Part shown: piece after piece, positions 1 through 60,932 of the stretch
Numbering within the stretch: position 1 is the stretch's first letter
Layout: each line of letters starts with the position of its first letter
Source: Neolecta irregularis DAH-3
Lineage: Eukaryota
NCBI GenBank assembly: GCA_001929475.1
Contig: LXFE01000491.1
Coordinates: 1-60,932, forward strand
Length of the DNA: 60,932 bases
Reading direction: 5' to 3'
Notes under the pieces: model-generated
The model's input: the letters and a program-made list of their open reading frames with translations, nothing else
The model's database searches: none
Told to the model about the DNA's origin: nothing
Position numbers and translations under genes: made by a program

Positions 1-197
1 TCGATAAACACACCTTGTCGGGGATAAAGGCGAGAGATCAACCTCGTAGGTCTTGAACCCTTTGATGTCTTCATGATTTCTTCGCCAGAGATCGTCCCAA
101 AATAAATACCAGAATTGATGAAGTCGAGTACGATTTGACACTCGCATCCGTTCGTATAAGTAAATAAGTTCAGTTCTCGCATACGCAGGGAGATCAA
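1..197. repeat. Near-identical copy of 2000-2196 next to a 10-N gap (probable alternate haplotype or assembly fragment)
   Basis: Aligns to 2000-2196 with 2 substitutions (67 G vs 2066 A; 131 C vs 2130 T). Ns at 198-207. Confidence 0.95.
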
Positions 198-285
198 NNN
201 NNNNNNNTCACTGTCATGGACAATCACCTCTAAATTAGCACAAGCTTTTTCTTGTTGCAAGCTGTTCAAATCATTATCAGGAATC

Positions 286-1211
286 TTAGATTCCAGTGTC
301 AGCACAGCTGGAAATCGAGCACCTGGTCCCACTTAATGCTGCACCCAAATAAGTTATACCCATTCCTGCAAGCTTGTCTGCTTCTTCATTGCCCTCTATT
401 CCCATATGACCTCGACAAAATAAAAAGCTCACATTAAAGCTCGAGCTCTGAATAAGCCATAATGCTAGTTGAATCAAATCTTTGTTTTCAACGTTCTCAT
501 TGGCTTGGTTCTTCCACCCGCTACGTTCCCATCCCTGATGCCACTTTTCCAGACCTGATTCATCAACTTGCAAAAGGTGTAACTTGTATTCACACAATTG
601 ATCGAGTATTGCGAATCCGTAACAACTGTGAGAACCTCGATCTCCTTCGGTGCATGCTCCAAGGCCCGAATGATAGCCTTTCAGTCACATACATATATCC
701 ACAGACACAAAATACCGTCAACTCCGCCCTTTGATTCGTCTGTCTGCTTCCTGGTAATCTTTCTGCGAGATTTCTTTGGTCAAAACATGATTCTTTGGTG
801 GAATGAATACTTTAAATCATGTTTACCCCAAAATACGCCAATTCCTGCTCTGGCCCTATTGGTTCCATTTCCGAGACCAGCGCCATCGGTATAAACAACG
901 ACCTCATTGCCGTATCGTCCGGCTTATATTAAGACAAGCGACCAAGAGTGGACAGACATACCAGCTCTGATGTCAGTGTTGAGTTTGATCGGTTTCCCCA
1001 GACATCCCAAATTTTCTGAGATATCGGATCTCAGAGCCCCGTTGTTGTCTATAAAATACTGCGCCTCACTTTTTGTTCGAATTTTTTTAAAAACAGCGTC
1101 TTGGAAGCCGCTCGTTTGACACTGACATGCCTCCCATGAAGCGTAAATACCTGGCGTCCGCCCTTTTAATACAGCATAAAATGAGTCGCTTCCAGCTTTT
1201 CGCTTAACCAT
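286..1211 (-). CDS. RNH1: Ribonuclease H1 (5 exons)
   Basis: N-terminal hybrid-binding domain FYAVLKGRTPGIYASWEACQCQTSGF. Spliced catalytic motifs VYTDGAG..NG...ARAGIGVFWG, QTNQRAEL, VTDSQYSINC, VENKDLI and GHMGIEGNEEADKLA. Confidence 0.95.
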
Positions 1212-1525
1212 GAAATTGTGGAGCTTAAATACGAGTCTCCAAAAACAAAGTATGCTGGTAGTTGTTTCAAGTTTATCGTTGAATTAGGAAATGGTCAGCC
1301 TGAGAGGCGAGATTGTTGGCGAATGAAGAGTTTCATCCGTTAAACCGGTAACGATGCTATATTTCAGATTTCCTTGAGAATAAATAATTGTAAAGCCGCT
1401 TTAATGGTCAAATAAGCAGCGCAAATAAATGTATTTGTGTCTGATAAGAACAATCATATTCTAAATATCATATAGCCCATGAAAACCCATCTGTAGTGAG
1501 ATAACTCCCGCCATAAACTGCAATT

Positions 1526-4500
1526 CTAGAAATAAAGTTCTTCATCTTGATCACCGTCTTGGTTCTCTCTATCGGCGGGAAATTCATCAATTTGGTCAAG
1601 TCGTCTCTCTTCGCCGCGCGCTTCAATCAACTCTCGATCTACAGGGCTCAGCTTGGCTAATCGTGCTTCAGTTTCGCTTGCTGAAGGTGATTCCATCTCA
1701 AGATCATCTCGATACAGTCCTTCTTTCCTATGGAAAGGTGAACGTATCTTATCTGAGCCGATCTCTGATAGAAGCGATCCGAAACGCGCTCCAACTTTTC
1801 CGTGTCCATATACAATAGCTTCAGCTCGAAGATAGATCCCTGGAATTATCAGTACTCACGGAACACGTAAAACTTGCGGTTCAACAAGCCATTATGGAAA
1901 GCAAATCTGCCCCAAAGACCTCTTTTATGAAGAAATGCCTCTAGTGTAGCCCGTGACATTAGCCAGTAACATATACTGTACTATGAGTCAATGAATACTT
2001 CGATAAACACACCTTGTCGGGGATAAAGGCGAGAGATCAACCTCGTAGGTCTTGAACCCTTTGATATCTTCATGATTTCTTCGCCAGAGATCGTCCCAAA
2101 ATAAATACCAGAATTGATGAAGTCGAGTATGATTTGACACTCGCATCCGTTCGTATAAGTAAATAAGTTCAGTTCTCGCATACGCAGGGAGATCAATGAC
2201 GTTGCTATTGATCTCTGTGACCGCAAGCAGAGGCTTCAGCAGTTGGTACTGAATTGTAGATTCATTAAACACGCTGATTTGAAAGCCATATGATAGTGTG
2301 GTTTCCTTTGCGAGAGCTAGTATGTCAGCACACAAGATATTTCACTTTTCTACCTTCTTCGCGGTAAAACGTACGATAAGATTTTAAAGTACCTTGCCAC
2401 TCTAGAATACCACCATCAAGGGTGTTTTCATTGTCCTTGAAGAGCTTCTCTCTAGCATTTAGGAGGGACGTCTCAGAGAAGACATACAATGCTGAGGTAA
2501 GGCGAAAATCACTTGTAACCCCAATGAGAGATGCCCCAATCGTCGATCTTCTGATGGATTTCTTCGGAAGGCATCCGCCAGGTTCTTTATGGGTGTACAT
2601 GATAAAACACTCAAATCCACTGTTCATATTTGCCTCTCTCCTCCAAAGAGAATCCCGATTTTTGCGAATTGTGAAGATTCCTTGTACATATTTGACCGAA
2701 CGTGGTCCGGTAAATTTTTCCTGGGTTGTTATGAATATACATCGTGCAGAGACATACCCGCAAAGTATTCCAGCGTGAGTCTCTTCTATTATGGTCGACA
2801 AATGGTCTCCAAACACTCTTACCCTTTGCTCCCTCAGCTTCATAGCAAGGATCGCACTTACATCCAATGCACGAAGCATGACACGAACCTTTTTTCTCCG
2901 AATGATTTCACAATGCTCGTTCTGTTTGATCAGGCGTCTCAAGTCTCTCACTTGTGTTATCGAGAGTACTACTTCAATTTCATCGTATACGAATACCACA
3001 GTAAAAGGGAATGGAGTTACGTAGACTACCAACGTAAGCAAAGCGACTGTCAGGTTCAAGTGCCTTTCCCAAACCAAGTGGTAACACCTGCTATCGGCCG
3101 TTCCGGGAAATAAAAGCAGTCAGGGCCAACAAGCTCGTTGTAAATCTTTCGACGAATATAAATAGTTTCCTCGTTTAATTCTTCCAGTGCTCCTTTGTAT
3201 GCGTTTAACCCAATTTTTCTTGTGATTTTTAGATTCTCAACATGACGTTCTGCTACAGTCTGACCAAACTGAAGAAGGTATGGTGGATGACTTGAAGATT
3301 GTGAAAAAGCAACTACTTGATCGGGAGACATTGAAGTTTCCATTTTAGCAAGCAATATAGTAGTCCAACTATCCATCCAAATTCTTCGCTTGATTTGACG
3401 CGAGAAACTGAGCTTTGATGAAAATATCGCATCTACAGAAACCTCGATGTGATTGAGCCAGCGTTTGACGAATTTATGGAAAAACTCAGCACCGGAGATA
3501 GCGAAATAACCAATGAGAATAAAGATAATTATACTGATTGCTAAGTTCAGGTTGGAGAAGACTGAAGGAGACCCAATTTCACGAATACTAAGAAGACCAA
3601 GAGACTTTGGAGCAATTAGATGGTACGCGAACGAAAGTCTACCGTAGTTACAACATATCCCAGTCTTGACACCAATTCGGAGTGGTTCTGCGTCTTTTTC
3701 AAAAAGAAGGGCTTTGTATATCGAGGGATCACTGATCTTTAGCCTACGAAGTGCGCCGTCCATACCGAAATGGCCAATGAACAAGATGGTCATGAAGAGA
3801 ATCTGCAAACTGGAACTGATCGTAGCGATTGTCCTCGGATTTGAATGATGGAATAGACAATTATTTACCGTCACAACGTCTATGAGAAGAACTGTTTGTG
3901 TCAGAAATGGAATCGAACTAGCGTACTATAAATCAGCTTCATAAACAGCACATATATCTTGAACTCTGCCCACTGGTAGTGATAGCCCTAAACCTTCAAA
4001 TTCTTTCGGCATGATGTATATACTGCATAGAGGATATTATATGGACTGCGGTCTACTGAAAGTAGTCTGGCATATTCGGCGAGGTGATCTGTCCTTACTT
4101 CACCAGCTTCGTTGAATGGGTCCACCCGTGGAACGTTCCTGAGAATCAAAGCACGAAGGTAGATCGGAAAGCTAATCGTAATGGAAACAACAGCGATAAT
4201 TGCCAAAGACACAATGGCCCAGGCCCAGTTAGGGTCATATATTCTATTACTGCTCTGATAGCAGACTTGATCGAAGCCATAGTAGTGTTCTGGATCTGCA
4301 ATTGCTCTATCCGAGTCCCAGGTCGGCCAAAAAGACCTTTCCCACACAATTGCATCGATTGCTAGTTTCGAAACTGGGAGATAGAGCGTCGTGAGGAAGA
4401 ATATAGTAAACATGCCTGCCAGACGAGTTTTCTTTTGCTGAAGTAGCCAGGGATTAACTTCGAACCCCTTCAATAAGTACGATAATCTATTCAGTACACA

Positions 4501-6024
4501 CCTCTATGTCAGTAGCCGCTCCAGGGTCTGATTTCCGCATGCGACGAAATTTCCAAAGAAGAATAAAACATATACAAAGCATCACACTTAAGAAGGCGGC
4601 ACCGCCTCCAAATATGTCTTGTAGATTCAGACTTAGTATGTCGGCGACTTTTTTAGACCTTTTATCCTCGTGGTGGTAAATGATAGCCGAGATTATTAGT
4701 GCATTCAGTTGAATATAGTCTCGAAAGATTTCCAGAGTGATGTAGGAGCTTAACGTTGATCCCTCAGCGCCTATAAAAATGTCTGTGAAGATGCTCCAAA
4801 TATCGTTTTTCGTCGATATTGCCCAGCCTCGCTTCTTAGTATTTGATTTAAGATCTTCGAGCGTAGTATAGCGCGGAAGTTTGTTCCAAGGTGGGAATAT
4901 ATTTTGGCCGTAAGCTCGAAAATCGTTCATTTCTTTCTCTGGCATGACATCCTTCCACGGTGTAAATCTAGTACGAGAGAAAGAAGAAATGAATGTATCT
5001 AAATATGGTAATTCCACTGGAATAGCATATGCGCCAAAAAGAGACTCCGAATCCCTACTTGATTTATTGGAGTAAAGAGACATATTTGTGCGCTGCAAGT
5101 GGTGTTTCTCGGTGCCATAATCATGGATATTAAGTTGTAGTAACTGTACTCCATCAACAATATATCCCCTCAATGGTTCGGACGAATTTTCTTTAGAATA
5201 CTGAGCTGGAGTTTGACCTTGGCAGAAACTGTCCGTGTGAGACAATGTTCAAGAAATTTTCTCACTTTATATATCCTTGGTCAGCTGGATGTAGATTCCT
5301 GACAAAGTCTAATAGTTGCGGTGTTGCAAGAGTTGTATCTTGCTCTTCAGACACTTGAAATATCAGTCTCGAGGCCAGTCTATGGAATCCAACCTTGTGG
5401 AACATATGTACTTAGATGAGTTCTGCTTGAAATTATATCCAAGTAGCCGCTAGAATTAACACCTAGGGAAGGACTTGAAGTCTTCGCTTGACGAGAAGAA
5501 TCAGAAACTCTTGACTCTGGCACGATAGAATCCGGTGTAATATTCCAAGTGTCTGGTTCATGCACTACCGGCCATGTGGTGGCTTCAGATGAAGTCACCA
5601 CAAATGCTTGTGGAGGATGGCGAGATGCTATACCGAATAGGTTTCTCCGGCCGAGATGACGAGTAGTAGTAATAGTATTCTGTGAAACTAAGAATGGACT
5701 CAGTTCAACTTGTGGAATAACCAGCTCATTTGAGATTGACCTACACCGAGGTTTCGCCTGAGCTGGATATCCAACGATTGATTCTGTACCGTCGTAGAGC
5801 CCAAAAGGGGGGTTCTTTGGTATAGCAAGGGGCATCTCTGGTAAAAGTTCGATAGTCTCATCTTCATTGTCAAGTTTACGGACTTGTTCGGTATTATGAC
5901 CAGGAGGAGAGGTGTAATATCGTTGTTCTGAGGAACTCGCGCTTTGATAATGGTATCTGCTGCCAGACAAGGCAGCAGGCCGGTCAGGAGTTCGCACAGG
6001 AGCCAGCCAGTTCTTCCAACTCAT
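1526..6024 (-). CDS. Large uncharacterised multi-pass membrane protein (about 14 exons)
   Basis: ORFs 5380-6024, 4487-5245, 3988-4473, 3056-3874, 2325-3077 and 1988-2335 join through short introns to TAG at 1526-1528. Several TM stretches, plus blocks LYLPVSKLAIDAIVW, ERHVENLKI and WYLFWDDLWRRNH. Confidence 0.8.
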
Positions 6025-6363
6025 CGTTCACTTCTGTGTAAAAAAAAGCAATAACAGACGTAGACGATATTGATCAAACATGAACAAGAACAAATATCGT
6101 GAAAGACCGCATGTTGCAAATAGTGATGGCAAAACAGACACTAGGGATTCGGGCAAGGGCAAGTAAATATACATGAAACAGAATCTAAGATAGAAAATCG
6201 GTGTGCCGACTTTGTCATTGGCTGGCGTCATTGGTCTAATTTTGTCCGCTTAAAACAAACCCTAAGACGATGATTGCAAGGGCGTGATTTATTGTAGCTA
6301 ACCAAATGTGGGTGTATCCGAATTCTACTTATCGACGTCCTCCTGATCTTGCCAAAACATCAA

Positions 6364-7181
6364 ATGGCCGTTCCCGCACCAACTAGGTCAAAATTGACAT
6401 TGAAAGGCTCTGATAAAATTGTCAGCGAATTCTTTGGTAAGTAAGCATGGGTCATAACGTCTAATTGATTACCTAGAGTATAGTATAAACAGGTAACAAA
6501 CATCAAGACACACGTTTACCGGTAAGTATTCTTTTCCAACGAGCTATATACCCTCCCGAAGACTTTAAAGTCGTCAAAAAGTATGGTCTTAATATGCTGG
6601 TTACGGCAGATGAAGATGTTCGGAAATACATCAAACGAATCATGAGCCAACTCAACAGTAAACTTGGTTTTCAATCGCCGTATTCACAACGCAGAATGGA
6701 TCTGTGACTCGAAGGTTTCAAAGCTTGTCGTGGCGGTGACGTCGAAAGATACAGGCGAAGTCGTCGAGCGTTGGCAATTTGATGTAGAACTTTTCAATCA
6801 AGGTCTACTGTCTCCGAGTGCAGCGGGAAAATCAGAAATCTCACAGCAGTATATCCGATTCATCCGATTCCGTCTAAAGGTTCTAGAACAGAGCCCAAAT
6901 TGGCAGAAGAAAAGTCTGAGAAGGAAATTCACGCGGAAATACAAGCAATTATTCGACAAATAACGGCTTCGGTGACGTTTCTGCCAATTCTTGAAGGACG
7001 ATGCACCTTCAACGTCCTTGTTTATGCTGACGGTGATGCGGAAGTACCCGAAGCCGAATGGTGCGATTCCGATCCGAAAGACGTCAAGAATGCAGAGCAA
7101 GTAAAGCTCAGGAGTTTCACTACCGGTGCTCATAGAGTTGATACGATGGTCAGTTATCAGCTCGGAGATGCTGCCTATTAA
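6364..7181 (+). CDS. MAD2: Spindle assembly checkpoint protein Mad2 (HORMA domain; 5 exons)
   Basis: Spliced product [41 protein letters not shown]...ERWQFDV...[17 protein letters not shown]...HRVDTMVSY. Confidence 0.97.
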
Positions 7182-8138
7182 ACTATCTCTTGCCTTATCA
7201 ATAAGATCACTATGAAACCAAATGTACTCATGTTAGACATACCTAAACCAGAATCCTGCCAGTTCACTCTTCTGCAAACAGAATAGGTTCGGCCGATAAA
7301 AGCATCTGACGACCTCAAGCATCAAAGAGACTATTTTGAACTCTCGATCTTTGAATCTTGTTTAGCCCCCTTCTATTTGGTCTTCCTTTTATACACGTCT
7401 CGGCAAGATTTCTTCTTACTCATACATATTATATATTATGCACGTAAAGCACTACAAATATCGCGTTTTAGCTACCAAATATTTGTCACTTCGTTTGTTA
7501 GGCAGGGGATATCTTTACAAGGGATCTAGAAATCTTGAATGCGCATTTTATGACAATTTCGAGCGCACCAAACGCAAGCCAAAAATTCGAATTTTTTAAA
7601 AGCCACATTTTATTAAATTTGGCGAGCACCAAATGTAAGGGTATTATGCCCGGGTAATATCCGGGTATACCCATACCAATACAGTAGGTGGCGGGATAAA
7701 GAAATAAGGGACATTAGATAGAAATGGCTAACATATCTTAGTCTAAGCTCACAGGCCTACGAGCTTAGATTAAGGAAATATAACCTGATCTTATTGTACT
7801 CGAGCTCCAACACTTACACCAAACGCATCCCTAGTCAAGATGTACACTGCATACCGAAGAGTGTTTAAGATGGGCTCAGACAAAAGACGAGATAGTAGCT
7901 CTGGGATAGTTACAAAACGAGAGCAAAAGGATCTGTGTTGGTGAAAGAAAGTTCCCCGGGCATTAACCACGAATTCCAGTCGTAATTGATATTGATCAAA
8001 ATATATTTGGCTATACATATTTTACAATTTGCTGTGATTCGACCAACCATCCATCTGTAAGTTGCAAAACACGGCTTACATAAAGCAACCCCCAATCCTC
8101 AATCCAAAACTCCATTTATAAAAAGACGTCGCAAATAT

Positions 8139-9518
8139 TTAATACCTACGACTTTGTGGTCCGACAAGTTCCTTCAGCAGTCCTCTCTGCTTGTCTTCTT
8201 CTAATCTACTCCAAATTTTAATTTTTTGTAAACGACCTTCAAGGTCGGAACTTGATAGTAGAGCCGAAAGGTCTTCCGACGTGTATGTGATATCAGACTC
8301 GCTTCGATCTCCCGAGTCTTTTCCATGGATTTGTTTTCTTCGGAATAACGAATAGCGGGGAAGAGTCTTTTTGATTGTGTGATGATGGCGAATTTCTTGG
8401 ATGGCTTGTTCGCGACGACGCCGCAGTGCCGCGGTGTATGGACTATCGACACGGAATGCTCGTTTCACAGTATCAGGTGTAGACTTTTCAGAGGTGGAGG
8501 ATAGGTAATAAGCGGGGATTGAGATACTGCTTTCAGAAGAATATACACTGTGCTGTCGAGTTCTTTGAGGGGTCTTTTTTGGCGTTTTCCGGGGCGCGAG
8601 GCCAAGGCTCTTTTTTAAAAGTAAAGCAGTCCGTGGTCTTACAGGAGTCTTTTTCGGAGTTTTAACAAGTATTCTACGTGTACGAACTGCACGAGGCGTT
8701 TCTTCGTCAGTTGACCATTGTTCTCGCGATGAAGAGGATGTATAAGATAAACCGGTGCACGATGGAGGGCTAGAAGTGCATGTTTGAATGGCAATACTCC
8801 TCATGCGCTTCTTACGCGGTGTCTGAGGTTTGGATTTAGCTTTTCGAGGAGTAGTTGGTAAGGCTACGTCTTGGGGTCTGATCTTATATCCCGAAACGAA
8901 GGTTTGGGTGCCTGTATCTTTCACTGAAGGCTTGCGAGGCGTTTCTCTCTGTATGCGAGGTGTGGATATCTTTTTGGGGCGAGGTGTAGTTTTACCGGCG
9001 ATGGGAAGATGGATTGAGACATCCTCGAGGGTTGAATCTCCAGAAGAAGTGGTAACAGAAAAGTACGACTCGTTTATAGAAGGCGTGCTGTGGGGATGCT
9101 GTTCAGGGGAAGGCGAGGGATCGCTGTTTGAAAAATACGACTGGCGGGTCTGCACGGAAGCTGACGGAGGTCTATTTGGCGGGCGCAACAAACGACCCAC
9201 TCCGACTAGAACTTGCACGAGATCCAAAATAGCGGTTGGGTTGCGATTGACAACAGCAACGGGATCGATGTGGGACAGATCAACATTGAGAACGTCAACA
9301 GCAGCCGTGCCTATCAACAATTTGATATTGCGCAGACGAGCAGAATCAGAGTTGTCGAGGCGATCGTGGATGGGAATAGGCAGGCGACTCTTCAGGAGGG
9401 ATTCATAGAAGGCGATAAGGAGGTTTGGGGTAATCTCGAGAGGATGAGCAACGGTGGGAAGGTAAAGAGCGGCGAGTAAAAGATTAAAACTGGGAAGAAG
9501 GTCAGTGGGAGAGACCAT
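8139..9518 (-). CDS. Protein with CEP95-like N-terminal domain (DUF5745-like) and a TP/SP-rich basic disordered tail
   Basis: Single 459-aa ORF. N-terminus LLIAFYESLL...RLRNIKLLIG....DVLNVDLSHIDPVAVV.....AILDLVQVL resembles the CEP95 N-terminus as I recall it. Many TPRK/TPKK motifs. Confidence 0.7.
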   Translation of the reverse strand: MVSPTDLLPSFNLLLAALYLPTVAHPLEITPNLLIAFYESLLKSRLPIPIHDRLDNSDSARLRNIKLLIGTAAVDVLNVDLSHIDPVAVVNRNPTAILDLVQVLVGVGRLLRPPNRPPSASVQTRQSYFSNSDPSPSPEQHPHSTPSINESYFSVTTSSGDSTLEDVSIHLPIAGKTTPRPKKISTPRIQRETPRKPSVKDTGTQTFVSGYKIRPQDVALPTTPRKAKSKPQTPRKKRMRSIAIQTCTSSPPSCTGLSYTSSSSREQWSTDEETPRAVRTRRILVKTPKKTPVRPRTALLLKKSLGLAPRKTPKKTPQRTRQHSVYSSESSISIPAYYLSSTSEKSTPDTVKRAFRVDSPYTAALRRRREQAIQEIRHHHTIKKTLPRYSLFRRKQIHGKDSGDRSESDITYTSEDLSALLSSSDLEGRLQKIKIWSRLEEDKQRGLLKELVGPQSRRY

Positions 9519-9598
9519 ATCGGTGAAAGGAGGTTTGCTTGAATCAGAGGTGTTTTGGGACAGGGAGGTTGGTCAAATTGACGCGAATGGCGTGGCCC

Positions 9599-9734
9599 CA
9601 CCACCATGTTTGGGACAATTCTGCCATTATCACCAGGCTATGTATACTGGGTGCTGTGTTANNNNNNNNNNCACCACCATGTTTGGGACAATTCTGCCAT
9701 TATCACCAGGCTATGTATACTGGGTGCTGTGTTA
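9599..9734. repeat. 63-bp exact duplication flanking a 10-N gap
   Basis: 9599-9661 is identical to 9672-9734. Ns at 9662-9671. Confidence 0.9.
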
Positions 9735-9989
9735 GTGTTGGTTACCGAGATCTGGGGAACCTGCTTGTCAGTATATTGGATCCAGCAATGGTTATTCCAA
9801 GAATAGCCATAAAAAAATACGTTGCGCTTTGTTGCCCATAGTAGAACATTGATGCCTTACAGCCGTACTCAACTAGTGATAATTTCAAAGGTCATTAGAT
9901 AGAGTAGATTTTCATGTACTCAGATGAAAGTTAGAAAGTCTGAGAGAAAACTACCGAAGACAGACTTGAATCGTCTTTCTTCAGATAAT

Positions 9990-10517
9990 ATGGTGTCATA
10001 CCGTCTCCCAGATATTCAATTACTCAAGGCTGCTCAAGCGCAGGAAATCAGCGCCGTCACATCCAATTTGTTCGAGAAATCAGAATCCCTTGAAGATATA
10101 CTGGGGAAATTGATTTCAGAAATGACTTACCATTCTTATCCCGATTTAATCAGCGACGTCCGGTCGCATCTTGTAACACTAACGGCCTCACAAATTCTAC
10201 CGGACAAAGAAGCGTTATTTGACGTGATCAATGCACACCCACGGCTCGGTGCGCGAAAAGTAGACTCAGCACAATCAATTGCCGAACAAAAATCTCTAGT
10301 TGGAGAGAGCGAGGCACTGAGATTGCTAAACGAGGAATACGAAGAAACCTTTCCTAGGTTAAGATATGTCGTCTTTGTAAATGGGCGGAGCAGAGAGGTT
10401 ATTATGCGGGATATGAAGATGAGAATTCAGAGAGGTGATATCGAGGCTGAAAAATTGGAAGCAGTAAACGCAATGTACAACATTGCGTTGGATAGAGCGG
10501 GTAAACTGTCAAGTTGA
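9990..10517 (+). CDS. OHCU decarboxylase (urate degradation)
   Basis: INAHPRLG, S..EQ, LRLLNEEYEETFP.LRYVVFVNGRSR and IALDRA motifs. An alternative in-frame ATG lies at 9924. Confidence 0.9.
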   Translation: MVSYRLPDIQLLKAAQAQEISAVTSNLFEKSESLEDILGKLISEMTYHSYPDLISDVRSHLVTLTASQILPDKEALFDVINAHPRLGARKVDSAQSIAEQKSLVGESEALRLLNEEYEETFPRLRYVVFVNGRSREVIMRDMKMRIQRGDIEAEKLEAVNAMYNIALDRAGKLSS

Positions 10518-10900
10518 ATGATCTGGGAGTATCTAGGATACACTACCAGGCATGTTTACATGGATACTAAGATTCCTTCAAAGGGCAATCATACTTTGGT
10601 TATATTTTTCTTGAGTTGACGTGTACAATTAGACCCAATCCACAAAACAAGAGAGAGGGTCCAAGTTGTGTCAAGCTGCCCCTAGAGATAAATAGGTAGA
10701 CCTATACCAGAAGGACTTTAAAATGCCTATTTACATAAAAGGGTTACCCTTTGATATCCATGGGGTCAAAGGGCAAACTACGAAACATTCGACAAGAATA
10801 TCAACGCAGGTGAGAGATTTATAGGGAGAGTATGCCGGTAGAATAGTATCTATATAGGACAGTACTGATGAAGAATATGGAGGTTATTGTGACACGAACT

Positions 10901-10908
10901 ACGCGCGT
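10901..10908. promoter_or_regulatory. MCB-like element (ACGCGCGT) upstream of cdt2
   Basis: Palindromic ACGCG core about 110 bp before the ATG. cdt2 is an MBF target in S. pombe. Confidence 0.5.
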
Positions 10909-11020
10909 CTTAACCATCATATCTGACATGATTTTACCCCCACCAGTACACTCACCACCAGGGTCTGTATACTCTTTACTATACTAACATTACCAGGAGT
11001 GTTGGCTACAGCGAATTACC

Positions 11021-12621
11021 ATGACCATGATTATAGCAACTACTATGGCTGCAGACACAGATACCTATTCATACTCAAAAGCCTACCCAGATTCGTACGC
11101 ATACACAGATACGGACTCAAACATAGATACAGACACATGCAGCTCCCCGATTGCTCCTTCTACAAACTCTCTACTACATTCATCCCCACTCAAGCACCGA
11201 TTATTCCAGGACACCACTAACCATTCGTCCCACTGCCTTTCATCGCCAGACCATTCACCCTTCAAGAAACACAAACACCAACATATCGCTTCAGGCCGCC
11301 TGCCACCACGCAGGCCGTTGCCCAGTACCTTACTGGGAGACTCGTTCGCCAGAAGCCTCGGCATTCGTGGACATAAGTTTTCTTCTATCCGTAACGCTGC
11401 CGCCACAAGCTCGCTGCTTTCTTATACCTCTCGTCCCATTGATCTAGATTTTGTTTCCGGTCCCGACCATGCCGTTAGCATTCCCTTTGCGATTGCATTT
11501 ACTACATGTATGCCTGCCTGCATTTTTCATACTGATCGGTAAGCTCATCCAATTTTTGCTGTAGCCAACGAGCTTGGCTCCGTAGCCTTTCTTGATGCGG
11601 CATGCACCCACGGGATTGGCCTCGAGTCTTCCATCAAGACCATTGATTGCCACAGGAATGCAGTCTTTGACATGGATTTTTCTTCAGATGATTACTATCT
11701 CGCAACGGCTTCTGGAGATCAGTGCAGCCGCGTGTTCGACGTCGTTACCGAGGAAATGGTCTTTCAGCTGACTGGACATGCTGGTAGCGTCAAGGAAGTC
11801 GCCTTCAACAACTTGGATTCAAGTATCCTGCGCCTCGATCTTACCGCTGATGCAAGATATTCTGGCAACCTGTGCTCGCGATGGAAATATCCATTTATAC
11901 GATCTTCGGTGCACGCCTGTAACAAATATATACCAAAAGCCAACGAATACCATCGTCCATGCTCATGACATCCCAAATTCTTCCATCACCTCAATCTCCT
12001 GGCTCTCCAATTCGACAACTTGCTTATACTCGTCTTGCTCGTCAAATTCGTTCGTGTTCAAAGACGAGGCCTTACTAATATCACAGAATGGTCAAAGAAT
12101 GGGACACAAGAATGATTCCTTCCTGTGCAGGTCTCCGAAGGCGAAAGACCATTCCAGTGATGGAGTCGGGTCCCTCCAACCAAACCCGAGAATATGGAAC
12201 TACAAGCCTCAACGTGTCGCGCGATAGTTCAAGAATATATGCGCTCAGCAAAGATAGTAGTGTTCATGTATATTCGCCTCGGAATTTATCCAATGGCCCT
12301 ATCGAACGTCTCTGCCATCCAAACCTTGAGATCTCTACATTCTTCGCCAAGAGTGCAGTCTCGCAAGATGGAAAATCTGTTGCTGTCGGAAATGGCACAG
12401 GCGCCCCTGTTGTTTTTGACGTTGATACAGGAGTTGGAGTTGCCTTGTCAAGGGGGCATTCAGAAGCAGTTACCGGCATCTCGTTTGGAATTGGCGGAAT
12501 GATTGCAAGTATCAGCGACGATTCCACTGTCAGAGTATGGAAACCTGAGGGAGAAGACATTCTAGATGGGCGAAAAGAAAAAGAGTGGGGATGGGGATAT
12601 GGGGTATTGAAATTAAATTAA
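11021..12621 (+). CDS. cdt2: WD40 CRL4 substrate receptor Cdt2/DTL (4 exons)
   Basis: PFAIAF, AVANELGSVAFLD, HRNAVFDMDFS...LATASGDQ, GHAGSVKEV, LATCARDGNIHLYDLR and ASISDDSTVRVW. Start codon uncertain. Confidence 0.88.
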
Positions 12622-12778
12622 TGAGCAAAGCCTTTTTGTTTGGGATAACAGGGAGGTAGTAAAATAGATGGTAACGGAAATGTCACAAAAATAGTCATGG
12701 CAAAAAAGAGATGTGCAAGTGAGCTGTTGGGCCTTTATACGACGAAACCCAATACCTACATGGTCGCCCTCCACAAAT

Positions 12779-13261
12779 CTATTCCTCCTTCCGAAGTCTA
12801 GCAGCGGCATTGGTAACCTTGACATTCAGTGCTCGAGCCTTTTCAACGATATCGATCCTCTTCTTTGAACTAATATTGTGCGCAATTTCCTAAACTTTAA
12901 CCACTACCGCCACAATGCCGAGGGTCATACAGCCGCAAAAGTTCGGTTATGCATAAGCAGAAGCTCTATATCCTGGACATTTCGGACGAGAAAGACTTTG
13001 TGACCAGATGGCATCATATGGCGGGTTCTTTTGTTTGAGCCGCAGCCGATGGTAGGCATAGCAGCTTGTCCCTTGAAGCGTCTTCGGACTCTGTTATCAA
13101 TACCCTTGGGTTTTCTCCATGCCGACTATGCAAGAATAAGCAGACTGGCAAGATGCGATTAAACAATCTACCTTGACACATTTAAATCTGTCGCTTTGAT
13201 GTCTGTTGAATTTCTTGGTTCGTTTCTTGACGATAGGTATGTGTGGTTTTGCCGCTGCCAT
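12779..13261 (-). CDS. RPL32: 60S ribosomal protein eL32 (3 coding exons plus a 5'UTR intron)
   Basis: [34 protein letters not shown] and [27 protein letters not shown]. Not in the ORF track. Confidence 0.97.
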
Positions 13262-13571
13262 CTGGAAATCCCGTTAGATTCATGGAATGAAGAGTCCAGT
13301 GGTGACTGGAATACCTTTGTGTGTTGGATGTCTGACGGTCAAAGTTGTTCAACGAAAAGCAGTCACGAAAGGCTCTACCAAAAATCGGCTAGTCACCTGA
13401 CTATATACTGTTTATATACTGGTAAGGAGGACTACGATATATAGACATGTAGTACAAGAAAAGCGCACAAAACTGTATTCTCAAGAAAGGCGGATTCCAA
13501 AACATTGAGGAGAAAAATATTTATCCTATCAGAAACTATACTATAGCTTTTTCTCTATATACTGGGAAAAT

Positions 13572-15105
13572 TCACGAACGTCCCGCATTAGATTTCGCTT
13601 TTTTGGTCGAAACCTCTGCCCATCCATCTTCAGTCTCTTTTTCGACTTGAGCGGTTGTTGTCTCAGTGGTATCGTTCATCGATTGTTCCTGGTCTCCAGT
13701 CTTGCTTTTCACGATGGGTTTTGGAATTTTACCAGGCGCATCATGTCTACGCCAGCTCTTAGGTTCTGCGCGTTTAAGCACTTCTTTTGGTTCTTTAGCG
13801 AGTTCGGCAGAAGCCTTTTCTTTTTCCCGTTGTTCCCGGGCTAGCGCTGCGGCCTCTTGTTCTCTCTGTTTATGCTCGAGTTTCTCCTCAATCTTCTTGA
13901 TAGCAGAATCGGAATCGATAGGCTTAGCACTTCCAAAAGGGCTCGCCTTGGATGACTTTGAGGCTTCTGGGACGGTTGGCGGTGTAGCTGTGCCCGAAGA
14001 TCGTGGTTTGAGTGAAAGGGGCTTGCGTTCTGTTTGTGTACTGGTCGTGCCTGGTGCTTCTAAAGCCTGAGTTTGTATATTAAATGACTTGAACCTACCT
14101 TGAACAGGCCGAGACGATCTCCATGCACCAGCGTCGGCTCGAGTGGGTTCATCCAGACGTTCACCCCGAGAAATAAAATCGCTGCCTTCGCGAGATCGCG
14201 AAGAATATGATTGTTCAGACCGTTCATGGCGTGATATAGCAGGCAATGGACCTTTTCTTTCCCAATTTCCACCCAGACCATCTCGCTCAGGAGCACTTTG
14301 GGAAGTTGATCGGCGATCAAAGCCCATTCGATCATTACGTGATGATTCAAGAGGCGGCAAGGGACCACTTCGTTTCCACTCGCCTAAAGTTCTGTCTTCT
14401 CCACTAAAACCGCCTTTTGCTAGTGTGTCAGGCGGTCCTCAAACAACTTTATACGGGGCTCTGCAACACTGACTCGCACAGTTCGGCCGGCAAGTTGAGA
14501 TCCATTCAATTCCAGAGCACTTTTCAGAGCATCCAACTCGGAAAACTCGACATATCCATATCCTTTGGGTCTGTCATCCTCTCGATCTCGAAGAATTCGA
14601 ACACTCGTAACTTTTTGACTTCCAAAATGTTGTGCAATATCGTCTTCCGAAACATCGTAAGAGAGATTACCGATGTGAGCAGTGAAGGGTGGCTCAGTTG
14701 GTAAAGGAACAATTCGGAAAGATCGCGAAGAATCATATTCATTGCGACCAGCACCTAAGAAAAGTCAACACTGACACCGAAAATCTAGAATACCCGATGT
14801 ATAGTCTGAACCGCTTCTACCAGCTCCAAAACCTTTAGTTTCTAAGCTACGATAAGAGAATTATCTTTATACCTCCAGATGCTGCAGAAATTAGCTCGAA
14901 ATTAGTTTGATGAGAGCGTACGTTGGGAAGGAAGGTCTTCCATTTCGTCTGCCCATGATCCAAGAGCTAGAATGTTTCAGTCCAGATATTCAAAAAGTAT
15001 TATACACTTGTCATGCAAAAATGTCCCAAGGGTCATTTTCTGCGCTTTCGTTTTCGGACCTACCAAAGCTGAGCGGGTGCTCTGAAAATATCTCGATATA
15101 CCCAT
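13572..15105 (-). CDS. TIF3: Translation initiation factor eIF4B (RRM)
   Basis: MGPKTKAQKMTLGTFL..., SWADEMEDLP, RRM PPFTAHIGNLSYDV...RPKGYGYVEF, WERKGPLP repeats, RKPLSLKPRS and SPFGSAKPID. Includes a 9-nt micro-exon at 14873-14881. Confidence 0.92.
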
Positions 15106-15272
15106 GATTATGATACTTTGGGCTTTGGTGGTTGACGCGAAATGGTAGCCTGATCAGCAAGATCGTATGTGGTTGGTTGGTTGTTGGTTTTGGAATTTCG
15201 GACCGATTTTCACGGCGCACATAGATCCGATTTTCTGGTGCTTGTGTCTCAAACCCTGATAAATTCCACATC

Positions 15273-15929
15273 ATGTCTTGTTCTATTCCGAGGATGAACG
15301 AACAGCATTCGGCATTGTTAGCGTCTGCGAAAAGTGCCGGAATTTGTGGTATATGTGGATCTGCGCTCGGTGCAATTCTCGCCTATCGAACGGGCCAAAC
15401 AGTCGCAGCAAATGCAACTGCAGCCGGACTCAACTTGGGGATCGCGGGAGGCTCTATTGTGGGTGTGGTGTCTACTGGTTGAAATATCTGATCCGCATTA
15501 CAGGTATCAGGGCAATTGTACTCAACAAAATATTTCCAGAAAGCAACGGCGCAGACTGGAATGCATTTGGAGCAACAACGGCGGTGGGTGGTGCTGTAGG
15601 AGCGACGTTATACCGGACGTACAGTATGACCTTTTTCTCTTAGTTCAATTGGAGCTGATATGGTTGATGGTCCGAAGGGATTATTACCAGGACTAATCGG
15701 TTTTGCTATTCTAAGCGGATTAGCACAGTTGGGTTATGCAGCTCTGCGTTCAAAGCCCGAATCATCTGGCGCTGTCAAACTTCCTAGCGCTTGGTTTCCC
15801 GTACAGCGAATTACACCAGAACAACATAAACTCTATCTTATTTCAAAGATCAACAAGATCGACGAAGAAATACAAAGCATAGACGACGAATTATTGTCAT
15901 TGGAGAAACAGTCGACAGAACCACCGTAA
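15273..15929 (+). CDS. Small Gly/Ala-rich membrane protein, Tim17/Tim22-like, with C-terminal coiled coil (3 exons)
   Basis: GxxxG-rich TM segments, GPKGLLPGLIGFAILSGLAQLGY, and tail WFPVQRITPEQHKLYL..KINKIDEEI. Acceptor of intron 2 is ambiguous. Confidence 0.65.
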
Positions 15930-17374
15930 AAGTGCTCTGTCAGCTTTATACCCAGGATTATCATCTATCAATCATGAGAGCCAGTTAATTTGTGCAATTA
16001 TCTCTCAAGATATTGATAGCCATCTCGGGTTTAGCAACGGTCCATGCATCCCCGAATGGTTTGCAATTGGTTGTAATACCCTTTTTCTAGGTTTGTGTAG
16101 GTTTGTCTTGGAATGAGGTTTTAGTCTGGTTCATTTCATTAGAGCAAGGTTTAATCTGTCTCTCTCCTGGATTCAACTCTTTGGAAATTTAATGAAAAGT
16201 TTGCCCTCTTGATTCGAAAGATCATAGGCCTTAGTCTTCTTTTTTACATCCTGGTTGCTGTTTGGGCTGACGATATTCATCTAATACCTCAGTTATAATC
16301 TTCATGTTTTCTCTATTGCTACCTATCTGCAGTACCTCGCTTCAGTATTAGCCAATCCATCATATTGGTCTCTACCAGCTATTTCGTGAAAAATGAAGTC
16401 ATTAGAACTCCCTTGTTTATCGATTGATTGTTGGTCAGTTTTATTAACAGCAGGCAACTCTTAATCAATGTTGATAGAGAGAGAATTCTAATCCGTTCAC
16501 ACTTCTATATCTCCAGTCAAAGGCCTTGCCTTCAACTCTCTCAACACTCAACAAACTGATGATCAGCTTTTCTAGCACTAGTAATGCATGAACATTACGC
16601 CTAAAATATACCTTTCAGAGACATGGCATCCGCTAGCCAAGCTTGACTAATTTCCAATTTGCCGACAATTAGTAATTGCTTCACCTTGTCCTTCTTATAA
16701 TATACTTACATTCAATACAAACGAGGTTTACCTTTACGTACTTTACTTCTGACCAGCTCACTAAGAATCCACGAGAAGAACTAAATTTGGAACTTTAAGG
16801 GGGTCTGGGACTCGGAGGTCGCCTGAACGGTCAATGTAGCACAAGTGATGTGAACAAAGTGGTTTCCGGAATGTAATGTGTCACGGTATTTCATATCCAA
16901 CCTCGGCATTATTCACACAATCTATTAAAACCTCAGGCTCTATAATGCCCTAGTTTTTTTTATTAGTGTTGTTATCATTTGTGAACAAGAGTACGGAATC
17001 GCCGGAATAGGGAAAAGTTTCTAGAGAAAGAAAGTGCATATTTTGTCCGAGATTCGTTGTCATTGATTAAGAAGTTATGCTGCTAATAAAAAGTTCTGAA
17101 TATCCTTATTGTTTACCATTCTAGTGCCAAGCAGATGAGGGCTGGAATGTTCAATCGTGATCTGATATTTTAGAGGTTCGGCACGACTTAGCTGAACTTC
17201 AAACGTCCGTTATTCATCTCGTTATCTTACAACCACTGTTCATCCTGCCTGGTATGAAGATACATAATTCCTTGATGAGCTGATATTTGGCCCAGGTGTC
17301 CATACTAGGGAAATGATTTGCTGAAGTAACCCGAGAGAATTCAGGAGTATCAAACACCCACATACTTTCGACAC

Positions 17375-20300
17375 ATGGCGCTTTGGTCGCTGACTTTGAG
17401 CCTTCTCGGGTTCTTATTCGTCTCCTTGTACACCGTATTTTTCCTCATCAACAAATTCACTGGAGTTTTTATCAGTCATTTTGGGTATCTGTCGCTGAAA
17501 GGGATTCATTATTCCGGCTATAAAGGAATTGTTGCGAGTGCACGACGCATTGGATTCAGAATTCATAGACCTACTATTGCAAGGCCGACCTGGCTCAGTC
17601 TAACAATATCAAAGGCAGACATCCGTGTAAACCCAGACACCATTCGAACAAGACCTTCAAACCCCTCAAATGACATAGAACCTTCGAATTCTCGTCTTCA
17701 AAAGGAAAAGATCAAGAGCTTTGTCGAGGGAAAAATATTCGGGTTTTCATATCTTAATTTATTCAAATGGATCGATATCGAAATAAGAAATTCGGTTATG
17801 AGGTTGGACGGCATTGGGGCAATAACTATAGGTAGCATTGGGTTGACATCTCGCATCAACAGGGTTCCTGGTGCAAAACTAGGCAGCGACGCTTCTTACT
17901 CTACAAATATCTCACATGAAGTCGAAAAGATCCTTGAAGTTGCGTTCAATGTCAGTAATTTTCTTCTCTCTTTCCAGAATGGTCCCACCTACGAAGTTTT
18001 CAATCACCTTCTGTTTACATTTTCTGGTATTCTTGAAAAGCAACATTTTTTCAGGAATACAAAAGTCGGTATCAAGTTTGGGAGTCTTGACCTAGTTTTG
18101 GATGACCTATTTGAATTCGGAATCTCGGTACAGCGTGCATTCAAGAGGTTACAGCCCCTTGATCAGCCGAAGAAAAATCACAAGGTAAAGCATCAGGTTG
18201 CTGTTAGGGGCTAAACATAAGCTTGATCAATTGCTCGAAATTCCGCTCCTCCAAGTGTTTGAAGAGGTTCAGGTTCACGTCAGTCATTTACGTATATCCA
18301 AGAGATTAATACTTGCACCGTCCACGACCCCAGTGAAATTCCATATTAACCTGAAAGATCTCGGGTTTGATCTCGAGCATCTTCATGAACCCCGTGCTTT
18401 GCACCAGTTACTATTCAGTTCAAATACTATTGCACATCAAGCCCTAATAACAGCAATATCCTGCACTATCGAAATGGAAATCACACAGCAAGAACAATCA
18501 ACTCAGCTCGTCAGTATCCCGATGATTACTATTGCTTTAAAGTCTACATTACTCTCTCGGTTGTTACTATCAGTTCCCATGGAAAATCCCAACCATAATG
18601 TCCTGATTGCGAATATCGTGGTTACTTCCCCAGCGGCGGTGATTCCCCTGCGCCACATACCTCTTTTTCTCGCATGCGCTCGAGCCGGGTCGAGTCGTGG
18701 TGAGGAGAATACCAATCAGTTACACTTCATTTCATTTCTGCCCAAGTTTACTTTGAGCTTTGCCGTCCACGAGCCAGCATTCAGAATTTCGATGCCGCAG
18801 CAGAAGGCAACTGAAACCCCTGATTTTGATCGAATTCTGATGTTAAACTGTAGCAATATGCTGTTCGAATCTCATGGGCGCCATACTACATCTGAAGGAT
18901 TCGATTATTGCTTACAATCCACTATTCGTTTCGCTACAAAGCGTATTGCTCTTTTGGACGCAGATGGAAGGGTGTTTGAAATTGGATCGTCTGAAAACAT
19001 ATATGTTAAGTCGATTATGGAATCTGTCAATACTCGAAGTTTATCTATGTCAGTCTTGATCGAGGGGTTTATTGTGGATATTTCCAAGCCAGAAATTCAA
19101 GAAGCAATTACTCGTATAACTACAGTAATTTATAAGAGTACCGAACGCACGGATCACTCAAAGCCAAGGGTGCATCATAGGAATATACTTGACGTAGTAC
19201 CATCTTTCATTGCCTCTTTCAAATTTGAAGGTCGTGATATCAGAGTTATCATTGCCGCACAAAATGGAGGGGCTGAATCAGAATCTCGAGGTCTCGCAAT
19301 TCAGCTCGAATCCTGGACAGCTAAATATTTCAACAAGCCACAGCCAATGAACGATGAACGAGTCATGAGTCCCTTCTCACCAGGACGAGATCGTGAGCAA
19401 ACATTATTGTCGCCGTCATTGTCAAATTATACTGTAAAACCTGTCGCAATGATGTCAATGAACGAACGGACAGATCTTCAAGCACTTGAAGATGAAAAGC
19501 TTCGAACTGCATCCTTATCTTTGAGCTGCTTCGAAATCATCGCTATTGAATCGGAAGATACATGGGATCGAGAGAACCCAATTGTCGCGGTTCCTTCAAT
19601 TGAAATTAGTGCTGCTGTAAAACGAGACCAGGATAGCGGCGTTTTCGAAGTGAAATCTCGTATCGACGAGGTCAAGGCGAACTACTCACTACTGAAGCTT
19701 TTCATTATCCTCAGCACTTTGCATCTGCTTCAGGAAACATTGTGGCGAGAGTCAAGCAATGTTTCAAAGAATCCCAACCTTGTGACGGCTTTACCTTCAA
19801 CTCTGATGCCAAAAGACATGGTCGATCTTGACTTGAAGATATTCTCAATTTGCTTGAAAGCAAAGTTACCTCAGGAACAAGCGATCTTACTTGATCTCCA
19901 TACTATAGAGTTGACCCGGTATCGATGGGGTGGTCCGGCGTTGAAAATCAAAGCCGCTCGCTTATTTGTTCCGAGCCCTAGTATTCCTAATACATGGGAT
20001 TGTTTATTGAGCATTCGCCAGCTACTTTTTGAACGCAAAGAAGCCATTCATTTTACCTCGTGGCCAGGTTCACTTGGCACAGAAGGGAATTTCTCGATCT
20101 TCGCCGATGCTATTCGCTTTCGTATACCTCACAAATTTATTCTATATCAGCTGGTCGACAGTATCAAGAATAATGTTAAATGTGCAAAGCAGTTGCATTA
20201 TAAAATTTCGACGGGGCGGGATGACGACATGATTCATCCTGAACCAGAAGACGCTCAAAGGATCCCTCGTCTTCGCCTGAAGGCGAGAACTATAGCTCTT

Positions 20301-23300
20301 GAATTAGATGGCGATCCTTTTGAGGCACGACTGGGATTGATTTGGCGAGTTGGCTTAGCGGAACAAAAGTCTAGGATGGCACGGGAAGCAGCTTTTGAGA
20401 TTAAATGTGCAAAACTCGAACAGGAAGCTACGGAGGGCCATATCGGACGATCCGAGTCTCGAGATGGAAGCTCCCGGCCGTCTTCTCGCCACAGCACTGG
20501 TCGTCGAAAGTCGATGCGATATGCGCCAGATCAAGTAAAAGAATTCACAGGAAGCGCGGTAATCAGTGTCAAAGAAGCCCGCAAAAAGCTCGATCGACAT
20601 AATGCCCAATCTTGGGTCAAAAGAATAATTGCTTCACGACAATTTGTCCAGGAACATGTTGCTGAATCGCGGCAATGTCGATGGAGCAAAAGCGACTTCT
20701 CGGCTACAATGGATACTCGCGAAGAATTCCTCCTTCCATTGCCATCTCGACCTCCACTGCTTCATGCAATATTCTCAAACGTTGACCTCCTCTTGGATCG
20801 ACCTTCTTTTCCTCTCCAACAGCTTCCAGATTTTCTTCACGAGGTGGGTAAAGGGATGCCCAAGTCGACCCAATACACGCTTCTTGTACCTATGAACATT
20901 CAATGGACAATGAGTGAAGCAATCATCCATCTTAGCGATTTCCCGCTTCCCTTCGTGCATGTTCCAAAAATACATCCTTCACAACCCTCTCGACTTGTCG
21001 CATGGTCGTTTAGTAGCGATCTTGTTATCGCTGAAGAGTACGGTGGCCCCGATGCAACTGAATTCACCGATATAATGATCATTCCCCCCAATATTGGACG
21101 CAGAAGCTCCCCAGCCTTTAGCGTAAAGGTTCCCCGAACTGTGCCCCCAGTAAAGACCTATGCTACAATGAGCGTTGATATCAATTCTTTTGATGCTACA
21201 CGGATCACATGGGGAACATCCCTGCAGCCATCTATCCAAGAAGTCATGCGGATAGTAGAATCCCTTTCAAAACCACCGGAGGAAGCGTCTCAAAAACTCG
21301 GATTTTGGGATAAGATCCGATTAGTACTTCATACTCAGATAAATCTAAGATGGAAGGGCGATGGTGATTTACAGCTGATATTGAAAGGTTTTAGGTCCCG
21401 ATTTATATGTATTGACTTGCTTGTAGGTTCTCGTAATCCTTATGAAGTTATGGGGCACGGAGCAGGTTTTGTGAAATGTTGGCGTGGAAATGTTTGCTGG
21501 AAGATAGCCTGCGATCCCGACAGTCGGAAACTCGTCGTAGTTGAGAGCGACCAATTCATCCTTGCAATCCCCGACCTCACACATTTTGTGGACTTCTCCC
21601 TCGAACGGCTTGGAGAAGACGATGTAACGTCACGGGATAGTGTGTCGAGCATGAGTGCGACAACAATCCACAAAGATTCTTTTTTAAAGATTATCATGAA
21701 ACTTGCCGGTCGCGTTCGGTGGACAGCAGGGCTTTATTTGGAACAAGAATCTGTTCATGGTGAAAGAACGACTGGAAACGTCAAGGATCAAGCTTTTAAA
21801 CCGCATTACGAAATTCACATCAAGAACCCTGAGTACTCTGCACGATATCCTGTAGGTCTGGTTATCAACACATTCTAATGATAGGATCACGATGCCTATT
21901 TCGGATTTCGAAGTCATTATCTCCATGCCCACCTGGCTATCGAATGTCCAGTCGAGGAGGGTCTGCGAAATGAAGACTCAAGCAGCTACAATGCTGTTCA
22001 TCTGAGCCCGAAAACATTCTCACATTTCTCTGTCTGGTGGCAGCTGTTTTCGAGTGTCATGTCGATACCAATTCGCTCAGGAAAGCTATTTCCCGCCACT
22101 CCTGAGTCTAAGAAATTTGGCAATCATCTTATGACGGTTAAATTTTTGCTAGACCTTGCACCGTTATGGCTAAGTCATATGTACAAGCATAAAGATATGG
22201 AAGACTGGTCTCGCGGAACTGTTACAGCAACCGGAATCAAAGCTAAAGTTGACCGTTTCTATCTCGACCTACATCAACGCAAAGAAACACGCAAGATGAT
22301 CTTGCCCGAACTGAGCCATGTCCGTACCATTCAACACATGCAAACGAATGTAGGGAAGATCGAAATCGATACAATGGACCTTCGAGTTATTACTGCCGAG
22401 TTTGATGAAGCCAATGCCGACGATTTTCATCAATTCCAGCGCAAAAAGAAACATCGTGGTCAAAAGGATCAGCCCAATATGGGTGGCTCTTTCAAGCGTT
22501 CTCGCTTTGGGGTTCACGATGGCGACATGGACTGGATTGACATGAACGATTTCATTGAGCTAGATTGGGTGTTACCTCAAAAGGATCCAAAATGTACCGT
22601 TCTACCATTTGCACTTGCTCCAAAGTTCACATTTGATCGGCAAACGGATCATAAAGCACATGCAAGACCGGGTAAACTGTACACATCGAGAAGTCAGTTT
22701 GGGGATGAGCCATCCCATTTCTGTCTCATGGGCAAACACCAAGGTAATCCACGCTCCGGTTGAAATATTGATCAAAATAGATTTACGCGAGGTTCAACGG
22801 GATGTGATTCAAACACGCCTGCTCGAAATCAAGGACCAAATCTCCAAGAATATTGAAGTCTTGAATTTACTGGAAACCCGTATTGCGTCTGAAAGCGATA
22901 ACAGCGATCTTCGTAAACAAGTTGGTGCTTTAAAATTATCAATGTTCTAAAATCCTTAGTCAGAGATTACCGCAGATGAAAGCGCGATTCTGTTCGACAA
23001 GCGTACTTTTCTCGAAAAGCTTTTGAGAACTGCTACTTGGCCCGATAAAGAGCAACGAATACGTCTTGAACATCTTGTCCACGGGCTTCATAACGCATCG
23101 CCATCTCAAGATAAATTTGGTTTTGCTGAAGACGTTGATGAATTCAGCAATCGCTTTGGAATACACAACATACAGCTGAAATGGAACAACAAATTGCGAA
23201 ATACCGTTCTTAGATACGCACACCAAGTCAACAAACGGCGAGGCCATATGTACTACATGTCTCAGAAAGCGGTTTCATTCATCGAAGGCCTTGTTAGAGA

Positions 23301-25933
23301 ACAGCAAAAAAATAGCGAAATAACAGAGCTCCCGGATGACCGCCCTCGAACCACAAGTACCACAGCTTCGGATGATACAATTGGCCAGTTCTTGCAAGAT
23401 GCGCAAGCCTTTTTCCAATTAGAATGTCAAGAGCATAGCTGCCAACGACGTGGCGCTGTTGTCAGTGCCCCGAACGAAGATATAATGGGAAACCTTGCTG
23501 AAGAATACGAAGCTCAAAGCAATTACGTGGTGAAACTTTTAGCTCCTCAGATTCAATTGATGAGCGAGAAAAATCAAGATGTCGTTGTCATTTTATCTGC
23601 AGGCTCCATGGAACTCAAAGTGGTCGCTATTGTCGATAAAGAAATCCTTGACGATGTAAGCGGCCTCGTGCAGCAGAGATTTTCCGTGACGATGGAGAAT
23701 GCACAGTTCTTTATAGCAGAAAGGGATGACTTTACTGATCCAAATGCACGTCTTCACTCGTCGAATAACTACGGATGCAGCCTCGACAACGATATGTGTT
23801 GGCCACCATGGGTTCCCCTGGAGACTGTCCTCGATTTCCAGTCCAGACCTGCTTCTTTCTCACGTGTAGTGAGCAGAACAAATGCAACTTTGCGATACGA
23901 CAAGTACAACAACTTGCGTCTAAAAGTCGATCGTCAAATCGACGAAAGCAGTCGAGACTCAGTAGGTCACCCTGCGCTATCCAGTAAGAGACAAGGGGAT
24001 ATCCTTTCTGTCAAATTTCCGGGTGTTGAAGCATTTGTCAATTCGTCGCAATACCGGGCTCTCACGCAAATCGTGATGGATCTTCTCATTTACTCTGAAC
24101 CATTTCACAAAGAGCAAAGCAAAAGGTTAGAAAAAATCATGTTGTCAACAGATTTTACCGACTTGGGAGGAGCTCCAGAAATGGTTGTTTCATTGCAAGA
24201 ACAACTTCGACAACTTGAGGAAATCAAAAACCAGTTCCAACTCTCGCGTCATCTCGATCGACAGAGTTGTATTGATCAGGTTACCCTCGAGTCGGAAATA
24301 CATGATTGCGAAGAAGACCTTTTCTTTTTGATGAAGGCAATCACTACAGCTCAACAAAAATTGGAGGACCGCGAAAGGGAAAATTCGCCTTCTGTCCGTT
24401 GGTATATCTCTACTGAGGATCTGATTTGGCATCTCCTCGGAGAAGGGGATGCGCCGTTGGTCGATCTTCGACTCAGCAAAGCTCGTTATGGCCGCGTGGA
24501 TAATACTGATGGTTCTAACTTCAATATCGTTGAGGTCGATGAGATGCAAGGCACTAATCTACTCGAGAACAGTACATATCCCCAACTTCTTGACAAGTAT
24601 GAAGGAAAGAATGGAGAGCCTGTTACAAGTCGTAGAAAGCTTGTTTCAGCTTACTGGTATATGCTCGAGTCTATCGGAGGAATCCCAATAATTAACCACT
24701 TCGAACTTGATTTGGCTCCCCTGCTGCTTCAGCTCGACCACAAGATTGCTAAAATCCTGTTCGCTTACGCATTCCCCGAAAAAGATAGCGTTGTTTCATC
24801 GAATATAGGCAAGGAGAAGGAATTTGAGGACGAGGATGAGGATGACAGTGAGGCTGAAATACTCAGAATGAATGGCGAACGTTACAAATTTCCCGGGAAG
24901 ATTTCTCCAAACAGTGGAAGCGGATCTGCCTCTCCTGCACGGATTACCAGTCGTTCCTTTTTAGCTCCTTCCGATATAGGTGGTGAAAGAAAGGTTTCAT
25001 CAGATGCCGCCTCTATCCGGTCTTCTAGATCCACTGCTTCAAAGCTTTTCCGGAGTGGAAGTGAACAAAAGACCGAACCTAGTCAAGCAGATGACGTGAC
25101 GAGCATGATGTCTCGTGCTTCTAATAATATTGCTCTTGTCAAAGCTAGAATTCCGAGATTTGTACTTTGCTTGAGCTACAAGGTATCATACCATAAAAGG
25201 GTGAAATTTAATTGGAAATAGGGTGCTTCGAAACGCAATTTTGTCGATTGTCAACAATTTGAGCTTACTCTTCCTACGATAGAGTACGCGTATAAGATGT
25301 GGTCATATATGGACTTAGCCCAGCATCTCAAGAAAGGTAAACTGTTGGAGAAGAACAGTCGCTAAATACTCTAGTTGTCACAAAGGCGGTCATCGGCCAC
25401 GCTGGAACTTTCCTCATAGAGAAAGCACGTCGTAAGAAGAAACCCGAACCAGCGCCTCGTCGATTATTTAAGAAGATTTCGATGCAGTCAATGCAGTCAA
25501 TGCGTTCGGGACAATCCAGCTACTCGAATGGAAGTGATCCGAGTGTTTCGTCTGAACGGCTTCACTCCCCTATAGACGTATCACCACCTCCTAGCGTGCG
25601 TTCAGCTCTGAAATCTATGACCAACGCAACTACGATCAGACAATCTGATGAACGGGCTGTCATGTTTCCTAGACAAGTTACCTTTAAAGGTTCAGAGAAC
25701 ACTCTTGATCCCGCACAGAGTGGAGACGAAGGCGAGACGAGAGAGGTATGTTTTCATACACGAGGCACAACAGTGATACGTAGAGTTTTTTGAGCAGGAC
25801 ACTTATAAACCTTCGTGGAAAACCAAATGATACTGACCCTGAAGAAGGAAAACTACACAGGGCGAAACTTGACACCATCAAGTTCAATCGCCGAACTAAT
25901 AACGCGAGCAGCGGATCTGAAAAAGACGAATGA
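17375..25933 (+). CDS. FMP27: Bridge-like lipid transfer protein Fmp27/Hobbit/BLTP2 (about 9 exons)
   Basis: N-terminal anchor, DPFEARLGLIWRVGLAEQKSR, signature LGFWDKIRL and WPPWVPLE motifs, C-terminal GGIPIINHFE and LCLSYKG. Confidence 0.95.
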
Positions 25934-26256
25934 CGCATTCATTTCTAATTTAAAATCTATCTTCTTATCCATTCATTATATTCATTGTATAGCTACTTTG
26001 GCGTTCGGGATAGGAGGGAGAGATGGATGGATGGATGAAACTGTACCAATCGCTACATTCTAACGATCATACGATCCTTGGCTGGTATTCATATACGGAT
26101 CTTTTGAAAGAGTGGTAGTCTCGGGTGTTGAAGATCATTCTTTTGTCATACAAATCGTTCATTTCTATACCTGTTGAGGTCACTTCTCACATAATCTTAA
26201 GACAACGACTTTGTTTAAATTAATATATGCAGCTCCCTGACACCGACACAGTAGCT

Positions 26257-26695
26257 TCAAGAATTCTGCCGTAAAATAGTATCAATATGCTGTTTTGAAT
26301 TATGGCTTGTGATCTCAAGATTCTGAAGTTGCGACGAAAGTTTCCTGATATTCTGTTGACCTGCATCAATTTGAGACTGGAGGTCTGTCCGGATGTCAGA
26401 AATATCTGCCTTGATAAACCTGGACTAGTCAGTTGTGCCAATTCAAGAATATTACATCTTTCCAACCCCTGTATAAACATTATTTTCCACATTGAGGCCA
26501 CAACATTGAGTCAGCGTAAGTTCTAATTGCCGGACTTCAGTTTCTTTTGATTGAAGCTGACTTTTGACAATGAGGATTTTCTGACGAGATGATTCTTCCT
26601 GGATTTGGATCTCCTGAAGTAGCTATAGCATTAACGAGGGCTTATGTAACAGCTTAAATTACACGCTGTAGTGCTTCCTGCGACATGTTCGACAT
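26257..26695 (-). CDS. PFD1: Prefoldin subunit 1 (3 exons)
   Basis: Spliced product MSQEALQRLLQEIQ...IVKSQLQSKETEVRQLELT...VYTGVGKMFI...LQNLEITSHNSKQHIDTILR. Not in the ORF track as such. Confidence 0.9.
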
Positions 26696-27051
26696 TGTGC
26701 AAGGTGTTGATGAGTGGGATTGAAACGAGGCACAAAACTCACCACTAGCCCAAAAGTTAAATATTGAATAGATACGCACAAAGGAAACTAGACGTCTTTC
26801 CACTACGAAGAAACAAAACAGTAGAATAGGCTTGTCTGAAGAAACAACAAAAAAAGGTAATGGAAGAGAAGACAAATATTATATCCCCGTAATAGATTTG
26901 TAAAAAAACAACTTTGAAGAGATAAAAAGCCAAGAGGACCAATTCCAGGAGGAAACAGCTACCCTGCATATATGGGATACTGAACGATGTTGGGCATTCC
27001 TATAAAATAAGTCCTCAATATGCGCCTTTTAAGATAATATCCACTGCTGTT

Positions 27052-28258
27052 TTAAGCCCATACTTTGAGCTACAAGTTAGTGTTTAACAAACAAATTGTG
27101 CTATAATACCAAAGAATCCCAGGATCCTGTGCACAAACTTAGGCCATCTGTACTGACCCCAAGACAACTGACTCGATTGTCGTGACCGGTGAGTACTCCA
27201 ACACGATCGCCCTTCATTACATCCCAAACATTACAGTTGAAGTCATCGTACCCAGCAAAGAGTAATCGGCCGGAACCGGAGAAGGCAACTGAAGTGATAC
27301 CGCAGAGTATGTTATTCGACTAAATTATCAGCTAGGTTCAAGTGGCATCTCCATACAGCATATTGATTCAATTCTCGATCAGCCCGAAGATCAAACAACC
27401 GACAAGAAGCGTCATCAGAACCGGTTCCAAAGGCGTCACCATTAGGGAAAAACCTGGCTCATCAGAGGCATACTAAATTAAAAGTCCAGCATACTGTACT
27501 GCATTGATATCAGATTCGTGGCCAGTGAATGTCTGGACAACTTTTCCCGTGCGAATATCCCATATCTTGGCGAAGGCGTCACATGCGCCTGAAACGAAGA
27601 TGTTCTGGTTGGCTGGATTGATGCTCAGACTCATCACGTCACCGAGATGATCAGTGAATTCAGAGACTTTGGTGCCTGAGTCGATATCCCAAAGCATGCA
27701 GGACATATCACCGCTTGAGGTAAGAATTCTTCGATCATTGATAAATCGGCAGCAAGAAAGGTATCCGGAATGGGCTGAAAGTTCCCTCGAGACGCGACTT
27801 GGGCCATCCCGAGAAGTAAGATTATAGATGCTGCATATATTATCGAGGCCGCCGCATGCGACAAGGTTCCCACTAGGAGCATATGCACAAGTCATGACCC
27901 AAGAAGAACGCAGCGGAATAGCATGGACCTTGTTTGTCGTATACGCGTCCCAAATTATTAATTTTCCATCCTGCGAAGCGGAAACGAGATGGCGTCGATC
28001 GGTTGCCCAGTGCATAGCATAGATCTTGGCGAGATGACCCTTGAGGGTCTTTCGGATCTTGATGCTTATCCGGGGTAGACTGTCGAGATCTTTGGCCTCG
28101 CTAACAACTAGAACAAGATATGTCAGTGATGTCCTTCCAGAGCAGGTACACGACATACTGGAAGTATCATTTAGCTCTTCTTTCTTCCTTTTGATCTTAT
28201 CCTTTAGAGCTTCAGCTTCCCTGCGGCAAGCAGCGATTTTTTCTTGCACGTCGGCCAT
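27052..28258 (-). CDS. Heterotrimeric G-protein beta subunit (5 exons)
   Basis: [64 protein letters not shown] and [13 protein letters not shown]. Confidence 0.98.
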
Positions 28259-28879
28259 TCAACTGAGATGTATGCACTGTAAATATCAGAACTGCCGAGC
28301 TGGGAATGTGTGGTATCTTGGCAAGGAACAGAGGTCAGAGTAGTGTATGCTGTTGCAAAGGGGCTGGTCGACGACAAGATTGCCGATAGAACAGCAGAAT
28401 GTGCAGAATGGCAGCACCAGACCAGGATGGAGGTGGTTGTAATAGAAGATACGAGAAGGAGGCTAGGGGACGTGGGGGAGGGGAGCAGAGGAGAGTGAAA
28501 GAGGTTGGGCTGAATCCGGCTGCTTCCCAAACAGCAAGGGCGCCTCTTGCAGTTTGCCATAAGCGAAAACCAACCTTCAGGTCGACTACCGCGTCGGTAT
28601 ACTGGAAAGCATATATACACACTGGCTCGCGCTGCGATTCCTGTAGATAATACCACAGCACAGTACATGCCCACCCCTGAAAATACCCGTATTTGAAGAC
28701 AATGTTGCCCCCCCGAAACATTGTATCAAAAGATGGAGCAATTTCCGATGAATGATTGTGCAGACGCTTACATTTCCATTTCCCGGTAGATCTGCGCCCG
28801 GCCAGATCCGAAACCCGACCTTTTTCCATTCTACTCTTTTGCCCATTTCATTCTCCGCCAGTCACGCAACTGCCATATT

Positions 28880-29568
28880 ATGTTCAGATCGCCGTCTCTG
28901 CGGACGGCAGTGCCGAGATTGCCTACCGCATGTCAATGTGCTCACAGAAGGCAATTGCGGTTCACTTCGTCTCACGCACATTCTGCCAAGCAATCGAGCG
29001 ATATGCCGTGGCTCATCGGCTCGGCGATTTTTGCTGCTGCTGGCGTACATTTCATGTGATTGGATTCCATTTGATGCGGTAGGTCGGATACCTCCTTCGA
29101 CCGCAGTCGTCCAGCAGTAATAAACACTCCACCAGCCATGCAAAAGACAAGATCGGGGAGGTTGTAAGAGAGCAACATCATCAAACATCTAGTGGCGATG
29201 AAACCGCTACCGACTTGGCAACACAGACTGAAAATGAAGAGAAATCAGAACCCACCGACGGTGAAGAGTCGACATCAGATGAAGAGAACGATGAGCCCGA
29301 AAAATCCACATCTGATGACCATGTGAGACAGGCCTGAATATCCCTTCTTATCATACAGCAACACACAGATACCAAAAATTCAGAGAAACAAGGTGGTCTC
29401 TCCAATGACATGTACCAACCCTTCTGCAAGGATACAAACATCAATAGGACTAACATCAAAAAAGAGGGTGGCAAAGTTGAAGTATCCCCCGGCGTCCAGA
29501 ACCCTCAAAAGGAATTTGGCACGATTGAAGCCGAAGATAGAAAGGATGAACATAAAGATGAGAAGTAG
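28880..29568 (+). CDS. Small predicted mitochondrial single-pass protein with acidic C-terminus (at least 3 exons)
   Basis: MFRSPSLRTAVPRL...RRQLRFTSSHAHSAKQSSDMPWLIGSAIFAAAG|VGYLLRPQ (Arg-rich presequence then TM), an E/D/S/T-rich segment and SEKQGGLSN. GT-AG introns keep the frame. Confidence 0.7.
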
Positions 29569-29650
29569 AATGAGATTACAGTCGTGTGTGGGCACAGCCC
29601 ATTATTCCAGACCGGTACCAGAGTAATTACATAGAAATGCAACCCTCGAT

Positions 29651-32600
29651 CTACTCGAATAACAATTTGATATTCTCCAATGTTTTCAGTTTTCTTTCGT
29701 CGTTGGTCATACTCAACGAACTAGCCACAAAGTTTTTCCGGTCCTGGATAACCAACATCCGCTCTTCGATAGAATCTTTAACAATGAATCTGACAATTCT
29801 GACATTTTCAGTTTGTCCCATTCTATGTATCTAAAATCAGATATTGCAACAAACCGCAGATACCCGATCAATTGCTTGACTCTCTGTTGCAAAATTCCAG
29901 TATGGATCCATCATGAATGCTCGACTCGCCGCAACTAGATTTAATCCAACGCCCCCGGCTTTTAAACTTAACAGTAATACCAAATTCCCTGTATGGCTTT
30001 TAAACTGATCGAGAACTCTAGTCCGTCCTTTCTGATCTATACTCCCGTCTAACCTCACATACTTTATGCCTTCCCTAAAATGTCATATTCTCACGCATAT
30101 TACCGGGATAAACCGTTTAAACATATGTTCAATAGTATTCAAAAACGAAGTAAACTGACTAAACACAACGCATTTCGTACCAGGTTGGGTCCTTCGAATA
30201 GAAATTAAATGACCCAACAGTGCATTCAGCTTCGCCGAAGAATAGGAATTAAATCGACGTAGACTGACATTTCCCAGGGTCTGAGTTCCTTCAGGATCAC
30301 AGCGGATAACGCTATACAAGTCGTTTTCAGTGTACGGTTCCCGGCATTGAAAACAACTAGTAGGTTCGCCTTTTTCTTTTTGAGTCTGAGATTTAGCTTT
30401 CGAGAATAAGAGTAGGAGACCTCGATGTACCGCAGAAAACAGGGTTTACAAGCCATATGCCAACATGGGGTGATAGTCTCTTCCATGATCGGTTCAAAAC
30501 AATACGGGCATTCATCAAGACTCCCCTGCTTGATTTTCTCAATGACCGCGGTTCCAAATGTATTTTTATCCGCTTTATCTTGGCTGTTGAAATTGGCAAC
30601 AAGGTTTGACAATGCAGCATCGTCAATCAGTCCGTCGTCGTTTGGTGCAACGTCTCCATCGTCAATTGTATCGACAGTCTGTTTAACGAGACTAGGATGA
30701 TCGCAACATTGACGCAATCGAAGAATCATACTCAAAATCGTGGTATAATTCTTCAAAATCGTTCCAGCTTTTACATTTGCAGTAAATGTCTGCTTGGCTC
30801 GGGTATATATTAAATCGTAAATTTCCCGTTCCTTGGATGAAAGTTCCAAGTAGTCCTTTTCGATTACTTTATCGGGTAACACAACGATCGGATTTCCGTT
30901 TACATCTTTCATATCTTTGGTCCGTCGAAGGACTAGCGGTTCGAGTACAGTCTACTGTTAGTAGATAACAAAACGTATATTTACCTGAACGACATCCATC
31001 GCACAAAGGTAATCGCCACTTTCAAAAGGAACAGTAATAAACGTCCTCCAATACGAGAAATGTCCCCAGGGCTCGATTCCAAGGAAATTAACTAAACTGT
31101 ACAAATCCTCCAATTTATTCACAATTGGAGTTCCGGTCAAGACCCACCGACGTTTAGCTTCAAGGTGATAACATGCCCGTGCAGTTTTACTGGCCCGGTT
31201 TTTTATTAAATGTGCTTCGTCAAGTATAATCCGGAAAAACTCGACAGCAAATAAACCAATTTGATTTCTCGGTGACTTCTCTGTATCAAGTTTACTCCAT
31301 TCGGATTGGACTACACCATAACTAGTGATGACGACGTTTGGCGCAGACTTTCCGGTGCACAAAACTGAAAGATCGACATGTTTATCATTTCCATAGTACA
31401 CCAATACAGAAAGCGAATTTCCTCTTGATACAGCTTCTGCTTCTGATTTCCACTGGGATAAAAGTGACATTGGGGCTACTACTAGTGTTGTATTAGAGGC
31501 GAATTTAACACCTGGGGTAGACGATGTATAGTCTAATTCGGTGCATCTAACAAGGTGGATGAGACTGTACTTGGTTAAAGAACGTTGGCAGGGTATACCT
31601 CAGCATTTCAATAGTTTTTCCCAGACCCATTTCGTCTGCTAGAATTCCTCCTTTACAAGCCTGAGTAACAGCAGGAAACTCTAGACTCAATTCACCTCAA
31701 GATTAGATGGCGAGAGGTAGGTAGAACGAACCTGAATAGGGATTCATGTAGAATTTGGTTTCTCCTTTATGAACGATTTCGCTGTCATTCTGGTCTCTTG
31801 TGGGCCAATGATATTCCTGCCAAAGGGGGTGCATACTGACCGTCTGTCTCGCAGAATCGTCTTGCATCTCCTTGTGCGACATCCAGTAAAGGGCTTGCTT
31901 CTGATAATGCCGCAGTTGGAATTTGAAGGTTGAAGGAGGGTCAGCGGTAGGCATTTTTAAATCGAATAATTGAGCTTTCTTGTATAGTGCGTCGAGTTGA
32001 TCGCTTTCAACTTGTTTGCCACCATCTTCATCCTCTTCGGAGCTATATATTTTGTTGTCTAGTGGTTTCTCTGGGGTTTTCTCGACTGCGATGACTTGAG
32101 CTTGTGAAAAATTTCCTGATTTGGATGGTTCCAGGTTGATTTGATTGAACAATTTGAGGATGGCAAGTCGACGAGCTTTGAGAAGATGATCTTGATTAGT
32201 ACCTGTATCAGATGGATGCTGAAAAGGATGTTTTTGATCGGTTTTTATTTCAGGACGTTTCTGATTTATTTTAGGGCCCTCCTGATCAGTCTCTCTTTCC
32301 AACCGATGCTTCTGATCCATATTCTTCTGATCATTCTCTCTTTCAAAAGACCGATTCTCAATCCCAAATGCATTTCGAATGACAAAGCAACGAATTTGTA
32401 TAGCAAGACAGTCTGCAACGGCAAGTAATTCAGGTGAGTATATACAAATTCCATCAAATTCGCATATTCCAAGATCGATTAAAGTAGATATTAAGCCAGC
32501 CCACTCTGTAGCCAACTTAGCGATTTCTTTTCCTTTGGAATTTATGATTCGTACGACAGTATTGGTTTTTAGAGAGGTGGATGGAAATAAACGTTTGGAT

Positions 32601-33142
32601 GAAGATGAGTTCAACGAATGTGTTTTGCCCGAGGTTTGTTTAACGAAAATGGGTCGTTCGATTTTTACGATATCGCCTGCGGCAATGAGGTTTCTGCCAG
32701 AGGTTGTTGCGATGGCTTCGCAGCCCAGACAGCCTAGGTATTTTCGCGTCCATGAGCAAGAGGGTGTAGCGGGCCGAGTGGGTATAGGTGAAATGCCGGG
32801 CTGGGGTTTATTGAATGCAAGTTTGGCTTGCTGGTGTCCAATTTCTTTTGGGTAATTCTTGTAAGATCCGTCGTAAAAGTAGTTTATGGCACGTGTGATA
32901 TTTCCATCCGACATTTCTTTGAGGAGTGCAATAGTGGAAGGGGAGACATGGCTGCCTAGAATTGCTGGGAGTGCTGAGAACAGGAGCGGTAATGTGTGAT
33001 CTTTGGCGGGAGGCGGAGGGATAGGAGAGAGGTTTCTGGATGTTTTGTTCTCTGGAGGCAGCTCTTCTTCTGGGCGAAAGAAGCGCAGACGTTTGGGCGG
33101 GGGAGCTGCCGGGTCTTCTGGTGGTGGTGTTTGGTTGGTCAT
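29651..33142 (-). CDS. RAD5: DNA repair helicase/E3 ligase Rad5 (HIRAN, SNF2, RING, helicase C; 7 exons)
   Basis: LRHYQKQALYWM, NPYSGELSLEFP, GGILADEMGLGKT, RIILDEAH, RING CPYC...CWHMACKPC, VVFSQFTSFL, SLKAGGVGLNL and QAIDRIHRMGQ. Confidence 0.96.
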
Positions 33143-33421
33143 GCCTTTTAGGCTGTATGACACAACAGGTATAATAAATAACACGGCCTAGATAATGGTG
33201 CTTAATATGTATCTATCCATGATCCTGGTGTGGCACATCTGCTGAATCAGTCGCAGTCCGGGAATAGTCAGGATATCAGAGCACTCCCATGCAACGGTAA
33301 GGACGAAGCCAGGGGAAGTGGTGGAGTGTGAATGATGGCGGCGGAAGCGGGTGATTCCGGAACGTATCCCAGCATTCCGTTGCAAGTCTATCCAGCTCCT
33401 TTAGTCTGTCTGCCAGTCCCC

Positions 33422-33604
33422 GTACTCTGTCACTGCCCTCCAGTTGTCGTACTCAGTTACAGTACTCAGCTGCCGTACTCCGGTACCATTACCACTCTAG
33501 AACCAGTACCAATACTGCAGTACTCTCTAACCTGTACCGATCCCTGCAATACTCTACTTAAGTACCACATATTCCCAGAACCACAGTAACCCGTCAAACA
33601 GTAC
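33422..33604. repeat. Cluster of ten GTAC cores in the divergent intergenic region
   Basis: GTAC at 33422, 33449, 33462, 33475, 33483, 33506, 33520, 33534, 33562 and 33601. Confidence 0.7.
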
Positions 33605-33667
33605 TCTACAGAAGAACTAAAGCACCCACCACATACACCTATACTCACCACTAATATCTACCCATCA

Positions 33668-33958
33668 ATGCCACTCACCCTTCCCTTCCATATCGACCTG
33701 GCCAATCTCGATCCGCCGCCGCTAGTGCAATCCACACTCACCCCCATCCTCACTCCTCCGGAACTCTCCCACGCTGCAATCCACTCTCAGTCCCTCATCG
33801 GCTCTGCAAAGCACGAGTGCAGGTCCCAACTCGTCAAAGTATCCGCTGCCTCTGAAGACCGAATCTACTCGCCCTCGCACTCCCGAGTCCCCTCATCCAC
33901 TACTCCCACCTACGTCAGCTTCCCCAGGCTCGACCCAGACCCTGCCACCGATCACTGA
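33668..33958 (+). CDS. Small Pro/Ser-rich hypothetical protein (96 aa)
   Basis: ATG-initiated ORF, C-rich like neighbouring coding DNA, ends TYVSFP..., followed by AT-rich UTR-like sequence. Confidence 0.5.
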   Translation: MPLTLPFHIDLANLDPPPLVQSTLTPILTPPELSHAAIHSQSLIGSAKHECRSQLVKVSAASEDRIYSPSHSRVPSSTTPTYVSFPRLDPDPATDH

Positions 33959-34291
33959 TCCTCAAATACCATGGGCTATATGCATTCTCTTTATTTATAT
34001 TCATCCTCTCTCTATTTATCCTTGTTCTATCCAGTAATTCCTACCAGGACTCTTTAAAAGTTTAACATTGCGCAGTTTTGTAATACTTCATAATACACGT
34101 TCTTTGTATCCATTCTTTCGTTTAACTGGTAATTTTATATCCAATGAGATGTAGCTCTTGCGCTATTATCCTTGTACTCCTGATTTCTCGTCGTGGTTTC
34201 TCTCAGTCACCCATCTTACGAGATTTAATTATAGTCGTCCCAGGTGGTTCCATAGCCGCTCTAATCTCATCCTTCAAGGCCGAGTGCAACC

Positions 34292-34596
34292 ACCACCCAA
34301 AAGTACCTCTGCATTCAACCAATCAAATTCACATCCAAAGTATCCCTACATTAACTTAATCTAACAGACAGAGTGACATCCAAAGTTCCTCTTGATAACC
34401 AAGTCTAACAGAAGGGCCACATCCGACGTCCCTCTGCATTCAATCCAATCTAATAAATAGATCATATCAAAGTACATCTACATCACTCATTCAACCAGAG
34501 TGATTCAACCAGACTGATCATATCCAAAGTACCTCTACATCCGAAAAGACTGATCACATTTAAAGTACCTCCGCATTCACCCCAATCTAATCAAAG
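34292..34596 (+). repeat. Degenerate tandem array of seven intron-like units upstream of NDUFA6
   Basis: GT starts at 34303, 34340, 34385, 34428, 34472, 34529 and 34565. Consensus approx. cacatccaaa|GTACCTCTGCATTCAACCCAATCTAA...AG. Confidence 0.85.
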
Positions 34597-35038
34597 TGGT
34601 TACAAACCCAACCCACCTTGCGGTTCGAACACGCTCAAGTTTGAATGCCCTGGACGCCCGCAAAAGAGTTTTACATCTCTACAGGAATTGGCAACGGGCT
34701 GCTCCACAAGTCACTTCCCTTTATCTCCTCGAAGTCCCCGTGAGCGCCGTCCGCGCCAAAGTACGACAAGAATTTGAAAAACATCGTTTTATCGAAGACC
34801 TCCCTGTCATCGACATGTTGATATTCAAAGGCACTGCAGAATTTCAAGTTTGTATCAAATTAACCCGAGACTCAAAAGTCTAGGAAACACTCAATTTTTG
34901 GAAACAAGAGGGACATGTAATGCAGTATTTCAAAACAGACGAGCCCATGATGAAAGGGCCGCAATGTTTGTTTCCGCAGACTGCCGTTCTGATCATTTAG
35001 CATTCCTGGGAAAGTTTTTAGAAGGAGAACCTCTGTGA
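34564..35038 (+). CDS. NDUFA6: Complex I accessory subunit NDUFA6/B14 (LYR family); ATG split by an intron
   Basis: DARKRVLHLYRNWQRAAP...SAVRAKVRQEFEKHRF..DLPVIDML...EFQ|ETLNFWKQEGHVMQYF...FLGKFLEG. No genomic ATG: A(34564) joins TG(34597-8) across a 32-nt GT-AG intron. Confidence 0.9.
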
Positions 35039-35215
35039 TTTGAGACTTGGAATACATAGGCTAGATTCGAGTACAGTATAATCACAGGCCGTAGGGGACA
35101 CCGTAAATAGAGAGCTACAACTTTGAACTGAATCATCGAAATAGGTCAAAACACACTATCCTATCTACGGAGACAACTCAAATTTTTATATGGTAAAAAC
35201 ATCCGCAAAATGTGA

Positions 35216-36204
35216 CTATACACTCTCCAAGATCTTTTCCTTGAAGTCCTTAGCACCACCACCAACCTTGGTGCCAACATCGTCAGTCCCATCACCATGT
35301 AGTTCTAAAAGTTTCTGGACTTCGAATTTGGGCGATTTGAGGATCTTGACTTTACGAACATATACCTAGGTACATCAAATGCTGTTACAAGAAGGAGATA
35401 TACGTTTTGGAGAGGAAAGATGCCATGGGTTGCTTTCTCGATTTCTCGTCCAATGACTTCGGGTACGAGTTTCTGAACGAGTTCTTTCAAGGAGCATGAA
35501 CTCGCTTCCTTTTGCATGATTTCAAACATCTTCTTTCGAATCTGTCGGATTTGAGATGATTGAGCTGATTATTAGTCCGCTGTTGGTAATAAAATGGGCA
35601 AACCGTATGTAGTCTTTTTGATTTGATTCTGCCGTCTCTTTGTAAATGCAATGACGAACAATCGAATGAGGTAGCCGTCAGTGGTCTTCACATCAGAATG
35701 AGCCTCGATCAACTAATCAATGTCAACATCTGAATTTCTCCAAGAGGAAAATACAGTCTGCCATTTTCGAACGAGCGACCGCAACTTATCAGAAGTAAAA
35801 TCCATCCCATGGAAATTCGTCAAGCAGTTTTTCCCCTGAATTTCATCGACGCGCAGTTTAACTTTTCGAAAAGCGTGTTCTTCATCCTTTTGGAGATCGG
35901 CGAGTGAAACTTCGAGGACTCGCCCTTTCAATGCATCATTTGCAATTTCTAAACATTGGTAAAAATGAATTCACGGACTGGTAGAAGGACATACTGAGAC
36001 CGGCCGTCCTGTTCACAAGGGTCTTTCCGACATTTCGAACTTCAAACATTGAGGGTGCTTTGATATCGTACCAATCCTTTCGGGCGAAGGCATCGACGGC
36101 TTTTCTCTTGGTAGGCTTCTTCCCTTTCGAGAGACGTTTATTCTTTCCGACAGCTATGAATTCCCATCAACATTATCCTCTCGAGAAATGGTAGGTTTAC
36201 CCAT
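35216..36204 (-). CDS. RPS1: 40S ribosomal protein eS1/S3a (6 exons)
   Basis: [83 protein letters not shown]. Confidence 0.98.
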
Positions 36205-36460
36205 GTTGATATATACTTTGGCGGAGGTGTCTCGATGGGAAGCGGCTTGATTCGTGGCCGAGTTTTCCAAGGTTGGACTGTTTTTGGAAAGTAGAGCAAA
36301 TTTACGGCATTTTTGAACTCCCCCTCCAAATACACGCTTCTTCATCAGTTGCCCGGATTGACTAACAAAGTAGACAAAGTAGAACCCAGTATGATTTACC
36401 ACACAATCAAGATATTCAAACGATGATTAATACAGATGACCCTTGTGCCGTGATCTTAAA

Positions 36461-37220
36461 TCACACTTTATCCCGTTTTGCAGCCATCAACTGTCTATAC
36501 TGGTCAATTACTCTTTGCCTCTCGAATCCCAAAACAGCTTTTTTCGCCAAACTCAGCTTTCTGGGTAAATTTTCTGCCATGAATTTTGCGGGTTTAGACA
36601 AAGAAGGCGGCGCCTGGACGATGTCTCCAAACTTTGGTTTTTTGGCAAGGTGAGCAAAAGGATCAGGGGACTGACCACGCGGAGTTGACGTCTTGGACTT
36701 CCGTTTCCTGGCCCGGCTGTAGTCTTCCCTTAGACCCTCAGCGTCATGATCTTGCGGTATGTTAGACGCCTTTGATTTTTTCGACAGTGGTTCTGCATGT
36801 CGGTATTTAGCAACTGGAAGCTCTAGATCAACTCGTCTATGCTGTAAGTCTTCATTCAACAAAACAAAGTATGTACCTGGAAAAATCATGCAATTTTTCA
36901 CCCGGAAACGGCACCAACTTTTCAGTATTCTTCACTTTTCTCTCACCAGCAATGTTCTTTTTCGCCTCGAATTTTTCGCCGGTATCTTCCGTCGACTTTT
37001 GCACGCCTTTCATCATCCGCAGAAAAGATTTTGGTGTAGCTCCACCTTCAACAATCGTTCGCTCACAATTCTCGAATTTCCTAGTTCTTTTCGGCTGTGT
37101 GAAATCTTCAGGCGGTGCGTTAGGCCTGATTCAGTCAATTTTCTACTTTCTATCATGACAATGGCAATACTTGGCTTTATTTGCGTCCCGGATAGATTTC
37201 TTTTTCCGTTTATGAGGCAT
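36461..37220 (-). CDS. Basic probable nucleolar protein, CCDC137-like (3 exons)
   Basis: MPHKRKKKSIRD..., TPKSFLRMM, PGEKLHDFSR|RVDLELP, SPDPFAHL, FGDIVQAPPSL and ERQRVIDQYRQLMAAKR. Confidence 0.75.
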
Positions 37221-37492
37221 CGTGCGTTTCTAGTCAAATTTTGTTGTCGTGGCGGCGTCAATTCACCCGATCTGGAATTATTATCGATAAAAACAACGGA
37301 CTTGTGATTATTCTTGAGATCGCTGAAATACAGTAGGTGGGCCATTCTTCAGATGCTCAGTACGATGGATTTCTTGCGGGACGAGATAGAAACGATCTGG
37401 CTGACATGTTATGCAAAAAGATATACATATATTGGTATATTTGCTATATCTATTTTAGAATAAAGGTGAGATAAGACATAATCAACTTGTAA

Positions 37493-38228
37493 TCATCCGA
37501 CCAGACCCTCTGGATCTTTGGAAGAGTTTCGATTCAATGGGTCTCTCCATTTGTTATTGCCTCCTGTTCTAAATCTTATAAATTCAAGACTGCTAATCGT
37601 GAAGATCAGAAGCCCCAGCCTTGATGTCAGCCTTGTGCCTCTGTTAACGGCCATACCAAATAAACCACAATATTTTAAGTACAGTTTTAGACTTGAAGGG
37701 TCCACCAGGTTTATACAGCCCAAAAGTAATCTCTACCCAGCTGAGCGGCAGTATAATCCATCCAAGAATCCAATGTGGAATGTCCGTAACCCAGGAGTCA
37801 CGTCTTCTGTTCGGAAAATGTCTATGATACAGGGATAGAAAGAACCCAAAAGTGAATTGTGTAAGGAATGCAATGTAAATTGCTAGACCGAGCCGTTTAT
37901 GGAAGTTGTTGAATTGATATATTGAGGCTGCTCGAATCAGTTGAACAGTATATGAATTGTCACGTACAGAGATAAACCGCAATGGTAAATGATATGGATA
38001 TAAGGATCGCAGCAACTGTCTGCAAGCCGACATGAACTACGATGAATTCCTTAGGACCATTCCTTGGAAGTCGTCGAAGGTGACGTGCTAAAATAATTCT
38101 GGAATTATTGAGACGCCCTGAACGTACGCTTACGCTGTAGGAACTGCTACTCCAAATGTGACGAACATCATAATGCCATGGGCATTCCAGCTTTGTGAGA
38201 TACTAGGTTTCACTCGTGGTGTAGACAT
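37493..38228 (-). CDS. Cytochrome b561-domain membrane protein (4 exons)
   Basis: Four heme-ligand His motifs after splicing: AHGIMMFVTFG, VHVGLQ, FHKRLGL and PHWILG. Confidence 0.8.
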
Positions 38229-39184
38229 GCTTGTTGAAATTCAAGAGGCAATAGGATGTGAGATTCGGTTTTATAGCAACCGATCAGGTTGAATCTTCTC
38301 AAGCCTGACAAAGAAAATAAAGAAGCTCAAAATAAACAGGAGCGATCTTTTTAGTACAAAAGTTGATCAGACTATCACTCATGATTTGAAATAGACCCCC
38401 GAAATTACAGGGTATGCTGAATAATGCAGTGTCTTTTGTCGAGAGCATCAACATTAGTGGTATTCTATTGGGAATGTATTTTGGCGTTTGAAGAGTACCC
38501 AGCGCTCCAAGTGTCTCACGAGAAGACGAATCGACTACCGGCAATCATAGCCCGGCTAAAACCTGACCGTTCATCTTGGCGCGACGAGTAAGCTCACACC
38601 CGCCAGCCCAATGTTTTCTCAACAATTAAAAAGATGATCATATCATCCGAAGTCAAAGTATTTTGGAAGCGGATGAGCAGGATTTTGAAGTTTCAATGGC
38701 ATATTTAGCCCGTAAGATAATAGAGAGCCATCTCTACAAGCGCATGATTTAACCAAATCAAAAAATAATTTGAACTCGAAAACAAACAACAGGAGTAGCA
38801 ATTAAAAGGGCCATTACTTTAATGAAACCCAGAACAAAAAGAAAAGGGGAACGATGACCAAGTCGATATAGTCTATTCGTATCCCAAGCCCAAGCGTAAA
38901 TTTAAACAAGACCTCACTTGTAACAAATGGTGAAACTCGAATTTCAACTTGTGGTGACCTGCATAAATCAACGCTGACAAAGAAACTCAAAAATTAATAC
39001 TTGACTCTAGTCCCCGTCCCTGGTGAGAAATGGGGGAATTGAGGGTTTTAATTCGAAACTCTGGTCTAGAAGGCAGGGAACAAGAAGATAAAAACCTGTG
39101 CCTAGACTCAAAGACGATTTTTCAGAGTTGATATTTTTGAGCCAATGATCCTGCATTTAAAGCAGCAGTGATATTGAGGGTGTA

Positions 39185-39914
39185 GGAAGTTGATGCCAAG
39201 ATGGATTGGCCCTTATCCCATAACCCATGTTGGTGTCAGTGAAAATTACGAGCTAAAACTGCCACCTGACATGCGGAATTTTAACAAGTTCCACACCTTG
39301 CTTCTTAAGAAATTTCACGGGAATAACACTACATTATTCCCTAATCGACCACTGTATTATCCCCTACCAATTCATTTCGAAGACAGGTACCCAATGCATG
39401 AGGTTGAGAAGATTTACAACCATCAGATCTCGGGAGGGGAAAATTTTGCCTTGTCAAATGGAAAAGATTCTCAGATGAGGAGATATCATGGGAATCCGAA
39501 ATTCACATGAAAAATGTGCAAGCTTCAATTCAATCTTTTCTTAGCTCGAGGTCAAGAAAACTGGAATGCGAATTCTGGCAGACCAGGAGGGTGTGGAAAA
39601 AGTCTACCGCACCCTGGCCAGTCCCAGCAGAGCGACCGCCGCAACTCGAGCCCAGGAAGCAGCAAGGGACGCAGCCCCTCCCATTCAGGCCGATCACAGG
39701 CATTGCCACCCAGCAAGTCAAAGGGAGGAAAACAGGCAGAAGATGGTAGCAAGCACATGTGCTTAGCCTGTATATAAGTAGTGTTTAGCCGGACTAGCTG
39801 ACTAGACTTAACCCCCGATATCCAATATACGTAATTGCTTTAACTTGAAGCACCTGTGGCAGAATACCCAACCTATGTCCATACCAGCACCCACCCCAAG
39901 GTTGTGTGCCGACA
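39185..39914 (+). mobile_element. 3' remnant of a Ty3/Gypsy chromovirus (integrase C-terminus, chromodomain, PPT, probable LTR about 39592-39914)
   Basis: KLMPRWIGPYPI...YELKLP...FHTLLLK (GPY/F region). Frameshifted chromodomain EVEKIYNH / LVKWKRFSDEEISWE. Purine tract AGGAGGG, then TGT...ACA containing TATATAA. Confidence 0.85.
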
Positions 39915-40115
39915 GAGGGTGTATGCATTGTCAAACTACTTTTGAAATTAACATTCGCTATCAAACGTTGACATTATTGGATAGAATATGTGAATGGAAT
40001 TTCCATACAAGATAACTGACAAAAGAGAAAAATATGATAATGAATAGAAATACTTATATAATGAAACCACTGACGCAAAGCTCTAGCACCCAAGAAATCT
40101 AGCAAACACAAAGGT

Positions 40116-42212
40116 TCAATTTGCGATTGTACCAGTAGTGACAAAAGATTGCGCTTTTTCCAAATTATACTTGAACGATAGCCAAAGCTAGGTCAGTCAG
40201 CAAGAGCCAAAACTGGGCTAGACACACTCTTGAAGTAGAACCGTTTCTATCCATCTCAACAACAATGATATCAACCGTCTCCGTCCGTTTCTTATCATTC
40301 ATCGAAGCAAATTCGCGGCTTTTTCGGGGCGCCATGTATCCCATAGTAGTCAAGGCAGACTCGATTTCTGACCGAAGATTGAATCTCCAATGATAGAATT
40401 TATGATACCACCTCGCACGAGCCAATATCTCAGTATGAGTAACAAAACTTGTATACCATGACAAAAGCGACCGAGAAACCAGGCTCGATCGTCATCCACG
40501 ATACTGCTGGTTGAATCAGAATCAGAATCACTGGAACTCGTGGGCATTAATGTATCTCGATGATACCTAGGACCCTGGAACCGAACAATCCAAGTTGCAT
40601 TGCTAACGATTAGGGTTGAAAGTGTGGATGATACCGATTGGTGATATTACAAGCGTCGCAACGCATCCCTGTATTGCTCTCTGCATCACTGAAAATAGGT
40701 CTCGCTTTGATCGCCGAAGAAAAATTATGTTTCCAAGCGGTTGAAATAAGAACGGAATCACGAATAGAATCAACTTTCTTCTCAAATGCCTTTAACGCCA
40801 ACTGAAAGTAGTTTTGGTCCAAATTCATTGCTGGGTTAAGTAAACGATGAACTTCATATTGAACGAGCACTTTGAAATGATGCGAGAGCTTTTGGTGAGA
40901 TTGCATTTGAAATTCAACAGGCATCTGGGTACTATCGAAATCTTCGTCCTCAGATTCGACTATAAAGTTTTCAGAGTTTACGGATCCCGAAGATTTTTCG
41001 CTTGTGCTATCATACAGCGGTTGACTATCTGTAGAAGAATCAACGTCATAGTTGTCTGTGTTGGAAGGCGCGATTCCTTTGCGCTCTAATAGTTAGATCC
41101 AAATTATGACAAAAGCGCTTCACTATTGCGAAGAGTGGCAAGTAATCTCTGTCGATTTGAAAGGGCCTTATTTCGACTGCTCTCGTCCCGTGTGCGTTTC
41201 GCCAACACTTCTATAATGTTAATAGAAATACGGAAAGAGTAATACTCCCGGCATCTAGCATCTTGATTTCATCTTCCAATTCTTCTACTTGCGATCCTGT
41301 ATCCTGTTCATCTGTACTCAGGATGCGATTTTTCTGACATGTTCTCAAAAGTCGAGGTTTCTTTGACGATGAGACTGCGCCTTCAATGTGGCATTTCCTC
41401 TCTGCAAGTTTTGGTTGCTCCATTTTAATTTCTTTGAAACTCTTCCTGTCCTCATCGGCGTCATGATTATCATATTTATTTAAGAGTAGAGAACGAGATC
41501 CCAGTGGAGGGGGTTCGGAGATATCTGCATCAGGGCTAACCGAGAAAAGAGAATCGACTTGGTCTGAAGATAGCTTCCCAGTGGTAAATTTCGAAGGATT
41601 TTCTAGAACCGATCCTTCAGGCGGTGTCCAGGCATTTTGCCTTGGTTTATCTGGGAATATTTCAGTGGCCACATCCAACCTTGTTTGTTTCAACTTGAAT
41701 TTTTTGTCGACACGAGTATCCAGAGGCTTATGATGTTTTGTGGGTCCAGATATTTCGGATGCAGCGCAATTTCCTGGCGCCTGGTCTCTAACGACAGATG
41801 TTCGTTTGCACTTCTTGACTCTTGCTGGGTGTCCAAGCCCATTGTTAGATAGACGAGTCTGTCTCGGACCAGAGGATTTTTCTTTTACTCTATTTGACTT
41901 CTGTTTTGGAGTTTTCGTCATCCCTTGAACGGGACCGCCTCTATTTTGTGGTGTATTTTCTAATTCTTTACTCGGCGGTAGCTGGGTGGATACAATATTC
42001 GATGGAGATTTCGATAGCTTTCGCTTGCGCTGAATAACTTGTACAAGTTCTCCAGGTCTGACAGGAGACACGGCTTGATTCACCTTTAGCGGATCCTCGC
42101 CATCATGAATAGTTGCATAAATAAGAGGACGTTCAGTGATATGACCCTTGGGTTCTTTTGTTTTCTTTTCTGGAGTATTCTGTCCTCTATCCTGTGATTT
42201 TCGGGCAGGCAT
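40116..42212 (-). CDS. DUF4211/CCDC82-like protein (6 exons)
   Basis: Disordered basic N-half. C-terminal STAWKHNF..AIKARP, CDACN and WFLGRFCHARARWYHKFYHW. One intron needs a non-AG acceptor. Confidence 0.8.
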
Positions 42213-42346
42213 TCAGATGATTCGTCAGATGATCCGATTAGCAAGGCGGGATGGTATCGATAAGCAGCCGGCAGTATTTGCATGTGCGGGGCTAATTAGC
42301 GGCAACCACCATGATCCCACTGGTCGAGCCATCTTGAAACAATATT

Positions 42347-43876
42347 ATGATGCCCTCAGACCCGTTGCCAGAAATATTCCAGGCGCACCTTGAAGAGACT
42401 CTGGCGCTGCAGCAGAAGGTGCGCGCGTGCTTGGGATCGGTGCTGCGGGATTATACAGCCAGAGAAGCCGACTATGCCGCGTCCGCAGATTACCTGCAAG
42501 ACACCGTTTCAGTTTTCAAGTTCTACCGCAGGGCGAAATTTGACATGGACAAAGCAGCAGCAGCTATCCTGGATAACGTGTTGTGGAGAATCGGGTTCTC
42601 GGAAGCCGAACCCAAAGACACCGTTGCCCATATGAGCCTGGCATCTTTCGATCAAACACTCAAAGCTCTTGTTTATGGACTGTTTTTCATTATTCCACAC
42701 GCCTTTGATATACACGGGAGGCCTGTTGGGGTGCTCCGAGTACGAAATATGATCCGCGAAAACGGCGACGCTGGCACAAAGGCCATCAAAGATCTCATTG
42801 CTTTCCAGCTCGAAATAGCGCGCAAATATATGTGGGCGTTGACTTCAGAAAACTGGGAAGAATTCGGAATGGAGGCAAGTAAAGCGATTACTAGATTCGT
42901 GGTCGTTGTAGACCTGGAAGGAGCTGGCATGTCCAACGTGGTACTTGAATATGCTTTTTGGTATAAATTCATCTTCTAGGCTGCCAATCTGATACCCTAC
43001 TTTATCGGTCTGTTGCGCTATCACTTTCCTTTGTCCATAGCGTCCGGTATATCTTCAAATATCCCTTCGAAACACCAACTTCATAGTCTACGTTTTGAAC
43101 TATAGTTGCTGGCATTTGGGCATCTGGCAGGTGGCAAAGCAAACCCTCCCCGAATCAGCTCTAAAAAGACTTAAATTTCTCTCCAAGGAAGAGATACAGT
43201 CATTTATAACTGCTTCGAATCTTCCCCAAGGTTTCTCAGATAAGCGGTGTCTACTAACTTCGCAGAATTTGGCGGAACCATGGAATATATCTACAATTAC
43301 ACCAACGATGAGATTCTCGTACAGTACGGTTTCCCTCGGCGGTACGTTGATGCCGAATTATACGGGCTCCAAAGACCAAAATCATGCGAGTCCATCGCAG
43401 ATGTCTTTGTCACGGCAACACCAAATACTCCGCTACATTCCAGAAGCCCATCGGTATCCGAAAACTTTAAAATACCATCCTCCCTGCGTATGACTGTACG
43501 TGCCCGAATACCAACAGAGCCACTTGCCCAGCTCACAGAGGTAAATCTCAACCAAATCGACCGCAAACTGGAAAGTCATGTACAAGAGTTGTCTAGTACA
43601 TCTGTTGTCTCGTTTGATCCATTTACCACCGCAAATGAGAGTGTGGTTCCCGAGAACAAGCCTATATCAATGCTCTACCACGTTGCACAGGTGGTACATG
43701 ACAACTCTGGTTGGCTATTGAACAAGGCGAAAAAATACGGCAAGAAAGCAGCCATACTTATGACTTATTATATTGTCTTTATGGTGATGTTCAATAAGGG
43801 CGGTTTAGTTGAAAGAGGGTTGAGACTATATCGCAGATCACGCATTCAAACTGCATTTGGACAAAATGAAATATGA
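42347..43876 (+). CDS. CRAL-TRIO (Sec14-like) lipid-binding protein with C-terminal TM (4 exons)
   Basis: FKFYRRAKFD...WR, DIHGRPVGVL, VVVVDLEGAGMSN, HFP...VYVLNY...IWQVAKQTLP and NLPQEFGG. Confidence 0.85.
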
Positions 43877-43879
43877 GGA

Positions 43880-44723
43880 TTAATATTTATTCTTGCTGTT
43901 TTGCGCTCCTAAGTAATTCAGTAAAGTAGGGGTATCTGGTATTCTACGTATAGGTTTCGGGACCTGAGGAATAAGATGCTTTGTTCGGTCATGGAGTATG
44001 GATTCGAACATTGTTAGCTATCGCAGTTAGCTGATTTTCTCACGTCAATGTACAAGTCCCGTCGATGGAATCACGCCTCCTTGAATCCATACTGACCAAG
44101 ATCCCATCATGTTGCCCATAATAACGTCTGTCATTAGTCTATCTCCTATTATTGCAATCTGGTCTGGGTGTGTAACTCCAGTTGAAGTTTCCGATTTGAA
44201 GAACGACATTATCTCTTCGTGACATCCGGGTTTCTATAACAATGAGGAATCAATGACTTTGATGATAACTGACTTTGGTGTCATGCCGAAGAACTTTGAC
44301 TCCAAGCCGTTGTTCTAATTTCATAGCCTGGTTGTTAATTAGATATCTCCAACTCAAGATACTTGATGGTACCCTGGATCGTCTTTAGTTCCCGCAGTAT
44401 TACTTACAATTATAAGTTTATCTCCCGGAAACTCGCCTCGCAACTGTTTCCATCGATCCTACTTGCATCATATTTCCTCTTCAGGTATCCCGATATACCT
44501 CATACTCGTGCCAAACTTCTAATCTATGAGGCCTCGCGAAACAGTTATCCTTGTCCAACACCACAGCCCGTATATCCACCTTTTCCCCAAACTTTGAAAA
44601 CGCACTGAAAAGCGGACATGGTAGATCTCCAAAAGTTGGTAAAATCGAATGCGGACAAATTAATGATGGGCGATATAATAACCGAAAGGCATTGAGCGAT
44701 CCACTCAGATTGAATGACATCAT
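43880..44723 (-). CDS. GEP4: Mitochondrial phosphatidylglycerophosphatase (HAD family)
   Basis: FNLSGSLN, AVVLDKDNCFA, IIVSNTAG, VLRH..KKPGC and IAIIGDRLMTDVIMGNMMG. Confidence 0.93.
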
Positions 44724-44967
44724 TTCGATAAAGTCTCTCTTGGGGTGTATGTAATATGCAAAAGGAATAGTCTGGGTCAAGTCTCGCAGTCAAGTTGAGA
44801 TTACATTCCAGACACATACATACCCTTTGCCGTCTCTTCATTTTGTTTATTCGATTGAATTGAGACAAGTTCCTTATGCGACTGAATTTTGATGTTCTTT
44901 CAGAGGCATATACACATCCATTCAGTTACATTTACACCAAATGTCACGCGAAACACCAAAATCAATA

Positions 44968-46908
44968 ATGCTTGCCCTCCTTCTTGTCCTTTTATGTCAG
45001 ATATCGTTAGTTTTTGGTTATGAGCAATATATCGTATTAATCCGCATTTGTCGCGTCTGTTTACCGGATAGTCTGAAAGTTTCTCTCAGCGTCAACGTTG
45101 CGCTGGAATGTATTCTCGGAAAGACGCAGGGGGAACCATGGATCCATTTATCGAAGGTAACTCTGAAATTTGAAGCGTTTGCCTGATTATAGTAGTCGTG
45201 ATTCTGCCGAGTTTATCTGAAATGACATCAATTGTCAGTTTGGTCATCTTCGAGTTCAAGGATTTGAACAGGCTCGGCAAGGCTCCAGAAGGCAGAAAAG
45301 AGGTATTTTCACGTCATTGGAGGACTACTCAATCTTCCATAGCTGTCATATTTATGCGATACACTGGCCATCGAAGATAAACTCTGCGTGGATGATCAAT
45401 ACGGACGATATCTGGTAAATTTGGATAAGTCCAATAAAACTAGTATTGTGACTGTTGCAATTGATCTGATGGATCCCATTCCTGTCAAGTAAAACTCCTT
45501 CCTGGTGAATTTGCCAAATATCAGGTATCCAATATATTCCACGGGATATTATTGCGTAGGCACCGAGCCATTCATGAATGTGGAATTATATGAAGGAATC
45601 GTTGTTTGGCGTAATTCCTATGGCGAGTTACCCGGTAGGACTGCTTTTATATATTTTCTCACATGAATAGCTGCGGAACTGCCTCGATTGGCATTCTACG
45701 GTGCGTTGACAATTGCTTACGCCTTGCTTGGTGTGTTTTATGGCTTTCTGTATTTTCGACACCGAGACGACATTCTTCCACTGCAAAACTATATCTCGGC
45801 CATGATTGCTTTCCTTGCCATTGAAATGACTTTTATCTGGGGTAGTGTGCCTCCAGTAAATTTTCTAAGTAGCACTTAGGATATTACCACAATGTTGATC
45901 GGTATGGTTATACAGCTTCGAGTCACGGTATTGCCCATGTTTAGATGAATCTGACCTACACAGCCTATCTTGTCTGGGTTGCAATTATGAGTGCCTTTCG
46001 AAATTCCTTCTCACTCTTTCTTCTTTTAATCGTGAGTTGTTTTACGAGACATTGACTGATATTCATGTCTCAATGGGATATAGTATCGTCAAACCATCGC
46101 TTGGAGGGGAAATGAAGCGCATTCGGTTACTTGCGGGAGCTCATTTCATTTTGGGAACAATGTACGCAATCTTGACGATGTTGACATCTCCCGAGGATGG
46201 AGGATTTCTCGTTCTCTTGGTGATACTTCCACTAGCAGCTACTATGACAGCCTTCTATTCCTGGACGCTAAGCTCATTGACAGGAACAATCAAGTATTGC
46301 ACTGTTAATTCACAAAATAACAACTTTAGATACCTTGCAGAAAGAAAACAGCATCAAAAGGGCCTTTTATATCGAAGGATTTGGAGACTCCTTATTTGTA
46401 GTATACTCACACTAGTCGGATTCTTCTTTTTCAATTCAGTTTTGTTTGCCAGAAGGGACGAAATTGATTTCATCGTTACTTTTTGGAAATCTCGCTGGTT
46501 CTTCCTGGATGGTTTGTTCATCGTTGATTTGTTTTATCTTACGGTAAGGTTGGTTGAATGTCATCTACTATGCCGTCTTTGCTACCATCGTCTTTTGGTT
46601 ACGCCCAACAGCCAATAACAAGCGATTCGCAATGAGTCAAGAGGTTCTCTCAGTCGTATTTTTCACAACTTACGTTATAGCTCGCTCAGGAGGACGGTGA
46701 CTTTGAAATTGCAGAATTTGAAAGTGACGTCGAGAGTAACATTGATACAACGCCCCGTGTCTCCTCTGTGCCTCCACATGATCGTCCTCCTCATGAAGAA
46801 CACAACCAACAAATCTTTGATATTGGAGATGAAGACTCCGAGCCTCGTACAAGTCTAGACAGACCAAGTCGAGAGTTTGAAAAGGGCGAGCAAACAGGTT
46901 TGAAATAG
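44968..46908 (+). CDS. PTM1: Ptm1/GPR107-like seven-transmembrane (GOST) protein (about 12 exons)
   Basis: Signal peptide, CAGMYSRK...DPFI, TGYYCV, RNSYGELPA, DILPLQNYI, RNSFSLFLLLIVSMGYSIVKPSL, WKSRWFFLDGWLN and LRPTANNKRFAMSQELAQ. Confidence 0.93.
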
Positions 46909-47101
46909 GATACTTGGAAGGATGGGTGATGGATGGATTCTCGCGATCTTTAGTACAAATTATTTTCTATTCATCAAGGCCAAGCCTGGCATATCTCATC
47001 TATTCTAACGCCTCGGCTAGGAATCTGATTGGTATGGAGATTGGAGGGGTACTTGAGAGAAGGTGTTCGATGCAACTTTTCTATGTATACAAAATCCTAA
47101 T

Positions 47102-48509
47102 CTACAACCATTCACCCAAATGTCTTAATAGACTTCTCCCATGATGAATATGCACAGCTAGAAATAACGAACTCGGATCGCGTCGAGGTAATTCGCGGCC
47201 AAGAATCTTAGATACCTGGCTATTTGCAGTTATTGTCGTCCAATTGTTTATCCAACCGGCAAGAACGACATCCCGAGCAACCTCTGATAATCGTGTATCA
47301 TAACCACGAATCATCAACTCGAGTTCGGAAGGAATAACTGAGGCATCAAAATCTGGGACTTTTAAAACTTTGATTGGTAGAATCATGTCTTGAGCTACTT
47401 TATGAACTGTCAACTTTTGAAATTCTTCAACAGGGTTAGTTATCAAAGGACTGAATAAAACTTTTCCTCGGGCTTTTTCCTTTTCAGATCCAAGAGCATC
47501 CAGGATTTCCATGAATTTTTCAAAAGCAGACGTCGGACAAGTTAATTGTCGTCCAGAGCCAATACAATGGAATAAATTGTCTTTCAAGATTGGTGTCTGT
47601 TGTTCACCCTGGATTTGAGCTCGAAGAGCAGAGTGTAAGGAACAATCCAACGGACCTTGAAATATCGTGTTTGAGATATCAGAGACCAAGGCAATCAAGG
47701 TAGTAACATCGAAATTCAGCGTTTGGCTACCTGGAAATCCCCGGTCTAGTTCAACTGAAACGATTCTTTTGTCAACCGTTCTGTTCTGACCAAGGTAGAG
47801 TTCGACACCCAGACTAGTTATGTAGTCTAATATTCCATCGATGAAAACACTTTCGCCCCTTTCTAAATTTGGGATGATGAGGATGATTTGAGGTTGTATA
47901 TGCTGAATCTTGATCTTCTCCGCAGCCCGTAGCAATCGCTTTGCAGTCTTCACAATCGAGAATTCGTCAAATGGATACTGGTTATCTCCTTCATCATCTG
48001 AATCGACAATCATATCAGCAGTTTCGAATTCCAGAGATCGTTTTGTTGTGCCTGTTGATAATTTCACCCAAAGGAATCCATTATTCCCCACAATATCCAC
48101 TTTAACATGATCCGCCTTGCGAGAAGGTTTCCTCTCCACTTCATAATAAAAAGTCTTGGTAAGTGCAATGACATCCGGTATTAATTTGGCTTCCGTCCAA
48201 ACAGCTTTGTAAAACGGATAATTTGACGATGAAATCCCCGAATATTTAACGTTGTTGTTGCTGTTGTTGTCGTTATGGTTAGATACTGCTTTCTACCGTT
48301 TACCATGGTATGTCAAAATGAAGGAATTCACAGACCTCAAGGTAACCAACTTCAGATTTTACATTATTATGAAACGTTGAAATTTCGATTTTTTTAGTTT
48401 TTGTGCACATATCCAGACGAAACTCGCAAATTTCACTTTCAAGGCTTTTACAACATTCATATAGATCCAAAGATGAAATTTTATGTTTGCCTGATCCGTT
48501 TACAGTCAT
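47102..48509 (-). CDS. DUF1308 / UPF0415 (C7orf25-like) protein (2 exons)
   Basis: SSNYPFYKAVW, VDIVGNNGFLWVKL, TLNFDVTTLIALVSDISN and WTTITAN...HHGRSL. Confidence 0.85.
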
Positions 48510-48605
48510 TGAGGGGATACTGTAAGCCCGCCTTGTTGTGTATTGAGCTTTTGCGTTGCAGTCGTAGATCTCTTTCCCTAACCCACGCTTTCCTAAACCC
48601 GCCTG

Positions 48606-49040
48606 ATGTACGAAGAGACTATACAATCATTTCTCGAGAAATCAAATCTACTGATCCGAGCATATCCATCTGCTGTACGCTGTTTTTGTATTCGAAAGAG
48701 TTAAAGTTGTGCAGACACGGTTAACGACCACATACCGAGTTGACAAGCCCGGAAAAGCGCATCTTGTTATCAAAGCATATGAGCCCTCTTCAGGGACATG
48801 TATTCATTACAAGACGGACAAATCAGCCGAGATTGGCCGGTTGATGAGCGGAAAGGCGGCATTGGGTCAGATTATGCGATGTACAGGAGCAGGTCAATGT
48901 AATGAATAATTTGTTTAATTGCGACTGACAAAGGAGCTGTGCATCAACAGGCAGAAGCAATCACAAACAAGGCCGAGCAAGTGGAAATCAAAGTTCAGTC
49001 TGTATCTACAGCAAAAGGCAAGAAGAACAAAGGTAAATAG
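48606..49040 (+). CDS. SRP21: Signal recognition particle Alu-domain subunit Srp9/Srp21 (3 exons)
   Basis: FLEKSNLLIRAYPSA|TRLTTTY...LVIKAYEPSSGTCIHYKTDKSAEIGRL and a K-rich tail. Confidence 0.88.
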
Positions 49041-49239
49041 CTGAATAGAGCTCTTTATCATGATTTATCATAGTTGATTGCATATTCATAGAAATGTATC
49101 ATATTGAGAGACGTACAATCAACGCCTTTGACCCAAATCATTCACAAGAAATTGTCAAATGTACAGAACAAAAAACAACCATGCGCAGAAAAGAATAGAA
49201 CGAGAAGAGAGAAAATTATTGTCCGGAATTCAAGTCCAT

Positions 49240-50525
49240 CTAAAAGTCTTCATCAAGACAAAAGTCATGACCACTCTTTTGCGGAGTTCCCTCCTCCTTT
49301 GCATTCTGTTTATTCATAACGCCAGCTTTTTGGTATTCGGCGACACGTTTTTCAAAGAAATTAGTTTTTCCGGTCAGCGAGATGTTTTCCATCCATGGAA
49401 ATGGATTAGTAGCGTTGAAATATTTGGCATTTCCGAGAGCCAAAAGCAATCTATCGGCGACAAACTGGATGTATTGTTTCATGAGTTGAGCATTGATACC
49501 AAGAAGGGGACATGGCAGGGATTCTGTGAGAAACTCTTCTTCAATAGACACTGCCTCGACGATGATTTCTTCGACAATCTTCTTTGTTGGACGCTTTCGT
49601 AAATGTCTAAACAGGACACAAGCAAAATCAGTATGAAGTCCTTCATCACGCGAGATGAGCTCGTTTGAGAACGTGAGACCAGGCATGAGGCCTCGTTTCT
49701 AAAGGTAAGCGTGATTCTCTGAATCAAGACTACCTTTAGCCAAAAGATGGATGCAAAAGCACCGCTGAAGAAGATTCCTTCAACTGCGGCAAAAGCGATG
49801 AGCCGTTCGGCAAAGGAAGATTTTTTGTCTGCGATCCAGCGCAACGCCCAATCAGCCTTCTTCTTGATGCATGGGATAGTTTCGATAGCATCGAAAAGGT
49901 ATGTTCGCTGGGCTGGTTCCTTGATGTATGTGTCTATGAGGAGGGAATATGTCTCAGAGTGAATATTCTCAATCATGATCTGAAAGCCATAGAAACAACG
50001 GGCCTCAGGGACTTGGACTTCATTGCTGAAGCGTTCTAAGAGGTTTTCATTGACGATGCCGTCCGAGGCGGCGAAGAATGCGAGAATGTGGGAGATGAAA
50101 AAGCGCTCCTCGTCGTTGAGTTTGACGTCCCAGTCGTGGAGATCCTTGGAAAGGTCTATTTCCTCGGCGGTCCAAAAAGACGCCTCGGCCTTTTTGTACA
50201 TGTGCCAGATCTGGCGGTTTAGCAGGGCAAGGATATTAAAGAGAAAGCAGACCTCGTGGTACTTGATGGGGAAAAGCACGAATCTCTTCTTGTTTTCCTG
50301 CAACAAAGGTTCGTCCTGGTCGTCGAGGTCTGCATTCTTGGTGGAAACATCCAATTCCTGGATTGTCTGAGCTTGGTAGTCCTGATTGCTGCCCGCATTT
50401 TGAAAAGCAGCCTGCATTGCCTTGACGGAGGCATCGAGGCGGTGGTTGTCTAGATTCATGCTGTGCAGCTGGGGTGAAAACTGCATTGTAAGAAAACGAA
50501 AGAGAAACGAAAAAGCAGATACCAT
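49240..50525 (-). CDS. RNR2: Ribonucleotide reductase small subunit (class Ia beta; 4 exons)
   Basis: EPLL...[51 protein letters not shown] and C-terminal FCLDEDF. The ATG is followed directly by a 42-nt intron. Confidence 0.98.
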
Positions 50526-50754
50526 TTTGGAGGCGTATGGTCGAGAGTGCAACAAAAGCAACAACAAGGAATCGAGCGAGGGAGTCAGCCTCCGTCTACA
50601 ATCGCGGGCGCCATCTCCCGTTTAGGCAAAGCGGCGCTCGCCTCCATGAAAACAAAAGTGACTAGCACTGACTGCATTACATACAACGACAAAATATACA
50701 ACTCCACAATGCAGATTATACAGCGATTGCAAAACACTCCTCTTTTTTCCTCCA

Positions 50755-53623
50755 CTAGTACCCAGGAGTACCGTTGCGCTCTTCATAAAACTGCGACCCT
50801 GAAATCTGCGTGTGGCCAAGATCAGGCTCCAACCCAGTCTTTGCATCCCCAAACTTGCCACCATTCTCAAAGGTCGTACTCTGATACCCAATGCCTGAGT
50901 CTCGCTCCATCCTATCATTGATAGTCGCCGGCTGGTTGCGGTTAGGAGATTTGCGAGTAATCTTTCGCGGCGTCGGAAGATCGGCTGTAGCCTTGGCTGA
51001 TCCAATATCATAGACCGGCGTTTGCCAGTTCTCGCCTTCGCGTGCTAGTTTCTTGTACTCGGTAGCACGAGTGCTGATGCCGCCATCCAGTTTGATGTTT
51101 GGGAAAAGTGACTCTTCCGGCGTAGTAGCAACATTCAGCTTGGTTCGTTGGGCTCGCTTCTTGGCTTGCTTCTTGGTCTCGAGAGCCCGCTGTTTAATGG
51201 CAGAATACCACAAACTGAAAAGGTTCCTCGCTTCGCCTTCCGGATCACCAGATTCCGCAATCTGCTTCTTGGATTTTTCAACTTCCTTGTGGAGTTCCCA
51301 CACGTAGGAATCCAAACTGTCCACTTGATCTCGGACTTGTTTCTGGATAATCTTTTCAAGTGCACTGGTAGCCGGCTTGAGGAACAGGCTCTTACCAATG
51401 GCCAAAAGAAACCTAAAACATAAGAATAGCGTGTAAATGAGTGCAGTACTTGTGTTTCGACTTCTTGATATTGATTTTCATTCCATGGATCTTTACTTTG
51501 ATATCCTCAATCTTGAAAAAGCGATTGTTATCCGTCTTATCGGCAGTGGCCATTGAAATATCAATATCAATGCCTCGACCGCCCATAAAGAAATCGGTCA
51601 CACCTTGGTCGACAAACTTGATGCCTTGCTTGCGATGAATGTAGTATGAAACGTCATGTAAATCACATTGAATCTGTGAAAGATGAATTTTGAATTTGTT
51701 GTTGTTCTTGTTACTTATTTGGCGTCGAGGGCTGTATTTGATAGTATTTTCACTCTAGCACATGTCAGCATAGCAATGACTTGCTCAATACCCTGATTTC
51801 AAACAAGTTTGGAAGAAGATTTTGTGCCTCAATAATAAGATTTTCAATTATAAAATCTGCTTGAGGATCGCTAACTTCGAGTCGAGGAATCGGAACATAT
51901 TGGAGACCCATAAAGAAATCAGGAATGAGAATATTTGCAATATCTTTAAGCAGATGGGGTTTAAATTTAAGCTGTTCATTCTCATCTTGACGGAGATCAT
52001 TCAAAAGTTTCTGAACAGAGTTTCCAAAGCGAACATTCTCTTCGTCGTTACCAAATGCTTCGACAAAAAGTTTGATTTCGTCGAGAACCCTGTCGGAATG
52101 CTCTCTATACCGCTAGATATTAAGTATAAATCTAACAGTAATGCGCATACCTCGCGAAGGAGATATCCGCCCTCATCAGAGAGACCATTCCATTCACGTG
52201 TTGATTCATCGCGCAGTACGTAACCTGTCTCCTTCAAACACTTGCGGATATAAACATTGAGCTAAAAAGGATTAGGCGCTGGCGGAAGAACATACTAATC
52301 ACACCTTTTGAAACCATTTCTTGAATTGTGGATTATCTTGAGCGTCTTGACGCAAATTATCGAGAGCTTCAAAGATATCATCCATTGAAGTATAGTTTGC
52401 AAAATTCTCGAGGAGAGTCTGTTCAAATTAGCAGAGATATCTCTAGCATATATACTTGAAGTTCGCTTTGAGCGGACTGAATATGATTGTCTTCTTTAGC
52501 TTCACTAGCAGATTTTGTACTGTCAACAGTGACCGTCTTGACATGCTGGCCATATCGTTCTGAGAGATATAACAAAGTCTCGATAGCTGAATCATAGTCG
52601 TCGTGCTGCTGGATTTCCACAATCATTTTCTTGAGTCTGTGTATTATATGAGTTCGTCGTTCTTTAGAGACCTTGTCCGAGAAGTAGTCCTTGGTATTTT
52701 GCCAGGTCTCTTTTGTCTTATCCTTGTCCTCTTCCGGGATACGTTGACCCATTTGATCAACCGCAGCTGACGCTCCTGCATTGATTTCGGCCTTGTTGTC
52801 TCCCTGCTGCTCTGAAGAATCGTTGGCCTGTCTCTGAACTGCGGCGGCATTGTTCTGAGCTTTACTCGCGAGATCATCCTTGTCGCCGAGCCACTGGTCT
52901 TTGAGATTGCTCAGAGTAACATTAGGAACATCGTGCCAAGTGTTGTCAGCCGCTGGCTCGTCAATCTTTTGAAGCTCATGCTCACTGGGTCGGAATTTTA
53001 TGATAGCTTTATCGGTGGCATCTGAAGCCATATCCCGAAGAAGCACAGTAGCATCATGAAGAAGCTTTCGAAATTGTCCATTGGTAATAATAAGAGTCCC
53101 AAGTGTTTGAAGGCCATCGAGAATATCGCCGCCATCTTTCTTAGCCTGGTCTTGTGAAACAGGTGCATTCACATCACCTATGAATTAGTTTTACGTCATC
53201 GTAAAGTGACAACGTACTGGTGTTTGGTGACGCTTGTGAACAATACCAGAGGAACTTTTGAAAGTGATCGCCAGAGGTCTTGGTAAGAAAAAGCATTTTT
53301 GCTTGCTCAATTATATCCCTCAGGTCAGTAACGAGCTTCTGGCCATCTTCTGAAAGCTCTTTCTTAGGATGCTTAAGATAGGGCGATTCAATGGCAGCAT
53401 TCATAGCAACATCAATCTGACTGTTTGAGGGAAACTTGTTTCCAGACTTCAAAGCTGCTTACTTAGAGATGATTCCATTACGTCAACGCATACCCTGAAA
53501 AATCCCATAAAGACGAAGCTTTCGGTCCACATCTTCGTCGCGCTTCTTCGGGTCTGTAGGAGCAGTGACAGCAGATTTGGAAGGATTTTCCGATATTTCT
53601 TGGCGGGCACCGGAAGATGACAT
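50755..53623 (-). CDS. DUF4449/DUF5923-like protein (S. pombe C32A11.02c-like; about 8 exons)
   Basis: DVDRKLRLYGIF, KFPSNSQID, GLQTLGTLIITNGQFRKLL, RLKKMIVEIQQH, YVPIPRLEVSD and DFFMGGRG. Confidence 0.8.
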
Positions 53624-54038
53624 TTCTTGTTGTAATCAAAAGGCGGTGGAGGTGAGGGACGACCATGTTATATAACTAAAAAGTATGGCGATGCGCCCTA
53701 GGCACTGCAACGACGCAAATATGGCGTCAGTGGCTTGGTCTGAGATTTACTCCTCGTGCATTATTTCATTGTTACTAAAGGAGACTCGATCGAATGAGTT
53801 ATCAGAAATTATAAGCAATTTTCGTATACAATCCTCTATTTATACCTATGATTATCCCAGATTAGCCAAAAACCTATGCAATACACAACAAATGGACAAA
53901 TTGCAGATAGACAATCAGAGGAAACAACTTCTAAAGAGGGTACACAATAGAATCAATCCAGCAAGATGGTCCAGTTTTCAAGCAGCTATTACCTCCACAG
54001 TCACATGTCATTAAACGATGTGTTCGATGGATCAAACG

Positions 54039-55799
54039 TCAGACTAGGGTTATTAGCTTTGTACCTGACATCTCATACTCGTTGCCTTGGCCACCAATCA
54101 TTTGTTGAGGGAATGATGTTGGGATGGCATTCTGCATCATGCAAGCCGGAGTGTTGAATGGTTGGTTGTGATATTGTTCCCACATAGTATCTGGTCTTCG
54201 TGTGGGCAATGTATTAAAGTTGACTCCAATCAACTGTGAATGGTCCAAATCATAAGTCTGGGTCAATGGCATTTGAGGAGGGTTTATGATGCCTGAAGAA
54301 CCGTGATTGACATACCCTCCACCAAATATAGGAGCTCCATAATTTGCATCCAATGATGTTGCGACAAACTCTGAACCAACCATAGAAGCAGGTGTACCAG
54401 CAACTGGTATCGAGAAATTTGCCACTGTATCCTCCTCAAAACCGCTTGTGTTGCAGCGGAGAGGGTGTCCGAGTCCGCTGTTTGCCCCAGCGAAGAGCGG
54501 ATGATGAGGTACAGTTCCTTCAGGAAGGATCGGTAAAGACTGGCTTCGGTGTCGTCGAATGTACTGAAATGGATGGTTGAATCCCGAATGAAGGTCTAAA
54601 TTGGAAATTTGCGACATAGTCGAATGAAGCGAATGACCAGATGCCGATCCTGCGATACCTACACCGGCTTGAGACTCAATATCACCACTTGAATCATAGA
54701 ATGAATCATGAGCCTCCGCCACTGTATCTTTGTAGTGAATTAGGTTGGCGATACTAGGGTTGGCAGTGGTGAGTTCTTGAAATTGTTGTTTGAGTATCTT
54801 TAAAGGACCAATGATGACATGCTGTAGAACAGTTGATCCCTGCAAGTCTTCTGTGAAGTCTTCACATCGCTGCCACCCGCCGGCAGATGGAACTTCCATG
54901 TAGAAGATTGGGGGTCCAGATAATGTCAAAGTAGCTTTTCCAAACCGCTTCTGAATCTTATTGGTACTGTATGGTATTTGTTGAATTGGTTGGAGAATAA
55001 TTGCAGATATTGCTGCGAGAGGGAACTCTAGTTTGTAGCCCGTAGAATTGCTGTTGATATAATATGTGAAACAATAGTCGCTTACGGAGAAGTAACAGAC
55101 GAGATCCATCGATGTTTGAGCAGCTCGATGCCATGTTCCAATTGTCAGTGTCTTGCAGGCAAGTTGGGTGATGACAACCCGAGAGTTTGCAGCAGCAAGA
55201 GGAACCAAGTAAGATGGAGGTCTCTGTATCATCGAGCCGGACATTGGATGGTAAGTATGGGATCTCATCATAGATGGTCTCCCATCCATTCCAAGATCCG
55301 AGTCTGTGAATCCAGACATGGGGGATTCGGTTGATGCATCTGGATCTTCAGCACCACGACGCTGCAAGAGCTTCATTTTGGCACGACTAAAGCTGGTTAG
55401 TCATCCAAGATTAAGCTCGCACCGATTCTGAAACCAGATTTGGACGCTTCTCTCTGTCATTTGGATTGTCTGAGCAAGCGCCTGGCGAACTTTTGAGTTG
55501 GGAGTAGGATTGACAGCAAAGGTTTCTTCTAGAACCGAAAGTTGTTCTAAAGTAGCACGTTGACGCTTCTTGTTGACTTGCTGCTGTGTCAGACCAGAGG
55601 ATCGATATCGACTTGGCGAAGACTTTCGACTGCCAACAGAAGGGGGCGAGGGCGTAGGGTTTGCAGGAGATGGAGAATCATTGCTAGTATAATCTCCATG
55701 AGTCATATACGCTTCCGAAATTGACCCCGTGGGATAAATTGAGCTTGAATACATGGTAAAATCCAAAATGCCCTGATCTGCGCCGCACTTTTGTGACAT
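54039..55799 (-). CDS. Homeodomain transcription factor, Phx1/Pah1/Hoy1-like (2 exons)
   Basis: KKRQRATLEQLSVLEETF...MTERSVQIWFQNR|RAKMK, then CKTLTIGTWHR...DLVCYFS...GYKLEFPL..I...WQRCEDFTE. Confidence 0.9.
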
Positions 55800-56888
55800 T
55801 AATAGTTGTGAACGGAATAGCGAATTCGCCGGATTCGTGACCTGCAGAGGAATGAGATGACACGTAAAGAAGTTGACGGTACCAGACGTAGCTCCAGACT
55901 TGTCGTTAAAAGCAAGTAAACCCAACTTCCTGAGGTTATAAAGAACGTAGAGAATTGCGAAATGAACCCCTGTAGCCTGACAGGAGATGGATTTAAGAGA
56001 CAAACCAGAGCTTGAGCAGCTCTCGACAGGGGCCGGTCGGATAATAAGAAGACAGAGAGCCCAAATGCTGGATCTGAGACCTTTAGGCTTTACACAAAGA
56101 AAGGCTGACTCTGGCTGCTGAGACCGTGCCAAGAACCGAAAGGAAGCCGCCGCAAACTGGGTCTGGCCGAGCAGGGGCGGGGACAAAGGCGGCAAGCCAA
56201 GATGCGAAACCCCAAGGGAAGAAAGAGAAATGAAGGACTGGACCTGCCTGTGCAGGAGAATCGTAAAGCGAAAACGATAATGTTGGATAGGAAAAGTTGG
56301 GTTTATGCTTGGTTTTAACCGCACCCCCAGGGAACACAATCGCCATCCAACCGGGCATTTTAGAGTTAGTCTATTGCGCGAGCTAGAGATCCTGAGATTG
56401 TCGAGGCGATCGTTTTTATTTATTTATCCGGGCAGGGCTATAAACGGCCGCATAGACAAGTGCCCATAGCAGGCGCGAATAGTATTTCCGTCACAGTGCT
56501 GTTATCTGTATTACGGCGGAAAAGACTGCAGTTGCAGGCAGACACAGCATTGAAGCGTGTTTGAGGCACCATATGCGGGCAAAAGCCGCATGTTTCACTA
56601 ATGTTTTAGGAGGTTGCCAAAAGTTGCCTTAAAGAGAGATCAGTGACATCGATGGCTGGTCGTATGGGCGCTGCTTAGCAAGAAATTATCTCGCCACCCC
56701 TGAGGTGGGTTCGACAGTATTCCCATTTGTACAAAACACCAGATGGGTTACCGGCTGGGACTATACACAGCCGGCCTCTATATAGAAAGACAAACTCCTA
56801 AAAAGAAACTCCGAGTCAGTTGACCACCCATTAAAGACCGCTCTCGAGTCGAGATCGCTGATCGATTGTTGAAACTTGACATGCCAGA

Positions 56889-59800
56889 TCACATGGAACT
56901 GCCAATGTCTGGCGAATTCCGGGTCAAAGTGAGACCTGAAGCCGCGCTGTCTTGCGATGAGCCTTTGAACTTTAGCTTTTTTGACTTGAGCGCCACGGGC
57001 AGCTGCAAGAGGGACTCTTGCAGCCAGCTCGCCTGCAGTTCAGTCGCAGCATCCAACTCAAGGCGGGCTTTCGTAATCGGATCGCGTTCGAGTTCCTGAA
57101 ATATATCGGTGTCGGTAGGGAACAGGATTCCGCGAATAGTGATCAAGGCGACGTCGAAAAATATACAAGCGGCAAGGGTACAAAACACAGTCAACCAAAA
57201 AGGCAAGTGGCGGCCAAAGCCCATCGTCAAGTTGCTTCGCACATTGTAAACGATATTATTCGAATATGTGAAACTGAGGATAATGTTCCAAAGGAACCTA
57301 TAGCCATTAGCTGTATCTCTGCCAAATATTACCATCCTGAAACAGTAAGAAAGGAACTGAGATAGACGATAAACGTCAAATTATGCATCTCGATATACAG
57401 CAATTTAAAGCAAATAATGACAACGGCACATGTATACGTGAGATTTCCCAGCGTATAGAGCTGGATGTGACCTGAATGGGCAGAAGAGGACCCATATGTT
57501 TTGTAAGGGATGAAAAACAATGCAAATGCCTGCAAAGCCGCGACAAGCATCCAACCAAAATAAATCCTTGTATTAAAGGCCTTGTTTTGATTGCCTTTGG
57601 TGTATAGCTCGGGAACCGCAATTAGTGTCGTCGCAGATAAATCCTTTAGGAAAATTCCAATGACAAATACCGGAAGCGAAGTGAATAGTGTATTGAACAT
57701 GGACAATGACCATTGCTCGTACAAACTAGTCCCTGTGAATCCGCAGAAATATTGGAATATAGCTTGAGTGAGGTAAAACTCCAATTCCTTGTAAAAAGTG
57801 CCCAATGTGTATTTTGAAAGGCGCACGTAATTCCATCGACCGTGAACGAGGAGCAGCTTTACCAAGAAGCGAAATTGAGCGATTGAATAATCAGAGCATC
57901 GAGCAGCTTGTAATCCTTCCTTTCCAGTAATTCCAATACCCACATGTGCCTCCTGGATCATTGCAATATCGTTTGCGCCATCTCCGATTGCCAGGATGAC
58001 TGATTTTTTGACTCTCTTTCGAACGCCGGATACCATCGAAGCCTTTTGGCTAGGACTCGCGCGACAGCAAATTACAGAGTCGGCTTTAATCGCCAGGTCC
58101 ATGAATAATGTAAGAAGCGTTTCGTCGTCTTCGATACTGGCGAGAGTAAACCCGTCGATAACAACGACCGTATGTGCATTTCGCCCGTCACAAATATCAA
58201 ACACTGCTTGTGCCATCCGTCCGACCATGTCGACGCTGGCTAGATCGAGGATAACAAGAGTTGAATATTCCTTGATCATTCGGCATGAATGTCCAATGTT
58301 GATTGCCGTTTCACGTTTATCGCCGGTCAACATCCATAGTTTTATACCGGCCCTTCGAAGTTTATCGATTGCTTCCGGAACGCCGGCTTGCAGTTTATCC
58401 TCGATGGCAGTAGCCCCGCCCAATTCGAAATCTCTTTCAATAATTTCAGCAGCGTGTTCGATCTTTTCTTGGCGGTCGACGAGACTGGTGGTGGCTTCAT
58501 GGTACAAGCGACGCCAGGAATTGTATTCTTGTTCCTTGAGCAATCGGTGACCGTACAAGAGGGTGCGAAGTCCTTCTGTTGCGAAATCTTGGATATGCTG
58601 GTAGGTCCGTTGTAAAACTAGACTATCTTCGCGAACGATGCTGTCCTCGATATCAATGTTGACTATAGATGTAACAGTTGGAGACATGTGTACAGACGGC
58701 GGTGGGTAGATGTCACCATGTTCTTGTCCCTCGAGGTTCCTCTGCCGAAGCCAGGTATCCAGCGTGCGAGCAGAGTTGAACGGGTTCGTACTAACACTGG
58801 GTCGAGCAATGTTTAAACTGGGCCGAGCGGCAGACACGCTATTTCTAGCCATTGCACGTTCTGCGGCAATACTCTTTCGGTATATAGTCTGTTGGTGCAC
58901 GGTTTGTGATTTTTCCCTGGCGAGATCAGTAAGGCGCAAGCGAGCGGTCATAATCGAGTCGGCCCCTTTACAAAATATGCAAATGCGACCATCGGGAAAA
59001 CGAAGGATAATTGACATTCGTTTGCGAGCGCTGGAGAATTCAATCACGTCCAGGATGGAATAGATTTCGATGACAGGTTTATCAGGACCATTGGGGAAAC
59101 TCTTGATAGTGACTGTGTTGACGCTACGATCGATATTGATGTAGCCCAACTCTTTTGCAGCAGTGACTAGAGCGACCTCGTCTGGAGAAGCAGCTTGGTA
59201 TGTACACTCGCCGTTGTCTTCGCGCTTGGGTAAACAGGTATGACAGAGAGCCAAGGCCAGCAAGAAGAATCGCGCACGCCGGGCATATAGTTTATGAGGA
59301 TGCGTTTGGATATAATGAAGCAAATCCAGTGTGGTGTAGCATGGTTGCACTTTCATCGGATCCGCAGACGACTTCCACTGCGAAGCAGTTGAACCAGCAC
59401 GCTGGAGATTAGACCTCAGGAAATCGACTGATTTCGACTCTGTAGGTGGATTGTAGGATTCCATTTCCAGAGCAGTATTTGCAGAAAGAGACGCGCTTCG
59501 CAAGAGGTGTTTTTTGCCTTTGACTTTGCGGTGTTTGTGATGCAGAAAGAGTTTTCCGGCTCCTGCTTCTGCTTCGCGTTGAATATCGAGCTCATGTAGC
59601 CAGGCGTAACCTGCGATCGAAAGCTTGCGAAAAACCATAATATTGTCAGTCAAGGTTCCCGTTTTATCGGAAAAGATAAAACTACAGGTCAGGAGATGTT
59701 TGTAAATGTACAATACCTAACTTGGCCTAGTTCTTCGTTTAGAGTTGCGGTTCGAGCTTCAGCGGGAGTATCAGACTCTGCATGGTACATGTCGATATCC

Positions 59801-60815
59801 TGCTCCAAAAGAAACTTTTGGCAAAGTTTGATGATTTCCATGCTCACGTAAAGGGACAGGGGGATTAAAGTGTTGAAGAGAATGACAAAAGAAGCAGCGA
59901 TAGGCATAAATGAAATGCGACCGCCTTCAAGATACCACGAATCATTTTCGGTGCTGGAGTGCCAGAATTGGTAGGCAGAGGTACAAAAGATTGCGAGAGC
60001 AATGACAAAGATGACGACTATAATAACGACTTTATTGACTCGCGCTTGTAAACTCGGAGCTTTGGTACGCACGAATTTTTTGGAATTCATACGAATTTTC
60101 GATTCTTCTCCGCAGAAAACAACGAATCCGATGGCTGATTCTACATTTCGCAAAACGCTTCCTCGGTAAATAATATGGTGATTTGTCAGCGAAAATGTTT
60201 GCGAGAGAGCGGTTATATTTCCTTGAAAGTTGTACAGGTCCTGATTGGGTTGTTCTGAATATAATACTGCGCGAAACAGGGCGAGGTTGTCGTCTGAACG
60301 GCATTGTTCGCTGACAGTCTGAAGCGCTACTTTGCTTTTGAGATTAGTTTCGCCGTCTAGAGCAGCAGTCTCGACATGTGCCGATCCGTCTTCGCCAGTG
60401 GAGTGCAGTAATATAATATCTGCAGGGACCCAGTCGTTCTGTTCAAGCTGAATAATATCACCGACTCTGATATCTTTCCATTTTGTAATGAGCCAGTGTG
60501 TTTTTGGCCGAAAGACTTTGGTGTGCTTGTTATTTTCTTCTTGGTCTTGTTTATGTCTCCTGTAGTCATCGCAGCCCTCTCGCGCCATAGAAACGGAGAG
60601 AAAGAAAAAGAGGGGGACGATGGTTGTATAGTTTCCTGTAGTCGACCATTCAGGAATCTAGACATGAATTTCGTCATAGCAACAGGGTACCATTTGCAAA
60701 ATAGAAACCAAAAGGAAATACCTAAGGTCAGCGTGTTCAGGGAGCAATTGCACAAATTAGCGATTTTTGAAAACTGGGCCCAGATTTGCCGAGGGAGAAA
60801 GTTGTAGATGGTGTA
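56889..60815 (-). CDS. P4-type ATPase phospholipid flippase, Dnf3-like; 5' end lost in a gap
   Basis: ETAALDGETNLK, LIPLSLYVSME, IFSDKTGTLT, YQAASPDEVAL, WMLTGDKRETAINIG and GDGANDIAMIQEAHVGIGITGKEGLQAAR. Confidence 0.95.
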
Positions 60816-60825
60816 NNNNNNNNNN

Positions 60826-60932
60826 TGGAGGGCCATATCGGACGATCCGAGTCTCGAGATGGAAGTTCCCGGCCGTCTTCTCGCCACAGCACTGGTCGTC
60901 GAAAGTCGATGCGATATGCGCCAGATCAAGTA
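60826..60932. repeat. Near-identical copy of FMP27 segment 20431-20537 after a 10-N gap
   Basis: 107 nt with two C>T differences (at 20431 and 20471). Ns at 60816-60825. Confidence 0.95.

Follow-up and report, generated by a model that had tools for sequence, protein, structure and literature searches.

Two 35-nt introns with non-AG 3' ends in conserved genes of Neolecta irregularis, one joined in an RNA-derived contig and one supported by homology

Two conserved genes of Neolecta irregularis DAH-3 appear to contain introns that are removed at a 3' end other than AG. Intron I2 (46032-46066, plus strand; 35 nt, with a GTGAGT start and a CAT end, GT..AT), in a gene for a GOST/PTM1-like seven-transmembrane protein, is a real spliced intron with a non-AG end, as confirmed by a joint in an RNA-derived contig and by homology. 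Intron I1 (40422-40456, minus strand; 35 nt, with a GTATAC start and a TGG end, GT..GG, or GG..TG if the junction is slid by one base) lies in a DUF4211 gene, and its identification as a non-AG intron, with putative exact borders, is supported by homology. We consider it likely that both are tiny U2-type introns in which YAG has been altered by one base and ligation still occurs at the old position, under the control of a ruler from the branch point. A sequence-only reading had singled out these two introns, together with a third candidate, as cases of non-AG acceptors, and the coordinates and sequences it gave for all three were found to be correct.

Results

Canonical introns and RNA-derived joints in the window

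The window analysed is an entire contig of 60,932 bases. The genome paper reports that DNA and RNA were prepared from fruiting bodies and that the assembly has 199-fold coverage (PMC5309816); its main text does not mention introns or splicing. The contigs of run X2, which is labelled "DNA?", were aligned to the window and yielded 22 joints between 38 and 48 kb. The 15 of these joints that were listed all skip 35-40 nt, and 14 of them are GT..AG or CT..AC, from which we take X2 to behave as cDNA. Its pieces carry no letters other than those of the window (0 mismatches) over kilobases, in evidence consisting of assembled contigs, from which rare variants are dropped by assembly.

A reference set of 59 canonical introns was obtained from the window, 14 of them supported by RNA and 45 from our own predictor, which forces AG. 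Fifty of the 59 are 35-40 nt long. All have an AG 3' end, imposed by the predictor in 45 cases, and the donor triplet is GTA in 45 and GTG in three. The acceptor triplet is AAG in 4/59 and GAG in 2/59; the earlier statement that AAG acceptors are common was overstated. Branch-like motifs were scored with a yTnAy heuristic, and are therefore motif matches marking putative branch points only. Such a motif was present 7-9 nt before the 3' end, the modal distance, in 37 of the 54 scorable canonical introns. Scans for Rfam families and tRNAs gave no matches in the window, which also contains a repeat at 39722-39909.

Intron I2 in the GOST/PTM1-like gene

The GOST/PTM1-like gene (NEOLI_000605; 44941-46908, plus strand) was delimited by homology and RNA joints. 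One X2 contig (depth 163.8) connects position 46031 to position 46067 (side 69), skipping 35 nt with GT..AT termini. Two letters are common to both sides of this joint, and sliding it gives TG..TG or GA..GT, never AG. The same contig also bears three canonical joints, at 46293, 46510 and 46641. The depth of bin 46016-46349 is 129, corresponding to 263/334 of 163.8, which implies that no X2 contig covers I2, while one joins across it. The CTGAT branch-like motif of this intron (46056-46060, plus strand; score 5.5 by the yTnAy heuristic) has its A 7 nt before the intron end.

The product of this splicing event aligns without gaps, across the junction, with the GOST/PTM1 homologue P0153, and the exon downstream of I2 matches Pfam GOST_TM (1.1e-10). 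In the public NEOLI_000605 protein, the conserved helix preceding I2, a transmembrane stretch, is replaced by 41 residues in the wrong frame. In the only matches obtained in a metagenome scan, from fungi with 54% identity (L001-L003), the same conserved stretch is uninterrupted and there is no intron at the position of I2. These three sequences are not from close relatives.

Intron I1 in the DUF4211 gene

The DUF4211 gene (NEOLI_000603; 40117-42212, minus strand, lower bound approximate) contains two canonical introns that frame the problem. One is a 32-nt intron (40603-40634, minus strand; GTATCA..TTAG), next to which a piece of X2 record 10 begins (40635) and behind which the exon matches homologues; the other is the last intron of the gene (40188-40227, minus strand; 40 nt), downstream of which the C-terminal residues correspond to those of the Saitoella homologue P0002. 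The public NEOLI_000603 model reads into intron 40603-40634 and stops there, P0001 ending 7 residues past the exon, and the public protein is missing about 130 C-terminal residues.

In all nine DUF4211 homologues (9/9), a GR-x-C motif is followed by 11 residues and then by HW, and removal of the 35-nt I1 restores these 11 residues. The restored spacer has an A at the fourth position, as in 8/9 homologues, and an H at the eighth, as in 9/9. GR-x-C and HW can be joined only by the removal from the I1 zone of a length equal to 2 mod 3. None of the 18 35-mers starting with GT in this zone ends in AG, and the zone contains no 35-nt GT/GC..AG segment. Following the removal of I1, the frame remains homologous through to the C-terminus of the DUF4211 protein. 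The CTGAG branch-like motif (40429-40433, minus strand; score 4.5 by the yTnAy heuristic) has its A 8 nt before the intron end. A homologue search with exon 3 of this gene found nothing.

The I1 joint was not among the 15 listed of the 22 X2 joints; contig depths were examined as well. In record 10 (1952 nt; depth 57.1), one piece begins at 40635 and 377 letters fall below that position, and the observed depths were 45.7 for bin 40338-40671 and 25.1 for bin 40004-40337. Values of 45.65 and 25.13 are predicted if 67 nt are skipped in total (32+35, including I1), and equally for a single canonical intron of 67 nt; the canonical route of 32+32 would give 46.16 and 24.62, and a 32+36+41 route 38.5. 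Provided that this region has no other contig, the depths agree with I1 but do not decide the matter.

The third candidate

The third intron proposed to have a non-AG end (15624-15666, plus strand; 43 nt, TTG end, CTGAT 8 nt before the end) was not confirmed. A GT..AG alternative (15624-15654; 31 nt, GAG end) also keeps the frame, and the two flanking ORFs may belong to separate genes. A homologue search with the exon of this gene returned nothing, and a search against the PDB gave one chance match (E 1.8). The Atlas homologue search provided weak leads only, with a best score of 0.88, to unnamed clusters, one of which had NUJM_C in 38% of its members, at 0.78.

Frequency of non-AG ends and performance of the predictors

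The splice-site pairs classified as "other" account for a mean of 0.257% in fungal annotations (PMC7072748, Table 1). At this rate, at least two non-AG introns would turn up with a probability of 0.0015 among 22 introns, 0.011 among 61 and 0.033 among 110, roughly the number reconstructed in the sequence-only reading. These values should be read as upper-bound impressions, the window having been picked for its non-AG feature. Our AG-forcing gene finder recovered between 6 and 11 of the 14 canonical joints with RNA support, according to the penalty set on introns. When non-AG ends were permitted, it missed both I1 and I2, and it proposed three to eight other non-AG introns, which we regard as spurious. 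An ORF-joining scan identified 18 junctions with no GT..AG solution but with a GT..non-AG solution and a branch motif. Some of these junctions, when checked by coordinate, proved to be antisense to known genes, indicating a high false-positive background for ORF logic alone.

Alternative explanations

The DUF4211 transcript could be spliced at canonical sites only, in which case I1 would not be a non-AG intron, but we consider this unlikely. Three routes, all GT..AG and all leaving open frames, were found: a 32-nt intron (40443-40412), a 67-nt intron (40634-40568) and a pair of introns (40566-40531 and 40408-40368); the failure of the I1 joint to appear among the listed X2 joints would be consistent with any of them. 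The 32-nt route retains GR-x-C and HW, but places 12 residues between them rather than the 11 common to the homologues. It also ends in GAG and has no A in its last 13 nt, the nearest possible branch A being 14 nt from the 3' end and no more than 18 nt from the donor. The 67-nt route passes over two earlier AGs behind a consensus CTAAT, is far beyond the 33-47 nt range of the introns, and removes a stretch conserved in the homologues, after which the conserved C-terminus is out of frame. The two-intron route loses the HW motif.

It is also conceivable, with a lower probability, that the transcribed DNA has AG at both sites and that the assembly shows, at each of them, a wrong base or else a minor or null allele. 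The acceptor bases are known from the assembly, and fruiting-body material could mix genotypes (PMC5309816). Two independent substitutions would nonetheless be required, at acceptors 5.6 kb apart and in an assembly of such high coverage, and the X2 pieces agree with the window at every letter. X1 contains a fraction of 1.00 of 698 words sampled from 40000-46500, but is non-independent if, as is possible, it was the source of the assembly. We attach very little weight to the notion that template switching at the 2-nt GT repeat during cDNA synthesis, or contig assembly, produced the GT..AT joint artificially. The joint occurs in one contig only, and its sides share two letters, but such a repeat is expected by chance at about 1/16 joints. 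The skipped piece has the start, the length and the CTGAT position of an intron, its removal restores the frame and the motif conserved in P0153 and L001-L003, and the retained form is covered by no X2 contig. Finally, in introns of the minor spliceosome (U12-type), distance from the branch point determines the 3' site, and GT..AT and GT..GG termini, like those of I2 and I1, occur among them. The donors of the two introns (GTATACAA and GTGAGTTG) do not resemble those of U12-type introns, and inspection revealed no branch motif of the U12 type in either; the absence of Rfam matches from the window points in the same direction. Recognition of the U12-type 3' site has been described as rather unspecific (PMC2374985), but a survey reported no convincing minor introns in Ascomycota and the loss of most minor snRNAs (PMC10639083), and we give this explanation almost no credence.

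Discussion

I1 and I2, read as U2-type introns with an altered acceptor, resemble the canonical introns of the window. Both are 35 nt long, within the 35-40 nt class, and their ends, TGG and CAT, are single-base variants of YAG. With GG and AT, they lack the terminal AG of U2-type introns, but have the donor, a branch-like motif and the length of such introns. This agrees with the earlier description of normal GT donors, ordinary lengths and a CTGAG or CTGAT motif near the junction, the motif being 8 nt (I1) and 7 nt (I2) before the end. The next AGs, 10 and 17 nt downstream of the two ends, are out of frame, and the use of either would break the reading frame.

These features suggest a mechanism in which one base of the acceptor YAG changed, giving TGG in the DUF4211 gene and CAT in the GOST/PTM1-like gene, with exon ligation continuing at the former position despite the loss of AG. 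In introns of about 35-40 nt with a motif about 7-9 nt from the end, the 3' site would be largely set by geometry: a short ruler from the putative branch point, with AG strongly preferred but dispensable when none is within reach. The idea, already put forward in the sequence-only reading, that the 3' site is measured off from the branch point fits the junctions 7-8 nt after the motif in both introns, as in the canonical introns, in a sample of two cases from one window chosen for them. The term "AG-independent" was too strong, given that 14 of the 15 listed joints and all the reference introns (most of them forced) have AG, and that the exceptions are one base away from YAG.

Comparable behaviour is known from other systems. 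In Saccharomyces cerevisiae lacking Prp18, ligation of U2-type introns takes place at BG-type and non-G sites, CAU among them, and Prp18 and Slu7 are dispensable at short branch-to-3' distances (Roy et al. 2023, PMC10711555). The Neolecta sites are likewise non-YAG and near the branch-like motif, with 8 nt for TGG and 7 nt for CAT, but the yeast events are low-level and mostly unproductive, in a mutant also deficient in NMD, whereas the Neolecta junctions appear productive, in conserved genes of a wild fungus. Human U2-type TG 3' sites (Szafranski et al. 2007, PMC2374985) also demonstrate the use of a non-AG dinucleotide by the major spliceosome, but only as alternative sites coupled to an AG close by, constitutive ones not having been found; the I2 transcript displays solely the non-AG junction, and the nearest AGs are frame-breaking. 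In fungi generally, pairs other than GT-AG, GC-AG and AT-AC are rare, and the 3' site is reported to tolerate more variation than the 5' site (Frey and Pucker 2020, PMC7072748). This is in line with the present cases, but the mean frequency reported includes annotation errors, whereas Neolecta would have 2/22 RNA-derived joints in 10 kb, counting the unlisted I1 joint. The main text of that survey mentions neither Neolecta nor GT-AT nor GT-GG. Our literature search found no paper on non-AG 3' ends or non-canonical splicing in Neolecta, and the spliceosome papers naming this fungus, among those listed, were not relevant by title or by the start of the abstract.

A broader proposition, which we regard as speculative and rather doubtful, is that Neolecta combines a 7-9-nt ruler with a genome-wide relaxation of the need for AG. 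In that case, of its tiny introns, which number in the tens of thousands, at least 1% would be non-AG yet productive, Prp18, Slu7, Prp22 or Prp8 would be lost or changed, and the fungus would display in nature what prp18 deletion produces in yeast. None of U2AF1, Prp8, Slu7, Prp18 and Prp22 was noticed among the genes encoded in the window.

The 3' AG is one of the most invariant signals of eukaryotic genes, and how it is checked at exon ligation is an active question. The public gene models NEOLI_000603 and NEOLI_000605 are wrong at the two non-AG ends. Such genes are mis-annotated by any predictor that requires AG, and the same fault may affect further Neolecta models. If conserved genes of a wild fungus rely on ligation at TGG and CAT, 7-8 nt from the branch motif, this fungus would be a natural test system for the dispensability of AG at short distances between the branch point and the 3' site, and for the fidelity factors involved.

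Probably transcript-derived joints and local intron structure

The Neolecta genome, for which fruiting bodies were the source of both DNA and RNA, is described as comprising 14.5 Mb, with a GC content of 44% and 5,546 genes, and the main text of that paper mentions neither "intron" nor "splic" (PMC5309816). The GC content of the window is 41-47%, and three runs of 10 N (198-207, 9662-9671 and 60816-60825) mark scaffold gaps. A search for sequencing runs containing this DNA listed none recorded as RNA. The contigs of sequencing run X2 (labelled "DNA?") were aligned to positions 38000-48000, which they matched with no mismatches, skipping short segments at 22 joints, 15 of which are listed. The skipped length was 35-40 nt at all 15 listed joints, and the ends were GT..AG (or reverse CT..AC) at 14. 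Intron-free sequence of the same genotype is what would be expected of cDNA, and we therefore infer that X2 is transcript-derived. At 42296-45500, a 3096-nt X2 contig (record 11) crosses three genes, which lie on both strands, and lacks every one of their introns, suggesting that the transcripts of neighbouring genes overlap in this compact genome. At 39722-39909, many contigs from X2 and from a second run, X1, with depths in the hundreds, end or diverge with loose ends. This segment looks like a dispersed repeat, and scans identified no tRNA or Rfam family in it.

The reference set comprised 59 canonical introns: RNA joints support 14 of them, and the other 45 were called by a predictor that forces AG. 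Their lengths ranged from 33 to 47 nt (35-40 nt in 50), with GTA (45), GTT (9), GTG (3) and GTC (2) donors and, AG being imposed for 45, TAG (44), CAG (9), AAG (4) and GAG (2) 3' ends. The branch A lay 7-9 nt from the intron end in 37 of the 54 introns with a scorable yTnAy motif, and 6-11 nt from it in 48. Introns I1 and I2, described below, are mid-distribution for every measure except the last two bases, their ends (TGG and CAT, respectively) each lying one base off YAG.

Intron I2 in a GOST/PTM1-like gene

I2 (46032-46066, + strand; 35 nt) begins with GTGAGT, ends with CAT and has a branch-like CTGAT, the A of which lies 7 nt before the intron end. A single X2 contig (depth 163.8), which also has three canonical joints downstream, passes directly from 46031 to 46067, with a skip of 35 nt, GT..AT ends and 69 letters on its shorter side. 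Two shared letters permit TG..TG or GA..GT as alternative placements, but AG is impossible. X2 depth in the bin 46016-46349 is 129, or 263/334 of 163.8; thus, no contig spans a retained I2 and one joins across it. The flanking exons are in different frames and can be joined only by a removal of 2 mod 3; the next AG, ending 17 nt downstream, would give a 52-nt intron and the wrong frame. The spliced product aligns without gaps over the junction with the Lineolata homologue, the same conserved stretch is uninterrupted in three metagenomic fungal loci, and the downstream exon matches Pfam GOST_TM (1.1e-10). The claim of the sequence-only reading that frame and family motif are restored here only with a CAT acceptor is thus borne out by the joint and the gapless alignment. 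None of the three metagenomic GOST homologues (54% identity) has an intron at the I2 position; their intron lies a few codons downstream.

The deposited NEOLI_000605 (44941-46908, + strand) is wrong at I2: it sidesteps the intron by a frame switch upstream and reads through it, yielding 41 unrelated, wrong-frame residues before 46067. The public protein also lacks a 14-residue hydrophobic stretch at about 46430-46470 (+ strand), which the window encodes in frame and which is present in the 90%-identical JGI protein; the omission looks like a wrongly called intron.

Intron I1 in a DUF4211 gene

The minus-strand protein at 40.6-42.2 kb is identical to OLL25149.1 (NEOLI_000603, Neolecta irregularis DAH-3), a DUF4211 protein (Pfam match, 8.5e-22). 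The deposited model (40603-42212, - strand) is wrong: it stops seven residues into a canonical 32-nt intron (40603-40634), and the C-terminal exons are therefore missing. I1 (40456-40422, - strand; 35 nt) lies among these exons, begins with GTATAC, ends with TGG and has a branch-like CTGAG, in which the A is 8 nt from the intron end. In all nine homologues, including that of Saitoella coloradoensis, GR-x-C is followed by 11 residues and then HW, with H at the eighth spacer position (9/9) and A at the fourth (8/9). The exon ends flanking I1, FLGRFCH and RARWYHKFYHW, are in different frames, and removal of the 35 nt yields exactly 11 residues, with A fourth and H eighth. The match to the Saitoella protein resumes at the C-terminus, beyond another canonical intron (40188-40227), showing that the frame downstream of I1 is indeed translated. 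The proposal that a TGG acceptor restores frame and motif here thus appears sound, judging from homologue spacing.

In 40338-40602, 18 segments of 35 nt start with GT, and none of them ends with AG. When 100 possible GT/GC..AG introns of 20-90 nt were tested, 18 left the frame open, and only two of these kept both motifs: a 20-nt option (16 residues) and a 32-nt option at 40443-40412 (12 residues). The latter ends with GAG and lacks an A in the 13 nt that precede its AG, and any branch A would have to lie within 18 nt of the donor; in this it is unlike the canonical introns here. An all-canonical predictor route (40566-40531 plus 40408-40368) deletes the HW motif. The I1 joint was absent among the 15 listed of the 22 X2 joints, and X2 depth arithmetic fits removal of 35 nt but is not decisive.

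Other possible sites

A third candidate (15624-15666, + strand; 43 nt) ends with TTG, with CTGAT 8 nt before the end. Its in-frame GT..AG rival (15624-15654; 31 nt) ends with GAG, and its branch motif is weak; a rough estimate that weighs length, branch motif and end frequencies together puts the two about level. The downstream ORF could also belong to a gene of its own, with its start at 15660, and protein and structure searches found no homologues of this gene. In a RAD5-like gene (30074-30122, - strand), a 29-nt GT..AG intron (30103-30075), with a branch-like motif 8 nt before its AG, breaks the frame. Only two removals preserve it: 30 nt at 30103-30074, with GT..GG ends (GG..AG when shifted by one base), and a 48-nt GT..AG intron at 30122-30075. 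Relative to K. lactis Rad5 (6l8n_A), the 30-nt model has a deficit of one residue and the 48-nt model a deficit of seven; 30103-30074 is a possible third non-canonical site.

Proposed mechanism and frequency

The spliceosome would bind the branch motif, recognized here by motif match, and dock the 3' site following the first step. Where only 7-9 nt separate branch and 3' site and no AG is in reach, ligation would most likely occur at the customary distance even though the nucleotide there is not part of an AG. In structural work, the last G of an intron pairs with its first G, and the preceding A with the branch A; I1 would retain the first of these contacts and I2 the second. Work in yeast provides a precedent for non-AG ligation close to the branch, with Prp18 and Slu7 dispensable at short distance and proofreading by Prp22 (PMC10711555). 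Human TG 3' sites, by contrast, are described as functioning only beside an AG (PMC2374985). U12-type splicing was excluded: the motifs are unsuited, and a survey reported no convincing minor introns in Ascomycota (PMC10639083).

All "other" terminal pairs together account for a mean of 0.257% in fungal annotations, as listed in Table 1 of PMC7072748. At this rate, the probability of at least two cases is 0.0015 (n=22), 0.011 (n=61) or 0.033 (n=110), for a window picked for this feature. Our literature search found no published account of non-canonical splicing in Neolecta. I1 and I2 lie 5.6 kb apart, in neighbouring genes, which hints at a higher genome-wide rate of non-AG introns.

Follow-up and report, generated by a model that had tools for sequence, protein, structure and literature searches.

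The window analysed here, a stretch of 60,932 nt from the genome of Neolecta irregularis DAH-3, contains on its forward strand a short gene with three coding exons that is directly preceded by an array of seven degenerate direct repeats (Table 1). The product of this gene matches the Complex1_LYR domain (PF05347; E 2.4e-08, with 34.2 bits where the cut-off is 24.8), its best named homologues are described as 'NADH-ubiquinone oxidoreductase 14.8 kDa subunit', and it thus combines an LYR-family domain with orthology to NDUFA6 (LYRM6). All four homologues found are NDUFA6-like, at 56-88% identity, and their comparison with the DNA by tblastn recovers the three coding exons intact, with no frameshift or stop. 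The identity of the source organism is mirrored in a neighbouring gene, an exon of which is a 100% match to the 40S ribosomal protein S1 of Neolecta irregularis DAH-3; this RPS1 gene has a 47-nt intron directly after its ATGG.

Table 1. Features of the NDUFA6 locus. Positions refer to the window; scores are log-odds values from the intron model described in the text.
Feature	Position	Strand	Description
ATG-free tract	34152..34644	+	bounded by two ATGs, at 34149 and 34645, whose starts are 496 nt apart
Seven-unit degenerate direct-repeat array	34303..34596	+	abuts LYR/NDUFA6 coding exon
Unit 1	34303..34339	+	GTACCT head, CCAAT motif; best candidate intron 34303-34340 scores 11.2 (poor)
Unit 2	34340..34384	+	GTATCC...CTAAC; AGs end at 34367, 34371 and 34373; 34340-34371 is a 32-nt candidate intron scoring 19.0
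Unit 3	34385..34427	+	GTTCCT...CTAAC; candidate intron 34385-34414 (30 nt) scores 13.75
Unit 4	34428..34471	+	GTCCCT...CCAAT CTAAT...TAG; candidate intron 34428-34460 (33 nt) scores 15.05
Unit 5	34472..34528	+	longest unit; internal 14-nt duplication; CTCAT and CTGAT, without CTAAY
Best candidate intron of unit 5	34472-34512	+	41 nt; scores 14.8
Unit 6	34529..34564	+	GTACCT...CTGAT...TTTAAA; candidate intron 34529-34565 (37 nt) scores 19.1
Last base of predicted exon 1	34564	+	A, predicted to open the spliced start codon
Unit 7	34565..34596	+	predicted 32-nt intron, phase 1 of codon 1; scores 16.84
First coding exon	34597..34847	+	TG plus 83 codons, (M)VTNPTHLAV...TAEFQ; Complex1_LYR domain
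Intron	34848..34883	+	36 nt; GTTTGT...CTCAA...TAG
Coding exon	34884..34965	+	ETLNFWKQEGHVMQYFKTDEPMMKGPQ plus first base of Ser codon
Intron	34966..35000	+	35 nt; GTTTGT...CTGAT...TAG
Last coding exon	35001..35038	+	(S)FLGKFLEGEPL; stop TGA at 35036-35038

A coding frame without a genomic ATG

The reading frame that carries the Complex1_LYR domain can be followed back to position 34596, from where it reads VVTNPTHLAVRTRSS..., and is closed further upstream by a TGA at 34551-34553, with no in-frame ATG between this stop and the codon at 34596-34598. The latter is a GTG that occupies the position of the initial methionine of the homologues: Met1 of both P0002 and P0005 aligns to it in the tblastn comparison, and the N-termini of the homologues read MVTNPT, MAINAT and MVINPT or, in P0003, MINPT, which is one residue shorter. 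The next ATG downstream, at 34645, lies outside the NDUFA6 frame. An upstream exon that supplies the ATG was considered and rejected, because a 71-codon open reading frame starting at 34144 reaches the donor of unit 1 in phase 0, whereas an acceptor at 34596 needs phase 1, and because none of the homologues is extended at its N-terminus. The matches of a protein database search included no Neolecta NDUFA6 protein of 46-147 aa, consistent with the gene having been missed by gene callers that depend on an ATG. A further idea, that the 1612-nt contig encoding P0002 is a cDNA merged with the convergent RPS1 gene and would thus limit how long the leader can be, was abandoned because no RPS1 match on such a contig was present among the 120 listed.

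A tandem array of intron-like units

The first-pass annotation had described seven related units at intervals of 36-57 nt, and this description is borne out, with start-to-start spacings of 37, 45, 43, 44, 57 and 36 nt, which are also the lengths of the first six units, and a length of 32 nt for the seventh. As had also been reported, every unit begins with GT (GTACC in three cases, otherwise GTATC, GTTCC, GTCCC and GTACA), this GT is preceded by A in six of the seven units, the exception being unit 4 with a C, and units 2, 3, 4 and 7 contain CTAAC or CTAAT followed by AG, which delimits candidate introns of 30-33 nt and spacers of 11-13 nt. Units 5 and 6 have CTGAT in place of CTAAY, together with AAAG, and unit 1 lacks a CTNAY motif altogether. 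The whole region is poor in G (31 in the 301 nt from 34296 to 34596) and free of ATG.

Several measures agree on the repetitive nature of this region. A repeat search in 34150-34700 returned eight families of direct repeats, examples being a 30-mer present four times (70-100% identity) and a pair of 51-nt copies that are 73% identical. A 19-nt unit head, searched with up to three mismatches, has four matches in the window, all of them inside the array, compared with 0.05 expected, and none of 100 shuffles reached this number. In a MAFFT alignment, the mean column identity of the units is 56%, and it is because of this low similarity that Tandem Repeats Finder detected nothing beyond a sub-repeat of 14 nt inside unit 5, at 34485-34518. 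Judged by local 8-mer repeat counts, the array ranks second in repetitiveness among the 300-nt stretches of the window; the one ranking first consists of duplicated sequence flanking a 10-N gap at 9600-9730 and is an assembly artefact.

Local introns and the scoring model

As a reference for judging the units, 27 introns were predicted in the window by joining open, coding-like frames across GT..AG segments, and a simple log-odds model was built that considers the donor, the branch point and its distance, the acceptor and the length. The predicted introns are 30-46 nt long and have degenerate donors (GTA in 18 and GTAC in 2 of the 27), in 24 of the 27 a branch motif of the CTNAY type or the related YTNAY type at a distance of 3-11 nt from the 3' end, and acceptors of the types TAG (16), CAG (8) and AAG (3). 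Scores from this model are partly circular, because the set was picked by our own rules for frame joining and branch motifs and then curated by eye. The 32-nt intron at 40603-40634 on the minus strand, cited in the first-pass annotation as a precedent for such a small size, was recovered by the frame-joining scan and scores 22.05. Two abutting candidate introns at 26385-26455 on the same strand, which had been considered as a second tandem pair, are not copies of each other. For Neolecta irregularis as a whole, introns have been reported to average 42 bp and to number 4.3 per gene (PMC5309816, Supplementary Table 1); the same source describes a draft assembly of 14.5 Mb with an N50 of 16 kb, 44% GC and 199-fold coverage, as well as the sequencing of fruiting-body RNA (PMC5309816).

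A predicted intron inside the start codon

Unit 7 begins with a GTACCT donor, whose GT occupies positions 34565-34566, and ends with the AG at 34595-34596. Joining the preceding A34564 to the downstream TG GTT ACA yields ATG GTT ACA, which encodes the beginning of MVTNPT and is in frame with the LYR open reading frame. The branch motif CTAAT at 34587 lies six bases before the first AG, and the sole AG downstream of it is the one that ends at 34596. With its 32 nt, the unit falls within the size range of the local predicted introns, and its score exceeds 8 of the 27 leave-one-out scores of this set (range 7.2-25.7, median 18.3). Of the 30,288 GT..AG segments that the window contains at lengths of 24-100 nt, 119 (about 0.4%) score at least 16.84, 24 of which are training introns, but the specificity of the score is low because a candidate of this quality occurs about once per 1.2 kb of single strand. 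Lowering the threshold to 13.75, the score of unit 3, leaves 378 segments, of which 14 would rebuild an ATG, and the NDUFA6 candidate opens the longest reading frame (94 codons) among these 14. Some features of the candidate are less typical. Its donor lacks a G at +5, its acceptor is an AAG, a type seen in a minority of the local introns (3 of 27), and gives a 3'-site score of -0.09, and the AUG that splicing would create has a T at -3, compared with an A at -3 and a G at +4 for the genomic GTG.

Taken together, these data make it very probable that the start codon of NDUFA6 is created only by splicing, with A34564 and TG34597 forming an ATG after the removal of 34565-34596. The corresponding claim of the first-pass annotation is thus supported as a prediction, by the exact geometry of the junction, the fit of the unit to local introns and the alignment of MVTNPT with Met1 of the homologues. 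Unit 7 would then represent a U2-type spliceosomal intron within the start codon, and an AUG would be present in the spliced mRNA only. Unspliced RNA would contain no in-frame AUG, and its first AUG, at 34645, would be out of frame; production of the NDUFA6 protein should therefore depend on the splicing of unit 7. If transcription starts upstream of unit 6, this unit would be part of the sequence of exon 1.

The upstream units as probable promoter or leader sequence

A more elaborate scenario assumes that transcription starts upstream of the array and that several or all of its units are removed as serial mini-introns of 30-37 nt, leaving micro-exons of 11-13 nt or making use of alternative A|GT donors, so that the choice of splice sites gates translation by giving rise to an AUG, no AUG or a short upstream open reading frame. 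The scores of the best candidate introns lend some support to this idea, since those of units 2 and 6 are typical of introns and exceed about 20 of the 27 leave-one-out values, with units 4, 5 and 3 following in the lower range and only unit 1 scoring poorly. The universal GT and the nearly universal preceding A point in the same direction, short upstream open reading frames could arise through the AG|TG sites of units 2 and 5, and the array shows no unusual RNA structure (z = -0.62), as would suit an unstructured leader. However, apart from the low specificity of the scoring model and the lack of a CTNAY motif in unit 1, two observations speak against routine splicing of all units. First, the 15-nt unit head AAAGTACCTCTNCAT, covering positions -3 to +12, is kept in 5-7 of the seven units (3 of 7 at the N column, +9), and its GT, although present in all seven, stands out no more than the neighbouring head positions; since the whole head is kept as a block rather than the GT alone, the splice signals show no sign of having been selected. 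Second, the best candidate intron of unit 6 consumes the G of the unit 7 donor and would thus produce an mRNA without ATG, destroying the only route to an AUG. Recursive splicing in the manner of a stwintron was not apparent from the sequence of the array either, because each upstream exon would terminate in ...AAA and the next unit, after the AAAG acceptor, begins with TACC, so that the first splice regenerates no GT donor. On balance, we regard obligatory or regulated splicing of the upstream units as unlikely.

The notion that each repeat comprises an intron plus an exon, as put forward in the first-pass annotation, is not borne out, because the spacers show no resemblance to the beginning of the coding exon. 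When aligned to the array, the first 24 nt of this exon reach a score of 10, compared with a shuffle mean of 13.2, and 99.75% of the shuffles did as well or better; the idea that the spacers are degenerate copies of the first coding bases was therefore rejected. What remains of the proposed connection between tandem duplication and the intron is that, at the level of sequence, the last unit belongs to a local repeat family. The similarity of the other units to introns would then reflect their shared origin as copies rather than the splicing of each one.

The question of how much of the array is transcribed is touched by its lack of ATG. The gap of 496 nt between successive ATGs is the longest on the plus strand of the window, second only to one of 547 nt on the minus strand, and weakly suggests a long leader that includes more of the array, as would suit serial mini-introns. 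The interval 34153-34596 contains no ATG compared with 4.5 expected, a result obtained in 0.4% of dinucleotide shuffles, but this statistic is inflated and its true significance much weaker, because the units copy one ATG-free sequence. Fungal respiratory genes are regulated by CCAAT-binding complexes, and CCAAT occurs four times on the plus strand of 34100-34600 (at 34141, 34319, 34445 and 34582) and never on the other strand, which would fit a putative role of the upstream units as promoter elements. Other motifs were less informative: a HomolD-like box, CAGTCACC, at 34204 was discarded as a marker of transcription start because its frequency is at chance level (52 matches, 47 expected), and CCAAAGTA and AGTACYC were discarded as promoter motifs because they have few matches, mostly within genes or the array. 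A search for known RNA families in 33000-35500 returned a single, sub-threshold snoRNA-like match at 35118-35203 (22 bits, compared with a gathering threshold of 88) and none in the array. We consider it most likely that the upstream units belong to the promoter or the leader and are partly transcribed at most. They would give rise to occasional alternative A|GT donors or decoys rather than an obligatory chain of micro-exons.

Related loci and the case for a spliced start codon

Related loci were sought in metagenomes, where matches share 30-59% identity; 12 were fetched and six inspected (L001, L003, L004, L007, L008 and L011). These six are distant relatives (47-59% protein identity) with introns elsewhere or none, and each of them has an intact ATG, followed by GTT/GTC ATC AAC CC or ATC AAT CC. 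An A^TG intron is thus absent from all six. Because the inspected relatives consistently keep an intact ATG, the predicted start-codon intron appears to be lineage-specific, confined to the Neolecta side.

The same comparison bears on an alternative in which nothing is spliced, translation starts at the genomic GUG at 34596, and the array is a plain promoter or leader, perhaps with the CCAAT boxes described above. Initiation at this GUG would yield the same protein, beginning with MVTNPT, and would profit from the strong context of the codon, with its A at -3 and G at +4. The initial methionine of P0002, the homologue with 88% identity, could reflect a GTG call as well; it does not discriminate between the two readings, because a bacterial-type gene caller prints M for a GTG start too. 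However, the six inspected loci all have ATG at this codon, and conserved nuclear genes of fungi very rarely have GUG as their sole start, known non-AUG starts mostly adding N-terminal extensions. Moreover, it would have to be a coincidence that a well-formed 32-nt intron, of a quality matched by so few GT..AG segments and of a kind that so rarely rebuilds an ATG, ends exactly on the G of this codon and is preceded by an A. Because a sole GUG start would be so unusual and the geometry is exact, we favour an AUG made by splicing and consider initiation at the GUG improbable. Even less credible is a defective or mis-assembled locus, whether because a gene in decay has had its start codon mutated or because the base called at 34596 is wrong, since, despite the draft state of the assembly with its N50 of 16 kb and the artefactual duplication around the 10-N gap (PMC5309816 for the assembly statistics), and despite the lack of a Neolecta protein among the database matches, which is equally explained by gene callers requiring an ATG, the three coding exons are intact, the first of them is 88% identical to an expressed-looking relative, the reported coverage is 199-fold (PMC5309816), and the array is not near a gap.

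As a whole, the account that we find best, and more likely than not, is that the last unit of the array, a shortened member of the family, serves as a start-codon intron, with the upstream units being mostly promoter or leader sequence. The exon border offers a hint as to how this arrangement may have arisen, as the relatives read ...CAAG ATG G and Neolecta reads ...CAAAG TG G. In one route, an intron in the 5' untranslated region that ended in ...CAAAG just before the ATG would have been followed by the loss of one A; in the other, an A-to-G change would have abolished the ATG while simultaneously giving rise to the AG acceptor. Under both routes, the start codon would be restored by the A that closes exon 1. 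We infer that both routes, a lost A or an A-to-G change, fit the observed border in a single step.

Comparison with known systems

Introns that disrupt start codons are documented, albeit relatively rare (PMC1626468). In Yarrowia, 42 introns have been described whose 5' splice site lies right after the A, T or G of the start codon, and many introns in 5' untranslated regions end just before the ATG (PMC13309789). The predicted NDUFA6 intron would share with them the A|GT...AG|TG geometry, the generation of the AUG by splicing and the location at the 5' end of a gene for a short conserved protein. It differs in being a unit of a tandem repeat and in its absence from the six inspected related loci.

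A link between tandem duplication and intron gain is central to the model of Rogers, as exemplified by the potato RdRp case (PMC4974935). Similar to the situation described there, a local tandem duplication coincides in Neolecta with a lineage-specific intron, and a short direct repeat, AAAGT, is found at both borders. However, the intron in that model is a copy of adjacent exon sequence containing AGGT, whereas the array lacks detectable homology to the coding exon, the junction reads AAAG|T in place of AG|GT, and the copy number is seven instead of two. Thus, the absence of the intron from relatives agrees with the model, whereas a copy of the adjoining exon was not found. Also related are cases of intronization and proto-introns in 5' untranslated regions (PMC6726248, PMC3629103), in which a leader turns into an intron by virtue of splice signals that it holds by chance or has inherited. 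In NDUFA6, one change close to the start codon could likewise have fixed the intron; the NDUFA6 candidate differs in belonging to a repeat family and is drawn from a single genome.

Two further systems involve multiplied introns. The snoRNA host arrays SNORD115/116 in SNHG14 likewise consist of tandemly duplicated, intron-containing units in one transcript, but their introns are described as long and each contains a snoRNA (PMC11608373), whereas the units of the NDUFA6 array measure 32-57 nt, have no match to an RNA family, and are associated with a protein-coding host gene. Fungal introner-like elements resemble the array in being multiplied look-alike introns. As characterized in the respective reports, they are dispersed in hundreds of copies, exceed regular introns in length and are structured (PMC4457414, PMC3609843), whereas the unit is unstructured and, within the 61-kb window, restricted to the array, with no match to the unit head elsewhere and hence no dispersed copies. 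No report of tandem intron-like units that end in a start-codon intron was found in the literature searched. The Neolecta locus would therefore be of a rare but known kind: start-codon introns as such are already known, and it is the origin from a tandem repeat that would be unusual.

Implications

Neolecta is among the most intron-dense ascomycetes and those with the shortest introns. If the upstream units were spliced as well, the locus would provide an unusual example of translation control that depends on splicing: six paralogous A|GT donors would each be able to build an AUG with the last acceptor, internal acceptors, namely the AG|TG sites of units 2 and 5 together with the AAAG in unit 6, would give rise to mRNAs that carry upstream open reading frames or lack an AUG, and splice-site choice would set the amount of NDUFA6 protein. 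The array would then capture introns in the course of their multiplication by local tandem duplication. We regard this combination of multiplication and translational gating as an unlikely reading.

The favoured interpretation of the array as promoter or leader sequence that ends in a start-codon intron has consequences of its own. For genome annotation, it implies that a complex I subunit missed for want of an ATG could be misread as a gene loss. For the evolution of gene structure, it matters because clear recent examples of the origin of spliceosomal introns are scarce, and NDUFA6 would add a lineage-specific start-codon intron that is visibly one copy of a tandem repeat. It may thus illustrate how the expansion of a repeat in a leader, combined with one small change to the ATG, could create an obligatory intron.

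NDUFA6 and the sequence upstream of its coding exon

NDUFA6, the gene for an LYR-family subunit of complex I, may be absent from the public annotation or wrongly modelled in it. Among the protein matches obtained with the NDUFA6 exon (gene 34596-35038), none of 46-147 aa came from the Neolecta irregularis genome. The absence of a genomic ATG would be a possible reason for such a gap in annotation. A 71-codon ATG ORF (34144-34359; MRCSSCAIILVLL...) marks the upstream end of the tract that lacks ATG (34152-34644) and extends into units 1-2 of the array of GT-headed repeats abutting the coding exon. Its phase does not match that of the NDUFA6 acceptor, and the ORF is probably spurious. On the minus strand, an ATG-free gap of 547 nt (55799-56346) is the longest in the window.

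In the interval from the Rad5-like gene to the array, positions 33400-33620 form a G-poor segment that holds some ten GTACTC/GTACC motifs along with two short tandem repeats (see table). The coding value of two ORFs in this region (33332-33589 and 33668-33958) is doubtful, and a Pfam search of the stop-to-stop frame containing the second of them (33590-33955) returned no match.

Assembly quality

A run of 10 Ns at 9662-9671 is flanked on both sides by identical copies of ~62 nt (caccaccatgtttggg...gtgctgtgtta; 9600-9730). This duplication is an unmerged contig overlap and thus an assembly artefact.

Short tandem repeats upstream of the array and further runs of Ns
Feature	Position	Context
10-N run	198-207	like the gap at 9662-9671
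Tandem repeat, period 13	33449-33480	within G-poor 33400-33620
Tandem repeat, period 28	33494-33556	within G-poor 33400-33620
10-N run	60816-60825	like the gap at 9662-9671

The neighbouring RPS1 gene

In the interval separating NDUFA6 from the convergent RPS1 gene lies a weak match of box C/D snoRNA type (sno_ncR3; 35118-35203, minus strand). At 22 bits (E 0.13), where the gathering score is 88, it falls far under threshold and likely reflects chance. The public protein of RPS1, P0129 (534 aa, named 40S ribosomal protein S1; 35216-37350, minus strand), joins a lysine-rich upstream ORF to RPS1 via in-frame read-through of the RPS1 5' leader and is probably an annotation merger of two genes. 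RPS1 itself carries a 47-nt intron immediately 3' of ATGG, in phase 1 of codon 2 (36152-36202, minus strand; junctions ATGG/gtaaacc...ttcatag/CT), demonstrating that introns at the start of the coding region do exist in the N. irregularis genome.
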